From: Lytechinus pictus | Taxonomy: Eukaryota | DNA length: 64,000 nt | Direction: 5' to 3' | Assembly: GCF_037042905.1 (NCBI RefSeq) | Contig: NC_087252.1 | Coordinates: forward strand, 4,466,001 to 4,530,000 | Shown here: positions 1 to 64,000 of the stretch, one piece after another | How positions within the stretch are numbered: position 1 is the first letter of the stretch | Layout of the letters: every line of letters begins with the position of its first letter | Program-made: the position numbers and the translations under genes | The notes under the pieces: model-generated | Told to the model about the DNA's origin: nothing | The model's input: the letters and a program-made list of their open reading frames with translations, nothing else | The model's database searches: none

Positions 1-1087
1 ACTTTATCATGTTACAATAGAGGTCTGTGTTTGTATCTTTATGATATTTACTTGGCCTCTTGTTCTTGAAATAACCAACAATTATTTTATGTTCAAGTGA
101 ATGTGAAGCAGTCATAGATTTTTTTATGATTGATTGCATTGACTACAATGTACAATTAATGGTGAAAACCAAGCGCACGATTAACCATCAACCTTACGAA
201 CCACTGGTCTTGATATAAAGCGAACAGGCCACATCCTACACCCCACCCCATCCTTATATTTTACATTATTGGGGGTGGGGATATGATTGGGATTTCTTCT
301 TTAACGCCAGCGCCCCATATCATTGAAGCTTTTTCAGCAAATGATGATCATTTTTATGTTTGATCATCGATAATTATCAGTGCAATCAGTCTTTGTATTC
401 AATCCTGTGATCATTGCTAGGCTCTTATATGGTAAATGCTCAAGATATGTGATGATGATGGATGATATACACACCAAAAAGATGTTAGGAGCAGATCCTG
501 TTCAAATTACCAGTCAATATTTTTAGAAATATCAGCCAAGCTGTACCAATCAAACTTTATAAGAGAAAAGGATTGATTAAATTCTGTATATTAAACAGAA
601 AATGCTGCATTTTGCCTTGTGACATATACAAATATATAATACGGTCTTCTGAGAATATTCCCCTTTTTAATCATACAATCAAAAGAATCATCATAACCTA
701 TTCATACTGAGATATTTAAGGAATTTCTCTTTTGTCCTTTGCTTTTATTGTGTATTGTTACCATGGTGATCTGTGTAGGTGTATGTGCGAACCAGTAACA
801 GTTTGTCGGTGGAATGTGAACAATTTTGACTTCTTTGTTCTCCCCCAAAAAAGTGAAAAGTTATTAAAGTACAAACCACCACAGGGCAACTATTCATTAT
901 TTCATTTTGAAGGTAACATTGTGATGTTATTTCTTTTGTGATCCTTCATGACATTGTTGGCTTTTAATTTTGTCTGCAAAGTTCATTCATGCATATATTA
1001 TTTATATATATTTTTTGTCCTTATTTATGTTTTGGTATTAAGCAAACAGAAAAAAATGTGGTTGGGTGTTATTTTTTCATTTGCTCT

Positions 1088-1678
1088 TTAAAGGAGAATG
1101 AAACTCTTGGAGCAAGTTAGCTTTTGTGAAAGCAGAAAAATCAAAGAATAAGATCAACAAAAGTTTGAGTAAAATAGGACTAGCAATAGAAGAGTTATGA
1201 GCATTTGAATGTCGAGATCACTAATGCTATGGAGATCCTCCCATTGGCAATGCGACCAAGATCTATGATGTCACAGATGAACAACTCTCCCCTTTTGGAC
1301 ACTGAAAATATACCCCAAAACATCTCTTTTTGCTCATTCTAATCATATGACAAACGATTCATCAATGATATAATGTTGTGAAACCTCTGTACTTGTCCTC
1401 TCATAAAGAGAACACCTCACCTAGTGATAAACTCTATAAAAATGAGAATATAAGTGAAATAAGTACTAAAGTAATAAGGGAGTTGTCCGTGTGTGACATC
1501 ACAGATCTTGGTCGCATTGCCAATGGGGGATCTATATGGCATTAGTGATCTCAATATTCAAATGCTCATAACTTTCTTATTATTCATTCAATCTTCCTCA
1601 AACTTTCAACAATATGTTTCTTTTATTTTTCTCTTTGATATGGATTCAGCTGGTTTCAAGGGTTTCATTCTCCTTTAA
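1088..1678. mobile_element. Kolobok/T2-like non-autonomous MITE (TTAA target duplication, AGG...CCT ends)
   Basis: TTAA-AGGAGAATGAAAC at 1088 and GTTTCATTCTCCT-TTAA ending at 1678, with long imperfect inverted arms. A related copy lies at 42665-43263. Confidence 0.8.
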
Positions 1679-1751
1679 AGTTGATCCTTCACTTTGATTA
1701 AATGCTTTTTCCCTTCCTAAAAAAATAAATTTTAACACACACCTCATGTAT

Positions 1752-2182
1752 AGCCCCCATCACACTTATTCGGAATCAGCAGGAATCAAGCAGAAGCTGG
1801 AAAGAAAAAAATATTAAAAAAATCTAGACATTTTTGGGAGGAACTTATGAATTCACCAAACTGGAGTTGAAATTCAGTAAATTGACCATGTGTATCATCA
1901 TACACTAGTCAAAATGAACCGCAATGGAGTCAGATTGATAATTCGTGCTACGTTCTTGGACATTCTAGGGACATTCTAAATATCCTGACTGCATTCTGAG
2001 TGCATTCGAAATATTTTTGTCATTTCTTTTGGCCGTCCCGAAGGTTTTGGTCATGTTCAAAACATTCGAGGGATATTTTCGAACGGTGTTTGAAGTAGAT
2101 TTAAATGACCAACTGGTGGTCAAATAATAGTTGTTTCATTCAGGCCAATTCTGCTTGATTTGGAATAAGTGTGATGGGGGCT
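1752..2182. mobile_element. Non-autonomous DNA transposon (MITE), possibly PIF/Harbinger-like
   Basis: Terminal inverted repeat AGCCCCCATCACACTTATTC / GAATAAGTGTGATGGGGGCT. The target duplication is not clean, so the superfamily is uncertain. Confidence 0.65.
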
Positions 2183-2327
2183 TTAGTCTGTTGTAAAAAT
2201 GCATTGATGTTTTCTGCAACACAACAGGAATGGCAACAACTCCAATACGAGCATGAAAAAAAGGCCTGTTCTAGAAAATCTTGAACCTTTTCCCATTTTC
2301 AATATTCATTATTATCTCTTCTCTTAG

Positions 2328-2508
2328 GTGATAAATTCCGCCTAGTTTTGGCAACGACGTTGCGTGAGGATGGTCTCCCAGACGAAAGCGACTACGTGCC
2401 TTTGGACGAAGGGCAGCCGAGCCGCGCTGATAGCTTTGAATACGTGATGTATGGCAAGGTGTACAGGATAGAAGGGGATGAGAGTCTGACGGAAGCTGCT
2501 ACTAAATT
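2328..2508 (+). CDS. POLR2H: RNA polymerases I/II/III subunit RPABC3 (RPB8), penultimate coding exon; 5' exons lie outside the window
   Basis: ctcttAG acceptor at 2327 and GTAAGT donor at 2509. Encodes (G)[59 protein letters not shown](L), matching the RPB8 motif [19 protein letters not shown]. Confidence 0.97.
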
Positions 2509-3584
2509 GTAAGTTCATTTGCCAAAAATGTATCGTATCTCCTTTATTGTAATTTTACTGAAATAGAAACCAATCTACATTAAATGGAACAAATATAATA
2601 TAAAAATGAATTGTATGGGCATGGAGAAAATGTTAGATTTAAGAAAATCTCACAAAGAAGAGACTAATTTACAATTAAAAGATAAGTATCAAATTAATTA
2701 ATTGAAGGGTATGGAAAGAGAAATTTAGAACTAGAATAGGGTCATTAACTTTTCTGTCTCTCCTTAATAATATCTCCCAGCGCAATGCTGGCCCATGAAA
2801 TTAACATTTTAATCACAAATAAAGCTTTTTAAAGTAACCCCCCCCCCCTGCAAGGCCCCTTATTCTGTAATGTTGCAGGTACTTTTATGATAACCTCTCA
2901 AAAGTTTCTTTATGAACAGACCAACGTTCAGCTCATATATCTTTGCATTTGTGTAAGAGCAGCCCTCCCCCACCCCCTTTCTCCCTTCCCCGAGAGAACA
3001 AATAAATGAAAGATAGAATAAATAATTCAATCATTAGGTGAATGAATGAATAAATGAATAAATTTGTTAAAATGGTAGATAACTAATAATTACTGACAAA
3101 TTAATAGATAAATGAAAAAATAAGAATATAATGGGGTGTATACTTTATATTTCAAAAGCCTAATGAGTTGACATACACCTCCTGTACATCAAGTAAAAAA
3201 GAGAGAAGAAGAGAGAAAAAAACTTAGAATTTTGGCTTTCTTCCTGATCACTCCCATTCATACTTCAGCCATCCAACAAAATCTCCAGTCGCTTCCTTAC
3301 CGAACTTCATGAAGTAATTCAATTAAATCTCTTGAATTATTAAAAGAATGTTCTAGAAATTTATGTGAGAGAGGTTGTACTTATTTTACTGAAGCAGAGG
3401 GTTACTGCTACTATTATTTCAGTAGGAGAATTTCTGCAGAAAGCTTCTTACGAAGTCATATTTCGAAGAGCGGTCCTTTTCCCTCCATAATCAACATAAT
3501 CCTCAATGTACAGATAATATATATCTATGGCAAAAAGAAGCTGCTGAAAACTGCTTATCTAATAAAAGAGAGCCAATGGAGTAA

Positions 3585-3716
3585 ATTAGAAAGTCAAAAA
3601 GGGGGCCTAAGCTTTCGATCCTAGCAGAATCTTCGTCGGAGGCAAAAATGCCTTTTTGCCTCCGACGAAGATTCTGCTAGGATCGAAAGCTTAGGCCCCC
3701 TTTTTGACTTTCTAAT
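3585..3716. repeat. Perfect palindrome: 64-bp arms, 4-nt spacer; possible Penelope-like element terminus
   Basis: 3585-3648 is the exact reverse complement of 3653-3716; the spacer is TGCC. Confidence 0.9.
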
Positions 3717-6428
3717 ATATATCTATGTATATTTCAAACTTACTGTAAATTGATGAAGTAATAAGTAACAAACTCTGCATCCTTTATCAAACTTTCAGTA
3801 TTTTTTTTCTATTTCTATCTTCAATTTGATTGTGTAGAAAAACACACCTCTCTACATTAATGGTTTTGATTAGAAATCGACTTCCACGGCTAATAAGTTT
3901 AGTGCAGTATTTTCTACCCAAAAAAATACTTGGTAGTCGAGAGCAATAATGAATTTTATACAAAACCAGACCATTGATCAAATACAAAACTCTGAGAATA
4001 TTCACATGCCTGGGCAGGTGGATTGAGGGTAGGGGGTGGAACATAGATATTCGCACAGGTAGTTTCATTTTTGATTGTGTGAACAATTATCATCTGGTGC
4101 ATACCAGCTGTATGGTATGATAGGATAGGGTCGAATCTTGATCAAACACTGGACCGAGTCCCTTCGCAGCTGGCCATGTTGGTTTCAATGTGAGTCCAGC
4201 TGCATATGTGACTCATCAATATAATGATAATGATTGTTACACTTGAAAAGCTAAAAATCATGAATTTCATTGATTTAATTTCTAAAATATGAATTTCATC
4301 GATTCCATTGTAAAATATGAGGTATGAGGAGGAATTTATAGGCCCTCCCCCCAAAAAATGATAATAAATAATACTTATAATAATAAATTGATAAATCAAG
4401 AAATTATAATAACTAAAAATTAAAATAAAGAAATAAATACACATAAATAAATGAATGAATGAGTGAATGAATAAAATAAAATAAAAAGGGAACAAAATTG
4501 ATAAAGACATAAAGTTTAGACACTAATCAATCAAACAAACAAACGTGAAACACAAAAAAAATCGAAATGAGATCATTTTAAAAAATACAATGCATTCAAA
4601 AATTTTCCATGTACCAGTTTATATTATTAATGAAATATTAGAAATCACCGTCCAAGCTGTGATGAATGGCATTAATACCCATTTTCAAAATTATCGCATT
4701 AATTATTTAAAAAAAAGAATTTGACTATTTCTAAAACTTGACTGTTGAATTCATGTGTATGGCCTATCTGTCTCTAAAGCTTCAAGAGTCCAAAACCTTT
4801 GTTAAAGCCTGTATCAAATCATGTAGTTGAAAATGAACGTAATAGAGGAGATAAAGTGCATTTATCAAAGAAAAGAAATGTCAAAGATTTGTTGGGAAGT
4901 ACCCACCTGCGCTATTGCAAGCTCCTAAAAAAAATAATGGTTCTGGTTTTTGTTTCATATTTGCCATTTAACTCCAAAATTGTATTCCTTTTGTTGCGAT
5001 GGTACTGTGTGGGTTTCAGAGGCAGGGACAGATGCTTTGTGATATTAAATGCGAAATATTTTCAATTTTGGCCAACCTTCTTTGTTCCTGTGTTCTTTCA
5101 AGGTCATTACTATATATGTAGTTTAGCCGATGATAAGATAGTGGACAATTACAAGACCCTGGGGTCTGATGATAATAGACTACTGGTATTGGATTTCAGA
5201 GTCTCCTGAACTTTGTTCTATTCTCTAATTTTGGACTATATTTGGACTTATTATTGATGGTGTATGGTGCCAAATATCCTACCTACTTTGGCACAGGTAA
5301 TGCCTGAAAAGCCAACCAATATTTTACACATCAGCATACTTCACAGAAAGCTGTTATGTAGTCTTTAGTTATTTCATTCAGCCATTGCTTTGTTCATTGT
5401 CACTAGGTGTGACATAGGGTCTGAATTTAAAGACTGGTCAGTTCAGCAACCTTTGAGACTCACACCCTGTGTGTGTTGCTGATAAAGCATTCCATTGTAT
5501 GATGTAATGCTTACTAGGGGAATCCCCTTCTTGCAGTCTTGGTCACATGACCGAGATGGTGTTGCTCAATGGGAATAGGTACTGTACCAATACACGAGGA
5601 GCCTGCACAAATATGCACATTTGCATTATATGAAAATTCATTCACTTGTTCTTAGATGAGCCTCTAGACCTATTCTAGTCCATTCATGTCTCCATGCTAT
5701 AAAACTTTAAAATTAAAATTTTTTGGTTGTGTTTTGATTCAAGTATTACCTTTCTTACTCAGCTCATCCTTTTGCAATGACTGCATTTCCTATCAAACAA
5801 AAATCACTTTCCACATTTCAGATGTCAGTCCTTGATATTAAAAGTTTGAATATTATGGACTCTTGTCAAGTCAGGGGCCTCCCCTGCATGGATGAGCATG
5901 ATTTTGGAATGTGTAACATGATACCATTGTTACCATGGTATCTAGAATCAATACTAAATTCAATATGATTAAGTAAAGGCTTCAGGTTATTTTGGGGAAA
6001 GGAATATTGAAAAATCAATCGAATTTCTACATAGAAATAAGGTTCCCTGTTGCCATTTGTGATTCTGCCATTGAATGGTAACTGCCATCAAATCCTTAAT
6101 TTGATCGGCTGTTGAGCATCGTTACCATGGTAGATAAGAAGCCCTAATAATTACCATTGGATTCCACAGTTTCCATAATACCATGATGAAGCAGGCCCCT
6201 TCAGAATAGAAAAAATGTTACAAATTAAACAAATTTTTGTAAATGCTTGATACTCTAGAAACGTTTCGCGGCTGCATTTTGGTTTGTCATTCACATTTGT
6301 AATTCACGTTTGTGATTCTAGCTTTAAAAAATTGTTTGAACTTACCCTTACTTCTGATATATTTGTATACATTGTGAAATGTATTCATTCACACTATTGA
6401 TAAATGCAGTATGGATCCAGTTTACATC

Positions 6429-6508
6429 AGACTAATAAGACCAACAGGTGTTATTCTCATGTGTGAATGTACAAGTCTGTGAATACATCTGCTGGTTTTT
6501 ATCGGTCT
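6429..6508 (+). ncRNA. mir-2002: microRNA hairpin, miR-2002 (mature 3p arm 6480-6502, UGAAUACAUCUGCUGGUUUUUAU), intronic in POLR2H
   Basis: Mature sequence matches sea urchin miR-2002 as I recall it. The 5' arm ATAAGACCAACAGGTGTTATTCTCA pairs with it. Apical UGUG at 6460-6463 and CNNC (CATC) at 6520-6523. Confidence 0.88.
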
Positions 6509-9500
6509 TGGTGACAATTCATCAAATCCAACCTTTTGCCTTCTTAGAAAATGTTCCCTCTTGACTTTGTCTTAAATTTGTCCTAATTTGTACTAAATTG
6601 CCTTTTATATTGTCTCAAAATGTTTACTCTTTTTCTGTATTTTTAATCACATTTTTTGTATTGGACGATGATAATTTTTTTGTACTCTATTGTATTATTG
6701 AAACTTTGTTGTCAAGTACATGTAACACCCTCTTTGATCTTGCAGGAGAATATTTAGAACAGTTGAGTCTAAACTTATTGGAGGGTTTACTTGTAAGTTG
6801 TAGGCATATGAGATCAGGGGGCCCCTGGCTTTCACATTGTCTGCTGCTTTCATTTGCTCCTTTTTAAATACCATTTTTATGCATTCCCTGTGAATCTCAA
6901 TGTTGGAATTGAATTTAGGGACAAGCAATTTTCCGTTTACCAGTAAATCAAAATGATTTTTATTTGTTCTTTACTTACAAATGGAATTCACAGTGCTGAT
7001 AGAACAGAATTTCATTTTATATCAAGTTTTAAATGGAATTACAGGTTTCCAGAAATGGAAAAGATAATTTTTGATACAGAAATCACTGTCCATAACATTT
7101 GCACAAAAACTTTGAAGATTCGTTAAGATTGGAAAATGGGGCTTGCCTGTTTCATTAAGAAATTTACAATCTTGATAATTGTGCCATTATTAAACTACTT
7201 TAAAATTGAATTTGGTTGGCTGCACGGCCCTGTTAGTGTTACCATGGTAGTTTAAATGGCAAAATGTACAATTACAACAAATCATACTTTCTTTACAAAA
7301 AAAAAATAGGCCACAGAATCTATTGAAAAATTGGTCCTGTAAGTAAAATTTTAAAAATAAAAATTATTATGAATTACCATATCTTTCCAACCAGTTTTTT
7401 TTTTCAAGTCTGAATTTCTCCATTTCTTGAAAATCCTTTGTCCAAATTTCTGAACGTATTCTATGTACATGTACCTGCTAGTGGACATCTCTTTGTAGAA
7501 ACTAGTTCCAAGTTTATCTCTTGCAGAACATCCATTCAATCTCTCTAATTCATTAAATTCTTCATTATTCATGATCACTATTCTTTCTCTCTTTGTCTCT
7601 TCTTGTATTCTTACACATAGGGGTTGATTTAAAGGTAATAAATTCATCTAACTTGTCATTTAACCTTGATCCCCTATTTCCTGTTGTCAGCCAAATCCCC
7701 ACCTTGACTGAGCTGAGATGCCCCTGATATCACTACTCACAGCACCTTTTCTATTACCATTGGGGTCATGGGGTCAGGAGAACTCCACTTTGACGTCATC
7801 ATATTTTCCCAAAAAAAATAAGATATAGGCCTACATAACATAATACTCTACAGCCCATTCAGAGATACATGTAATACCAAGTGATATTATGAATTACAAA
7901 AATTGAAATACATTAATGATAATAAAATGAAGAATTTGAAGGAAAAAAATTGGTTTATACATGTATGCTGATGCATAAGAAGTCTAATTTGTAAAAGTCT
8001 TGTTCAAAAGCTGAACTGGATATTCCTATTAATGCATTCTAATTAAAATCAAAATTAATCCTAAATGAAACAAATGCACCTAAAATTGTTAAATTTAAAA
8101 TTTTCAGAAGTTGTTTTGTATGCTCCATTGTAATTTCGAACTCTTATCAAAATTGGACAGGAGCAGCCACCTAATTAAAGACATAAAGCCAGCTAATTCA
8201 TATAAAATTGAACTGCATTTATCATGAAGTAATTCAAATTTTATTTCAGGGGCGATATTTTTTACTATCTCCCTCTGAGACCTTTGGCTGTATCAAGGAG
8301 AATATATTTCCTGCTGCTCTGCTTCCTTATTACAGCAGAATGGGAGGGACAGATAAGGATATATTATCACACATATTACACTTCAAGCACAGCTGGTGTT
8401 CTATTTCATGCAGTTTAGGGGGAAATAGCCCTTTGTTTCTTCGCCAAGATTTTCTCCTTTTCCCCCAAGTTTATTGTATGAAATCTTGGCTTGCTATCTC
8501 CCATGAACATTTCCTCTTTGTTTATTTCCCAAATTTGTCTTTTCTCTATGTAATTTGTTCGACTTTGACCCCCTCCCGCCCCCCATCATAATAATTTTTC
8601 TTGTCACCCTTTATCTCTCTCCCAAGATTATTTTGTTTTCTTTTTGAGAAAGCAATAAACTATTCATTACCCCCTCCAAGTGTTCCATCTCTTTGTCTTT
8701 TGACTACCCCCCCCCCTCCTTCAAGGTTTCTTCTCCCCTATTTTTTCCTTTCATTTGGAGGGGGGTCTCATTTCATATTTTCCTGTGTGATTCATATCCG
8801 TTTATCTCCTAACTTTTTTTTTGATATCATAAGTTTTTAATCATTGCTTGCAACCAAGAATAAAAAAAGGACATCAATGTAGGCCCTGTTTATACACAAA
8901 GACACAAAATTAATTGCTCCTGACAATAATACAATAATCAAACGTAACTCCTGAATGCTCGCTTCCCATTGGTCGAAAATCAAGTTGCGTTTAATCACAA
9001 TCTTTCTGCAAATGACCCATGGTTTTTCCTCTTTGTCTGCCCTGCATCCTTCCGATATGGTGCCTCAAGTTGGAGATCAACGACCTTCCCATCAGTAGGG
9101 TATTCTAACAGACCTCTACCATTCTGAATTTGAAGGAGAGAATATGAATTTCTACCATGCAGAACTCATGTTATAATAGGGTTTTCATAGTTTTCATAAT
9201 TTACATGCACTCCTATGGGAAATGCAATGCCTGTCTAATTTTGGAGCAAAATCATTCTCATTTCCCAATTGGCAGGGTTGGGAGGTCAGTTCTAACTATC
9301 ATACAATGCTCAATCTCAAGCTTAGAACAATTTTCCATCTTCTGGACTAATTGATTAAGTAATTAATTGATTAATTTCGAGATTCAAAGTAAACTCCATG
9401 CTCATTAGTTTAACTCTGGGTACTTTAATTTGAGCATGGGATGTGACATTATTAACAGCTAAATGATGCACCCACGAGTTGTTCAAAAGTTAATGCAAAA

Positions 9501-9890
9501 GTTCTTTCCCCACGATGCCCCCCCCCCCCCTTCCTCCTCCGGAGTGAGAAATGATTGTAATTCACTATGTTTCGGGTATTAATTCATTCCTAAATCAGGT
9601 AAACCACTGAGTGCATGGACCCTAAACATTTTTTTATAAATACGATGCATCAGTTTGTTGAAGTGCCAATGCATAGAGCAACGAATCAACAATGGGAGGA
9701 AAGGTGCCAATTATTAAAATCATATTTACCCTCAATATAGAACAAAAGGAGGCCCTCTATTGTTAGTTTGATTTTGATTAATCCCGTATCCTTGATAATC
9801 AATCCCCTTGTCATATTTCCCCCCTTGAAATTATCTGTTCTAAATCAGGAAACAGCTTCTGCCAAATTACAGCCTTTCCCTCAGAGCTCT

Positions 9891-10474
9891 TTAAAGGGAT
9901 GGTCCAGGCTAAAAATATTTATATCTTAATACATAAAGTAGAATTCACTGAGCAAAAATGCCGAAAATTTCATTCAAATCAGGTAACAAATAATAAAGTT
10001 ATTGAAGTTTAAAGTTCAACAATATTTTGTGAAAACAGTCGTCATGAATATTCATTAGGTGGGCTGATGATGTCACATCTCCACTTTCCGTTTTCTAATG
10101 TTATTGCATAAAATCATAATTTTTTCATTATTTCATACTTGTGTGAATAATATGTCTCCCTTATAATGAAATAAGTTGCAGCAATGAATATCTAATGCAC
10201 TAAATCAGTTGTCAATGCAATTTTTCTAGTTCTTGGAGGAAAAAATTTGAAAAAACCTAATTTCATGTAATAAAATACAAAAGAACAAGTGGGAATGTGA
10301 CATCATCAGTCCACCTAATGAATATTCATGACGACTGTTTTCACAAAATATTGCTAAACTTTAAAATTCAATAAATTTGTTATCCGATTTTGATGAAATT
10401 TTCGGCATTTTGCTCAGTGAATTCTACTCTATTTATTAAGCTATAAATACTTTCAGCCCGGATCATCCCTTTAA
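9891..10474. mobile_element. Kolobok/T2-like fold-back MITE
   Basis: TTAA-AGGGATGGTCC ... GGATCATCCCT-TTAA, with about 190-bp imperfect inverted arms. Confidence 0.8.
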
Positions 10475-11863
10475 AACCAACCAAACACTGCAATATGAAT
10501 TTATTATATATGATAAAATGATAAGCATTATGTTTCAAATACCATTCTGTAGCTATGTTAATAGATAAAGCAGTTGGTTGCTTTTTTGCTTTCAACTTTC
10601 AATCACATAACATGCCTTGTTAACCTGATAAAATGCTTGTCATCAAGACCTTTGTTCAATTATCTTGACTGTCAAATTTGTGATTAAAAAAATTCTTGCA
10701 CGTGCTTGATCTGTGCAAAGAGCAAACAATGGCCTACCATATTATAGACCCACCTCCCACGTTATGATTGAGGCTCATTAAAAAAATGGCAAGATTGGGC
10801 TTTCGCTAGCCATTAGTTTTTATATCAAAGTATTATACATCACACTAATTTTTTTTTTTTAAGATGTGTTTCTTCATACCAGTGTATAGGCCTAGATTTT
10901 TTTTATTGTAGAAAAAAGTTATTTAAAGTTATTTCAATTTGAAAATGAAGATTAAGTGTATCACACAGTTAACTTGAATGAAATACATTAAAAGAGGCAA
11001 AATATGATTTTGCTTGATTTTCCAATATGATTCGAATAATTACCAAAGCTGACAAGATGCATTTTTGTGGGCATTCCGCTTGATTTCTTCCTTCAAAGAT
11101 ATAATTATAAGTCTCCCCATTCTGTATTAAAATTCTTTCTTCGATCAAGCGATAAAAATTCTATTCTCTTTTGCTGCAGTGTGATTCCTTCCTCTTCCTC
11201 TTTTTAGTTCTGTTTTCATTTTTTGTCCTCTGAGTAAATTTACCTTTGCAATGTAATTCCTCTTTCATATCTCATTTTCAGTCATTCTTCGTCATGACAT
11301 CCATACTATTTCCCCATTCAAATCATGACTATGATATTAATGAATCTATCCAAATTGGTCTGTATGTAAAGACTAACATGGAAGGCCGTTAGTTTGGAGG
11401 CAAGTAACTACATGTACAAGTTTTGTTGTATGCACAGAACACATGGACCTTATGACTAATGTATTGTGATTGCTCTATAAAAGGGTGCTTTCAAAGATCA
11501 AGATTTCATTCATAACTTTGGCCAGCGAGTGGGAGCCAGGCTTTCGGATACACATGAAGCATGACTTTACATTATATTTTCTCTCTTCTGCTCTGAATAT
11601 TTTGGAAACAACCAGGCAGCCTCGAACTGCAATGAGCATTGTTCTTTATTTTTATTTTTCTTTGGTGTTTTTTTTTTATTTTTATATTGAACGGTCTGCT
11701 TTGATATTTTCAAAGTCTCGTATTGACTCCTTTCCTGTCTTCCCAGTGCATTATATTGAATTTTTTTATTTTTCTAATGAATCTCGATTAAACAAAGCCA
11801 CAAGTAACTGCAAGTAATCGCCACTGAGCCGAGCCTGCAGCAGAAGAAACGAGGTGTTTGATT

Positions 11864-11947
11864 GGCTGCCTTCCTTCGGCAGTGTAGTTAGCTGGTTGTT
11901 TTCCACCAATCATCAACCAGCTTGCTGCAGGGCCCCAGGAAGGAGTC
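11864..11947 (+). ncRNA. mir-34: microRNA hairpin, miR-34 (mature 5p arm 11877-11898, CGGCAGUGUAGUUAGCUGGUUG), intronic in POLR2H
   Basis: miR-34 seed GGCAGUG plus the conserved UUAGCUGGUUG 3' half. Star arm CAACCAGCTTGCTGCAGGGCC; lower stem CCTTCCT/AGGAAGG; basal UG at 11863-11864 (-14) and CATC at 11955-11958. Confidence 0.95.
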
Positions 11948-14900
11948 TTGAAATCATCAGAGGGTCAACATCAAGGAGCAGGTCTTCTTCATCTGTGCAA
12001 GTTTGAACCAGGGAGTCATTCATTGGTTCCTGTTTGAACCACCAATGCTTTTACATTAAACCTACAGCATTTTGTGCGAGGGCATACATCTACAAGCAGA
12101 AACTAATGTGATGTTCTTGCATACACGTATAGTCCTTTAAGATTCTGGGAATTATCAGTAGCTGGCGCTATGTCAGGATAGCAGTGGAAATGTTCTCATG
12201 GAGAAAATCTAAAAATATGGCTGTCCACATTGTGAATACTATTTGCTTTTCTTTTATCTACGCAACACACAACATGTAGGCCTACTGTTCATTTAGGCCT
12301 ACAATGTATGTCTACCTGAATTTTTTTTATGAAGGATTTTTTCTTCACCTGTTTTTTTTTTTTGCTTTGTACTGTTCATACTGATATATATAAACGCTCA
12401 GTGTACAAATTCAAAGCAAATTACTCACTGACTCGACACAGATGCTGTATTTTTCTTTGTCTGATCAGAAAATTATTCCAGAGACACCCTAGAGTGTTGT
12501 ATCCTTCCAGCGAGGTTCCATTTCTTTATTCATGTCTGTTAATTAGACACTTGAGAAGGATATGTTGTAGTGTAGAGGAGATTTGCAATCCTGCATAATA
12601 GGCATGAAATATCAGTTCCTCTTGAAAGTATTTCCATGGTTCAGTCAATCCATTTGTTCTTTATTCATTTTATTAGAGTAGACGTGTCTCAACATGTCAT
12701 TGATACATTGGATTTGGGTTGTGTTGTTAGTAGATAGTCTGCAAGCGCAGACTCAAACGTGACGCTTTAACAAATTATACAATGTCTGCAGTTAAGACTA
12801 GACTCTTAACTGTGCCAAAGCAGCCTCAGTACATAGTGACTCTAGTCTAACTACTTCAGACCCTGCATTATGCACTAAGTGTAAACCAAAGGTCTGTGCC
12901 TGCAGTCTAGTAGGTAGGGGCTATGATATGTTTTGTTTGTTTTGTTTGTTTGGTTTTTTTTGGGGGGGTAAGATGATGATAATATACAATTTGCCGTCTA
13001 CATGCCCACTAGATGCAGAGGATGTTCCAGAGGTGATTGTGTCAGTGACAGACAAAGCTAGTCAAGACTCAACTCAATGATTTGGAAATTTATTAGGGTC
13101 TGCAAATGCAAAAACTCTGCCTATTGTCTTTTTACCCTGTTTCTGTTTCATTCCATCTCTCTTTATTTCTCTTTTTCGCTTTGATCACTTGAAAATATTT
13201 GGGGACAACCCCTCCCCTTTTAACCCTCGTCTATGAAATCTATAGAACTTCATAATTCCTCACCATCATTCCTAGGTTCTATTGAACTTTGAAGTGACTC
13301 ACTCTTATACAGAATGCACTACTGTGAGCATATAAGTAAATACACTGATGATGCATATAAGTTCTAAATTTTCATCATCATGGAAACTGTCCATCTTAAG
13401 ATAAATTGTCATCATTTCTGTTGATGATTCATGTTATTTGCCACATGATTATTTGTACGTGACTATTTCGATCATGCTCAATATATTGAAATGATGACAT
13501 TATTAGACTTAATATAAGATGTGGCATTTGAGGAAAATGATGGGGAGTTTCTAAAATGATACAACCATATACATGAAGGGGAAAGTGATTATTCTTCGAC
13601 TTTGTGTTTAAATAATTACAAAGAAATATGTTTGCACTGTGCAGTTGGGAATAAATCAGATTTTATTAAATGGATCGGAAATGAATAAAAAAATTGATAA
13701 GATTTATTACTGGTGCGAACAGGTCAGAAATAGCTAGTGTGAAAGTGTCTGCGTGAGGATGACTGGTAATGACATCATACACTGTAGATATAAACGAGGG
13801 ATGATTGTGACATCATCATTGAACTATGAAGCCTCGCAGAAGAGATGGGAGTAGTCTGTTTGGAAGAGGGGGGCATAAGATATCAAAATGTGACTGGTTG
13901 GTAATGGTTTGTGTGATTTGTATACTACCCATCCCCTTACCCTCAAATGTTCCTCCATCTCACTGCCCCCCCCCCCTTCTTCTCTCCCTCACTCTCCCCA
14001 ATCAACTCTCCCTCTTTCATTGATCTGCCACCACCCCCCCCCCCTTGCCCCCGCCCCCTTTTCTGCATCTCTCCTCTTTCTCCCACTCTCTGTCTTCCAT
14101 TTTATAAATTTCTATTAACTGTCTATCATTCATCTATCCATATATCCCTTACATCTGTCTCTTTTATTTTTTTATGTTTTATGTGTCAGTTAATCTCTTA
14201 AAATCTGGCTTTTCATAATTATGTGTGAATGTTTGTGCATGTCCAATGACATATTTCAACCTATCCCACCCCTTTCTCCCGCATGCTATCTTATTTTAAA
14301 TCCTACATGAAAAGTATAATTCATATCATGTTATTATTATCATATTGATTGTTAGTTATCTCGGGCTTAGGGCCCAGTGGATTAATGAATCACAATTTAA
14401 TCATACAATAATTAGAATAAACAACAACTTTGCAATTAACACAGTACATCCAATTTGCACAAAAAACAGTTCATTTGTATGGAAGGTTTTATTTCTCTGT
14501 GCGTCTCTCCCATGCATACGAGAGATGAATCATGACCCTAATAATAGCTGATTACATCCCAGTCACTTTACTCTGATCTGCCAACAATGAAGAGTATTCA
14601 ATATCAAATGTCAAGAAGTCGCCCATCCAGACTTGAAATAGTAACGATTAGTCTTCATGTTGTCGTATCTACATGTATGCTGTAAATGACCAGCCCCTAA
14701 TGTTTCAAGATTGTTTTACTCTAATGACAGTGAAAACCATAAGTTACATCCAGGGGTGGATCCAGGATTTTCCAATGGGGAGGGGCACATTTGTGGTTTG
14801 GTATTTTTTCAGTTAATATTTTTAGGTTATTTGATGTTAATAATGTTTTTTAAACTCATACTGATCTTCACCTAATTTTTCTATCATTTTAGCAAAAAAA

Positions 14901-17563
14901 CGTTTCTCTTGTGATAGAGGTGATGTGAGGATGGTTTATAAAAGTGGGGGGATGTTGTACCTGCAGCACATGATTGTAGTGTGATGTTAGAGAGAAAAGT
15001 AGGTAGCTATAAAATAAGGAGGATCTAGGCCTAATTGTAGATAAATATAATGATAGAGGAAGAATAAGGAGAGAATGAAATTAAAGGCGAACTGCAAAGT
15101 GTGCTGGTCTTGCGGGAGATAGAATATATCAGTAGAAAGAGCGAGAGAGAGAGAGAAAGATCGACGGAGGTCATTCTTTATGACATTGGGTTTTGGTGTC
15201 TCACTATTTCCTTCATTGGACTGTGACCCCCCCCCCCTTCCCCCCCCCCCCCCCGCCAATCCCACTGCATGGTCTGTTTCAACCAACTCGTTCTCGCTTT
15301 CATTCATCAGGTTTCATCCACCCACTTCCTATCTAGTTTACAGGATACAATCTTGTCCTTGGCGTCTATCTTCGTCTTATAAAGCAAGGCCCCACACTAA
15401 CACCGGGCCACTGCTAATGTCAAGCCTTGCATAAAGCATTCATGTGAACCTCAACCTGAGACAATTCCCCCCCCCCCTCCTCTAAATGAAAAAAAAACCT
15501 AATGACTTGTATCATGGAATTATCTCAGATATAATAACTCGGTGCTTATTTGCCTACCGGTATCCATTGCTATTTCCCATTATCTCATTCTCTCCTTGGT
15601 TTGTTTTGTTTATTTGTTTTGTTCTCTTTTTTTGTCTTTTGTATAAACTTCCACCATACGTCTTAAGTTATGACAATCTGTCTTTAGATGGTTATCATTC
15701 CCCTCTCCCAATGGCCTTACTACACCTGCACCCCTCTCTTCCAGTTTAATCCTCACCCCTTTCCCGATCATTCCCCTCCTTGCTCCAGCCTGTGCCCCCT
15801 TCTCAGAAACATTTATTACCCGTATGAATATCTTCCACTTGCCCCTTGTACCAACTCCTGTATCATGCCTTTACCCCCACTTCACCCCCAAAGAATCCTT
15901 ATAATGCTGTTTGTATTCTCCTGTTCTCTCATTGTCATCTTTTTATTTGTCCTCATTGCAACTTCATTTTTATGTCGAAATATGGGATTATAACCCTTGC
16001 TCCATTTGTGTGTATGGCTTAACGACTTCCACCATCACAGCCTCCTTCAAGCTTTATAATTCTTCATCCTATTTATATTTTCATCTTAACTTAAGGTCTT
16101 TTACTGATCGGATGTGCCTCTGTCATGTTGAGTCATACATTATAATAGTGATGAATCTGTGTGTGAGTGAGTTGGAGTCCATGGCACAGAGGCTAAATTA
16201 GGAGAGAAATAATTTGTAGAAGGTGGCATGCATTAGTCACCGAAGATGACTGGGTCTGCATCACTCCAAATCATCTATTTGCTCCAACGATGACTTTAGG
16301 ATGAGATGTGGATAGATAGGGAGGAGGAAGAAGAGACAGGATGATATCTTATCCATTGGGATGGGGTGGTGGTGGATTAAAACGGGGGTATTACTAATTA
16401 TTGGACAGTTTGAATGATACAGACTGCATCATTCAATGAGATCAGGATGAATAGGTTGTAAAGGGGGAGGGGTGGTCAACATCTCATCCCATATTATGGT
16501 GGATTAATTGGATACTAGTAGTCCAGTATGATACTGCTTGCATCAATTCAAATCATCTTTTATTCTGCTCCAGCTATGACTTGGGGACATGTTTGTTAAG
16601 TCGGGAATAAATTCATGTAATATGGTATATTGTTTAGGGGTTATATGGCACTTTAGGATGAGATGGACGGCATGGTGGATTCATGTAGGCCTACCAAAAT
16701 TATTAATACATACATGTAAGTGACATTTGGATGAATCATGAAAAGGGGAGAATATAGTTAAATCAGCATGAAAAGTAACTTTAGTTTGTACATTGTTTCT
16801 CTCCGACTTGAGAGTTGAGACCGAGTCACAGTACTGCCTCTTTTTACCAAAGAAATGATTCAAGCCTATTCTCACATGACCCTATTTGACCTCAAAATCG
16901 GGGTTCTGCTCTTTTTCAGAAGCAGAAGTTATTGATTTCCAAGAATTCTTTGAACTTTAACCCTGTGCCAGTATATGAGGCACCTTTTCAAGTTGAAGTG
17001 AATAGCAAAGGGGGCAGATTCATAAAGCATATTTGGGGCTTACTACATATTTTGTTTGTATATTTATGTTATATGTTTCTTACAAGCTACAAGCATTTAA
17101 TCATTTGAATGCGCAACAACAATAACAAAACAAAAATAACTCTTAGGATGGTTCATATTCAGGCTAAAATTGGACCTGTGTCCATTAAACCCATTAGCAG
17201 ATTAGGGCCTATGTGGTCTAATCAGGGTATTGTATGTGTAGGTCATTATGTTCTGAAAGTTGATTTATTTTACAATTTTTTGTTAAAAAAGGAAATGATA
17301 TACATTCATGCATTTTATATCATATTCCAGAACGGTTTAGATAGTTATTTGGTGATTACATGTCGATAAAGCTGAAGTCATATCTTTTTTAACAGTATTA
17401 GTTATTGGCACTTTGACACTCCTCCAAGCTCTCTCATTCTTTCTTTTTCTTGTGCGCCTCGGAATAGAATATTCCTAGTGGATGGTGAGGTATAAATGCC
17501 TACTATTAAATGCCTATTATTATTAATCATTTTCTCTTCTCTCTCTCTGTCTCCGTTCTACAG

Positions 17564-17681
17564 GTCTGCCTACATGTCCTATGGAGGTCTCTTGATGAGG
17601 TTACAGGGCGATGCTAATAACTTACATGGCGTAGAACTCAACCAGCAAGTCTACCTTCTCATAAAGAAACTAGCCTTCTAA
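17564..17681 (+). CDS. POLR2H: RPB8 final coding exon
   Basis: Pyrimidine tract plus ctacAG at 17563. Phase joins the previous exon (TT|G = Leu). Encodes [38 protein letters not shown], the conserved RPB8 C-terminus. Confidence 0.97.
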
Positions 17682-19140
17682 GGGGTTACATTTCAAGACT
17701 ACTACTTGACGAGGTGTATGGAAGTTTGATGAAGACCCTTTGGTTTGGTGTTAAAAGGGTGTAATTTGATCTTTACATCAATATAGGCAAACTGATTTGT
17801 TCATACTACACCAAAACCAACACTGAACTTGAAATCACTTGGTGTATCTTGAAGTTTGGGAGGGGTTAATAAAACGAAGGGTGTAATTTGAGGGGTTGAC
17901 CCATGAAAAGAAAGAATAATCAACACTTTCCACAGAGATTTCTATATCTCATTAGCTTAAAATTTGGTAAAGGTTTTATAGTTTTACAATTCTATCCTAT
18001 TTTAACAGAACACAGATCCCAATTACTTTCCAAATGTACTGGAATAATTATGTTATTTTGATAATGATGTAAGGATTTAAAGATGTGTGGGGGGGGGGGG
18101 CTTTCCCCTTCTGAAAAGTAGTAAGCAGCCAATGAAAGTTAATTGAAAAAAATATGAATGAAAACAAAGGAAAACCACATGAGTCAATACCCTTAAAGAT
18201 TTTACCTTAATGTAAAAATTATATATGTAAGGACAAATGGCCAAGGATTAGGTTTCAATAAGTTTTTAATATATTACTCATTCTTTGTTGAGAATTTAAA
18301 TTCTATTTTTGTAAACTGTGTTGCATGTCGGCCCATGAATATAAAATGAAAACAGAATTTGAAACTGAACATTGTCCAGACGTGTTACCTGTAATATATT
18401 GACACCTACAAAAGTAAGTGTTGTTTCAGACGAAAAATGTAATGACAGGGGGTCTGGAGTTAAAGACTAGGGAATTACTTGTTTGTGTGTTGTAATGGTT
18501 CAAATACCTCATTTTTCTCCAAAATAATAGAGAAAATATGATAATAGAATACCTGACGCCCTGGAACAAAAAAGGTCTGGTCATGGGAATGTATCACTGA
18601 TGGAGAATATTCAATGAATCCCTCTTTTAATTTCAAAACTATTTCCCACCAAATTAATGTTTGTACAAACTTGTGTTTGGCTGTTTGCATACCAGAAATG
18701 AATATCTGATATAGTTAATGCATTTAAGAATATCAGGGAATTTGATCTCCAATGTCATGTTGTGATAATCATTGCATTTTCCAGCAGCAGATCTTAATCT
18801 TTTTTGGAAATAATTAGTTTTGGTGTGAAATATTTAGAAAATAAAATAGTACCATTTCATGTTTGGTTCAAATCATCTTTCATTTTGTTCATAGTCAGTG
18901 TACATCATGAGAAAAATTATGTGGTATTTGATATAAATAAACATAATAGAAATAAACATGTGCATGTAGTCCACTACTGTCAACAAAGTTTCTTCTGATT
19001 TTCCCCCAAATTGTACTCTCCTGAAACCTTTTGTTGATCATTTACAATTACATGAACCATGGAAATAAGTGTCAACTGATTGATTACTGATCTTGTATAT
19101 AATTATTTGTATATATATTATGTATTAAAAATGGACACAT

Positions 19141-20480
19141 GTGTTGTCCTAATGTTTCCTTTTTTAAATAAAAATTATTGAGAAAATACAATATTGGTTT
19201 TTTTGTTTAGTGATATTAAAGTTTAAGAAAAATAGATGAATGGAATGGGATGGTGATGATGATGATGATGATGATGATAATTTTGGTGGTGGTGATGATG
19301 ATGATGATTTTGGTGGTGATGATGATGATGATGATTTTGGTGGTGGTGAAGATGATGATGATGATGCTAATTTTGGTGGTGGTGATGATGATGATGATTT
19401 TGGTGGTGGTGATGATGATTATGATGATGGTGATGGTGATGATGTTAATAGTTATAATGATGGTGATGATTATGATGATGATTTTGATGGTGATGATGAT
19501 TATGATGATGGTGATGGTGATGATGTTAATAGTTATAATGATGGTGATGATTATGATGACGAAATGATTTAGGGGGGCTGGTATAAAGATGATGAATGGT
19601 GATGATGCTCATGAGGGCGATAATCACAGTGATTAGAGATAAAGTTGGAGGTACTTAGATGATGATAGTGGTAGTAATGACTTGACTGATTGTGATAATG
19701 GTAGATATCATTATTCTGATGATGGACACAGTGTGAATGCCAATTAGGGTAGTGATGAAATGATTGTTTGGGCTGTTGGTGTGTTGTCCGAATGTTTCCT
19801 TTTTTGAATAAAAATTATTGAGAAAATACAATATTGTTATTTTTTGTTAAGTGATATTAAAGTTTAAGAAAAATAGATGAATGGGATGATGATGATTTTT
19901 GTGGTGGTGGTGGTGGTGCTGATGATGATGATGGTGATAGTGATAGTGATGATGTTAATAGTTATAATGATGAGGATGATGATGATTTTGGTGGTGGTGG
20001 TGACGGTGGTGGTGGTGGTGGTGATGATGATGGTGATGATGTTAATAGTTGTAATGATGGTGATGATTACGATGATGAAATGATTTGGGGGGGGCTGGTA
20101 TAAAGATGATGAATGGTGATTATGCTCATGAGGGCGACAATCACAGTGATTAGAGATAAATGTGCAGGTACTTCGATGATAATGGTGGTAGTAATGACTT
20201 GACTGATTGTGATAATGGTAGATATCATTATTCTGATGACAGTGTGAATGCCAATTAGGGTAGTGATGAAATGATTGCTTGGGCTGTTGGTGGCATTGAT
20301 TATGATGGTGATGATGATGATGATGATGATGATAATGATGATGATGATGATAATGAAATGATCTTTTGGGGCTGGTATAAAGATGGTGTATGGTGATGAT
20401 GTTCTTGAGGGCAACAACCACAATGATGATTCTCATGTTAGAGATAAATATGATGATGATAAATAATGATGATAGTGATA
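19141..20480. repeat. Tandem duplication (unit starts at 19141 and 19781) with (GAT)n/(GGT)n microsatellites
   Basis: GTGTTGTCC..AATGTTTCCTTTTTT.AATAAAAATTATTGAGAAAATAC is present at both 19141 and 19781, each followed by GAT/GGT arrays and the same unique spacer. Confidence 0.85.
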
Positions 20481-23400
20481 GAACTGTTTTTGTATAGCAC
20501 ATTGCACCTTACAAAGGTGCGCGTTAGGAAAAGAGGGAAGAAAAAATGAGGGGGTAATGATGTGATGGGGATGATGATGATGATGGAAGGGGTAGTGGTG
20601 ATTGGTGACTGCCTGACCAAGGAGATTTCAGTTTGGCTAGCTGTGATTGAAGTGGTTACAATGAGGATGGTCGTCGTTTGGGATGGTACTATTCATGTGC
20701 AATTATTTAAAAGAAACTGACTCGGGTGCATGTAGAATTTGGAATACTTAGAAATGGGATTATTTTCCGTTGTGTAAAACAAGCTGGATCCATTCTACTA
20801 TGATTTAAAATACAAAAGATGGAGAGAAGAAGAAAAAAAAATTATATTCTCGTACAAAGTGTCGAACATTTCATTAAACCCCTCCAATAATGTAAAACAT
20901 GGTTTTGGAACCTGAAAAAAAAAACCACGAACGCAGCTTATTGGGATGATAATTATGAATCTATGAAAACGTTATAATTGAAATGTACATAATTCAAAAT
21001 ATTGAGTTGTACAATCGTTTGTGTCATTGCAAAAAATAGACACAGCAGAAAAACAAACTGATTACCCCCCCCCCCCCGCCCAATTGCTTCTTTATGTTAC
21101 ATATTCAGTTTCCAACGAATTATTTAGCAGATATTCCAAATATTTTTGGATCTTTTCCATTCTTTTAATTCTAAGTTGATCGGGAAGCTTTGGGGGTGCA
21201 AAGACACCCCGCCCCATCCACAAGCACAATACGGGTTCCCTGCAATAAATAGCTGATTAATGAAGTATTTCTTTAATCAATGAAATTCAAATCGTAAATT
21301 AAAAAGGTTTGAACAATGAAAAAGAATACTAATGGTGTCAAGCTCTTTATGCCTACTTACTATATCATAACCCTGGTGTATAAAAGCGGTATGGTATGAT
21401 ATAAAGAGATATGTGATATACCTCTTCAACCACAAATAAAGGATTTCGTACCAGAAAAAAAATTGACAAGCAAAAAAAAAAGGGTCTTCAACCGCAAATA
21501 AAGGACATTTCGTACCAGGAAAAAAATTTACAAGCGAAAAAAAAAGGGGGAAAAATAAGGTCTTCAACCGCAAAGACGGGGCACACGTCGATTTTCTTTG
21601 CATTTTTACATAAAAAATAATTAATTTGCTTCTCAAAAGGGGGGAACGTCCCCTGCATGAGTTGTGACTCGTCAAGGGGCAGACTGCCCCCCCCCCCCTT
21701 AGGTACGCTAGTGATAAAATGTGTTTACATTTCAAACTAAAATACAACAAATCATCCAGGGTATGCATACACGTGTAGTATCAGTAAACAAATATCATTG
21801 CATTGCCGGGGACCTGCAAAATTAAAACTCCCCCAGGACTTAACTTCATTGAGACTTTCAACTTTCAGTTCAGTTCTGTTAGAAATATCTTTCATAGAGT
21901 ACATGATTTGATATGTTTATAAAATTCATATTTGGCAAATTAAAACAATCAAGAAGTTACAAAGTAAACAAATACATAAGAAGGAGCCATGCAGGACCTC
22001 TGAAAAAGCATCATGTGCTTATATTTGAGGCCCTAAATGACAATTGAGAAAAACAATAAAATACAAAAAATAACATTAAAACAACTTTGTTTAAAAACGA
22101 AAGTATTAGCTAAAGGCCTGCACACTATACATATAAAAAGCACATACACCCGCAAACACACATTGCAACATAAGAATAAGGAAAGTGAGAAAGAATAATT
22201 AGATAAGAGAGGAATAATAGAATCATAGTAAGAGTGAGAGCGAGAAAAGAGGATAAAACGAAGGGGAAAAAAGGAGTCTACTCAGCCAAGGATGATAGTT
22301 TTTCGAAAATATATTTTAAAAAATATATATATCTATATATAAAAAATCAAGATCAAAGGTAGAATTCAAACTAAGGTAGATGGAGTAGCTTGGACAATAT
22401 TTATGTTCATGAGTAGCAAAAAAATGAGGGCAGACAAAATAATTATAGCTTATGAATGTTATAAGATGATATTACGATGAGCGTTGTGATTCGAGCTGCA
22501 GCTGAGGAAATATATATATCTCTCCAAGATAGAAAGCGACTACAGATAAAATGTACTTCATCAACCGCAAGAGAAGTAACGATAGGAATTTTTCCCGCCA
22601 ATTTACTTTCGGTTTCACTTTTGCCCGACGCCGTTGTACAAGAGAGGCAAACAAAACAACATGTATATACACCCAGGCTTAGTCGACCAACCCACCAAAT
22701 TACATGTACTCCAAAGTGGGTGTACTGTTGCAAATAATATTATGTTTACAGTTTCGATACTTGTATTATACCACGCTCAGCTAATTGCAATGGATTACTA
22801 TTTGATAATGCGCGGGAATTCTGAGAGATGACAAATTAATACACAACTCATTAACACATTCAAGAAGGTTGATTTATGAGGCAGTGATGCTGGTTTCGGG
22901 ACCATTTATAATGTATACAGCTTTTTTTTCTAGCAAACAAAAGTAAAACAAAGAATTTAATTACAGCCTCGTAGACATGGAAGAGATTCAGCAAAAAATA
23001 TATAGCAAGGCAGAGAGTTTTTAATTCCAGTGAAACTATACCCCCCCCCCCCTCTTTTTGTTTCTTCTGCCATAGCATTTTCCAGTCAGTACTGCCACCA
23101 AGGGAGGGAAGCATTTGCTCCCCCCTAGATATTAAAAAAAAAACTTAAAGCAATAATCCGCCCTTACCCTACCAATTCCCCCCCCCCCCCCCCCGTTTAA
23201 AAATACTGGTGTCACTATTCCAAGCGCGCGAGAACAGGAGTTGGAGGGTGTGATAAAGGGGAGGTGCTATAAGGGGGGGGTGAATGATGGAAAAACAATA
23301 TAGGAGGAACGGGGACGGAAGAAAGGAGGAAGAATATACAACATAGAGCCCCCCCCTCCCCCGTTATTCAATTGAGAAAGAATTAGGCCACCTTGAGCTG

Positions 23401-23529
23401 CAGCTCCCCTATCAAAATATGACTGTGTTATAAAATAAACTTTAAAAAAGAAAATTGAGGGGGCAAAGCGCTAGCTTAAAATTTTTCTATTCCGACCCAT
23501 GAACAAGATCGTTAACTTATCTCAACATT

Positions 23530-24320
23530 ATATGCGAGCGCGAAGCGCGAGCTGACAATTTTTTTTTATTTTCGACCCGAAAATTTGACATTTTAGGCAC
23601 TTTTTGTAACCATCAACAGGATGGGTATTTATCTGAATAATTGATGCGAGCGCGAAGCGCGAGCTGGAAAATGTTGACATTCTGACCTATCGGAATTTTG
23701 ACATTCTAAGCAATTTTGGTAATCATTGATAGGATGGTCATCTAACTTAGCAATTGATGAGAGCGCGAGCTGAAAAAAGTTTAAAATTATGCCTTAAAAA
23801 TTTGACATCCTCTAATCACGAACAGGATTGGCATGCGATTAATCGATGCGAGCATGAAGCGCGAACTTCAAATTTTTGATATTCCAACCAAAATCTTGTC
23901 ATTCTAAGCACATTTTGTGACCATGAACAAGATGAGCATCTATCTAAACGACTGATGCGAGCCGAAGCACGAGCTGAATTTTTTTATTCTTATATAAAAT
24001 TTGGACAATCGAGTAAGCATTTTTGGTAATCATGAACAGGAGTATCTAACAAAACATTTTAAGCGAGTGCAAAACGCGAGCTGAAATTTTATATCTTTCT
24101 ATCCAAAGTGGGACATTCTAAGCACTTTATCTAACCACGAACAGGATTGTCACCATAAAACAACTGATGCGAGCGCGAAGAGCAAGATGAAAATTGTTAA
24201 TATTCTGACCTAAAATTTGGACATTTTATACAAAGCACTTTTGATAATCATGAACAGGATGGGCATCTAACTTTAAGCTGATGCTCGCATCAATTAAACT
24301 TGATGCGAGCAAAACTGAGC
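23530..24320 (+). repeat. Diverged ~110-bp tandem repeat with GCGAGCGCGAAGCGCGAGC core
   Basis: The core recurs near 23533, 23645, 23758, 23846, 23956, 24062 and 24167. The same family occurs at 33940-34850 and 36590-37890. Confidence 0.8.
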
Positions 24321-24829
24321 TTGGCGCCCCCCCCCCCCCCACCATGTGAAACATGAATTTGGCGCCCCGGGTCAGACATCAAATTGGAGCTCCAAAGGTC
24401 GAATATGAATTTGGCGCCCCCTCCATACATGCCCTAGGTTGAACATGAATTTGGCGCCCCAGGACAAACATCAAATCGGCGCTCCAACTTGTCTATCTTT
24501 AATGATAGACAAGTCGGATGTGTGAACTACCTGCAGAATAATTTTATTATTGAATAAAATGATTATTCCGCGAAGACCAATATCCAATGTCAGGTTTTAG
24601 CTTTATCCTTAGTCTTTAATCTGAAGGCAAAAAAATATTTATGAAATATACTTTTTAGTAGGTTGACATGATTTCATTGCACACAGATAAGATCATAAAT
24701 GGGTAGAGTTTTCATTAAAGATTCAGTCGTTTTATCGTCGGATGAAGAAAAATGAGGCAGAATAATAATAGAGGATAGATATAAGGAATATCAATAAGAT
24801 GAAAAAGAAAGAAGGAGAAAATATCAGTA

Positions 24830-25470
24830 TGTATATGAATTTACTTGTAATACCCCCCAAAAAAAATCTACTTATTTCAATTCTTTCTTCTATCCTAATA
24901 CTTTGATTTCTCTCTTTATCTCTCCTTTATAATCTTAATAATCTCTTCAACACAAATGCCTCTTTCCATTCATACTTTACGCGTCATTCAGCAGATCTTC
25001 ACCAATATCTTCCAAAAACTAAAATTTCCCAAAATTCTCTACGTTGTAGAGGAATTAAGCTGTGGAATGATTTAAATAATGATATTAAACAAAGTAAAAC
25101 CCTAAATAAGTTTAAAAAACTCTTGAAAGTTGAATTTTTTGCTCAGTATAAAAACTCCTGCCAATAGCACACTGTAGGTCACTATGACTTATAATTATTA
25201 CTTCTAGTTTGCTTGTTCATTTCCCCTATGTTATCCCATTGTTTCATTTTTTTTTTTTTAAATTGAATTTCAATGTTATTTGTTGTTCACTCTTTGTGTA
25301 TGTATTATATTAATTTGTATTTGATTGTACCATGGTGGTGCCCCACTCACAAGTTTTTTTTTAATGAAAACTTCTAGGGGCTCCCAATCCCATGTTTTTA
25401 CATAATTTGTATATACCTGTATTTTTATGATTGATTGATTGAAATAAATTTTGAATTGAATTGAATTGAA
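24830..25470 (+). mobile_element. 5'-truncated CR1-group LINE 3' end
   Basis: Encodes HSYFTRHSADLHQYLPKTKISQNSLRCRGIKLWNDLNNDIKQSKTLNKFKKLLK, typical of a LINE ORF2 C-terminus, and ends in a (TTGAA)n-like tail. Boundaries are approximate. Confidence 0.65.
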
Positions 25471-26551
25471 ATTTATTTCACTGTTAAACATTAAATTCTT
25501 CTGAATGTTTAGTCACAAGAGGGAGCTATGCAATAATGATCAAACTGCAAGGATTATTTCCCACCAATGGGAATATTCTTATATAAATGACAACACTCCA
25601 GCAAGACAGAAAATGAACAAATAAATACATATAAACAATATCTTTTTTATTTTCAGAAAGTCATAAATATACAATTACATATTTACATACATCATTTTGT
25701 ACAAAGTAAAATATATTAGATCTACTAAGTATTATCTAGTTAATTCCACATATTAAGTTAAAATAGAAGTTTTTGTTGTGAGATTGAGTTAGCAAACAAA
25801 GTGATTTAGAAAGCTCTTTGCAATGCCTACGGGCATACATGTAAGTGTATGCTCTGCGACTTTTAGAATTACCAAAATAAAAGTAAAATTATGGCTGGCA
25901 ACCAATCTCAGCTTTGACTTTGCTCATTGCTACTGGTCTTCCTAAACAACATGCATTTATTAATGGGCTTCACCAGAAGATTTAATGGACTAAAATTCTG
26001 TGTGGCTCACTTCCTCGAGTTCGAACATACTTGGATTAATATTCACTTCAGCTATAAAGTCCAAATCATTATTAGACCAAGGAATAATTAGCCCAAGCAG
26101 TCATTAGTTCTTCTGGCAAATTGACCAATTCAAATGAGACTACATGATCCATATTCTGAACCCTTGTTAATTCAAACTGGTTAACTATGGAAAGCCAATT
26201 GATTCACAAATCTCTAACATTACAGGTTTGATTTATGAGCTCATCTTCCACTCTAATCAATCAAAAGTTTCTGGGAATTCTCCACTATCATTGCATGATG
26301 AAAGGCATAGTGAACATAAGAAACATGTAATGTAAACAAAATTTTGACATTTTTTGGCTTCCCATAATTTCAGCACAGTTAGACCATGGGCTAAGTTTAA
26401 TTGGTCTTCAGAATCCGGGCCAAACGGCCTATCCCAAATTTAGAAAGATCATATGGAACTTAGACCAAATGGTTTTCAACAAAGTTAACATAAACCTCAT
26501 ATTTCACTGATCAAGACAAAGTCCATGGTAAAGTTCATAAAGTTCATATTG

Positions 26552-26654
26552 TCAAAGCACAAGGTTTTTCTGGCTCCTTTCCTCAAGGGTTTTGTCAAAC
26601 TGGTCAAGTTCATCCATTGCATTCATGGCTTCATCATCAAGGATCTCATAGTCA
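26552..26654 (-). CDS. HOATZ: HOATZ exon 6 (last)
   Basis: ttgcAG acceptor; (D)DYEILDDEAMNAMDELDQFDKTLEERSQKNLVL*; phase consistent with exon 5. Confidence 0.8.
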
Positions 26655-27583
26655 CTGCAATGATACAACCAATAACATTATCATTCAAGTATGAAAGTTT
26701 CTGGAAATGAAAAATCAATTTCAGTATCACTGTAGTCCGAACATTTCGCATCACATATTATATGGCATGGATGTCAAACAAATTTTAGAAATGATCTAAT
26801 AATAAATCTAGATCATTTCGAAAATCTGTTTGACATCCATGCCATATAAAATCTAAATGATTTAATAGAAAGTTTATTCCCAACACTTTGTTTATGATGT
26901 TGCTTTACATTTTTGATAAAGAAAGGTATTAATAATCTTGAAAGTATGGTAGGAAAAGCAGTATATGATTTAATATGCATAAACTCCTAGAATATCTTAT
27001 CACTTTCAAGAACCACAGGCAGGCAAAAATTAAACAATAAAATACACCTCAGGCATGTGTTTCATAAAGCTGTTTGTACATAATACGAGCGAATTTACAA
27101 AGAAATGGTGGTCCTTCCTTGTGCCCTAAATCGCTATCAATGAAAATCATACAAATCATTTTCCGAAGTCACTTGTAAATTACCAATGAAAGGATTGTGG
27201 GTAGTTCCACGCATAAAAAAAATCATTTTTGATCGACAATAAACATATCCTATCACTCATTTCTTACATGTACCTTTGATTTTGACATTCTATTTTGCCT
27301 ACCAAGGTTTGGAAAATTAATACAATTAAGAATCATGTGAACAGACAATCATCTGTCACAATATTAAGAAGTTAACTTTAGAACAATTATGCATAGACAA
27401 GACAGATCAGAAAAAATAATGCATGAATTAAAGAATAATGTTATTTGCAATGTGTGTGTGTGTGTTTTTTTTTTTGGCTGATATAAGGTGTGTTACTCTT
27501 CCCGGCCCAATAATGGCATGTATATCTTGAAGAGAAAAAAATTAAAAGTTTGTTTAAGTGATGTCACGAAGGAGAAAACTTAC

Positions 27584-27630
27584 TCTTCTGGTACAAGGGG
27601 CTTCCTTGTTCTATGGGAAATCTTCTCTTT
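27584..27630 (-). CDS. HOATZ: HOATZ exon 5
   Basis: tttcAG ... GTAAGT; KEKISHRTRKPLVPE, resembling vertebrate KELISLPYKPK. Confidence 0.82.
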
Positions 27631-28079
27631 CTGAAAACCAAAATAAAAATCAATAGTTTGTTGATAAGTTTTCAATGTTATCATGGACTTATTCAAGCCA
27701 TGATTTCTCAAGAGCATAGAGATGTCATTAAATACTCAACCAAATCAGAGAGAGCATCATGTAGTAAAAAATTCAGTTCAATATTTATTCAATCAATCAT
27801 TCAATGAAAAAATACAAAACAGCCTTAAAATAATTTTCCATGATGGAGTACTCAGTCAAAACTTTGCTTGAACATTCCTTCAATATCTCAGAGTAGATCA
27901 TTTGACTTTATTTCAGACATTTCACTACTTTTTTTTTTTTAAACATTGATCTGTATTTATAACTCTTTAATTCACTGATCTCAAGCTTAAAATGAAAATC
28001 AGGACATAATACTACAACGACTCTGTTTTGGGTTGTTGTTTTTTTTCTGATCAACATCCTGCAATCATCCATTTCCTAC

Positions 28080-28139
28080 CTCTTTTCTTTCAGCTTGTCT
28101 TTTCTGATGAATCATTCTTGTCTCTTGCCTCTTGATAGC
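28080..28139 (-). CDS. HOATZ: HOATZ exon 4
   Basis: ttaAG ... GTAGG; AIKRQETRMIHQKRQAERKE, phase 0/0. Confidence 0.82.
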
Positions 28140-28294
28140 CTTAACAAAAAACAAGTCATAAGACAAAAGGTTACGCATAACTTGCCAGCTGGTGCAACAA
28201 ATGATTTTGGAAGAAAAATTAAGCTCATATACAAAATTAAGCTCATGTACAAAGCAAGAAGGAAATCATTATTTCATGCATATTGTTCAACATG

Positions 28295-28858
28295 CCCCCC
28301 GGGGGGACGAGTGGATACCATGCGCGACCAAAAAAACACGTAAAAAGGATGTCTTTTTCAAGATAGGGCACGTTACGTACGTAACGTAATAAGGGTGTAA
28401 AAAACACTAAAATAATGAAAAAAGGGTATCTATTTTCGCTAGGAAGCTACGTGTTTAGGGTCAAATTTGCGAGGGTATAAAAAAATAAGACTAAAATGTT
28501 TTATAAAGGATGTACTTTTTTCCCCACGAATCAACACTTCGTGTTTAGAGTACGATTTGCGCGAGGTGTGGGAGGTGGGGCTGTACTAAACCCAATGATG
28601 TAGGTAAAGGTAAAATCAACGACCGATCGACGTCTAATTGAAATATCGATGTACTTGTTTAGGGGTTCAATTCAGGGAATACTTGCCAATAGAATCGTTT
28701 TGTTTCCAATACTTGTTAAGGGTAGGGTTTTACACGCCAATACTTGTTAAGGGGTGCATTTTCAGTATATGGAAAATACGTGTTTAGGGTGCTTTTCGAG
28801 ACCCCATGGTCGCGCATGGTATCCACTCGTGAATGGAAGTGGCCCCCCCCCCCCCCCC
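28295..28858. mobile_element. Non-autonomous DNA element with C/G-run termini
   Basis: Perfect 24-bp inverted repeat ACGAGTGGATACCATGCGCGACCA at 28307-28330 / 28807-28830. Confidence 0.7.
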
Positions 28859-28919
28859 AGAATCAGATTATTCATCTGAAATAAAGAATCAAGTTCAAAC
28901 TTTTGTTTTAATCAGTCCT

Positions 28920-29091
28920 GGTGGGTGTTTCATTAAGCTGTTTGTAAAGTTACGCACAACTCTACGCAAGACTGGGACATGTTCTTAGGTCATAAATCAA
29001 TTATACAGGGATATCACATAGCACAAGAAAGGATCACCAGTCGTGCGTAAAGTCATTTGTATCTTACAAACTGCTTTATGAAACACCCACC
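28920..29091. mobile_element. Short MITE (family also at 58446-58628, about 58663-58807 and about 27052-27180)
   Basis: TIR GGTGGGTGTTTCAT / ATGAAACACCCACC; several related copies in the window. Confidence 0.7.
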
Positions 29092-29923
29092 TGCTTATTC
29101 AATAATGATAATAATGATAGGAATTTATCTAGAAATAATCTATTTGGAGGCGCACTATCATTACAATGTAGAATAAGAATTAATGGTCAATGGATTTATC
29201 AGGGCTATTAGAAAAGAGAAAAAAATGTCAAGGGAGCCAATTACTTAATGAGTGCAAATACATGTACATGAGAGAACCTGTAACACAAAGCTTCATACTC
29301 ATCATAGAAGAATATCTTTACAATTGATTGCATTGACTACAATGTACAATTCATTGTGAAAATCGAGCGTATGATCAATCGCTAACCTCTGTGTTACGGG
29401 ACCTTGATCGCCTAAACTTTTGATTTTTGTTGAGGTGGCAGCACTAATAAGGGTTCGTCTTTCTAGCTGCCTTCTCATTCTTATTAAGCACCTCTTCTTC
29501 TAATGTATTTTCCAGATTGTGATAAAGATTGCATTTTACAATTCTCCTAGCATCGTCTCTCAACTTTGAATGTACTTTTGTATTGAATGTGATCAATTTT
29601 ATCACTTCAAGGACAGCAGAAGACATATCTTACAGTTTGAAGCTTTGTCAATGACAATCTTGTTATAGTTCGGCCAATAATGATGATGATAATTAATAAT
29701 GTTAATGCTAATAATGATAATATCAAAGATAATTAGATGATGATTATGATAATGGGGAGAATGATGATCATGACAAAAACAGTGAAATTGAAAAAAATGT
29801 AAAAATAAATAAAGATTCATCATCATTAATTAAACATACTATGCTATGAAACATTTACTTATTTACAGCGCTTACTATTTTTAAGAGCTGCATACAAATA
29901 CCAAGACAATGGCTTAGTGGAAG

Positions 29924-30268
29924 TGTCGTGGACTCATGGTGTAGTGGTTCAGTCACTTGACTCTTAAACCAAGGGTCAGGGTTCAAATCCCACCCGGCAG
30001 TAATGTCCTTTGGCAAGGCACTTATCCACGTTTGTCACCTCCACCCATGTGTTAAATGGGTACCCAGTAGCATGTGAACATCAATGTGTTTAGATTGGCA
30101 TGTGTGCACCAATAAACATTTGCCTGGCCAAGATACTCCCCAGGGAATGGTGATGGTGCACTTTATGTGCTGAACAGTGATGGATCCTATGACCAGGGTA
30201 ATAATAATGTAAAGCGTTTAGAAAGTAACGTATGAAGCACTATATAAATGTAACTATTATTATTATTA
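29924..30268 (+). mobile_element. tRNA-derived SINE with CORE-like centre and L2-like (TAT)n tail
   Basis: A-box-like TGGTGTAGTGG, B-box-like GGTTCAAATCC, central GTCCTTTGGCAAGGCACTT...AAATGGGTACC, tail GCACTATATAAATGTAACTATTATTATT. Confidence 0.75.
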
Positions 30269-30383
30269 TAAACTTCACATACTGTCTCAGCTGAAAAATT
30301 GCCAAGCATGACTAAAACTTGACAGGCAGGAATACCATGACAAAACATGATCTGATAAAATGCTTCGCTTTGTAATTACTCAC

Positions 30384-30454
30384 CAGTTTTGTTAAATTTT
30401 CACTTTCTTCATAGACCATCTGTGCATGGGCTTTAGTAAGGAACGCTCTCAACT
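30384..30454 (-). CDS. HOATZ: HOATZ exon 3
   Basis: cacAG ... GTGAGT; (K)LRAFLTKAHAQMVYEESENLTKL. Confidence 0.82.
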
Positions 30455-30924
30455 CTGTGGCAGAAGAAAAAGATTGTAACTCTCACAAGGAGTTCCTTTA
30501 CAATAAAATGCTAAACCAAATAAAGGAAAAAATTAACTCAAAGGTATATTTGCAATAAGTAGTGATCAGATGTACAAGTAATTATGAGGAAAAGTGGCAA
30601 GGAAGGAAATGGGGGTGGTGGATGTGGGGCTTATCAGAGCAGCAACTGAAGTACATGTCTAAATGTCTTATTTTTTGGCAGAAAATCTAGTAAAACTAGT
30701 ATTGCTCTGAACTGTTCGAGTACATGTATATACTGGGTGATTACAAGGGTTGCAAAGCTAAATTTCCATCTACACCAATTGATGATAAATTCATTTCAAT
30801 TTAATTAGCGTGTATTTCTGAAATAATCACCATTCTTTCTTGTCTTTTTGATGATCTCAGTGTACTACAGAATTTTCTTCAAAAATCACAGGTCTTTGAA
30901 TGATTTTGTCTTTGTAAAACTTAC

Positions 30925-30963
30925 TTGGGTCATCTTGTTCTGGTGCGTGAGCATAATTTGGAT
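30925..30963 (-). CDS. HOATZ: HOATZ exon 2 (39 nt)
   Basis: ccatAG ... GTAAGT; phase 1/1; (D)PNYAHAPEQDDP. Confidence 0.72.
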
Positions 30964-31773
30964 CTATGGAAGAAAGTGATAACGAAATGTAAGATATATT
31001 GAATATGAAATTGAATAAATATTATGGAAAGAACATTGATAGTAATAAAATCAGTAGCAAAATTGACCACTTAGACATTTGAATACACAAAAAGGGATTA
31101 ACGTTAGATCGAGACTAGTGACTCGTGAGGACCTTTATTTTTCTTTTCCTTCTTAATCTAGATCTACACTGTAACTTGTAAAATTAGATTTTAATGCATT
31201 TTTTTTTTAATAGCTGTAAATCTAATTGATGTAGACTTTCTACTGCTGTTGTTTCAGCTTTAATTTGCCTCAAGCTTGGCAATTTCATTGCCACGACATT
31301 GGCATTTAATTGCAAATTTTCAAACTTTTTCATATGGCTTTGCCCTTTTCTTGGCCGAGTGTTTTCTAGTGGGCATAACGGCCTTATCGTGAAATAAGTC
31401 ACCTCTCTTCTCGTGTGTGTCGGTGTGTGTTCACTCATTGTGTGCAAACAAAGTCGATGGGAGTTAATTGAAAGAAGTCAACAGTGACAACAGTGCTGAT
31501 GAAATAAATCTAAATGGCAGCAAATGGACTGGTGTCATGACAAACAGTAACATTGACTAACCAGGTCCAGGATAATGCCGGAATAACAATTTTTTTTTTA
31601 GATTTATATAAAAAATTGACACATTTTGACAACGTATTAACTAATGTACTTTTCAAGTCACCCTCGCCTCGCCACCGTTCGTGCGTGGGCGTAGCATTTT
31701 AATTTTGTCTGAAATTACATTTGTGAATATTCACAAACACAAATATCATCGTCTGGGACTTGAGTAAATTTAC

Positions 31774-31996
31774 CTTGCAAAAATGGGCCAGCATTTGGAA
31801 GTCTCTGTCTAATGTCTCCAGATACCAGCCTTGATTCAATTGGTGGGTGAAGGGTCACAGATTGCCAAAATAACTTAGCGCATGCCTTGTCTTCATCGCT
31901 TGAACCGCTAAACTCTGTCATTTCTGGAAATTTCTCTTCTCCAGACAAATGATTCGTGTCACTGCCGCAGAAATTACCCGATATGGTGGACGCCAT
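31774..31996 (-). CDS. HOATZ: Cilia- and flagella-associated protein HOATZ (C11orf88), exon 1; six exons total 543 nt = 180 aa + stop
   Basis: AAAATGG start context. MASTISG...EFSGSSDEDKACAKLFWQSVTLHPPIESRLVSGDIRQRLP matches the HOATZ motif [30 protein letters not shown] as recalled. GTAAAT donor. Confidence 0.9.
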
Positions 31997-32231
31997 TTTT
32001 GTTGCCCTACGCGACGAGACGCCAAGCGCCAGCGACGGAGCGGCCACGGCCACCGGCACAGTACCACTGCATGCATCCAGCGTAGCGAGCTCGATCGTTC
32101 GCGATAGCCGCTTGATCCTGCATAAATTATGGCAGAAAATCCGTAAATGATCAAAAGTAAAATATATGGATCTAAATAAATGAATGAATAAATAAAAACA
32201 ACGACAAAAATATGCGTAAAGTTCTTTCAGT

Positions 32232-32650
32232 AATGATGATGATGAGGAATGATGATGATGATGATGATGGTGGTGTTGGTGGTGGTGGTGGTGGTGGTGC
32301 GGGTGCTGGTGTTGGTGGTGCTGGTGATGATGATGATGATGGTGGTGGTGCCCTGGTGGTGGTGGTGGTGCTGCTGATGATGATGATGGTGGTGGTGCAT
32401 GGTGGTGGTGCTGATGATGATAATGATAATGATGATGATGATGATAATGTTCATAATGATGATTGATGGTGATGATGGTGATGATGATGATGATGATGCT
32501 GATATGATGATGACGACGACGCTGGTGCTGGTGGTACTGGTGGTGATGATGCTATTGATGATGATGGTGGTGATGATGATGATCTTGATCATGATGATGA
32601 TGATGATGATGATGGTGGTGGTGATGATCATGATGATGATCATGTTGATG
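32232..32650. repeat. (GAT)n/(GGT)n compound microsatellite upstream of HOATZ
   Basis: Direct reading; it produces the spurious poly-D/G/M/H ORFs in the track. Confidence 0.95.
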
Positions 32651-33763
32651 GTGGGGTGGCTACTTTCGGAGCTAGCAATAGCCTCCCTAGGCGAAAAAGG
32701 GCAGCAAAATGTGGAGGGATCAAATAGAAACGAGTTGGGAGAGGGGAAAAACAAGAAAAAAGAGGGGGATTAGAAAAGGGGAAAGAAGAAACGGAAGAAC
32801 AGGGAATAAGATGAAGAAGGGGGAGAGAGAAAGAAAATCAAGGAGACGAAAAAATTAAAAAGGAGAGAAAGGGAAATAAGGAGAAAAAAGAAAAGGAGAC
32901 ATACTAGTGGAGAAAATGAGAAGAAAATAATGGCAAACAGGGCCGGGGAACCACTTTGATATAATTTTTATAGGGGGGTCAAATTAAACTCGGGGTGGGG
33001 TATGTTGGGCGCCAATTGGTCTTGATATTCGATCGAGGCATCAAATTAATATGCGAACTTCAGAAGGAGACACTAATTGAGGGGCGCCAATTTGTCTCAC
33101 TATGGCTTTACAGCAGTGGCGTACCTAGGATTTTCCACAGGGGGGGGGGCGGAAATAAAAAAAGGTCTTCACCCACAAAAAAAGGATTTCGTACCAGAAA
33201 AAAAATTTGACAAGCAAAAAAAAAAAAAAAGACTCGTCAGGATGGCAGGGATATGTCCCTTGCAAGGGTTGTGAATCGTCAGGGGGGCAGTCTGCCCCCC
33301 CCCCCCGTACAGGCCTATACGGGGTGCTAAAGTCTCTAAGCTATGATTTAATCTTTACGGGGCCCCTAGTTGGGAGCCAATTTGATCTTAAACGTAGGGG
33401 CGCCATCTTTAACCACTATAGACCACAGAGAAGGGTTAGTAACTAGGGCGATCCCATTCCGACTGACCGTCAGTCAGTCGGCTAGCCCTCAAAATGTGGC
33501 TTCTTTTATCCAAGTGATATTCATGACGAGTGTTTTTGCATTGTTGGCTTGGTGCCAACCCAAATAAAAACTAGTTTTTAGATTAAAAAGACAAATCAGA
33601 CAAATTGATAGGTGAAAGTTTGAACAATATCAGACAAACAACAAGAAAGTTATGAATTTTAAAAAGTTGTAAATATTGGTAATCACTTTACCCATGGAGA
33701 CTTCAAATTGGCTGCATATGTCATAGTGATGTAAGGCAAGGACTACTCTTCGATATGTACTCC

Positions 33764-35220
33764 CAGTGGCGTACCGTGGGTCACGGCATGGGGGGGGGGC
33801 ACCAGCAAAAATTTTGAGTCGCTCAGTGAGCGCGCAAAGCGCGCTCAATTACCAGGTATAGGCCTATTGACCTTATATAGAGACATTTTAAGGACTGTGC
33901 CATTAAACGGATATGTAATGTATCTCACTGATCAAATGATGCGAGCGCGAAGCGCGAGCTGAAAAATTTTGAAATTCATATCTAAAAAGGGTAAAAATAA
34001 GCTATTAAATAAAAATAAAAAAATACGTATCTGTCTCGCTAAACAAACAATGCAAGCGCGAAGCGCGAGCTGAAATTTTTGTATTTATTGACCCCAAACA
34101 GAGACAGTTTAAGGACTATTTTTTAGAAATCAAATAAGAGAATACATATCTCACCATACTCATCTAATTTGAGTGCCAAGCGCTTGCTGATTTTGTTAGA
34201 AAACAAGAAACACCTTTTGTAGTCGTTGTAATCATGATTAAAATACGCATCTCACTAATCAAATATTGCGAGCGCGAAGCGCGAGCTAAAAATTTAGGAA
34301 ATTCAGACCTGAAGAGAAGCATTCTAAGGCTTGTTTGTAGGAATTTACGAAGACCATACGTACTTCACGTACAAAATGATGCGAGCGCGAAGCGCGAGCT
34401 GAAAATTTTGTATATATTGACCCCAAACAGGGACATTTTAAGGACTATTTCTTTTTTTTAATCCATTAAGAGTATACATATCTCACCATATAGTCATCCA
34501 ATGCGAGTGCCAAGCGATTGCTGATTTTGTTAGAATCACATTCAAACACATGAAGAGCTTTTTGTAGTCATAGTAATCATGATTATCATACGTCGCATCT
34601 CAGTAGCGCAAAGTGCGAGCTAAAAATATAGGAAATTCAGATCTGAAGAGGGGCATTCTAAGGCTTGTTTGTAGGAATCTACTATGACCATACGTATTTC
34701 ACTAAACAAATGATGCGAGCGCGAAGCGCGAGCTGAAATCTTTTGATATTTACATTAGAAAAAGAAACATTTTAAGGACCGATTTCAGGAATTCATGAGC
34801 AGACAAATCTCATCAATCCACTAATTCGAACGTAAGCACGAACACGAACAAGGATTTTTTTTATATACAGACCTTAAAATGGGGCTATCACTTTAAGTAG
34901 TCATGAAAAGAAGCATATGTCACTACATAAAACAATAATAACTCGAAGTGCGATGATATATATTTGGTGCATATTGACTTGAAAACAGGACGTTTTGGTA
35001 CAACATGATTGTACATGTATATCTCGTTAAACAGACAATGCTAGTACCAGGAATAATGAACAAATAGGACCTGAGCACATTATGTTTCATAAAGTTATGA
35101 AAAAAAAAATTCTTATGTAATATAACACAACATATAATATAATATAACATTAAAATGTACAATAAATTCTTCTTTCCCACTACGTTTCTTTCTTCTCCCT
35201 CTTTTTCTCCCTTTTCTCCC

Positions 35221-35254
<34 letters not shown>

Positions 35255-35316
35255 CAGCCGATAGGGGGGGGCACGTGCCCCCCCATGCCCCCCCCCCCCC
35301 CGTAGTTACGCCACTG
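33764..35316. mobile_element. Non-autonomous hAT-like element carrying a GCGAAGC tandem array, inserted into a Kolobok-like MITE
   Basis: TIR CAGTGGCGTA / TACGCCACTG with GTACTCC on both flanks. The flanks 33555-33763 and 35320-35484 rejoin into the MITE family seen intact at 50453-51054. Confidence 0.75.
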
Positions 35317-35757
35317 TCAGTACTCCAATACATGAAATGGCTAAAATGTATTTTTTTTCAAAAGGTTTACTTCAAATTGTATTTTTTCATGAGGACATAA
35401 AACAATATATTACCGTATATTTAGATTACTGCCCCAATTAAGGGAATGGGTACGTAGGAGAAAACCACTACAAATCCCTGATGATTAAAAGGTCAAGTCC
35501 ACCCAAGAAAAAATGTTGATTTGAATAAATAGAGAAAAAGCATAACGCTGAAAATTTTATCAAATCGGATGTAAAATAAACAAATGATGACATTTTAAAA
35601 TTTCGCTTACTTTTCACAAAACAGTGATATGCACAACTCAGTGACATGCAAATGAGACAGACAATAATGTCCCTCTTTCACTATTTCTATTGTTTTACAT
35701 TGTTTAAATTATACAATATACAGATTTGACAATAAGGACCTGCTTGACTGAACCATA

Positions 35758-35924
35758 CAGGGACCGCGGAACCGGGGGGGGGGGCTGGGGGGGGGGCTTC
35801 AGCCTCCCCCCCCCCCACTATTTTCCAAAACCGTGTACAAAAATGTAAAAATGACCATATGATTGTGATTTTTTGCATGGTCAGCCCCCCCCCCCCCACT
35901 TTGAAAACCGTACCGCGGCACCTG
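35758..35924. mobile_element. Small TIR element nested in a Kolobok-like MITE fragment
   Basis: CAGGGACCGCGGAAC ... GTACCGCGGCACCTG flanked by a CCATA duplication. The host matches the 51097-51686 family. Confidence 0.65.
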
Positions 35925-36177
35925 CCATAGTATTAAGCAATGCTAATTCCACATGTTCCAGGAGGAATTAATTTTGACTTAACGTCAGATCACACGTACG
36001 GATCATGTTATGATTTAAAACAAGCTTAAACTTCACTTTCTCTGATCTGAGCAATTTTCATCACGCACTTCGTGCTCTATGAATTATTATTATCATTATC
36101 ATTAATATTTTTATTATAATTATCATCATTATTGTTATCATCATCATCATCAATCATCATCAATCATCCATCATCAT

Positions 36178-38098
36178 CATGGGCGGATCAAGCTCCCATA
36201 AGGCATGATAGGGGGGGCGAATTTTTTTAACCCATATTCTTCCCGATCGGCCGCTAAAAGTTGATTTTTGTTTGTTTCTGTGAATGGGTTGTCCCGGTGG
36301 CGTAATGAGCCAAAAATGGGGAGTGGGCTCGATACGGCGTATCGCGTAAAATTATTAAGAAGTTGCGAGCGAGCAAAAACTTTGACATTTTTATTACAAA
36401 AATCAAAGTTTGTGATAAATTTTGACATAACATTAGCAAAATAATAGGCCTATATTTTACCCTTTTATCCCTTTCCTTTTCTCTTATTATTATTTTTTTT
36501 TTGGGGGGGGGGGCAAAACGCCGTTGTCTTAACAGTTATTTCTTAGCTTTATTCTTATAAAACAGTGTAATAATCTCATTAGCCCTATTTAAATAGTGCG
36601 AGCTGAAATTTTTTGGAATTTCATGTATTTGGTCCTGAAAATTGAATATTCTGGGCAATGTTTGTGAACCTGTAACTAGATAATAACTGCGAGCGCGAAG
36701 CGCGAGCAGGACATTTTAAAATGGGTTCTGGCTTGATCTGAAAGGGACCTATTAAGGACGTTTTGCAGTCAGCCATGAAGACGATACATATTTCAACTAT
36801 TGAATAATGCCAGCGCGAAGCGCGAGCTGAATTTTTTTTGACATTCCGACCTAAAAAATTGACATTCTAAGCACTTTTTGTAATCATTAACGGTATAGAT
36901 ATAAAACCAAAGAATTGATGCGAGCACGAAGCGCGAACAGAAAAAGAAATGAGATTTCAGACTTAAGAATGGGACACTCTATTCATGTTTTGTAAATCAT
37001 GAAAAAGGATGGGTAATTTGGTATCTTTCTACATTAATATTGCGAGCGCAAAGCGCAAGCAGAAAATTTTTGATATTCTGATCTGAAACTTTGATAATTT
37101 TAGAGTACATGTAACTTAATTTTAGATAATTATAATTTTAATCTAAAGCACTGTGTAGGGGAATTGTGAAGAGGATGTGGGTAGCACTTAATAAATGATG
37201 CGAGTGCGAAGCGCAAGCTGATATTATTATTTTGACCTATATAGGACCTGGACATTCAAGGCCTAAGGACATTTTGTCATCATAATATGATGACTATCTT
37301 CCTATTCCTCTTCCTAAGCGCGATATGAAACTTGTCGATATTCCTTTCTAAAAAGGGACAATTTAGTTATTAGGAATTCATGAAAATTTTATTATCATAT
37401 TTATTAATGTAATAAGCCTAATGAGTGAGTGAAATCTGTTGACATTTAGGCTTGAAAACTGGATATTTCAAGCACTTTTGTAATCATGAATAGGGCTCTT
37501 AAGAATTGTTATATTTTCAACAATAATGCTATAGCGCAAATCGCGAGACGAAATTTTTGATAAACTGTCATAAAAGGGGGATTTTAAGTAGTCTGTTACA
37601 GAATTGAGAATCTTATGGAATAAACAAAGACAATATGTAAGCCTACTTGGCAAATCAAATAATGCGAGTGCACAATATAAAAAGCTGCAAATTATATTCA
37701 CACAATAAAACGGACATTTTAAAAAGCACTTAAAAAATCAATTAGTAAATCAAACAAAATAATGAAAGCTCGATGTCCGAGCTGGAATTGTATATTGACT
37801 TCAAAACTTGATATTTTAAGCTACATATCAGCCTATTGAGCAAGACATGTATTTCATCGAACAGGCTATGCGAGCGCGAAGCACGAGCAAAAATTTGATA
37901 TAGTGACATGATATATATTTTTTAATAATTTTCCAAGTCTTCCTCTGACCTTATTTTATTCACTCGTCTCCCTATTATTTTCTTCCTTTCTTTCCCCTAC
38001 TTTTTCTTTATTTTCTTTCGTTCCCCCTTTTTTTCATGTTTTGCTCCGCCAATAGGGGGGGGGGGCGAGCCCCTCGGGCTCCCCTGGATCCGCCTATG
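36178..38098. mobile_element. Non-autonomous hAT-like element (1.9 kb) with internal GCGAAGC tandem array
   Basis: Ends CATGGGCGGATC / GATCCGCCTATG, with the 8-bp ATCATCAT on both sides (inside a CAT microsatellite). Confidence 0.7.
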
Positions 38099-38635
38099 AT
38101 CATCATTACCATCATCATCCCCATGCACCAAAAGTCATAGTGTTTTTGTTTAACTTTTATTTATTTATTTATTTAGATATATTTATTTATTTATCTATTC
38201 ATTTATTTATTATTATATTTTTTTTTTTCATTAGTAGAATCATTTTTGTGGGGAGGGGCCACATTTTTAATGTAAAATGAAATTGAAGACCTTTTTTTTT
38301 TTTTTTTTTTGCTTGTCAAATTTTTCTGGTACGAAATATCCTTTATTTGTGGTTGAAAACCTTGTTTTGGAGGGCTTGTCAAAAATTTCCTCCGAAAAAT
38401 TTGCCCCCCTTGGAAAATCCTGGATCCGCCCCTGAATCAAGGGGGAATCACTCTAATCACCACCCCCCCCCCCCCCCCCCCCCCCCATCCGAGTGAAGAT
38501 AGCTAGATCATGTGACATGCTAGAGTCAGGTGACCCCGGTCAGATATACGTCATTCTTCGACTTCGAGATTGTAAATGGGAGTCGGAAATTGAAAACAAA
38601 TCTCACATAATTTCAGTTTTATAGTTATTACTAAA

Positions 38636-38671
38636 ATGGTTAGCTTGGACCATGACAGTACAAGGCAAGGG
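38636..38671 (+). CDS. TMEM192: Transmembrane protein 192, exon 1; six exons total 849 nt = 282 aa + stop
   Basis: AAAATGG context; MVSLDHDSTRQG followed by GTGAGT; in frame with exon 2. Confidence 0.75.
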
Positions 38672-39489
38672 GTGAGTGTGTACAGAGAAACAATTTTTCA
38701 TGCTGTTAATTGCATGAATCGATGAACTCAGTCTTTACTAGCCTAGAATTCGAAGCCTGCAAAAATGTTTTGGTCATGTGCCCCGCACGTCCATTTTTAT
38801 GTATCCTTATTTTGTGTACGAAGGGGCGGCATGTCGGCGCACCTGAAAAACGCTAAAGATTTAACTGGCGATTAAACATGAATTCCTCTTTAGTCCACAA
38901 AAAAATCACGTGATAATGTTCCTTATATTCTTATGAGTAAATGTGCCAAAAATCTCATTGAAAATGAGAGAAATAGGCCTGCACTGTATGATTTTCTTGG
39001 AAAAAACCTTGGCCAGTCATTTCAGATAACAGAAAATGTTGCCTCATCAATGTCTGCGCACCCATTCACTTTACACTATGCAGACATGGCCATTGGGGAC
39101 CTTACCATATATGAAGTTTTACCATATTAATCATAAAAGAGGGCCTTCTACAAGTTCTATGCATTTAACTTGGCTTTACCTTTAAAAAATCAGTTTTGGT
39201 TCTTAATTTTCAAGTGATTTACCTTTGCAAAACCACTCGCACTACATTATTACATACTAACAAACTAACGATCTCGAATGTTGCAAAATGGAATTCTTGT
39301 AATTATTTTTGGCTTTCTGTGACATGCATGAATTTTGTATGGCTATGTGTAATGTGAAAAACAGGATTTCTATTTTCCTTTTCTATGTAATAGAAGATTT
39401 TGAAACAGAATTACAGGTTTTCAGAAACAGAACAGACCATTTTTTTAATGACGGATCCATTCAATTCATGTTTGAACTGTTATATATCC

Positions 39490-39745
39490 GGTGTGTTGGC
39501 TCAGTTGGTAGAGCGTCAGTCTCACAACCGGGAGGTCGGGGGTTCAAACCCTGGCTGTGTCAGACCAAAAGACGTTAAAAGATGGGAGTTGCTGCTACCC
39601 TGCTTGGCGTTCAACGATAGAGCCTCGTCGATTTGGCGCTGCACAGCGACTGCATGCTGGGCCCACGATCAATTGGGCAAAGCAAATATTAGGAGTATTT
39701 CATTTCATGTCTATTTCGAATGATAAAATATGGATTTTCATTTTC
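39490..39745 (+). mobile_element. tRNA-derived SINE abutting the TMEM192 exon 2 acceptor
   Basis: A-box TGGCTCAGTTGG, B-box GGTTCAAACCC, (TTTTCA)n tail; ATATCC duplicated at 39484-39489 and 39746-39751. Confidence 0.8.
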
Positions 39746-39753
39746 ATATCCAG

Positions 39754-39909
39754 GGCTTTTTCTTTGATGGTGAAGGTGGTAACCCTTCAGCTGATTTCCA
39801 GAATGATGACGAGGAACTGATTCCAAGTAATGGCCTGGCATCGGAAGAAGCCCCAAAGTTTCGCCCAATCAGAGCAGTTTGGGCGGCTGTCCTTCAGATA
39901 ATCATCCTT
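39754..39909 (+). CDS. TMEM192: TMEM192 exon 2
   Basis: ccAG ... GTAAGT; GFFFDG...PKFRPIRAVWAAVLQIIIL (FRP motif before TM1). Confidence 0.88.
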
Positions 39910-40013
39910 GTAAGTCAATGATTTATCCACCTTAGATTATGTTGTTTGTTGTTTATTTATTTATTCATTGATTTATTAATTACTTATTACCTATTTACTT
40001 CTTTTCATTTATG

Positions 40014-40668
40014 TACAGTTGAGGCCAAAAGTTTACATACACCCATGGAATTCAGTGAAATTTGTTTGCTTGCCAAACATCGTAAAATTTACTATATCTT
40101 CAGAAATATAAATACTACCATGCAAAATTTGGTATTAGATGAAAAAGCGTATTAAGCTCTTTCACATGATTTGGATGGCATTGGGATCAAAGTATATTAC
40201 AGGTGGAATTTTCTTTGAAGAAAAAAAATAATATTCGTGCCAATTGTATTCTATTGTTTGTTATTATATTTTCAAACATCGTTTCATTTATATATAAATG
40301 TCAAATAAATGATTTATACTACATTTTCTATCATGATATGTCACCACTGAACAAAAAGAGCAATCTGATATGTTTGTGTTGAGAAGTAACTAGCACAAAT
40401 ATGAAATGTTTTTGTCGAGTTTTTATTTTGAATTTGTCTAAAATAGGAAGATTTTTTGGAGAAAAATAACACCTAAATATGTTTCAGCTCTTCATGATAA
40501 AGCAATGTGATGAAGGGGCATGACTACTCATTTGTTTTATATTGAATTCGTCATAATAGCACAAATATTTTATAAGATACAGTAAATTTTATGATGTTTG
40601 GCAAGTGTCAACTTTTCTTTAAATTTCCTGGGTGTATGTATGTATGTAAACTTCTGGCCTCAACTGTA
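40014..40668. mobile_element. Non-autonomous Tc1/mariner element with TA duplication
   Basis: TA-CAGTTGAGGCCAAAAGTTTACATACAC ... TATGTAAACTTCTGGCCTCAACTG-TA; a second copy lies at 49819-51059. Confidence 0.85.
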
Positions 40669-41079
40669 TTTATTTATCTATCTATCTATCTTTAGATTCA
40701 TTTTTTTAATTCATTTATTTATATACTTATTTATGTATCTATTTATGTAATTATTTATTTATTGGGTATTGAAAGATCTTTTCCTTAATATTGTATTAAT
40801 TAGCAATCAATATCTAGCCTACTGTAAGTTGAGATAATTAATCATGTAATATTTATTATACATGGTGTGTTTTTATATTTTTTATACATATAAAATATAA
40901 AACAATATCAATAGTGAGAGCATTTGTATTGTGCTGTTTATATTTTGTCAGTTTGTGAGTACATGATTCCTGGAATATATTAATGAGGTTAACTTAGATG
41001 TGTCATAAAAAAAAGAATTAGATTTTACATGTTATCTTCTTCATAAATCTTTTAATATTATTAATTATATCATCACCTA

Positions 41080-41389
41080 CATGGGCGGAAATGTCTCCCA
41101 AAGGTAGGGGGACCAGGGGCTGGAAACTTTGACAAGCAAAAAAAGGTTATCACCAAAAATGTAAGGTCATTTTAACCAACAAATTTAAACGAGCAAAAAA
41201 AAAATGTTTTCACCAAAAATGAATGGTAATTTCGTCATTTAGTCCAAAATATATATGTATTATTTCGATTGCGAATGATGTATTTTTCTCCATCATTACA
41301 AAAAAGAATAGTAGGGGGGACACTTGATATTGTGTCCCCCTACGATTTTGAGTAGGGGGGATGCGTCCCCCCTGGGATTTCCGTCCATG
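41080..41389. mobile_element. hAT-like MITE
   Basis: TIR CATGGGCGGAAAT / ATTTCCGTCCATG with a perfect 8-bp duplication ATCACCTA. Confidence 0.85.
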
Positions 41390-41687
41390 ATCACCTATAG
41401 TCTTATCTCTCATAATGCATTGGTGACACATTTGCTCAGACTGCAACATTTGTTGTGGTCTTAATAGGGCATAGGGTTATAGTTTGGATTGTAATAGAGT
41501 TTTTGGTTCAGAATAATGTCAAGATAAGGATCAGAGTTTATTTAGTTTTGAAGGTTAGGTTTTATGTTTGGCTTAGCGTACAGATTTTCTATCAGAGCAA
41601 TTGCCGCATATATCATGGAACCAATTCATTAACTTGTACATTAATTTTGTGATGATATTCCTTGCACTCCTTATCTCTTATACACAG

Positions 41688-41934
41688 GTCGCCCATGAGG
41701 TCATAACCATTCTCCTACCGTATGTCATCATCAAGCAAACCTCAGACATCCAGCAGCAGAGATCCCATAGCTTCATCATCATCGTCTATCTCCAGACGTG
41801 TGTCTGGCTTATTCTGCTCATGTTTGAGCGCTATCTTCACTTTGCTCACAGGCGGTCCATGCGGCATGGCTACCTTCAGTTCTATCGCAAGACGCAGAAA
41901 TTGAAAAGGGTTCCGCTCTATATGATATCAATAG
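41688..41934 (+). CDS. TMEM192: TMEM192 exon 3
   Basis: cacAG ... GTAAAG; ...ERYLHFAHRRSMRHGYLQFYRKTQKLKRVPLYMISI(G), the conserved TMEM192 GY..FYR motif. Confidence 0.92.
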
Positions 41935-42417
41935 GTAAAGTTATCTTGGTCTTTATCTCAATGCTGAGTGGTTGATCTTAGGTTGATTTTTTTAACGATT
42001 GATTGTATTAATCATGAACAACAGGGGTGTGAGATTTCAGATTTTTCCTTCCTTTTATTAGCTATTTTCCCCAGCTTTTTAGTGAATATCGTCTAATCAA
42101 AACATAGGAGCTTTTACAGTTTCAGGGTTTTCTCAGCTCTGTTTTAATCGGAGGTCACTCACAGTTTACAGCTCCTGGTGCAAGGTATCACATAAATCAA
42201 TTTTACAAATAATTGCTAAGCTCTTTTTTAATAGGATCCTGTTTTGGGTTTCCTCAGTATCTACCTAGATTGTTCTCAGCGCACTACAGCACTGGTAGAG
42301 AGGGGAGCAAAAAGAGAGCATCAGAATCTCAATAATGCTTATCTTATCTATAACTTTTGTACATAAAACTATATTCAAAGTTATAAATCCATATTGTGTT
42401 TGATTTGATGTATGTAG

Positions 42418-42555
42418 GTAATGCAGCTATATTAGTCCTTTGTGGATTCTTTATGGATAATTCATCAGCAACCCATCTCTGGCCGGTCATGTATGCACAG
42501 ATCATTGTATCAATAGAAGTCATTCTCGCTCTAGCTGGTCTGATCAGGTACATGG
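42418..42555 (+). CDS. TMEM192: TMEM192 exon 4
   Basis: tgtAG ... GTAAGT; NAAILVLCGFF...QIIVSIEVILALAGLIRYM. Confidence 0.9.
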
Positions 42556-42664
42556 GTAAGTCACAGAATGACCTTAGATAGCTGTGTTATAGGGCTGCCT
42601 CTCACCAGGGAGGAGAGAGGGGAGGGGCACTCACGTATAGTGGCAGTATGGGTATACAAGACCC

Positions 42665-43263
42665 TTAAAGGAGAATTAAACCTTTGGGTCAAGATAGCTT
42701 GTGTGAAAACAGAAAAATCAAAGAAACAGATCAACGAAAGTTTGAGAAAAATTTGACAAATAATGCGAAAGTTATGAGCATTTGAATATTGCGATCACTA
42801 ATGCTATGGAGATCCTCAAATTGACAATGCGACAAAGATGTGTGATGTCACTTGTGAACAACTCTCCCCATTACTTTAGCATATACATGTATTTCACTTA
42901 AATTGCCTCTTTTATCACATCTATCAGTAGATCATGTGTTCTTTCTAGAGGAGGGCATGTAATACAGATTTTTAAAGGATACATCATGGATAAAGAGTTT
43001 GTATCACAATAAGAAAAAGCAAAAAGAGACATTTTGGTGGTATTTTATAGTCCATCAAAGGGAAAGTTGTTAACATGTGACACCACTCATCCTTGTGGCA
43101 TTGCCAATGGGAGGATCTCCATAGCATAAGTGATTGCAATATTCAAATGTTTATAACTTTCTCATTATTTGTCCGATTTTTCTCAAACTTTCTTTGTTCT
43201 TATTCTTTGATTTTTCTGTTTCGACACACGCCTAATTGTTCCAAAGGTTTATTTCCCCTTTAA
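42665..43263. mobile_element. Kolobok/T2-like MITE related to 1088-1678
   Basis: TTAA-AGGAGAATTAAACC ... GGTTTATTTCCCCT-TTAA; shares arm sequence with the 1088 copy. Confidence 0.8.
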
Positions 43264-43915
43264 TAGTATTAATACCTCCTTTTCACTCCTTGCCAGCAGT
43301 TCCCAAGCATGTATGTTTTTCACCCCTTTTTTACGACCATACCGTTCTCTCTCGGTCCTTAGGTTAGCCCCTCATTTCAGGCTTTGGTTCAAGAAGATCA
43401 CCATTCCATATTAAATTCCAGTTCCTGAACACCCATGTTTGCAGAGGGCCATCAAGTTCTTAAGCCCCTTATTTCATAGCATTTTCATTTCTAGGGGTTA
43501 GGTTTCAGATTTTGGGGCTGCACACCCCTACCCTCTCCAAATCCGAGTGCTCCCCCCCCCCCCTTTGATTTCTAAAATCCGAATTATTTTGGCTGATTAC
43601 AGTGAAACTTGCCTTTGTGACTTCTTGTAGGTTTTCAGCTTGATCGATGCTCATTGACTTTCATTCTAACCTTGGGTTTGATTTGATCTCTGGTATACAA
43701 TCATGGTTAACTATGGATAGCCAATTGTGACACAAATATCTAACAGTTCAATTTACTAGTATCAGCTTGTTTTACACTCAAATCATTCAAAAATATGTAT
43801 CGAAATGACAACTGAAATATTTTTTTCAGCATTAGAATAACCTTTAATGGTTTGTCACCTGATGGAAAATTGGAAATTCAACTTAAGCATTTCACTAATT
43901 TCATTCTTTTGATAG

Positions 43916-44024
43916 TGCTCGTGTATCGCTTCAACCAAACACAATCTTTACCAGATGTAGAACAAGAAGAATTCAATGCCTCAATTACACAGCCATCAGC
44001 TACAGTACCTGATATTGGATATAG
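43916..44024 (+). CDS. TMEM192: TMEM192 exon 5
   Basis: gatAG ... GTAAGA; (V)LVYRFNQTQSLPDVEQEEFNASITQPSATVPDIGY (FN...PDV motif). Confidence 0.9.
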
Positions 44025-45798
44025 GTAAGAAACTCTCTCTCTTTCTCTCTCTTTCCTTTTCTCTCTCTTTCCATCTCTATATCTGTGTCTCTCTCCCATC
44101 TTTCTAACTCTCCATTACCTCTCTTCTTCTCTCCATCTTATCTGTCACCTCCCTCTCTATTTTTTTCCTCCCCCCTCCCTATCCCTCTTTCTCTCTTTCT
44201 CCTCCCTTATTACACAATATACTTGGAGCTCCCTTGTAAATGTCCTTTACACCTGTATTGGATTAAAATGATCAGCATTCTTTACATATTTGATTTGATA
44301 TCTTATTTTGATTTATACTGTTTTGTAACACCCCTCTACCTACCAAGGCAGCCATTTTTTTTTTTTTTGGGGGGGTGGTTCTTCTTCTTTATTTCCATCA
44401 TGTAAAACAACTCTTAACAATATATGAAATGCATGCAATAATATTCATATTCTTACAATAAATTACAAGTGAGCTTGCAGAATAATGTACAATGTCTTTC
44501 AATTAAATAAAGAAAGAATCGGTATAACATACCAATTATCTAAATTGAAAATGAAAAATAAGGCAACTGACAGTTTGCCAAGCATTGTTTCGTGAAACTT
44601 GTGATGAATGTCAAGAAATAGACACAAGCAATTGCAAAAATGAACAGAATACAAAATCATATGCATTTTCACTTTTTTATTTTGACCAAGGAGGTTTCAA
44701 ATGAGATGGAGTAACAGCAAATAAAATCTCTTTGAACAAGGTTAAAAGCCACCAGCAGAAAGTATGTCAGGCATGCACTTTGCTCAACATCTCTTGCAAT
44801 TGTGTAGACAAATGATTCCCGCATGACTCCTCAGCTATAAGTCATACATAAAGGGAAATATGCTTCTGTGATGATAATTACTTTTTCGCCGCATCTTGGT
44901 CTGGTTATATGTGTAGTACATAATTCGGAGGCATGCGAAAATATGCAATATGTCCTGAAATATGACTCAAATTTGCTCGACTGGGCATGTGCGGGCACTC
45001 ATCTGGCATATACAGTAATGAACAACAATATTCCACCGACCACATTTGAAATTTTTATTCGCCGCAAACAATCGGAAAGTGTTAAAATCTGGTTTCAGTA
45101 AAGGTCAAATTCTTTCTTTTTTCACTAATTAAAGGTTAATTGATAAAGTCTTGGCAAATATCTCGTCGTAACAGTGCTTGGTTATTGATGTTTTGTCATG
45201 CATTCACATTTCAGTTTGTTTATTAATATGAAAGATGGAAAATTGATACAAATGGATATTCGTAAAATTTCACCCCTCGGATTTCTTCACTGAAACTGGC
45301 GGCTTCGAAGGCGGACATCAAAAGGTCCTTATTGCCGTTCTTTCTTTTTTGCTTCTTTAGAAATGAACAGCTGGTTTGAATAAATTTGTTGCCTGTTGGA
45401 ACTCCAGTCATAGAATCTTCTTGTTTTGACTGATCATTATTTTACTTAATCATCACTTCATTGGCACATTTGCTGAGACAAATGCAAGTCAGGAAAATTT
45501 GAAAATAGATTTTTTTTTGCCAGCTAAGTTGACTGATTTTAGTATCTTTTCACACTTTTTACACTGATGCTTTTTGCACTTACCTTGTATGTGATGGACA
45601 ATAAAACAGAGCCTTGCCTTTACTTATGTTTAATCATAATTTATCTCTCATAATCACAGTCATCCACCACATCAGGTATGGAGACCTACTATTTAATTCT
45701 TCAAATAACATCAAATGATGTTAATTTTTGGTAAAACTGTTTCCTCCTCCTTCTCTCACTCCCTCTCATTCTTTCATTTCTTTTTCTCTCTTTTTCAG

Positions 45799-45961
45799 GG
45801 ACATGGGCTATTTGGAAAACTTACTGGAGCGGCAAGCAGACATGATCCACTATCTCAAACTACACACTGCATATCTCAGTAAAAAGATCCTACGGCTGAC
45901 ACGGCTGACACGGCTCACACATCCGTCTGGTGGGAATGCACTCAACAGTATGCAAGCCTAG
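45799..45961 (+). CDS. TMEM192: TMEM192 exon 6 (last)
   Basis: ttcAG acceptor; (R)DMGYLENLLERQADMIHYLKLHTAYLSKKILRLT...MQA*. Confidence 0.92.
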
Positions 45962-48900
45962 ATGTGTTTTCACCACAAACGTAATTAAACTTACATGTAC
46001 CTGTACACTAACTGGTATCTTTCTGAGAATGGTATTTAAAGCATGTAAGTTTAGGCTGTTCACACTATCAAAAGGCGATACTTGATGGGTAGATTATACA
46101 TGTACATGTAGGTCTTGAGATGAGCTATATCATAGTCTAGAACGTTTTTGATAGTACACATTTGCTATCCTTGCCATTGCGCAAGTGATATATGGTAATG
46201 AAATGTATGTAGGTTGGATAATTTGTGCATGACAAATTCATATAAAGCCAAGGTACGCATGAAATATAGTCATATACATGTATAGTAATGGTATCAGCAT
46301 GCATTACTTTGACTCCTACATTTCGTATCATATTGGACTGACTTGATGACACAACAATGAGGGCGCTTGATAAATGTCATTGATACCCCAATCTAATAAA
46401 TTTATTCAGCTCATGCAAATAGTTTGTCAAATCGTATAACACATGCCTATTGCTGTCATATAAAATGTGCATACAGAGATTTAGAATTTCTCTCAAGAAT
46501 TATATCCCTCTTGGAACTACACCCCCTCGTCACATGTAATCCACCCAAGAAATGTAATGAATTGAAATATAATTATCAGGTATTTAGAGCTTTTAATCAA
46601 GTTCCCTTGAGTTACTTACTTTTTTCTGATCTGGCAGATGTGAAAATGCCATTTTAGGTGCAAATGCATGTCGAAAAGGGCAACTATTACAAAATTTACT
46701 AATGTCAAGAAATTTAATTGTTCATCATTGTACATTTGGATGTTGATATGTAGTGTAATGCCAATTGTACTTGTCTAAATATCATTCTCATTTTTTTTAT
46801 TTACAGGGGGCGTGTAGTATTCTCTGTTTTCTGTTTAATAAAAGGATGAAATTGGAAAGAAACCTATTGAATTTTACTATGTATCTTGCTTGCTATGAAG
46901 ATTCTAAATCTAAATTTGTGTTTTTGTTTGTAAATGTTATGTATATAAAACTAGCTGGGCTAGACTATTTGAAAATTCCATTGACTGTGAACTCTCCCTT
47001 ATTGCTGCATACAAAGATTGCTGCAATGCATGGTATTTCTAATTTTGATTGTTAATCACACGCTTCAATTATTACTTCGATTTTGAAGGCATTCTTATTT
47101 GCCCCTCCTGGGGCTTGTTTCATAAAGACTTGTTTTGATAAAAATGCACAGTTTCTATAACAAGTTTATGATCAGCCAATCAAATTGAATTATTTCAGTA
47201 GCTTTAAACTGTTATTGCAAATTGGTTATTATAACAATTTTTGTTAAAACACCTTTGAGTTCTGAGATTGCATTCAGCTGCTTTTGTCCAATCGCACACA
47301 ATTGCAGCCTAAGGCAACACAACTCAATTAAATGATTTAATTAAATCATTTAATTAATCATCAATTAAGTAATATGAATATGGTATATCTTCTGTGTAAT
47401 ATGATTATAATAATGTTAATGTATTGTATGTTTGTGATGGACCTGCCTGTGTTCAGAAAAGAACAATGGACCTGGTATATTTGTCAACATTAACTTTATC
47501 TTGAATTTAATAAAGTCATGATTACAATCAAATTCGAGTTCAATCCACAGACTAATCTCAGGCTTTGCATTCTAACCGGGAGTTTGATATTTTTTTCAAA
47601 TATCAACAACTGAGCAAAACCAAAGATTTATATGAGCAAAGACAAGTGGCGAAGAGTATATATGGGCAAGGATACACGAGGACGAGCAACAGTGAGCAGT
47701 CTACACAGGGATAAAGTGTAGCAGTCTACACAGGCAGCATGATTTTCCTTGAATTACCTCGATTTAGCTCGCATCACCTCGCTTTACTGCATGAAACTTT
47801 GAATGAGCTCCAACGATCTCGTAGACAAAAGTGTGATTACAATTTACAACTGAATATTTTGCTGCGTTAGGATGCGTATTGATGTTTTTTGGTTAACACA
47901 GCAATATGCAGCTTACAATGTAAAGGTTTGATGCAGGCTTGGTAAAGTTTTGTTAAAACATACATATGCCTGGTACTGATAAAATGAATGTGAGCAGAAA
48001 ATGTTTTTTAATTAATGGTGTTTGTTTAGTTTTGTTGGTCATGATCTTGTTTGTCCATGAATTGCAATTCGTTTTGTACTTTATTGATTAGTTTGTTGAT
48101 TTTTGTGGTTCTCAATGTTATAAATAACAATATTTCATTTTTATATTGAATGAACCTTAAAAGTAAAGTGCATGTTAAATTTGTGCATGTTTTTTTTTTA
48201 TGTATGATGTCTGATTTATTTATTTCCATTTCAATGTGAAGAAAATTGTACAAAGTAGATTTATATAAGAAGTACAGTAAAAATAGTACAGATGTTAAGC
48301 ATATCAGTGTTTATGATAAGTAACGTCAAAGACAAAAGGGAGGGTATGTTGCAAAAGAAATGCTTGTAAATTTTATGTCCTAAGAACTTAGTTCAGCAAG
48401 ATATATAAACATATGAATAGTGTTGGAAGTAATACATTGTGTTAACCTTGATACAGAAATATTCATAGCCGTTTTCTTGCAGCAATTTTGTAATATGAAT
48501 GAAATTTGTCTTTTGCTAAAAACCATTATTCATAAAAAAAGAGAATGTAATTGTAATTGTTTAAATTAATGATAGCGGATATTGGATGTTTTCTTTCGAA
48601 AATATAAAGATTTAATCAGTAATTTGTTTGTGTTGATTGATAAGTGGTTTTCTTGTGTTTGAAATTATAAAGCAAGGTAGTATGGTAATAGAGTGAAGAG
48701 AGAAGAAATTTGCGTACTGTTAGGCCATTATGAGATTATCTCATGTTGCTGGGTTGTTAAAACCTTTTACATCTCAAAATTAAAAACAGCGTAGAAAAAA
48801 AGCTGTATTTTAGAAATATGGCAATGTTGGCAACCTAATATTGTCTTTAAAAAAAGTCTTTTAATTCCTGGAGATAACTCTTTCGAGGCAACAGAAGGTT

Positions 48901-49818
48901 GCTACTTATGTCTTAACTCCAAAATCTAACTTTTTCTGAGTCACCTCATTTGTATTTCAATTTTGAGAAATATCGGTTATAAAACTGCCATATTTCTTGT
49001 ATAGGACTGATAGTAAAATCTTGTCTTGTATTGGGCCAATACAATGATGTCTAAAATAATTGCATAAGTTAATTGGATAGTGTATGGAATTTGATTCCAG
49101 TTCAATTTCTCATCCAAAGGATACTTGAGAAAGAGAAGTGAGAAAGAGAGAAGTGAGGGGAGCAAAGGGGAAGGGTGACAGGGGGAAGAAGAAAATGAGG
49201 ATTAGAGTGGGAAGGGGGGGGGGGCATGGGAGGAGGTGGAGAAGAGAGATACAAAATAAAGAGAGGGAGATCTGGGAGAGGTGAGAGAGGATCAAGGGAG
49301 ATTAGAGATATGGATGAGTGGATTGTTAGAAGAAGGGTAAATGGGCAGTCATCCCTGCCCCCTATATCTGCATCCCCGATTATCTCATCACCATTATAAT
49401 CATCACCCTCATGATTCATCATTATCATCACCACCACCATCATCAGCATACATGTATCACCATGTCTGTTTATCTGTATACACTTTCCTATATTTTTCCA
49501 TTCGTACTGCGAACATTCTTTAACTTTACTAGAATAGGGGTATTATCTATGTGACTTTGTAATCTGGGAAGTTCTCATGATGTTACGCGATCTTTGGCAT
49601 CTGTATCTATTAGGACCAAATTTGTAATGCCCATGTACATCATGGTTCCATACATGAATAGAATGGCACATCAAGTTCCAAGGCTCAAACAAACAACAAT
49701 ATAAGATCATTATAGATTTTATGTTGCTTTTGTAGCTTTATTTTACAAATTTCCAATTTTGGCAGTTACAAAACAGACACACTCCACATCACAATACTTT
49801 TTTTATTAAACAGGTATG

Positions 49819-51059
49819 TACGATTGAGGCCAAAAGTTTACATACACCCATGGAATTCAGTGAAATTTGTTGGCTTGCCAAACATCGTAAAATGTACTAG
49901 ATCTTCAGAAATATAAATACTACCATGACGAATTTGGTATCAAATTATAGTGTATTAAGCTCTTTAACATGATTGGGATGCCGTTGGGATTAAAGTACAT
50001 TTCAGGTGGAATTTTCTTTGAAGAAAAAAAATGTAATATTCGTGCAAAAAAGTATTCTATTGTTTGTTATTATATTTTCGAACATCGTTTCATAGAAATA
50101 TATAAATGTCAAATCTATGATTTATACTCCATTTTCTATCATGATATGTCACCACAGAACAAAAAAAGTCTAATCTGAAATGTTTGTGTTGAGAACTAGC
50201 AAAAATATGAAATGATTTTGTCAAGTTTTTAATTTGTCTAAAATATGAAGATTTTTTGGGGAAAATGACACCTAAATATTTTTCAGCTCCTGATGACAAA
50301 GCAATGTGATGAAGGGGCATGATATACTCATTTGTTTGATATCAAATTCGTCATGATAGCACAAATATTTTTTATAAGATATAGTAAATTTATGACGTTT
50401 GGCAAGTGTCAACTCTTCTTTGACTTTCCTGGGTGTATGTAAACTACTGGCCTTAAAGGGGAATCCAACCCAAATAAAAACTTATTTTTATAAGAAAAAG
50501 AAAAATCAGACAAGTTGATAGGTGAAAGTTTGAACAATATTGGACAAACAACAAGAAAGTTATGAATTTTTAAAAGTTGTAAATATTGGTAATCACTATA
50601 CCCATGGAGACTTCAAATTGGCCGCATATGGGATGTCATAGTGATGTAAGGCAAGGACTACTCTTCCATGTACTCCAATACATATTATGGCTAAAATGTC
50701 ATTTTTCCCAAAAGTTTTATTTCAAATTACATTTTTCTTTCATGAGGATATAAAACAATATACTACCTGGGTTATATTTAGATTACTGCCCCAGGGGAAT
50801 TGGTACTTAGGAGAAAACCACAAATCCCTGATAATAAAGTACATGGCCTATGGGAAAGTTGTCCTTGCCCTTGTCATAATTTACTTACCCAGTTGCCAAT
50901 TTTAAATCTACATACTATTAATGATCTCAATTTTAAAGCAGCTATAACTTTCTTATTGCTTGTCCGATTTCTTTCAAACTTTCACCATTCTGTTCAATTT
51001 ATTTTTTTCCTTCCCAACACAACATTTTATGGCCAAGGCTGGATTCCCCTTTAACTGTA
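49819..51059. mobile_element. Second Tc1-like non-autonomous copy, right TIR interrupted by a Kolobok-like MITE
   Basis: Colinear with 40014-40668; the right end reads GGCC-TTAA[insert]TTAA-CTG-TA. Confidence 0.8.
50453..51054. mobile_element. Kolobok/T2-like MITE
   Basis: TTAA-AGGGGAATCCA ... TGGATTCCCCT-TTAA. Confidence 0.85.
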
Positions 51060-51096
51060 TTATGCTGTATGCTAACAAACACTAAAGAGCAAAAAA

Positions 51097-51686
51097 TTAA
51101 AGGACAAGTGCACCCGAAAAAAGTTGATTCAAATAAAAAGAGAAAAATCCAACAAGCATAACACTGAAAATTTCATCAAAATCTGATGGAAAATAAGAAA
51201 GTTATGACGTTTTTAAGTCTTGCTTAATTTCACATAATAGTTATATGCACATCCCCGTCGGTATGCAAATGAGGGAACTGGTGACATCACTCACTCACTT
51301 TTTCTTTTCTATTTCATTATATGAAATATTCTAATTTTCTCCTCATTGTCCTGTGAAAAAAAGTTTTATTTTTGCCTGAACATGTGGAATTACCATTGTT
51401 TAACATTATATGGTTCAGTCAAGTTGGTCCTTAATGTCTTGAAATAATGTATAAATCAAACAATAAAAAACAAAAGAAATAGTGAGTGAGGGGCATCATC
51501 GAATCTCACATTTGCATGTAACTAAATTGTGCATTTACTATTTTTTTTGAAAAATAAGCGAAAGTTTTAAATGTCATAACTTTCTTATTTTACATCCAAT
51601 TTTGATGAAATTTTCAGCATTATGCTTGTCTGATTTTTCTCTATTTATTCAAATCAACATTTTTCTGGGGTGGACTTCATCTTTAA
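51097..51686. mobile_element. Kolobok/T2-like fold-back MITE
   Basis: TTAA-AGGACAAGTGCACCC ... GGGTGGACTTCATCT-TTAA with long inverted arms; a partial copy starts at 35485. Confidence 0.75.
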
Positions 51687-52649
51687 AATTAAAAATAGGG
51701 GGTATGGGAATATATGCCAATGTATTCTTGATATGCCTATTGGGATAGAGGGCCCAAGCTATGACAGATAATGCATTTATACTAAAGACACTTGCTAGAG
51801 AAAGAGTTCTAAATCAGTTTTGTTGAAAGTGCAACATTTGCTATCAGTAATATGTACGGTTCCTTTATGCAACATGCATAGCGAGCAAAGCATACAACAT
51901 AATGGCATGGTATAAGGGGCCCCCTGGCAAGCTTTTGAATGAGGCCTTTTAATTGGCCCTAAAACTGCTATAATTTAAGTAAACAACATACATAAAGTCT
52001 ACAAATTCAACACAATTAATGAAAAAATATATATATTTTATTCATTTTTGTTTTCAAATCCGCTTTCCATGCACACAACATGGCACGTGCATTTCTTATT
52101 AAGAAACCTGCATGCGAAAGCAATGACCTAGCTTGTGTCCTTAAATTGGAAAAAACACAAGAAGCGAAATAATCCCTTTACAGAAACTATGATAGTGTAC
52201 ATGTAAGGATCTATCAAAAAATACGATTCTTGAACAAACATAAGGGAATGACCTTCAATTGAAGAGAGCTGCAGTTGCATTGTCAGACAGTCCCAGATCT
52301 TCAATAACAAGAGCTTCATGTTGTTTTGGTGAAGGACATTTCATTATTTTTTCTTTAGCTCGCTTTTATTGAATAAGGTAAAAAAAAAAAAGATTCTTGA
52401 ACAAATGACCGAATGTTCTTCTGTCACATATGGTAGCAGATTGCCGTCGACCTTCAGTAATGAGAGCTCCATGCTGCTTTGGTGAGTGACCTTTCATGAT
52501 TTTCACTTTTTCATTCTATGATGTCGAAAAATATAATTCTTGATTTAAAAAAAATCATGGAATAACCTTCTATCAACGCCAGTTACAGTTACATATACAG
52601 ACTTTGTATGAAGAGAGCTCCATGTTCTGGTGAGTGGTGTACCCAGTAT

Positions 52650-52699
52650 TCATCCGGTATCATTGAGTGTGAGGACAGAAGCAAGTGCCTTGGCATAAG
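52650..52699 (-). CDS. CCDC15: CCDC15 exon 8 (last)
   Basis: ttcAG; (A)YAKALASVLTLNDTG*. Confidence 0.85.
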
Positions 52700-53153
52700 C
52701 TGAAATGGAGAACGAAAGTAATAAAAAATTTGATTACATGAGAACTAAAATAGAATCGTAACTACTTACTTTTCTTTTTAAATTGCAGATTTCAAATAAT
52801 ATCTACCTAAAAATAGTGAACCAATGACAATAGTTACATTTATATAGTGCTTCATACATAATGTTTTTAATGCTTAACATTGCAATTATTCAATTCCATT
52901 CAATTTATTCAAATTCCTTTCAATAAAAACACAAGATACAATATCAGAGAAATACATAATTGGTAACAAAGCAATTAAATATACATTAATACAAAATGAA
53001 ATTTGGGAGAATGTAAAAGACCGAAACAGCTTGACGAGGCAGACCCCGAGTGCCATCATGGCAATACATACATTGGCATGATGAAACAAAACAAAAGAAA
53101 TAAAAGACTGGATCAAATTGATACTGAATCAACCATATTTATAACTGTCATAC

Positions 53154-53302
53154 CTTTAGGATTCTTATAGAAGATGCAGTTATTAGCACACGTCTCTGGA
53201 TTGGCATCCCATACAGATGGTCCGCAGGCACACAGGGGCGGAGGAGTGATGCCTAATAACTTGATACGCTCTTTCATCATTGCTCGCAGTGCATGGATAA
53301 AC
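53154..53302 (-). CDS. CCDC15: CCDC15 exon 7
   Basis: tacAG ... GTATGA; FIHALRAMMKERIKLLGITPPPLCACGPSVWDANPETCANNCIFYKNPK, the conserved Cys-rich CCDC15 C-terminus. Confidence 0.93.
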
Positions 53303-54092
53303 CTGTAAATTATTCACACAAAGTCAATTTTAAAAGTAAATTCTACATGTGGCAACAACACAAGAGTTAGAAAAGAAACCCAAAATGACCACCCAAGAAA
53401 GTATTTACCCAATGAGTCCATGATTCTACTCTCGGAGAGATGAAAATATTGTACAATGCCTACTTAGCTTGCTGTACACAAGCAAATGGGAGGCTGAATG
53501 TCAAACATTCGTACCATTGCACGGCTTTAGGAGGTGACGTCACAATACGATTTAATTCATTGCGCTCAATACGCGTATAGCCTGCTGGCTAAATGCGCAA
53601 TGCTTCCCAAGGTCATGTGCGCTTGTGGGATTTTGCTTTTAGCTTTCAATGTTTTTGCTCCCTTTTCATAGATTACTGCTGGGAAAAACTCTTGTTTTTA
53701 AAAAATATTTTTGCTAAATTCCGAGGCGTTGTACAACACAAATAGGGAATATTCATATTCGTGCAATGGTGCGAGATTTCGCATTCGGTGAAAGAGACGC
53801 TCTATTCAACTCTGCTAGCGCCTCGTTGAATCTTTCTTTCTTGAATCTTTCTTTCACCTCATGCGAAACCTTGCATCATCGCACTCATGCCTATTTGCTA
53901 TTTGTATACTATCATGGCATTTTGTGCCAGATAGACCTGTCATAATCTAAGCCAAATTGATACACAGTCCCAAACATGCTTAAGTGTGTTGGCTTTTTAG
54001 CATAGATTCCACTATTTCACAGAAGTTTAGTTTGATAAACTTGGGGAGACCTACAATGATATCGTAACAATTAACCTTCAGTTCACTACAGA

Positions 54093-54408
54093 ATTATTGA
54101 GGTATAAAACTAGTATTCATGGTCACAATTTACGCAGTTCAATGGATCCTCTGCTTTTACAGATCCCATCCTTCAAAATGAAAGTAACGCGAGGTGATCG
54201 AGCAGTTGCTTGTGCAGCCCCTAAGCTCTGGAATAGCTTACCCCTGGAAGTTAGGGAAGCACCATTCGTAAACAACTTTAAATAAAAGCTCAAAACACAT
54301 CTATCTAATCAATAACAAGCTTTTTAGGAGTCCTAAATAGCACAGTAGAATATATACTTTATGGAATAGTTTCTGCGCTCTATAAATTTATATATCATTA
54401 TTATTATT
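54093..54408 (+). mobile_element. L2-group LINE 3' stub
   Basis: Encodes NLRSS...RGDRAVACAAPKLWNSLPLEVR...KLKTHL and ends with a GCGCTCTATAAAT...(TAT)n tail. Confidence 0.75.
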
Positions 54409-54729
54409 TAAAAAAAATGATTGCTTACTGCAACTACTTTAGTTTAGATTAATTCCAAAGTCCTGTACAATAATCCTGCTTTTGATGCCATCCAAGAATA
54501 TTTACATGACTTTTTAATTTCTTCTTCAGTTGGTTTATAAACATATCTACATGTAGATGTTGGTTGAAAGTTATAGCTGATATAAAATTGTTCATTTTGA
54601 GTCTGCAATATGATGAAACAGCAGTAGGTGACAGCGCCGTTACCAATGTTATCATGCTGTCATGAACATAAATTCCCCATGAAAACTGAAGCTTGACAGT
54701 CTACTCAATCTCAACCGCTACAACCATAC

Positions 54730-54909
54730 CTCTTTGTTTCTTTATTCTTTTGTCTGAGTCTAGTCTGTATCCTGTGAATTTCTTCAGTTTCTTCTGCTTC
54801 TCTCTGTTTCCTATCGTAGTCTGTCTCTCTCATGATGTCAGGTGGGTGACTCATCAGATGTGATTGGTGCTCTACCTCATGTCTCTCCTGCTCCTTGGCT
54901 TTCTTCAAC
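54730..54909 (-). CDS. CCDC15: CCDC15 exon 6
   Basis: ttgcAG ... GTATGG; LKKAKEQERHEVE...QKNKETK(R), coiled-coil. Confidence 0.88.
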
Positions 54910-55566
54910 CTGCAAAATAAAATTCAAAAGTTGTATTGCCACACGTGCCTATAATCATGCCTATAATCCAAGCTAGATGGTGGGGGGAGGGGTAGTCTGC
55001 TGTGCAAACCCTTCACTCGAGTAAAGGGTCTGAATTGCAGCCTACTCATGCGTTGTGTACTGAAGGCCCTCCTGAATTGAAACAGCAAGTTTTGTATGTG
55101 CTAGTCTTTGTGTGGAGACACACTCGTTGATCAAAGTTTCAATCAGGGTCTGGGCCTGCAGACTAGTGGGGGGGGGGTCAGATGCAGGAAAATTTGATGC
55201 AGGATTTTAAATCAGCATCAGAAATATACTACGAGGGCGACTTTGCCCTCATGACAGCCAAAATTGCCCTAAAATTCTCATAATGGAATGCTTAAGGCAA
55301 ACATCTTTCCTTAAGTCCCCCAAGATTAGTCACAAACTATATAGACCTTATGCCCATGACGTCATATTCTCAGTGTCGTCCCTTAGAGGATATAGGAATA
55401 TGTGTAAATGGAGTTATCAGTGATGCAGCAGCAGCAAATCACCAATGCATGCAGGGAAATTGCATCAGCTTCTGAGATGGCAGCGTGATGTGAATGCATA
55501 AGGTCTATATTCAAGATTAAATGTTTCCTCAATAACCCAGAAGCAACATACCAGGATCATGCAAAT

Positions 55567-55848
55567 CAGGGCTCCGTCTTACAAAGAGTTACGATTAATC
55601 CGATCAACCTCAACTATATGGAAATCTATCTACATGTATGTCACATATTTGTCTACTGTACAGGAAATTGCAAAATGTCCTTTGAAAACAAAGAGAAGCA
55701 CACTGAATTTTTAAGAAAATGATGGATGTATGAAAATATGTCATATCTAGAATATATTATGAACATGCATTTAAGATGTTGACTTTGCTGGCTTTCCCTA
55801 GTTGTGATTGATTGGATCAATTGCAACTCTTTGTAAGACAGGACCCTG
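55567..55848. mobile_element. MITE
   Basis: Inverted ends CAGGGCTCCGTCTTACAAAGAGTT / AACTCTTTGTAAGACAGGACCCTG. Confidence 0.65.
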
Positions 55849-56093
55849 TTTTACTACAAACTGCCTGAAATTAGGCTCGATTATGTTAACACACAATGTG
55901 CACTGAACAATGAACAATATCAAGCCAGAATAGGACTGGGAGTGTTTCATGAAACAAAGTCAGTGATTTCCAGCGAAAAACTAGCTCTGAACCAATCAGA
56001 TGCATTGATTTCAGTAGCTTATAACTATTTGTTTCATGAAATGCTCCCCTGAAATCAGGCAAAAGCCTTGAAGACTGGCATCACTATACTTAC

Positions 56094-56197
56094 TCCTGCA
56101 TCTTCTTGTGATGTGTTTTTTTTCTCATGTTCTCTCTGACTTGTTCTCTTTCTATGTCCATGTAGAGTCTCCTGTACATTGAGAACTGCATACCATG
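56094..56197 (-). CDS. CCDC15: CCDC15 exon 5
   Basis: ggcAG ... GTAAGT; HGMQFSMYRRLYMDIEREQVRE..., the CCDC15 RRLxMDIEREQV motif. Confidence 0.92.
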
Positions 56198-56244
56198 CTG
56201 CCATAAAGAAAAGAGAAAAGTAAAGTTAGTTCACCAAAATAAGG

Positions 56245-56572
56245 ATACAAACCCTCTCGTAATCTTCGTTCAATCACTGACACATGCAGACTTTACATTC
56301 CCTTGTCAAAACTCTCCTCTGACGAAAAGTTTTGCTGTAGCAGCTGCCAAGACTTGGAATGCCATCCCTCTTCCAATAAGAAATGCTTCCAGTATTCTTA
56401 GCTTCAAATCTTCCCTTAAGACATACCTTTTTCCTCAATAATTAATTTCCCTTTTTATCTTGAATATTGTGGTTAGTATTGCAAATGTTAAATTATTTTC
56501 ATACATTGTACGCGCTATGGTACTTTTTGTTTTTAGCGCCTCTAAATATCCATTATTATTATTATTATTATT
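56245..56572 (+). mobile_element. L2-group LINE 3' stub
   Basis: YKPSRNLRS ... AAAKTWNAIPLPIRNASSILSFKSSLKTYLF (frameshifted), with a (TAT)n tail. Confidence 0.75.
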
Positions 56573-56718
56573 AAAATATATTTCAGTTCAAGGAAATTAT
56601 CAATCAACTTTTGGTCGAAAATCAAACCACAATTATGAGTACAGTACATTATAAATATGGTAGAGTAGTTAGAGTCTGCATGTATTCTTGGGACCACAAA
56701 AATTTGTACGTTGGACTC

Positions 56719-57222
56719 CAGGGTTGGGCTCAATTACAAAGTAAATGATCAATAACGTAATTAATTAAATTTTTAGAGTAATTGTTATTGTATTTGAAAT
56801 TTTGAAAGGGAAAGTAATTGTAATTGAAAAAAAAATGTAGTTGACTTCAATTAATGTCAATTACTTTCAATTACATTAAATTACTTTACAATAAAATTAC
56901 TTAATGTATGATTTAATCTAATGACCTTTTTTCATGTTAACTGCTTCAGCATCAAAGAGTGTAATAAGCAGAATACGCGCTCTTTAACAGAAACCATCTT
57001 GTCAGTCTCTCTGTAACTTAGAATTATATTGAAATAGGTGGTGCTAGTACATACAGAATACAAACTGATTTCATGTACATGTATGACTTTTATAGAAAGT
57101 AATTCTAATTATAATTGACAATTGAAAAAAAATTAATTTTATTGAAAATTAATTGTAATTAAACATTTCTTCAATTACGTAATTGCAATTGTAATTGAAA
57201 AAAGTAATTGAGCTCAACCCTG
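56719..57222. mobile_element. hAT-like MITE with GTAATTG subterminal repeats
   Basis: TIR CAGGGTTGGGCTCAATTAC / GTAATTGAGCTCAACCCTG; perfect 8-bp duplication TTGGACTC. Confidence 0.9.
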
Positions 57223-57461
57223 TTGGACTCGGTGAAATGCAACAAACAACTGTTTTGCACGTTATAGTCTGAAAACATGCTTCTTGTGGAAGGTCTAAAG
57301 CGGCATCATGTCAAAAAAGAGGGGACGGGTCATCATGTGCCCCTTTGCCCCCTGGACTGGATCCGTGCCTGTTTAAGAAAACCGAATAAGTGAAAACCTT
57401 GCGCACTGCAGTGCTAATGGTTTAGCAATGACCCCCCATCGCAGTAACATGTAACCCTCAC

Positions 57462-57974
57462 CTGTCTTCTAAGCTCTTCAGCTACCACACCTGGGTTGAC
57501 CTCTGGCACATGACCCTTGACCCCATCAGCCATTATGACATGACCTTTGACATCTCCACCACCATTGTAATGGCTGTAAGGTATATCTTCCTGTGGATCA
57601 ACTCTGAGGTTTGTCGAGTCAGTCTCAGGGTGAAGACCCTGAAGGTCACCCATGTCTTCTTGGTCCCCGTGTCCATGGTAATGACCTTCGACCCTTGAAC
57701 TTTGCTGAGGTGACCTCTGAAGTCTGGGGGCAAAGGTCACATGCTTGGACTTTGCAACCTCTCCTGCTTCTCTGATCTGGTGGTGTGGGTCACTCCCACT
57801 GCTCTCATCATAGAGTCCTTCTTCTATGGCGTCATGGACAAGTCTTTTATCGCTCTCAGTGGTTGCAGTCGTCTCAAGGTCAGCGACCCAAGATGTAGAA
57901 TCCGTTGGATTGCCATCAGCTTCCTTCAAATAGGATGTTTCCCATATACCACCTGGAACAGTATGATGATCAAT
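57462..57974 (-). CDS. CCDC15: CCDC15 exon 4
   Basis: ttgcAG ... GTGAGG; 513 nt open, phase 0/0; IDHHTVPGGIW...PGVVAEELRRQ. Confidence 0.85.
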
Positions 57975-58964
57975 CTGCAATATAATGAAAGCCAAAAAGA
58001 AGAAAATTGAGAAATGGGATACAACTGACTTTCTCACGTGAACTGTATTAGTAAAAGATTGAACACCAAGAACTGATTCTCTATTTCATTAAAAAATGTA
58101 ACTTTACCAGCACAAACTATGTGAAGAATTGCCATTGACAAAAATCTTATTTCAAGCAATACCTACATGTACATGGCTTTTCTAAAAGGTCGACTTTGTA
58201 CATGCAATTCTTGTTACCTTTGCAAACACCCGAGGACCGTATTACAAATGTTTTCAGCACTAACTGAATTGTCAGATCTGACAATTTCAGAGATATCCTT
58301 TGACTGACTGAGAATCACTGGTCATCTACTGTTAACAAGTATGGTAGCAAGTCAGAGAATGGCAGCTTGTCTATATTGACAACTTTCACTGCACTGCCAA
58401 GGGCTCTGTCATCCACAATAATCAATGGAATCAATAAGGAAATCAGGTGGGTGTTTCAAAAAGCTGTTTGTAAGTTAAGAGCGACTCTAAGAACGACTGG
58501 AGATCCTTTCTTTTGGCGATCCTTTCTTCTGGTACGCACCATTGGCGATTGTTTAGCGAGTAAGAAAGGATCACCTGTCGTTCTTAAAGTTGCTCTTAAC
58601 TTACGAACAGCTTTATGAAACGGCCCCCTGCTCCATGATCAATTGTTTTTTCTTATGTTACGGGGCCCGTTTAATAAAGCTGTTTTGTAAGAGCGACTTT
58701 AAAAAGGACTGGCAAACCTTTGCTAAACCATAGCCAATTAACATTTACCACAAGAAAGGATCACTAGTCGTTCCTAAGTTACAAACAGCTTAATGAAACA
58801 CCGACCTGGTTTGAATGCATGTGGAAATATAGAGTATGCGAGTATTGACCACTTCTATTGAATCAAAATATTCTTCATACTGTACTTGTCATACCTTAAC
58901 AATAATAGCGCATATCACTGCCAAATGCGTCCCTTTTGAAGGAAACAGTATGAGCATTTTTTAC

Positions 58965-59237
58965 CTTAGGCTTGATTGCCAGCTGTTTGGCAGCCAAATC
59001 ACGCTTAGCCTTCTGCACCAGTCTCCTTGTCATTCCAGCCTGTTCTCTGACCTGCTGCCCAACAGCCAGTCCCCTATCACCTTGTCCATCACTCCCCCAG
59101 GCCTCTGGGGTCGGCTTGGGAGCATCCCGACCTATGGCATGGGGCTCGCTATTCTGGTAGATACAAGTGTCTTTGCGATGAGAGAGAATGTTGGCCGAGG
59201 GTGTAGTGCGGTGGACGACTCGACCTTGCAAATTCAC
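58965..59237 (-). CDS. CCDC15: CCDC15 exon 3
   Basis: ctaAG ... GTAAAA; VNLQGRVVHRT...KAKRDLAAKQLAIKPK. Confidence 0.85.
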
Positions 59238-59751
59238 CTTAGTGAGAGGAATATGAAAGATAGGGAAACAATTTTCAATTCAATTTCGTTTACATATCCA
59301 CAATCCAACATGTACATGTACTGCATATCACATCTTTTTTTAGTCATCATTCAGTTGTACATGAGACTTTTAATTTAATAAATATCAATTATCATTCAAT
59401 CAATATCATTACCATCTTAAGCAATGATTCCTAATTTCAAAAAGTAAATGACCAAATCCACTTTTTCTTTACTCCTCAAATCATCAAGGTAAGCTTTACT
59501 GAAAGTGATCTGGTAAAACTTTATTACCGCCAAGGGTAACGGGTTATAGGAGAAAATAAAAATGGCAAATTCCTGCCATCATTTTTGTATACCTTGTATG
59601 GTTTCTTCAAACTTTCACCGCTCTGTTTTTATTATTTTTGCCTTAAAATTATAAGTTAATCAACTCAATTTATTGCCAAGGTTGGATTCTGTTCTAAGAT
59701 GGCAAATACAGAAGGATCCTAAATTAAAAAAACCAAAAACAAAACACTTAC

Positions 59752-59901
59752 CGCTTGAAAAGACTCTTGGAGTTGTTTCTGTTTCTTAATCCGTTGCAGT
59801 TCCCTGACCCTTGACCTTACTTCCTGTCTGAATTTTGCAAGCTTCGCTTCTTTCTCTGCTTGTAGCAAATGCAGACGTTCTTCCTCATATTGGGCTGACA
59901 C
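59752..59901 (-). CDS. CCDC15: CCDC15 exon 2
   Basis: ggtAG ... GTAAGT; VSAQYEEERLHLLQAEKEAKLAKFRQEVRSRV...QLQESFQA. Confidence 0.9.
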
Positions 59902-61057
59902 CTACCAGGGGACACAAAATGTACAAAATAAAAAAGATGAAAAAAAAAATTCAAATGGTCACGAGATTAGGATGTGCAGGTAGCAATCAAAGGAAAAAAA
60001 TGGACATGACATTTTCTCCCAAACAGAAAAGTGAGCACAAGCGTGGAGTGCAAGCATAATATTATTCTATAGGTCTAAAGTTAAGTAACCTGAAAGTTCA
60101 ATTTTCAATTCATTTTTTTCTTCAAAATTTGCGATATTCAACTTCTTCCTTTTATTCACTCATTCACTATTTCTTATTTTTCTTTTCTGCTCATCATTCT
60201 GACTTCCTCCACTTTTATCTCTTTTTGGTGCCAAAAATAGGGGATCCCACAACTTCAGCCTCCTGGATCTTCTTTATGTTTAACTACATAATTATCACAA
60301 ATATCATTTTGAGAGAAAAATGCAGATACTACAAAATTGCAAATTTCATAACAAAATGTTCTCATCTCATGGAACATTGTCTAAATAGATGTCAGAAATT
60401 ATCCTGCCAAAACCTTTTATTTACCTACTTCTGTGAATTCTCATTTGAATGACATAGTATTCATTTATTACTTTGTTTTTCCTGTTTTTAATTTTACATG
60501 TTCATATATGATCAAGATAATTAGATATGTATTTTTTGTTCAATTATTTACCAATTCATTAATTCGTATCTGTCTAGGCCTAGATCTATTTATTTAATTT
60601 CATGATTTTCTAGCCCCCGGCCTCTTTTGCTCAGTTGGTCTCCTTCTGCTTACAACTACCGGGTATCTCTCCACTGTCTCTATCTTACACTCTCTTCCAA
60701 AAAGCTTAACTTCCTTCCCAAGTTCTTTCTTTTAAAATTTTTGACTTTTTGGTAATTTTTCTAACAAAATAATCATTGATGATTTACTTGCGTAAATTTC
60801 CATTTAAAGTCTTTAGTCAAACAAAAACAGTTGAAGTGGAAAATTTAATTTACAGAAATAGTCTTGGTCTACTCCGATGTAAATCTAGAATGACTAAACT
60901 TAAGAAGGTTCTAACAGTTAGATCTCTGACTAGATCTAACGTTAGATCTAGATCGAGATTATGTACTATGGTCTATTTAGGCCTAGCCTAGTCTCTCCAT
61001 ACACAAATAAAAAACATAAAAGAAAAGAAAAAAATGAAAATAAAAGAAACAAACAAC

Positions 61058-62587
61058 CAGGGTGACCAGACGTCCCGTATTTTGCTCCTGTGTCCCGGCG
61101 TCCCGACAAACCCTTCCTGGGACACATATTTGTCCCATATTTCAGAATATTGAACAAATTATAATTAATACATACATGTATAGAAAAGTGAAGAATTTTC
61201 ATCAAATAACCAACAGTTGACGAAGCAGAGATGACAATAAAATCGATAACTGTTAATTTTTGCAAGTTCTGCGGTGATTTTTTTGTTACCCAATACATTA
61301 CAAACGAACTGGCCTCCTGCCTGTGTGTGGCTGGCTACTATAGCTAGGCATGTAAGAACGGAGCAGATTCTCAATGGTGCGAAAAATCTCACATGATAAA
61401 CAGTTTTTCCACCAAAATAATCACAAAATCGGCAGGAATTTTTATAATTATATTATGGATTCTCAGATTACTGATTTGGTGATGTAATCGGAGGAGAAAG
61501 TTATTGAGTTGTTGCAGCTTTCGTTTTGAGTCTTGTTGTGATCGGTGCGAACTTGTAATGGGATGAGAGATGCCTGTGTGTGATGCTGTGAAGTTTGAAA
61601 ATGTTTTATTTTGAATTTTATTCATTTCTAAAACATTTTTAGTTTTTTAAGATTTTTTTTTTGAAAATACATTTTTTTTTAATATCATTATCGATTTTTG
61701 TTAAGATTGGATTTTTTTGTTTGCTTAAAGTTTGAACTTTTCCTCTCTCTTTTCTATCCTTATTCCTGCTTGACTTTTTTTGTTCCATATATCTTTATTT
61801 CAAATCTTTCCTGTCTTTCTCTCTCTGTTCATTTTACTTCTTTCCTTCATCTATTTATTTCCCTTTTTATTTCCTTCATTCTTTCTTTCCTTAAACTTGT
61901 CTTTGCTTTCTTCTCCACCTTCCTCTCCCTTTTCTTTTTGTTCTTTCTCTCCTTCCATTATTTTCTTTCTTTTTTTCATTCTCTTATCCCTTCATTCTTT
62001 CCTCCCTCTCTTTAATTTATCCTTTCTTTCTTTATTTTTTCCTTCCAATTCTTTTCCCTTATTCTTTCCTTCCTCCCTTCCTCTTTCTTTCAAAGAATAG
62101 AGGAAACATTTTCTTTCCTTCATTCTTTAATTTTTTCTTCCTCTTGTTTTCTTACTTTCTTTTTTCCTATCCTTTATTTTTTTTCTTTGAACTTCACACA
62201 TTAATTCCCAGTCTTTCTTTTTCTTTCTTTATTCATTTCAAAGAATGACGGAAACCCTTTTTTTTCTTTCATTCTTTTCTTATTCTAACTTTCTTTCTTT
62301 TTTTTTTCTTGTTTCCTTCATTTTCATTGTCATTTTCCCCTTCATTTTTTCTTCTTTTCCTCTCAATTAATCTCTTTTCTTTTCTTTCTCTCCTTCATTC
62401 TTTCAATTTCATTCACACTTTCTTCCTTTTCTTTATATTTTTTGTGCAAGTCTAACACTGTGGTCTGTGTAGCCTTATTTGTTGATTTTTATTTACTAAG
62501 AATAAGACCCAGTTCGGTCGATCCGCTCATGCAGCATGCTTTGTTGTCCCATATTTCATTTAATGAAATCTGGTCACCCTGGCCCTG
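61058..62587. mobile_element. Non-autonomous hAT-like element (1.5 kb) with CT-rich interior
   Basis: CAGGGTGACCAGA ... TCTGGTCACCCTG plus an extra GCCCTG; 8-bp CAAACAAC at 61050-61057 and 62588-62595. Confidence 0.8.
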
Positions 62588-62759
62588 CAAACAACAGAAG
62601 AAGAAAGGTCTAATTTATTGAAAAAAAAGAATGAGAGAGAAAAGGAAAATGCAACAACAACAAAAAAAGTTTAAAAATTAGATCGAACAGTTAACGTTAG
62701 ATCTAACTTAAGTTAACAGTTACTAGATCTATTCTAAAGACGTTACGTTGGCATAAAAT

Positions 62760-62877
62760 TACCTCAGGCGATGTTCGTGCAGGCTCCACTCCACTTCACT
62801 ACCGCTACACTACGCTCCACCTACTAGTGTAGCGGTAGTGAAGTGGAGTGGAGCCTGCACGGACATCGCCTGAGGTA
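62760..62877. repeat. 118-bp near-perfect palindrome (TA-flanked mini-MITE) in CCDC15 intron 1
   Basis: 53-bp arms with one mismatch, a 12-nt spacer and TA at both ends. Confidence 0.85.
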
Positions 62878-63215
62878 GCATGAAATCTGACTAAGTCTGA
62901 TCGAATGAGAAAGAAAAAGAAAACTCAAAAATATGAAACTTTGAAAGAAGCTATCAAATTCTTTAATAAAAGCTGAGGTAAAAATAGTCAATTCTCACTG
63001 GTTGCCATCAAAGGTCAAAACCAAGGAAAGAAGAAGCTTTCATTTTCACTGTCAGTGTCAGTAACCAAACGTCGTGGGATCTGCTCGAGCCCCAGGGCCA
63101 GGCACAACCCACAACGCCCATGTTCAACACAGCCATGGCTCGCCAGTCATCCCGGCCCGACGAGACCCCGTGCGATGCGCGATGCCGATGGAGCTTTAAA
63201 AAAATGCAAACTTAC

Positions 63216-63362
63216 CACGGCTGGGAATGCGTCATTATCATTTTGTGGACAATGCTCAACCCAAGCACCAACTGGAACAATTTCATTCGGTCGTCTGTCA
63301 AGGATCCGCTGTGTTTGACGGTGAAATTTACTATTTTTCGGTCTATAAACTTTAGAATTCAT
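63216..63362 (-). CDS. CCDC15: Coiled-coil domain-containing protein 15, first coding exon; eight exons total 1566 nt = 521 aa + stop (start codon inferred)
   Basis: MNSKVYRPK...RRPNEIVPVGAWVEHCPQNDNDAFPAV then GTAAG; IVPVGAWVE is the CCDC15 N-terminal motif. Confidence 0.87.
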
Positions 63363-63930
63363 ATTTTTAACTCGACCCACCTGTCGCAGCAAATTCGAAA
63401 CGCGAATGTTGTTTTCAAATTTACCGCTTACCCGGTATACGGTATCGATTAAAGATCGATTATGGTACAACCTTTAATTCCAGTCTCTTTTTTAAATTGA
63501 GATAAAATACATTATTTAGGAACATATTAAGCGAATCATATTTTTCAAAAATGTGATTTAAAATATTTTATTGATTCTAATTAGTGAATAAAAATTCAAT
63601 TCAATTATTTTATTGCAACATAATCTTCCGATGTTCAGAGACTTGAGTCTGGCAAAAAACTAAACTACAATTTTTCGTGATGAAGCCTATTTGATGTGAG
63701 GCCGCCTCTCTTTACGGCGCATGCAATTCTTATGTACACATGTCTAATTGGGAAATCACGAATCCTTGAAAGAGCTGTTCAAATTCCATGGGAGCTAAAT
63801 CTCAATATACTGGTACCAGGTACATGTATAACGTGTTAGTGTTAGTAGCTGAGCTGAGACTGAGACTGAATCCGAGTAAAAAAAAAGTCGTGGACGTGGT
63901 TGGCGTAACGTTCCAGACCTAGTTACAAAA
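63363..63930. promoter_or_regulatory. Probable bidirectional promoter between CCDC15 and TTC12
   Basis: Two divergent start codons about 570 bp apart, with locally higher CpG density. Confidence 0.55.
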
Positions 63931-63991
63931 ATGGAGAATTCATCTGAAAACGAAGAACTTCAGGAATTTCTTAGGAAGGTCGATGAACTGG
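63931..63991 (+). CDS. TTC12: Probable tetratricopeptide repeat protein 12, first coding exon (gene runs off the window)
   Basis: CAAAAATGG context; MENSSENEELQEFLRKVDEL then GTAAGA. Resembles the vertebrate TTC12 N-terminus (DLQKFLKNVDEI) as recalled, but only 20 aa are visible. Confidence 0.65.
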
Positions 63992-64000
63992 GTAAGACAA

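Follow-up and report, generated by a model that had tools for sequence, protein, structure and literature searches.

RPB8 is a subunit common to all three nuclear RNA polymerases, and its human gene, POLR2H, lies on 3q27. The closest described relative of the locus analyzed here is found in the honeybee, in which mir-317, mir-277, and mir-34 all lie in intron 3 of GB10191, the Rpb8 ortholog (PMC2394756), as the first-pass annotation of our sequence had stated. The likeness is one of host gene, with miR-34 and its partner or partners in a single intron. Intron 3 of the bee gene would correspond to the last coding intron if that gene has four coding exons, as in one of the metagenome contigs described below (L018). 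The differences are that our locus belongs to a deuterostome, lacks miR-277, and has miR-2002 as the upstream partner. The available passages of the honeybee paper make no claim of deep ancestry for the cluster, and within PMC open access and bioRxiv that paper was the only printed link found between miR-34, miR-317, and Rpb8. The host link may already be known to MirGeneDB curators.

The protostome mir-317/277/34 cluster in general (PMC4238352; RF00720, RF00730, and RF00456) resembles our locus in its order, 317-(277)-34 on one strand, and in its arms, with the mature product on the 3p side for 317 and on the 5p side for 34; spacing is variable. PMC4238352 describes miR-34 as old and 317 and 277 as born later by de novo growth. 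Its Table S3 has the latter two "born in Deterosome radiation," an ambiguous wording, and the passages and tables available name neither a deuterostome gene nor a host gene for the cluster. The matrix of PMC3840308, as far as its columns can be counted by hand, scores neither 317 nor 277 as present in any deuterostome and holds no column for 2002. miR-2002 has been published as specific to eleutherozoans (PMC11076791, citing Wheeler 2009); here we read it as a probable miR-317.

Human miR-34a lies at 1p36.22, miR-34b/c at 11q23.1, and miR-449a/b/c in intron 2 of CDC20B (PMC8281345), in agreement with the first-pass statement that vertebrate miR-34 genes are outside POLR2H. These genes share a seed family with the mature arm at 11877-11898 of our sequence but occupy different loci. 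Drosophila miR-317 and miR-277/34 have two separate non-coding hosts with separate start sites (PMC11482908). The placement of miR-1/133 in an intron of Mib1 (PMC11076791) is likewise a microRNA-host link kept from sea urchin to distant bilaterians; that link persists in mammals, whereas the RPB8 link appears to have been lost in vertebrates and Drosophila.

The RPB8 intron and its hairpins in the sea urchin

The window, a 64,000-nt stretch of Lytechinus pictus contig NC_087252.1, is the single deuterostome locus examined. Its relevant features are as follows:

2328..2508, plus strand: penultimate coding exon of RPB8/POLR2H, residues 53-113, ending in phase 2 inside Leu113 (Pfam)
2509..17563, plus strand: last coding intron of RPB8, 15,055 nt, GT-AG, phase 2
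3582..3719, no strand given: near-perfect palindrome of 138 nt with 67-nt arms, 99%, outside the microRNA cluster
6435..6502, plus strand: miR-2002 hairpin, mature 3p arm at 6480-6502, Rfam RF03821 at 101.6 bits, likely miR-317 ortholog
9890..10475, no strand given: MITE-like element of 586 nt, TTAA at each end, long terminal inverted repeats
11863-11864 and 11955-11958, plus strand: miR-34 processing motifs, basal UG and CNNC respectively (by the usual consensus positions)
11870..11942, plus strand: miR-34 hairpin, mature 5p arm at 11877-11898, Rfam RF00456 at 53.5 bits against a cut-off of 53.4
17564..17681, plus strand: last coding exon of RPB8 to the stop, SAY...KKLAF*, followed by the 3' UTR

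The penultimate exon finishes in ...ACT AAA TT/gtaagt and the acceptor reads ...ctacag/G TCT; with these splice sites, read from the sequence, the intron divides the junction codon TTG (Leu113) in phase 2. The stop codon is at 17679-17681. Both exons exceed the cut-off for Pfam RNA_pol_Rpb8 (50.1 and 45.6 bits versus 25). Spliced in silico, they give a continuous frame of 98 amino acids that matches residues 54-151 of the 151-residue RPABC3 of Lytechinus variegatus at 98 of 98 positions, the junction included, and a quick tree places the protein with Lytechinus inside the echinoid clade. Exons for residues 1-52 are absent from the window. The first-pass annotation had described a gene of roughly 150 amino acids whose 15,055-nt last coding intron holds two sense microRNA hairpins. 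Splice sites, frame, Pfam, and Rfam bear out the intron and its contents; as for gene length, 98 residues are in the window, and the full 151 is borrowed from L. variegatus.

At gathering threshold, Rfam reports exactly two RNAs in the 64 kb, both inside the RPB8 intron and both in sense orientation: miR-2002 (by RF03821) and miR-34 (by RF00456), 5.4 kb apart. Folding z-scores over the Rfam spans are -3.2 for miR-2002 and -6.7 for miR-34, and shuffled sequences folded equally well in 2 of 200 and 0 of 200 cases, respectively. The downstream hairpin is stable and carries the GGCAGUG seed on its 5p arm, which defines it as miR-34. Each mature arm agrees letter for letter with its counterpart in PMC6039759 (spu-miR-34 or spu-miR-2002-3p), a study in which both identical matures are expressed in the tube feet of S. 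intermedius. Microprocessor motifs had been noted on both hairpins. miR-34 has the full set, with a basal UG at -14/-13, an apical UGU, and a CNNC at +18; miR-2002 has an apical UGUG and a CNNC at +18 but is without the basal UG (again by the usual consensus positions).

A search of sense-strand 90-nt windows with a loose single-stem filter passed 13 candidates, none of which apart from miR-2002 belonged convincingly to an Rfam family. The filter is insensitive, because the miR-34 stem itself escaped it. The 3' region from 17682 to 19200 contains no 6mer or 7mer seed sites for miR-34 or miR-2002 and thus no sign of direct microRNA feedback on RPB8. Viral contigs gave no matches to miR-34.

The same intron in metagenome contigs, and its transcription

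As a test of ancestry, metagenome contigs were scanned with the mature miR-34 motif, which yielded 39 loci, and RPB8 exons were sought in them by tblastn and with a profile of 76 full-length homologs. RPB8 exons are present in 16 of the 39, and when 707 reading frames from the window were compared with all 39 contigs, RPB8 was the sole shared neighbor. In each of the 16, miR-34 is in sense orientation and stands after the penultimate exon, before the last exon, or both; every case fits the intron of the window. Eight contigs hold both flanking exons (L003, L005, L006, L010, L018, L023, L029, and L031), two hold the donor side only (L016 and L035), and six the acceptor side only (L011, L015, L025, L028, L032, and L036). 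The first-pass annotation had suggested comparing the codon and phase of the intron among phyla. All eight two-exon contigs, which are crustacean/pancrustacean or lophotrochozoan-like, have a GT donor, an AG acceptor, and a phase 2 intron directly before the codon equivalent to the start of SAY. In 14 of the 39 contigs, miR-317 precedes miR-34 on the same strand; these include all eight with two exons, in which it is inside the RPB8 intron.

L003, L016, L018, and L029 are mutually 96-99% identical, and since L003, L018, and L029 are near-identical (96-98%), the eight two-exon contigs represent six distinct lineages. We assigned these by a quick tree of 60 rows in which many forks are open and support is weak. 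L031 is at zero distance from Daphnia pulex, with L005 beside it (support 96), and L010, L023, L011, L025, and L036 fall among pancrustaceans. L006, L018, and L035 form a clade outside both pancrustaceans and deuterostomes whose best named matches are lophotrochozoans, and we tentatively regard their sequences as lophotrochozoan-like. L015, L028, and L032 fall near annelids, on 38 residues only.

In the remaining 23 miR-34 contigs, most of them too short, an RPB8 exon was not seen. Two are long enough to mention: L014 extends 10 kb to either side of miR-34 and is the only one to reach further downstream than the 5,685 nt that separate miR-34 from the acceptor in the window, and in L012 the sequence ahead of miR-317 amounts to 6.2 kb. 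The lack of an RPB8 exon in these two may reflect an intron of greater length, an additional copy of the cluster, or relocation.

The homologous intron measures 428-4,842 nt in the eight contigs and carries two or three microRNAs, although short contigs favor short introns. The first-pass suggestion that the microRNAs help explain the size of the sea urchin intron finds no support. L010 fits two into 428 nt, and with a requirement of about 200 nt the microRNAs do not account for 15 kb. The cluster spans approximately 23-25 kb in two ants, and its length in insects follows genome size (PMC5121899). Intron length would thus track genome size and insertions rather than microRNA content. The MITE-like element at 9890-10475 is one contributor. 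Only 126 of the 15,055 intron nucleotides match the rest of the window, a figure that covers 64 kb and is no measure of repeat content.

Intronic microRNAs are known to be cropped by the Microprocessor while the intron is still spliced. Under the mechanism that we favor, Pol II would transcribe RPB8 through its last intron, Drosha/DGCR8 would crop both hairpins without blocking splicing, and Dicer would yield miR-34-5p and miR-2002-3p. The window's own basis for co-transcription of miR-2002 and miR-34 with their host, which we regard as reasonably likely, consists of sense orientation and the Microprocessor motifs. Dependence on the host is favored because the same strand is used in 16 of 16 contigs and because the L010 intron is so short.

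The strongest alternative accepts the same history but has the microRNAs produced mainly from one or more intronic promoters, with RPB8 as a fixed neighbor and the extra intron length as enhancers. The separate start sites in Drosophila (PMC11482908) offer a precedent, and the 5.4 kb between the two sea urchin hairpins would suit it. Expression data point the same way: in urchin tube foot miR-34 exceeds miR-2002-3p about 10-fold (PMC6039759), and in sea cucumber coelomocytes it is the lower of the two (PMC4669494; a weak comparison, as the data were mapped to urchin sequences). A single housekeeping transcript would hardly give such a reversed ratio unless processing were regulated. In the 428-nt intron of L010, however, miR-317 begins 119 nt past the donor and miR-34 follows 129 nt further on, which leaves little room for a promoter, and the unbroken retention of strand fits dependence on host transcription. 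We therefore consider intronic promoters an unlikely main source, if one to be taken seriously.

Probable kinship of miR-2002 and miR-317

The position of miR-2002 matches that of miR-317 in the contigs: it precedes miR-34 within the last RPB8 intron and shares its strand, with a 3p product in register. The mature sequences are UGAAUACAUCUGCUGGUUUUUAU for miR-2002-3p and UGAACACAGCUGGUGGUAUCU.. for the miR-317 of the contigs. Aligned without gaps from the same 5' end on the same 3p arm, they are identical at 15 of 19 and at 16-17 of 23 positions. When contig-derived miR-317 was compared with both strands of the 64 kb, the best match fell at 6480, exactly where miR-2002-3p begins, tied for one of the four 23-mers with a single non-hairpin site. 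From this in-register match and the shared arm, strand, intron, and order, we judge that miR-2002 probably represents miR-317 after a single-base change in the seed, a resemblance that the first-pass annotation had not noted. Searches of PMC open access and bioRxiv found no printed link between the two; sequences for miR-317 and miR-277 are given in PMC9170749.

The change falls at seed position 5, within positions 2-8, which read GAACACA in miR-317 and GAAUACA in miR-2002. Of 14 miR-317 hairpins, 9 have a C-G pair at that position, and miR-2002 has U-A, a weak observation given that pairing is a feature of any microRNA. Because the seeds differ, the two are separate families by the seed rule, and Rfam 15 also keeps mir-2002 and mir-317 apart with no clan. 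The Rfam mir-317 model (RF00720) has one match in 15.3 kb, on the miR-2002 hairpin and on the same strand, but at 18 bits versus a cut-off of 56 (E of 0.05 to 4.3 over all families); the true miR-317 of L002, L012, and L015 also falls below that cut-off, at 43-54 bits. Our own miR-317 model (R1) did not include the miR-2002 hairpin among its 20 matches at E up to 10; the 9-pair structure it relied on was wrong, and its mature arm did not vary. As both the seed and the RF00720 comparisons fail, we do not file miR-2002 under MIR-317; our claim is one of orthology.

The alternative is that miR-34 alone is ancestral in the RPB8 intron, that miR-317 is specific to protostomes, and that miR-2002 is a new echinoderm hairpin resembling it by chance. 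The different seed and the weak model scores are what a new hairpin would show, and new hairpins are frequently born in existing microRNA transcripts, the mode of growth described for this cluster (PMC4238352). In the literature, miR-317 is scored absent in every deuterostome row of the PMC3840308 matrix, and miR-2002 is termed eleutherozoan in PMC11076791. Against this stands the agreement in arm, 5' end, strand, intron, and order as well as sequence, with a single-site chance of approximately 1e-6 to 2e-5. Over 50 x 65 family pairs, with PMC11076791 and PMC5121899 as sources of the family numbers, and leaving synteny aside, the chance becomes about 0.004-0.06, where the upper value allows for the shared 5' U, five registers, and all of those pairs. 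Shuffled introns reached the observed mismatch count in 5, 6, 9, and 36 of 300 trials, which makes the sequence match modest by itself, apart from its landing on a known microRNA. On balance, a chance resemblance is improbable, and orthology remains our preferred reading.

Among the lesser sites, a second 317-like match at 8384-8406 (five mismatches) was rejected for want of a microRNA-type hairpin, and in a reverse scan two of 16 matches were chance sites.

miR-277 stands between miR-317 and miR-34 as a hairpin of its type in 9 of the 14 miR-317 contigs, and its motif was not found in the other five (L005, L010, L012, L023, and L031). In the RPB8 intron of the window, the Rfam mir-277 model gave no match at E up to 10, and the top matches of our own model (R2) in the window were palindromes and, weakly, the miR-2002 hairpin. 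The window thus departs from the full mir-317/277/34 arrangement, in which miR-277 lies between the other two. A 12-nt look-alike of miR-277 at 6401-6412 forms no hairpin (z of 0.05 to 0.95) and is on the wrong side of miR-2002.

Age of the RPB8 location

The first-pass annotation proposed that the RPB8-intron location predates the split between protostomes and deuterostomes. The intron is shared by 8 of 8 two-exon contigs, and the honeybee case is in print (PMC2394756); we hold the proposal with high confidence. An ancestral origin is by far the simplest account because gene, intron, phase, and strand are common to an echinoderm, crustaceans, an insect, and probable lophotrochozoans. Separate moves of miR-34 into RPB8 in echinoderms and in protostomes might be entertained given that only one deuterostome locus is known here and that the vertebrate and Drosophila clusters, as available descriptions place them outside RPB8, show the locus able to move, but the shared gene, intron, phase, and strand, together with a 317-like partner placed in matching order, make such a coincidence very hard to credit.

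We therefore return to common ancestry and set out the history that it would imply. The ancestral RPB8 intron would have held miR-317 followed by miR-34. miR-277 would be either a protostome gain, inserted between the two, or an echinoderm loss. Replacement of C by U at seed position 5 would have retargeted the echinoderm copy and masked its homology, and vertebrates and Drosophila would have retained the microRNAs while dropping the host link. As an overall account, we find it likely that the ancestor carried the cluster in the RPB8 intron, that miR-2002 is a reseeded miR-317, and that the Microprocessor cuts both microRNAs from RPB8 pre-mRNA. The broader statement, that miR-317 is a bilaterian family, ancestral with miR-34 in the last RPB8 intron, surviving as reseeded miR-2002 and lost in chordates, we favor only by a small measure.

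In animal phylogeny, microRNA families serve as near-irreversible characters, and their number is used as a gauge of regulatory innovation. Should miR-2002 prove to be miR-317, the supposed gains in two lineages, one protostome and one eleutherozoan, would merge into a single gene of greater age that changed its seed and was lost in chordates. It would be a natural example of an ancient microRNA in which a seed mutation became fixed, one accessible to experiment in urchin embryos, and other renamed microRNAs could be exposed through the position of their host introns. Within PMC open access and bioRxiv, we found in print neither miR-317 as a bilaterian family nor the use of host-intron position to unmask renamed microRNAs. 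RPB8 is also the likely ancestral home of miR-34, a much-studied microRNA in aging and tumor suppression, and the link was apparently lost in both main models, fly and vertebrates.

Mammalian and snake isoforms of RPB8 in databases part ways immediately past the same R-L codon pair, and the models of Lingula and Plakobranchus end at the same position. Both observations point to wide retention of the intron after the R-L pair, including in vertebrates.

RPB8 models and the microRNA-bearing intron

In the metagenome contig L023, RPB8 is strongly diverged (49-56% identity), and it nonetheless retains the intron and both microRNAs. The intron can also be compact: 428 nt accommodate both miR-317 and miR-34 in contig L010. 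Several RPB8 models from databases, including P0016, P0003, P0007 and P0060, terminate or change frame precisely at the junction of this intron, suggesting that it often disrupts gene prediction or permits alternative last exons.

In contig L014, the 10 kb flanking miR-34 (9957-10029) in either direction lack an RPB8 exon. In L012 (6220-6454), miR-317 and miR-34 are separated by 119 nt, and the 6.2 kb upstream of miR-317 contain no RPB8 exon. We consider both loci candidates for relocation or for long introns.

Possible precursor variation and miR-317 resemblances

Six contigs (L001, L007, L008, L022, L030 and L037) match mature miR-34 perfectly, yet an 87-nt fold gives no short hairpin. Because the Rfam span of miR-34 in L022 is 123 nt, these six may encode long-loop precursors.

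Within the window, the core of miR-317 is matched exactly over 11 nt on the sense strand at 8384-8406, between miR-2002 and miR-34. No microRNA-type hairpin is found at this site, which is either a chance match or a decayed duplicate. Immediately upstream of the miR-2002 hairpin, a 12-mer at 6401-6412 resembles miR-277, and it likewise forms no stable hairpin. Third among the window's matches to miR-317 ranks 11883-11901 (13/19, with AGCUGGU common to both), the 3' portion of mature miR-34, which lies on the arm opposite to that of miR-317. This resemblance may hint at duplication in the very distant past, or it may be chance.

Other features of the window

A protein-domain scan (Pfam) of the window covered 105 frames. 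Coding-like frames and repeats are as follows:

43816-44025, +, TMEM192-like exon (E 7.6e-5, below cut-off)
55386-55556, -, weak PIGA match (E 0.004, below cut-off)
57417-58085, -, exon-like frame without Pfam match
9890-10475, 586-nt MITE-like element bounded on either side by TTAA and carrying long terminal inverted repeats
3582-3719, near-perfect palindrome within the RPB8 intron (arms 67 nt, 99%; loop 4 nt)
26759-26848 and 62777-62860, further palindromic matches

Partial copies of the 586-nt element occur near 51.1-51.6 kb and 38.4 kb. Its TTAA and AGG...CCT termini are reminiscent of Kolobok-type non-autonomous transposons. All three palindromes are possibly hairpin-type mobile elements.

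Follow-up and report, generated by a model that had tools for sequence, protein, structure and literature searches.

Linkage of miR-34, RPB8 and HOATZ in the sea urchin Lytechinus pictus and a probable origin for the vertebrate miR-34b/c locus

In the sea urchin Lytechinus pictus, the gene that follows RPB8 (POLR2H), the host of miR-34, is HOATZ, the gene that lies directly beside miR-34b/c in vertebrates. From this arrangement, and from signs of the same pairing in other echinoderms and in an acorn worm, we consider it probable that miR-34 and HOATZ formed an ancestral pair, that RPB8 left this pair in early chordates and that CCDC15 and TTC12, which lie further along in the sea urchin, likely share with it just an ancient chromosome. 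The stretch of DNA analysed (the window) comprises 64,000 nucleotides of contig NC_087252.1 (positions 4,466,001 to 4,530,000, forward strand). Within it the gene order is RPB8 (whose last intron holds miR-2002 and miR-34), HOATZ, TMEM192, CCDC15 and TTC12, as follows.

2328..2508, + strand: RPB8/POLR2H coding exon 3 of 4 (PF03870, E 4.3e-13; tblastn of P0018)
5929..7251, no strand: three RFX X-box-like palindromes (5929, 6121, 7238) either side of miR-2002 (motif scan)
6435..6502, + strand: miR-2002 hairpin, in the same intron as miR-34 (Rfam RF03821, 101.6 bits)
11870..11942, + strand: miR-34 hairpin, in the RPB8 last intron (Rfam RF00456; fold z -6.08; single genome match)
17564..17681, + strand: RPB8 last coding exon including stop (PF03870, E 1e-11; gene model)
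26552..31996, - strand: HOATZ, 180 amino acids, six exons, convergent with RPB8 (PF17664; identical to P0146)
32001..32015, no strand: X-box-like site upstream of the HOATZ start (motif scan)
38636..45961, + strand: TMEM192, 282 amino acids, six exons (PF14802; gene model, first exon predicted)
52650..63362, - strand: CCDC15, 521 amino acids, eight exons (spliced contig, relatives, tree)
63363..63930, no strand: CCDC15–TTC12 head-to-head interval, a likely bidirectional promoter (motif scan)
63931..63991, + strand: TTC12 first coding exon (named TTC12 protein map; named relatives)

An earlier, sequence-only reading had proposed that HOATZ, TMEM192, CCDC15 and TTC12 follow the miR-34 host in this order, and all five elements were found where it had put them. 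Its placing of HOATZ as the next gene, convergent and ~14.6 kb from the hairpin, agrees with a HOATZ stop codon 14,610 bp from the hairpin end, and the span that it gave as within 52 kb amounts to 52,061 bp from the start of the miR-34 hairpin to the TTC12 ATG. The orthologies that it had assigned to the four genes are borne out by profile matches, named proteins and relatives.

The miR-34 hairpin scores 53.5 bits in its Rfam family (RF00456, cut-off 53.4, E 2.8e-9) and has a predicted folding energy of -45.1 kcal/mol, with none of 200 shuffled sequences equally stable. It lies on the sense strand of the last RPB8 intron (2509-17563). Both RPB8 exons in the window match PF03870, with exons 1 and 2 located outside it, ~37.5 kb and ~13 kb ahead of its first letter, and neither miR-277 nor miR-317 gave an above-cut-off match in the RPB8 intron or flanking loci. 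The presence of miR-34 in an intron of polr2h (RPB8), and the miR-317/277/34 cluster, have been published previously (PMC2394756; PMC11848845), with Dataset S1 of PMC11848845 placing miR-34 inside polr2h in oyster, L. variegatus, S. purpuratus, Patiria and Saccoglossus. The published system resembles the one described here in host, sense strand, last intron and the occurrence of miR-2002 in the same host, but the next gene is named in neither text, and a count of ‘hoatz’ in the PMC11848845 main text gives 0.

The HOATZ exons (31774-31996, 30925-30963, 30384-30454, 28080-28139, 27584-27630 and 26552-26654) are bounded by canonical splice sites and encode a product identical at 180 of 180 residues to the RefSeq-named P0146. 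The protein matches PF17664 with 62.3 bits (cut-off 25, E 5.5e-17), whilst a PDB search gave no meaningful match. The gene is single-copy (one genome match, with the spliced frame intact) and its stop codon lies 8,871 bp from that of the convergent RPB8. HOATZ was called vertebrate-only by Narita et al. 2020 (PMC7132099); the sea urchin protein belongs to the same PF17664 family as theirs, and in contrast to that description the family is present in echinoderms and hemichordates, as well as in a 54-member cluster made up mainly of molluscs. HOATZ is not vertebrate-specific. Invertebrate HOATZ proteins already bear this name in public annotation.

For TMEM192, three of five scanned exons match PF14802, two with 56.1 and 34.2 bits against a cut-off of 25 and the third falling below it. 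It is not a known ciliary gene, and its human counterpart is at 4q32. CCDC15 comprises exons at 63216-63362, 59752-59901, 58965-59237, 57462-57974 (the exon 4 boundary being set from the spliced contig), 56094-56197, 54730-54909, 53154-53302 and 52650-52699; the read evidence consists of depth and contig pieces, the splice joints being swamped by repeats. These exons have no Pfam, PDB or Atlas match. Exon 7 has 213 relatives, and of the seven clusters looked up three carry the name CCDC15 and four are generic or nameless. The N- and C-terminal blocks both align with relatives, none of these rows being a named vertebrate one, and in a quick tree the protein groups with P0167 and P0170, named CCDC15 in Patiria (UniRef) and Holothuria; an amphioxus cluster of relatives is likewise named CCDC15. 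The named TTC12 protein maps in 16 pieces out to ~21 kb past the window, with N-terminal TPR repeats and an armadillo-type region, and six of nine matches are named TTC12, a bird included. The CCDC15 and TTC12 start codons are 569 bp apart, and the interval between these head-to-head genes is likely to act as a bidirectional promoter.

To follow RPB8–HOATZ linkage elsewhere, we used accession-number distance and scaffold size as a proxy (rather than gene maps, orientation or intervening genes) in the 14 echinoderm and hemichordate species having records of both genes. For no species do the records put the two on different contigs; the contigs are equal in size in 12 of the 14, the other two being without separate values, and by this proxy six of the 14 are tightly linked. 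The accession gap is 1 in Lytechinus variegatus, in Apostichopus japonicus (in two assemblies, with one scaffold of 369 kb) and in the hemichordate Ptychodera flava, 7-10 in Diadema antillarum and 8-11 in Acanthaster, where the scaffold measures 1.57 Mb, whilst in Anneissia both genes share one 827 kb scaffold. In six species the gap is 70-651, which counts neither for nor against linkage: a large RefSeq gap was rejected as proof of distance after calibration, because in Lytechinus gaps of 379 and 913 separate HOATZ from TTC12, genes that are true neighbours. By this proxy, then, RPB8 and HOATZ lie close together in echinoids and in one species each of holothuroid, asteroid, crinoid and hemichordate, and the miR-34/HOATZ pair is therefore likely to be very old. 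Among 39 miR-34-bearing metagenome contigs, 16 contain RPB8 exons and none contains HOATZ; these contigs extend only 0.3-5.5 kb past RPB8, so that missing HOATZ counts only where another gene follows RPB8, as it does in six. The HOATZ link is therefore shown only for Ambulacraria and amniotes.

In chicken, mouse, dog and cow, miR-34 lies inside the 5′ end of HOATZ (PMC11848845 Dataset S1), and one human probe carries two annotations, one to the MIR34C body and one to within 1.5 kb of the start of C11orf88, the human HOATZ (PMC4861808). This vertebrate BTG4–miR-34b/c–HOATZ locus shares with that of the sea urchin the immediate adjacency of miR-34 and HOATZ, and the remaining genes of its chromosome correspond to sea urchin chromosome C8. 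The details differ, however: the vertebrate locus has tandem hairpins on the HOATZ strand at its 5′ end, lacks RPB8 and has BTG4 head to head, whereas the sea urchin has a single hairpin inside RPB8, past the 3′ end of HOATZ and on the opposite strand, with the nearest BTG gene 1.86 Mb away. The relative orientation of miR-34 and HOATZ is thus not kept (convergent in the sea urchin, same strand in the four amniotes), a point on which the sequence-only reading needs correction. The sequence-only reading had described the locus as joining a protostome link (RPB8) to a vertebrate one (HOATZ). Both links are indeed present, but that to RPB8 has also been published for echinoderms and a hemichordate and is not confined to protostomes. 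Its suggestion that this is the ancestral miR-34 site gains support, for deuterostomes, from the RPB8–HOATZ proxy linkage together with the amniote HOATZ link. The location of miR-34 in RPB8 and that of miR-34b/c in HOATZ have each been published; a link between the two was not found in print.

According to published work, miR-34 arose within an RPB8 intron in early bilaterians and the loss of the miR-34~polr2h association is placed at Chordata. We propose that, along the chordate stem, the coding gene (RPB8) would have moved to another chromosome, leaving an orphaned hairpin by HOATZ. A local inversion, an extra step that must be assumed because the orientation differs from that in amniotes, would then have brought miR-34 to the 5′ end of HOATZ and onto its strand, putting a motile-cilia promoter within reach of miR-34b/c, and BTG4 would have come to lie head to head. 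With such a relocation and inversion it would be miR-34b/c, and not miR-34a or miR-449, that holds the ancestral position. The pair would most likely have stayed together because its members are closely spaced and the genomes rearrange slowly, and shared RFX-type elements might conceivably have helped. In favour of a moved host, amphioxus has CCDC15 on chromosomes of 31.7-35.3 Mb and POLR2H on ones of 19.4-23.5 Mb, whereas in the annelid Owenia the two genes are on a contig of one and the same length; ALG3 and PSMD2, the human neighbours of POLR2H, also map away from C8 in the sea urchin. The miR-34/HOATZ link rests on Ambulacraria and amniotes and the chordate bridge is missing, HOATZ not having been located in amphioxus, tunicate or cyclostomes; nor did published text tie chicken chromosome 24 to a linkage group known by name. 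Counting against the proposed history, the amphioxus miR-34 copies are on chromosomes other than the apparent one of POLR2H, and none falls in the sequence cluster (36) that contains miR-34b/c.

Whether control elements hold the pair together was approached by a scan with one X-box consensus, applied post hoc, whose sites are motif matches only. The X-box-like trio beside miR-2002 is a candidate enhancer or promoter. Of the promoters scanned with this consensus, that of HOATZ has a site, 5-19 bp before the start codon (one of its half sites is exact and the other has two mismatches, against a background of 28 sites of this type in 264 kb), and those of CCDC15/TTC12, TMEM192 and RPB8 have none. 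The four sites observed compare with 0.55 in shuffled sequence; this excess shrank against real flanking DNA, with four of ten sites falling in 64 of 264 kb. It is a tentative and rather doubtful proposal that the last RPB8 intron may be an ancient RFX-driven ciliary module common to miR-34 and HOATZ, binding the two since before the deuterostome split and outliving the host, such that the role of miR-34 in motile ciliogenesis and the vertebrate co-transcription with HOATZ would both derive from one ancestral unit.

We think it unlikely that the whole stretch forms an ancient co-regulated ciliary block (miR-34, HOATZ, CCDC15 and TTC12) with shared RFX/FOXJ1 elements, broken only in vertebrates. 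Cilia or centriole genes make up three of five consecutive conserved genes, CFAP68 is 270 kb away, CCDC15 and TTC12 are closely apposed, and X-box-like sites occur at the HOATZ start and near miR-2002. The surrounding 1.06 Mb holds 13 conserved genes that can be named, and four of these are ciliary (P 0.003-0.12, depending on the background assumed). But TMEM192 interrupts the row, the non-ciliary DDX6, CHEK1 and an ARHGEF1/11/12 gene lie within 0.5 Mb, the ciliary IFT46 is on the same chromosome but 30 Mb off, and CCDC15 is a general centriole protein (PMC10630097). The CCDC15–TTC12 interval lacks an X-box-like pair, though just 0.06 would be expected by chance. The genes are also dispersed in other echinoderms: in Apostichopus the scaffolds that carry TTC12 measure 323 and 355 kb and are not the RPB8–HOATZ one, in Diadema antillarum TTC12 is on 1.59 and 0.75 Mb contigs some 2,000-2,700 accessions away, and Holothuria CCDC15 is 333 GenBank numbers from RPB8; Patiria, where CCDC15 is only 40 accessions from RPB8, is a possible exception. 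The TTC12 scaffolds of Apostichopus, the proximity of DDX6 and CHEK1 and perhaps the missing X-box in the promoter interval tell against the four-gene co-regulated block of the sequence-only reading. A parallel, the miR-449/CDC20B–CCNO–MCIDAS multiciliogenesis cluster, resembles the sea urchin locus in having a miR-34-family hairpin among cilia genes (miR-449 within CDC20B was observed). It differs in its demonstrated co-regulation, which for the sea urchin locus is only a proposal, and in that the extra genes of the sea urchin locus are dispersed in vertebrates.

Shared chromosome ancestry fits CCDC15 and TTC12 better. Five of seven other human 11q23-24 markers are on C8, the chromosome of the window, at 0.03 to 34.5 Mb, against none of three controls; DCPS, on C3, goes against the trend. 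Four of eight nameable flanking genes map to 11q23-24, and the probability of at least two of three genes mapping to 11q23-25 is 0.10-0.50. This is the picture of conserved macrosynteny (ancestral linkage groups; PMC7269912), with 11q23-24 genes on one sea urchin chromosome in scrambled order. It accounts for CCDC15, TTC12, CFAP68, DDX6 and CHEK1, but not for the adjacency of HOATZ and the miR-34 host across classes and phyla. That CCDC15 and TTC12 extend the match to 11q23-24 past what a common chromosome of origin would produce is thus not supported: the two genes are no closer than membership of an ancestral chromosome would give, an outcome that the sequence-only reading had itself named as refuting, and the larger cilia block is probably ordinary macrosynteny.

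The vertebrate adjacency might instead have arisen independently, miR-34 having left RPB8, wandered and landed at the HOATZ 5′ end by chance or promoter advantage. The opposite orientation and opposite HOATZ end would fit such a landing, as would the scattered, intergenic amphioxus copies and the failure to assign MIR-34 to any chordate linkage group (bioRxiv 2021.09.01.458616). Against it, the prior for reaching precisely the gene next to the former host in Ambulacraria is ~0.3-5% (chance adjacency after full shuffling, computed under assumptions chosen here), and of the paralogues it is miR-34b/c whose sequence groups with that of invertebrate miR-34 (cluster 36 in Dataset S1 of PMC11848845), with miR-34a (98) and miR-449 (37) apart; we regard it as quite improbable. 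In human, POLR2H, ALG3 and PSMD2 are at 3q27 and mitofusin at 1p36/3q26. That the ancestral pair was instead separated from its host by reciprocal loss after the vertebrate genome duplications (miR-34 and HOATZ kept at 11q23, POLR2H at 3q27) would follow a route to orphaned microRNAs documented in PMC11848845, but is very improbable given that in unduplicated amphioxus POLR2H and CCDC15 are already on chromosomes of unequal size and polr2h lacks miR-34, and that ALG3, PSMD2 and mitofusin map to sea urchin chromosomes other than C8.

An ancestral miR-34/HOATZ pair, vacated by RPB8 in early chordates, therefore remains our preferred reading. MIR-34 is one of three families not placed on the linkage groups of the chordate ancestor (bioRxiv 2021.09.01.458616); the sea urchin and hemichordate arrangement gives it an outgroup placement, suggests that miR-34b/c is the copy still in the original place and offers a concrete case of a microRNA orphaned through relocation of its host. 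Mouse miR-34b/c lies inside the annotated Hoatz gene span (PMC11848845 Dataset S1), and miR-34b/c deletions may therefore warrant a check for effects on Hoatz. With HOATZ present beyond the vertebrates, sea urchin sperm and ciliated larvae become usable as a system for its study and, if the shared regulatory elements are real, they would explain the tie of miR-34b/c to motile cilia.

The gene order read from the sequence alone, from the miR-34 host through HOATZ, TMEM192 and CCDC15 to TTC12, is borne out by the hairpin, the gene models, their strands and their spacing. The window (C8:4,466,001-4,530,000, in a genome of 812 Mb) contains the following features:

6435-6502, plus strand: miR-2002, identified by Rfam
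11870-11942, plus strand: miR-34, identified by Rfam, fold z -6.08, single match genome-wide
Next after RPB8, minus strand: HOATZ, six exons, 180 aa, stop codon 14,610 bp from the miR-34 hairpin
After HOATZ, plus strand: TMEM192, 282 aa
After TMEM192, minus strand: CCDC15, eight exons, 521 aa
Last in the row: TTC12, first exon only, in head-to-head arrangement with CCDC15 (569 bp)

Both microRNAs are encoded within the final intron of RPB8 (POLR2H), whose four coding exons extend over 55 kb. The HOATZ model is 100% identical to the RefSeq protein of that name from L. pictus. CCDC15 has no Pfam match, but a search with its exon 7 returned 213 relatives, the name CCDC15 being attached to three of the seven clusters looked up. 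First mates in the CCDC15 exon bins are nearly all plus strand in two RNA runs, which fits transcription from the minus strand. The exons are also joined directly, introns absent, in a contig whose source run is of unrecorded type. Near the TMEM192 C-terminus, three copies of a 9-base unit (45890-45920) encode a tripeptide repeat. Inverted repeats, long and nearly perfect, in introns of RPB8 and CCDC15 (3601-3720, ~10005-10470 and ~62760-62880, the last spotted by eye) are probably miniature transposons; Rfam matches at the first two are spurious. Upstream of RPB8 are a single 2,259-codon ORF with URGCP-like GTPase domains (L020:1-6777, on a retrieved DNA piece) and a NACHT-domain gene (L016:8186-9805).

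Is the pairing of the miR-34 host with HOATZ found elsewhere? Linkage was gauged by proxy, from contig sizes and accession numbers of named proteins rather than gene maps, in the 14 species with records for both HOATZ and RPB8. Saccoglossus, for which RPB8 was not retrieved, and Patiria, for which HOATZ was not, do not count among them. By this proxy the two genes lie on a contig of equal size in 12 of the 14, are on demonstrably different contigs in none, and are tightly linked in six; for Diadema antillarum and Asterias rubens contig sizes are not given separately. The accessions are consecutive (1 apart) in L. variegatus, in two Apostichopus assemblies and in the hemichordate Ptychodera, 7-10 apart in D. 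antillarum and 8-11 apart in Acanthaster (1.57 Mb scaffold); in Anneissia one 827 kb scaffold is common to both genes. The gap is 70-651 in six further species, whilst accession numbers in S. purpuratus and Holothuria are not comparable. Such large gaps are uninformative on distance, since the neighbours HOATZ and TTC12 are themselves 379 (L. pictus) and 913 (L. variegatus) accessions apart. If a chromosome is taken to hold 300-1,200 conserved genes, with 2-7 candidates for the adjacent position (our own assumptions), chance adjacency of the miR-34 host and HOATZ computes to 0.3-5%. For Amphiura filiformis there is an additional HOATZ protein record (P0151), which lies on an 885 kb scaffold.

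The RPB8 link had been described as a protostome feature. It is present in honey bee (PMC2394756), but is published as bilaterian, Table 2 of PMC11848845 assigning 34~polr2h to Bilateria and 2002~polr2h to Echinodermata. Among 39 metagenome contigs with the mature miR-34 motif, 16 carry RPB8 exons, placed such that the hairpin falls in the last intron; none gave a match to HOATZ, TTC12, CCDC15 or TMEM192. A following gene is visible in six contigs. In four of them (L024, L027, L039 and L050; three are almost the same sequence) it is MRPS14, a mitochondrial-type ribosomal protein S14 gene convergent with RPB8; in one (L053:2905-3345) it encodes, directly after the miR-34 host, a TMEM17/216-family protein (PF09799), of a ciliary transition-zone family; and in another it is an ETF-beta-like fragment. 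Evidence for the HOATZ link is thus confined to Ambulacraria (by proxy) and amniotes. HOATZ has been claimed to be vertebrate-only (PMC7132099); it is named in echinoderms, hemichordates and a mollusc-dominated protein cluster, and thus predates the vertebrates.

For chicken, mouse, dog and cow, Dataset S1 of PMC11848845 places miR-34b/c within the HOATZ 5' end and in sense orientation; it gives BTG4 or no host in its remaining vertebrates. In human, one methylation probe carries annotations both for the MIR34C body and for a position within 1.5 kb of the C11orf88 (HOATZ) start (PMC4861808). Relative orientation differs: urchin miR-34 is convergent with HOATZ and 3' of it, whereas in amniotes the two share a strand and the microRNAs are 5'. 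On its other side, vertebrate miR-34b/c is flanked by BTG4. By the Dataset S1 coordinates, mouse miR-34b and miR-34c lie inside the annotated Hoatz span and miR-34b also inside Btg4 (PMC11848845), an overlap that bears on the interpretation of knockout phenotypes. Knockdown of zebrafish miR-34b affects multiciliated kidney cells (PMC11166285).

A figure title in PMC11848845 assigns loss of miR-34~polr2h to Chordata. POLR2H lies on amphioxus chromosomes of 19.4-23.5 Mb and CCDC15 on those of 31.7-35.3 Mb; in Owenia both are on a contig of one size. ALG3 and PSMD2, neighbours of human POLR2H, fall on urchin chromosomes C14 and C6. The simplest reading, we infer, is that RPB8 as a coding gene moved away ahead of the divergence of amphioxus, leaving the hairpin by HOATZ. 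Cluster 36 of PMC11848845 contains both invertebrate miR-34 and miR-34b/c, with miR-34a and miR-449 outside it, and in Dataset S1 the amphioxus copies are dispersed, with none in cluster 36. That dispersal agrees with MIR-34 being unplaced on chordate linkage groups (bioRxiv 2021.09.01.458616) but offers no chordate bridge.

For the wider match to human 11q23-24, seven markers were searched in the urchin genome. Those on C8, the chromosome carrying the window, are:

0.03 Mb: RPS25
6.34 Mb (L021:4803-5309): BTG gene, its domain interrupted by an intron (one of three BTG loci)
13.4 Mb: ZPR1
23.5 and 25.4 Mb: BUD13
34.5 Mb: IFT46

DCPS is on C3, ZW10 (like its controls) gave no match in this search, and none of three control markers is on C8. 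The BTG gene, presumably of BTG3/4 type from its domain intron, is 1.86 Mb from miR-34. The two BUD13 copies (23.49 and 25.36 Mb) result either from local duplication or from a doubled stretch in the assembly. Within IFT46 (C8:34520141-34520893), profile positions 137-175 are matched five times, nearly identically and every 159 bp, a tandemly repeated exon-like unit. The 1.06 Mb surrounding the locus hold 806 candidate ORFs, of which 297 were scanned, so this is an incomplete gene list. Of the eight flanking genes that it allowed to be named, half have members at 11q23-24 (CFAP68, DDX6, CHEK1 and one of the ARHGEF1/11/12 group) and half do not (UFC1, a glycerol kinase, an OXSM-like and a titin-like gene). 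The expanded P450, UGT, NACHT, Ig, ABC transporter, URGCP, sulfotransferase and histone families and mobile elements were excluded ahead of the count.

TTC12 acts in dynein arm assembly and appears in ciliary dyskinesia reviews. CCDC15 belongs to the inner scaffold of the centriole (PMC10630097). The proposed co-regulated block of four ciliary genes is unsupported. In the older Apostichopus assembly TTC12 is on other scaffolds than RPB8-HOATZ, as it probably is in D. antillarum; in Holothuria, 333 GenBank numbers separate CCDC15 from RPB8; and the probability that two of three further genes map to 11q23-25 is 0.10-0.50 (rate 0.2-0.5). An X-box search, with one consensus and matches judged post hoc, found a site 5-19 bp upstream of the HOATZ start (background 28 per 264 kb) and none between CCDC15 and TTC12, before TMEM192 or before RPB8. 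Where chromosomes are assembled, CCDC15, TTC12, HOATZ and RPB8 share one. Some observations point towards a looser cluster: in Patiria, CCDC15 and RPB8 are 40 accessions apart; CFAP68 (C11orf1; L105:1944-2210, C8 ~4.208 Mb), a ciliary gene at human 11q23.1, is 270 kb from miR-34; and ciliary genes make up 4 of 13 named (P 0.003-0.12, or 0.02-0.26 without the anchor HOATZ).

X-box-like palindromes also flank miR-2002 (5929-7251; three in 2.1 kb against 0.22 expected from the 264 kb background), and may mark a promoter or enhancer inside the intron, or else a motif belonging to a repeat; another is listed at 757-770. The miR-2002 hairpin (6423-6515) scores 18 bits against the mir-317 model (E 4.3), far under the cut-off; protostome miR-317 occupies this intron position. 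A paper on microRNA transcription in urchins (PMC11076791) makes no mention of miR-34.

Within the open-access literature searched, nowhere did we find HOATZ described as the neighbour of an invertebrate miR-34 host; miR-34 in RPB8 and miR-34b/c at HOATZ have each been published, separately. The suggestion of an ancestral miR-34 locus gains from HOATZ-RPB8 linkage in Ambulacraria (by proxy) and from amniote miR-34b/c at HOATZ, with orientation counting against it. The miR-34 host and HOATZ are a real microsyntenic pair that bridges the two published arrangements, and one that is probably ancestral to deuterostomes.
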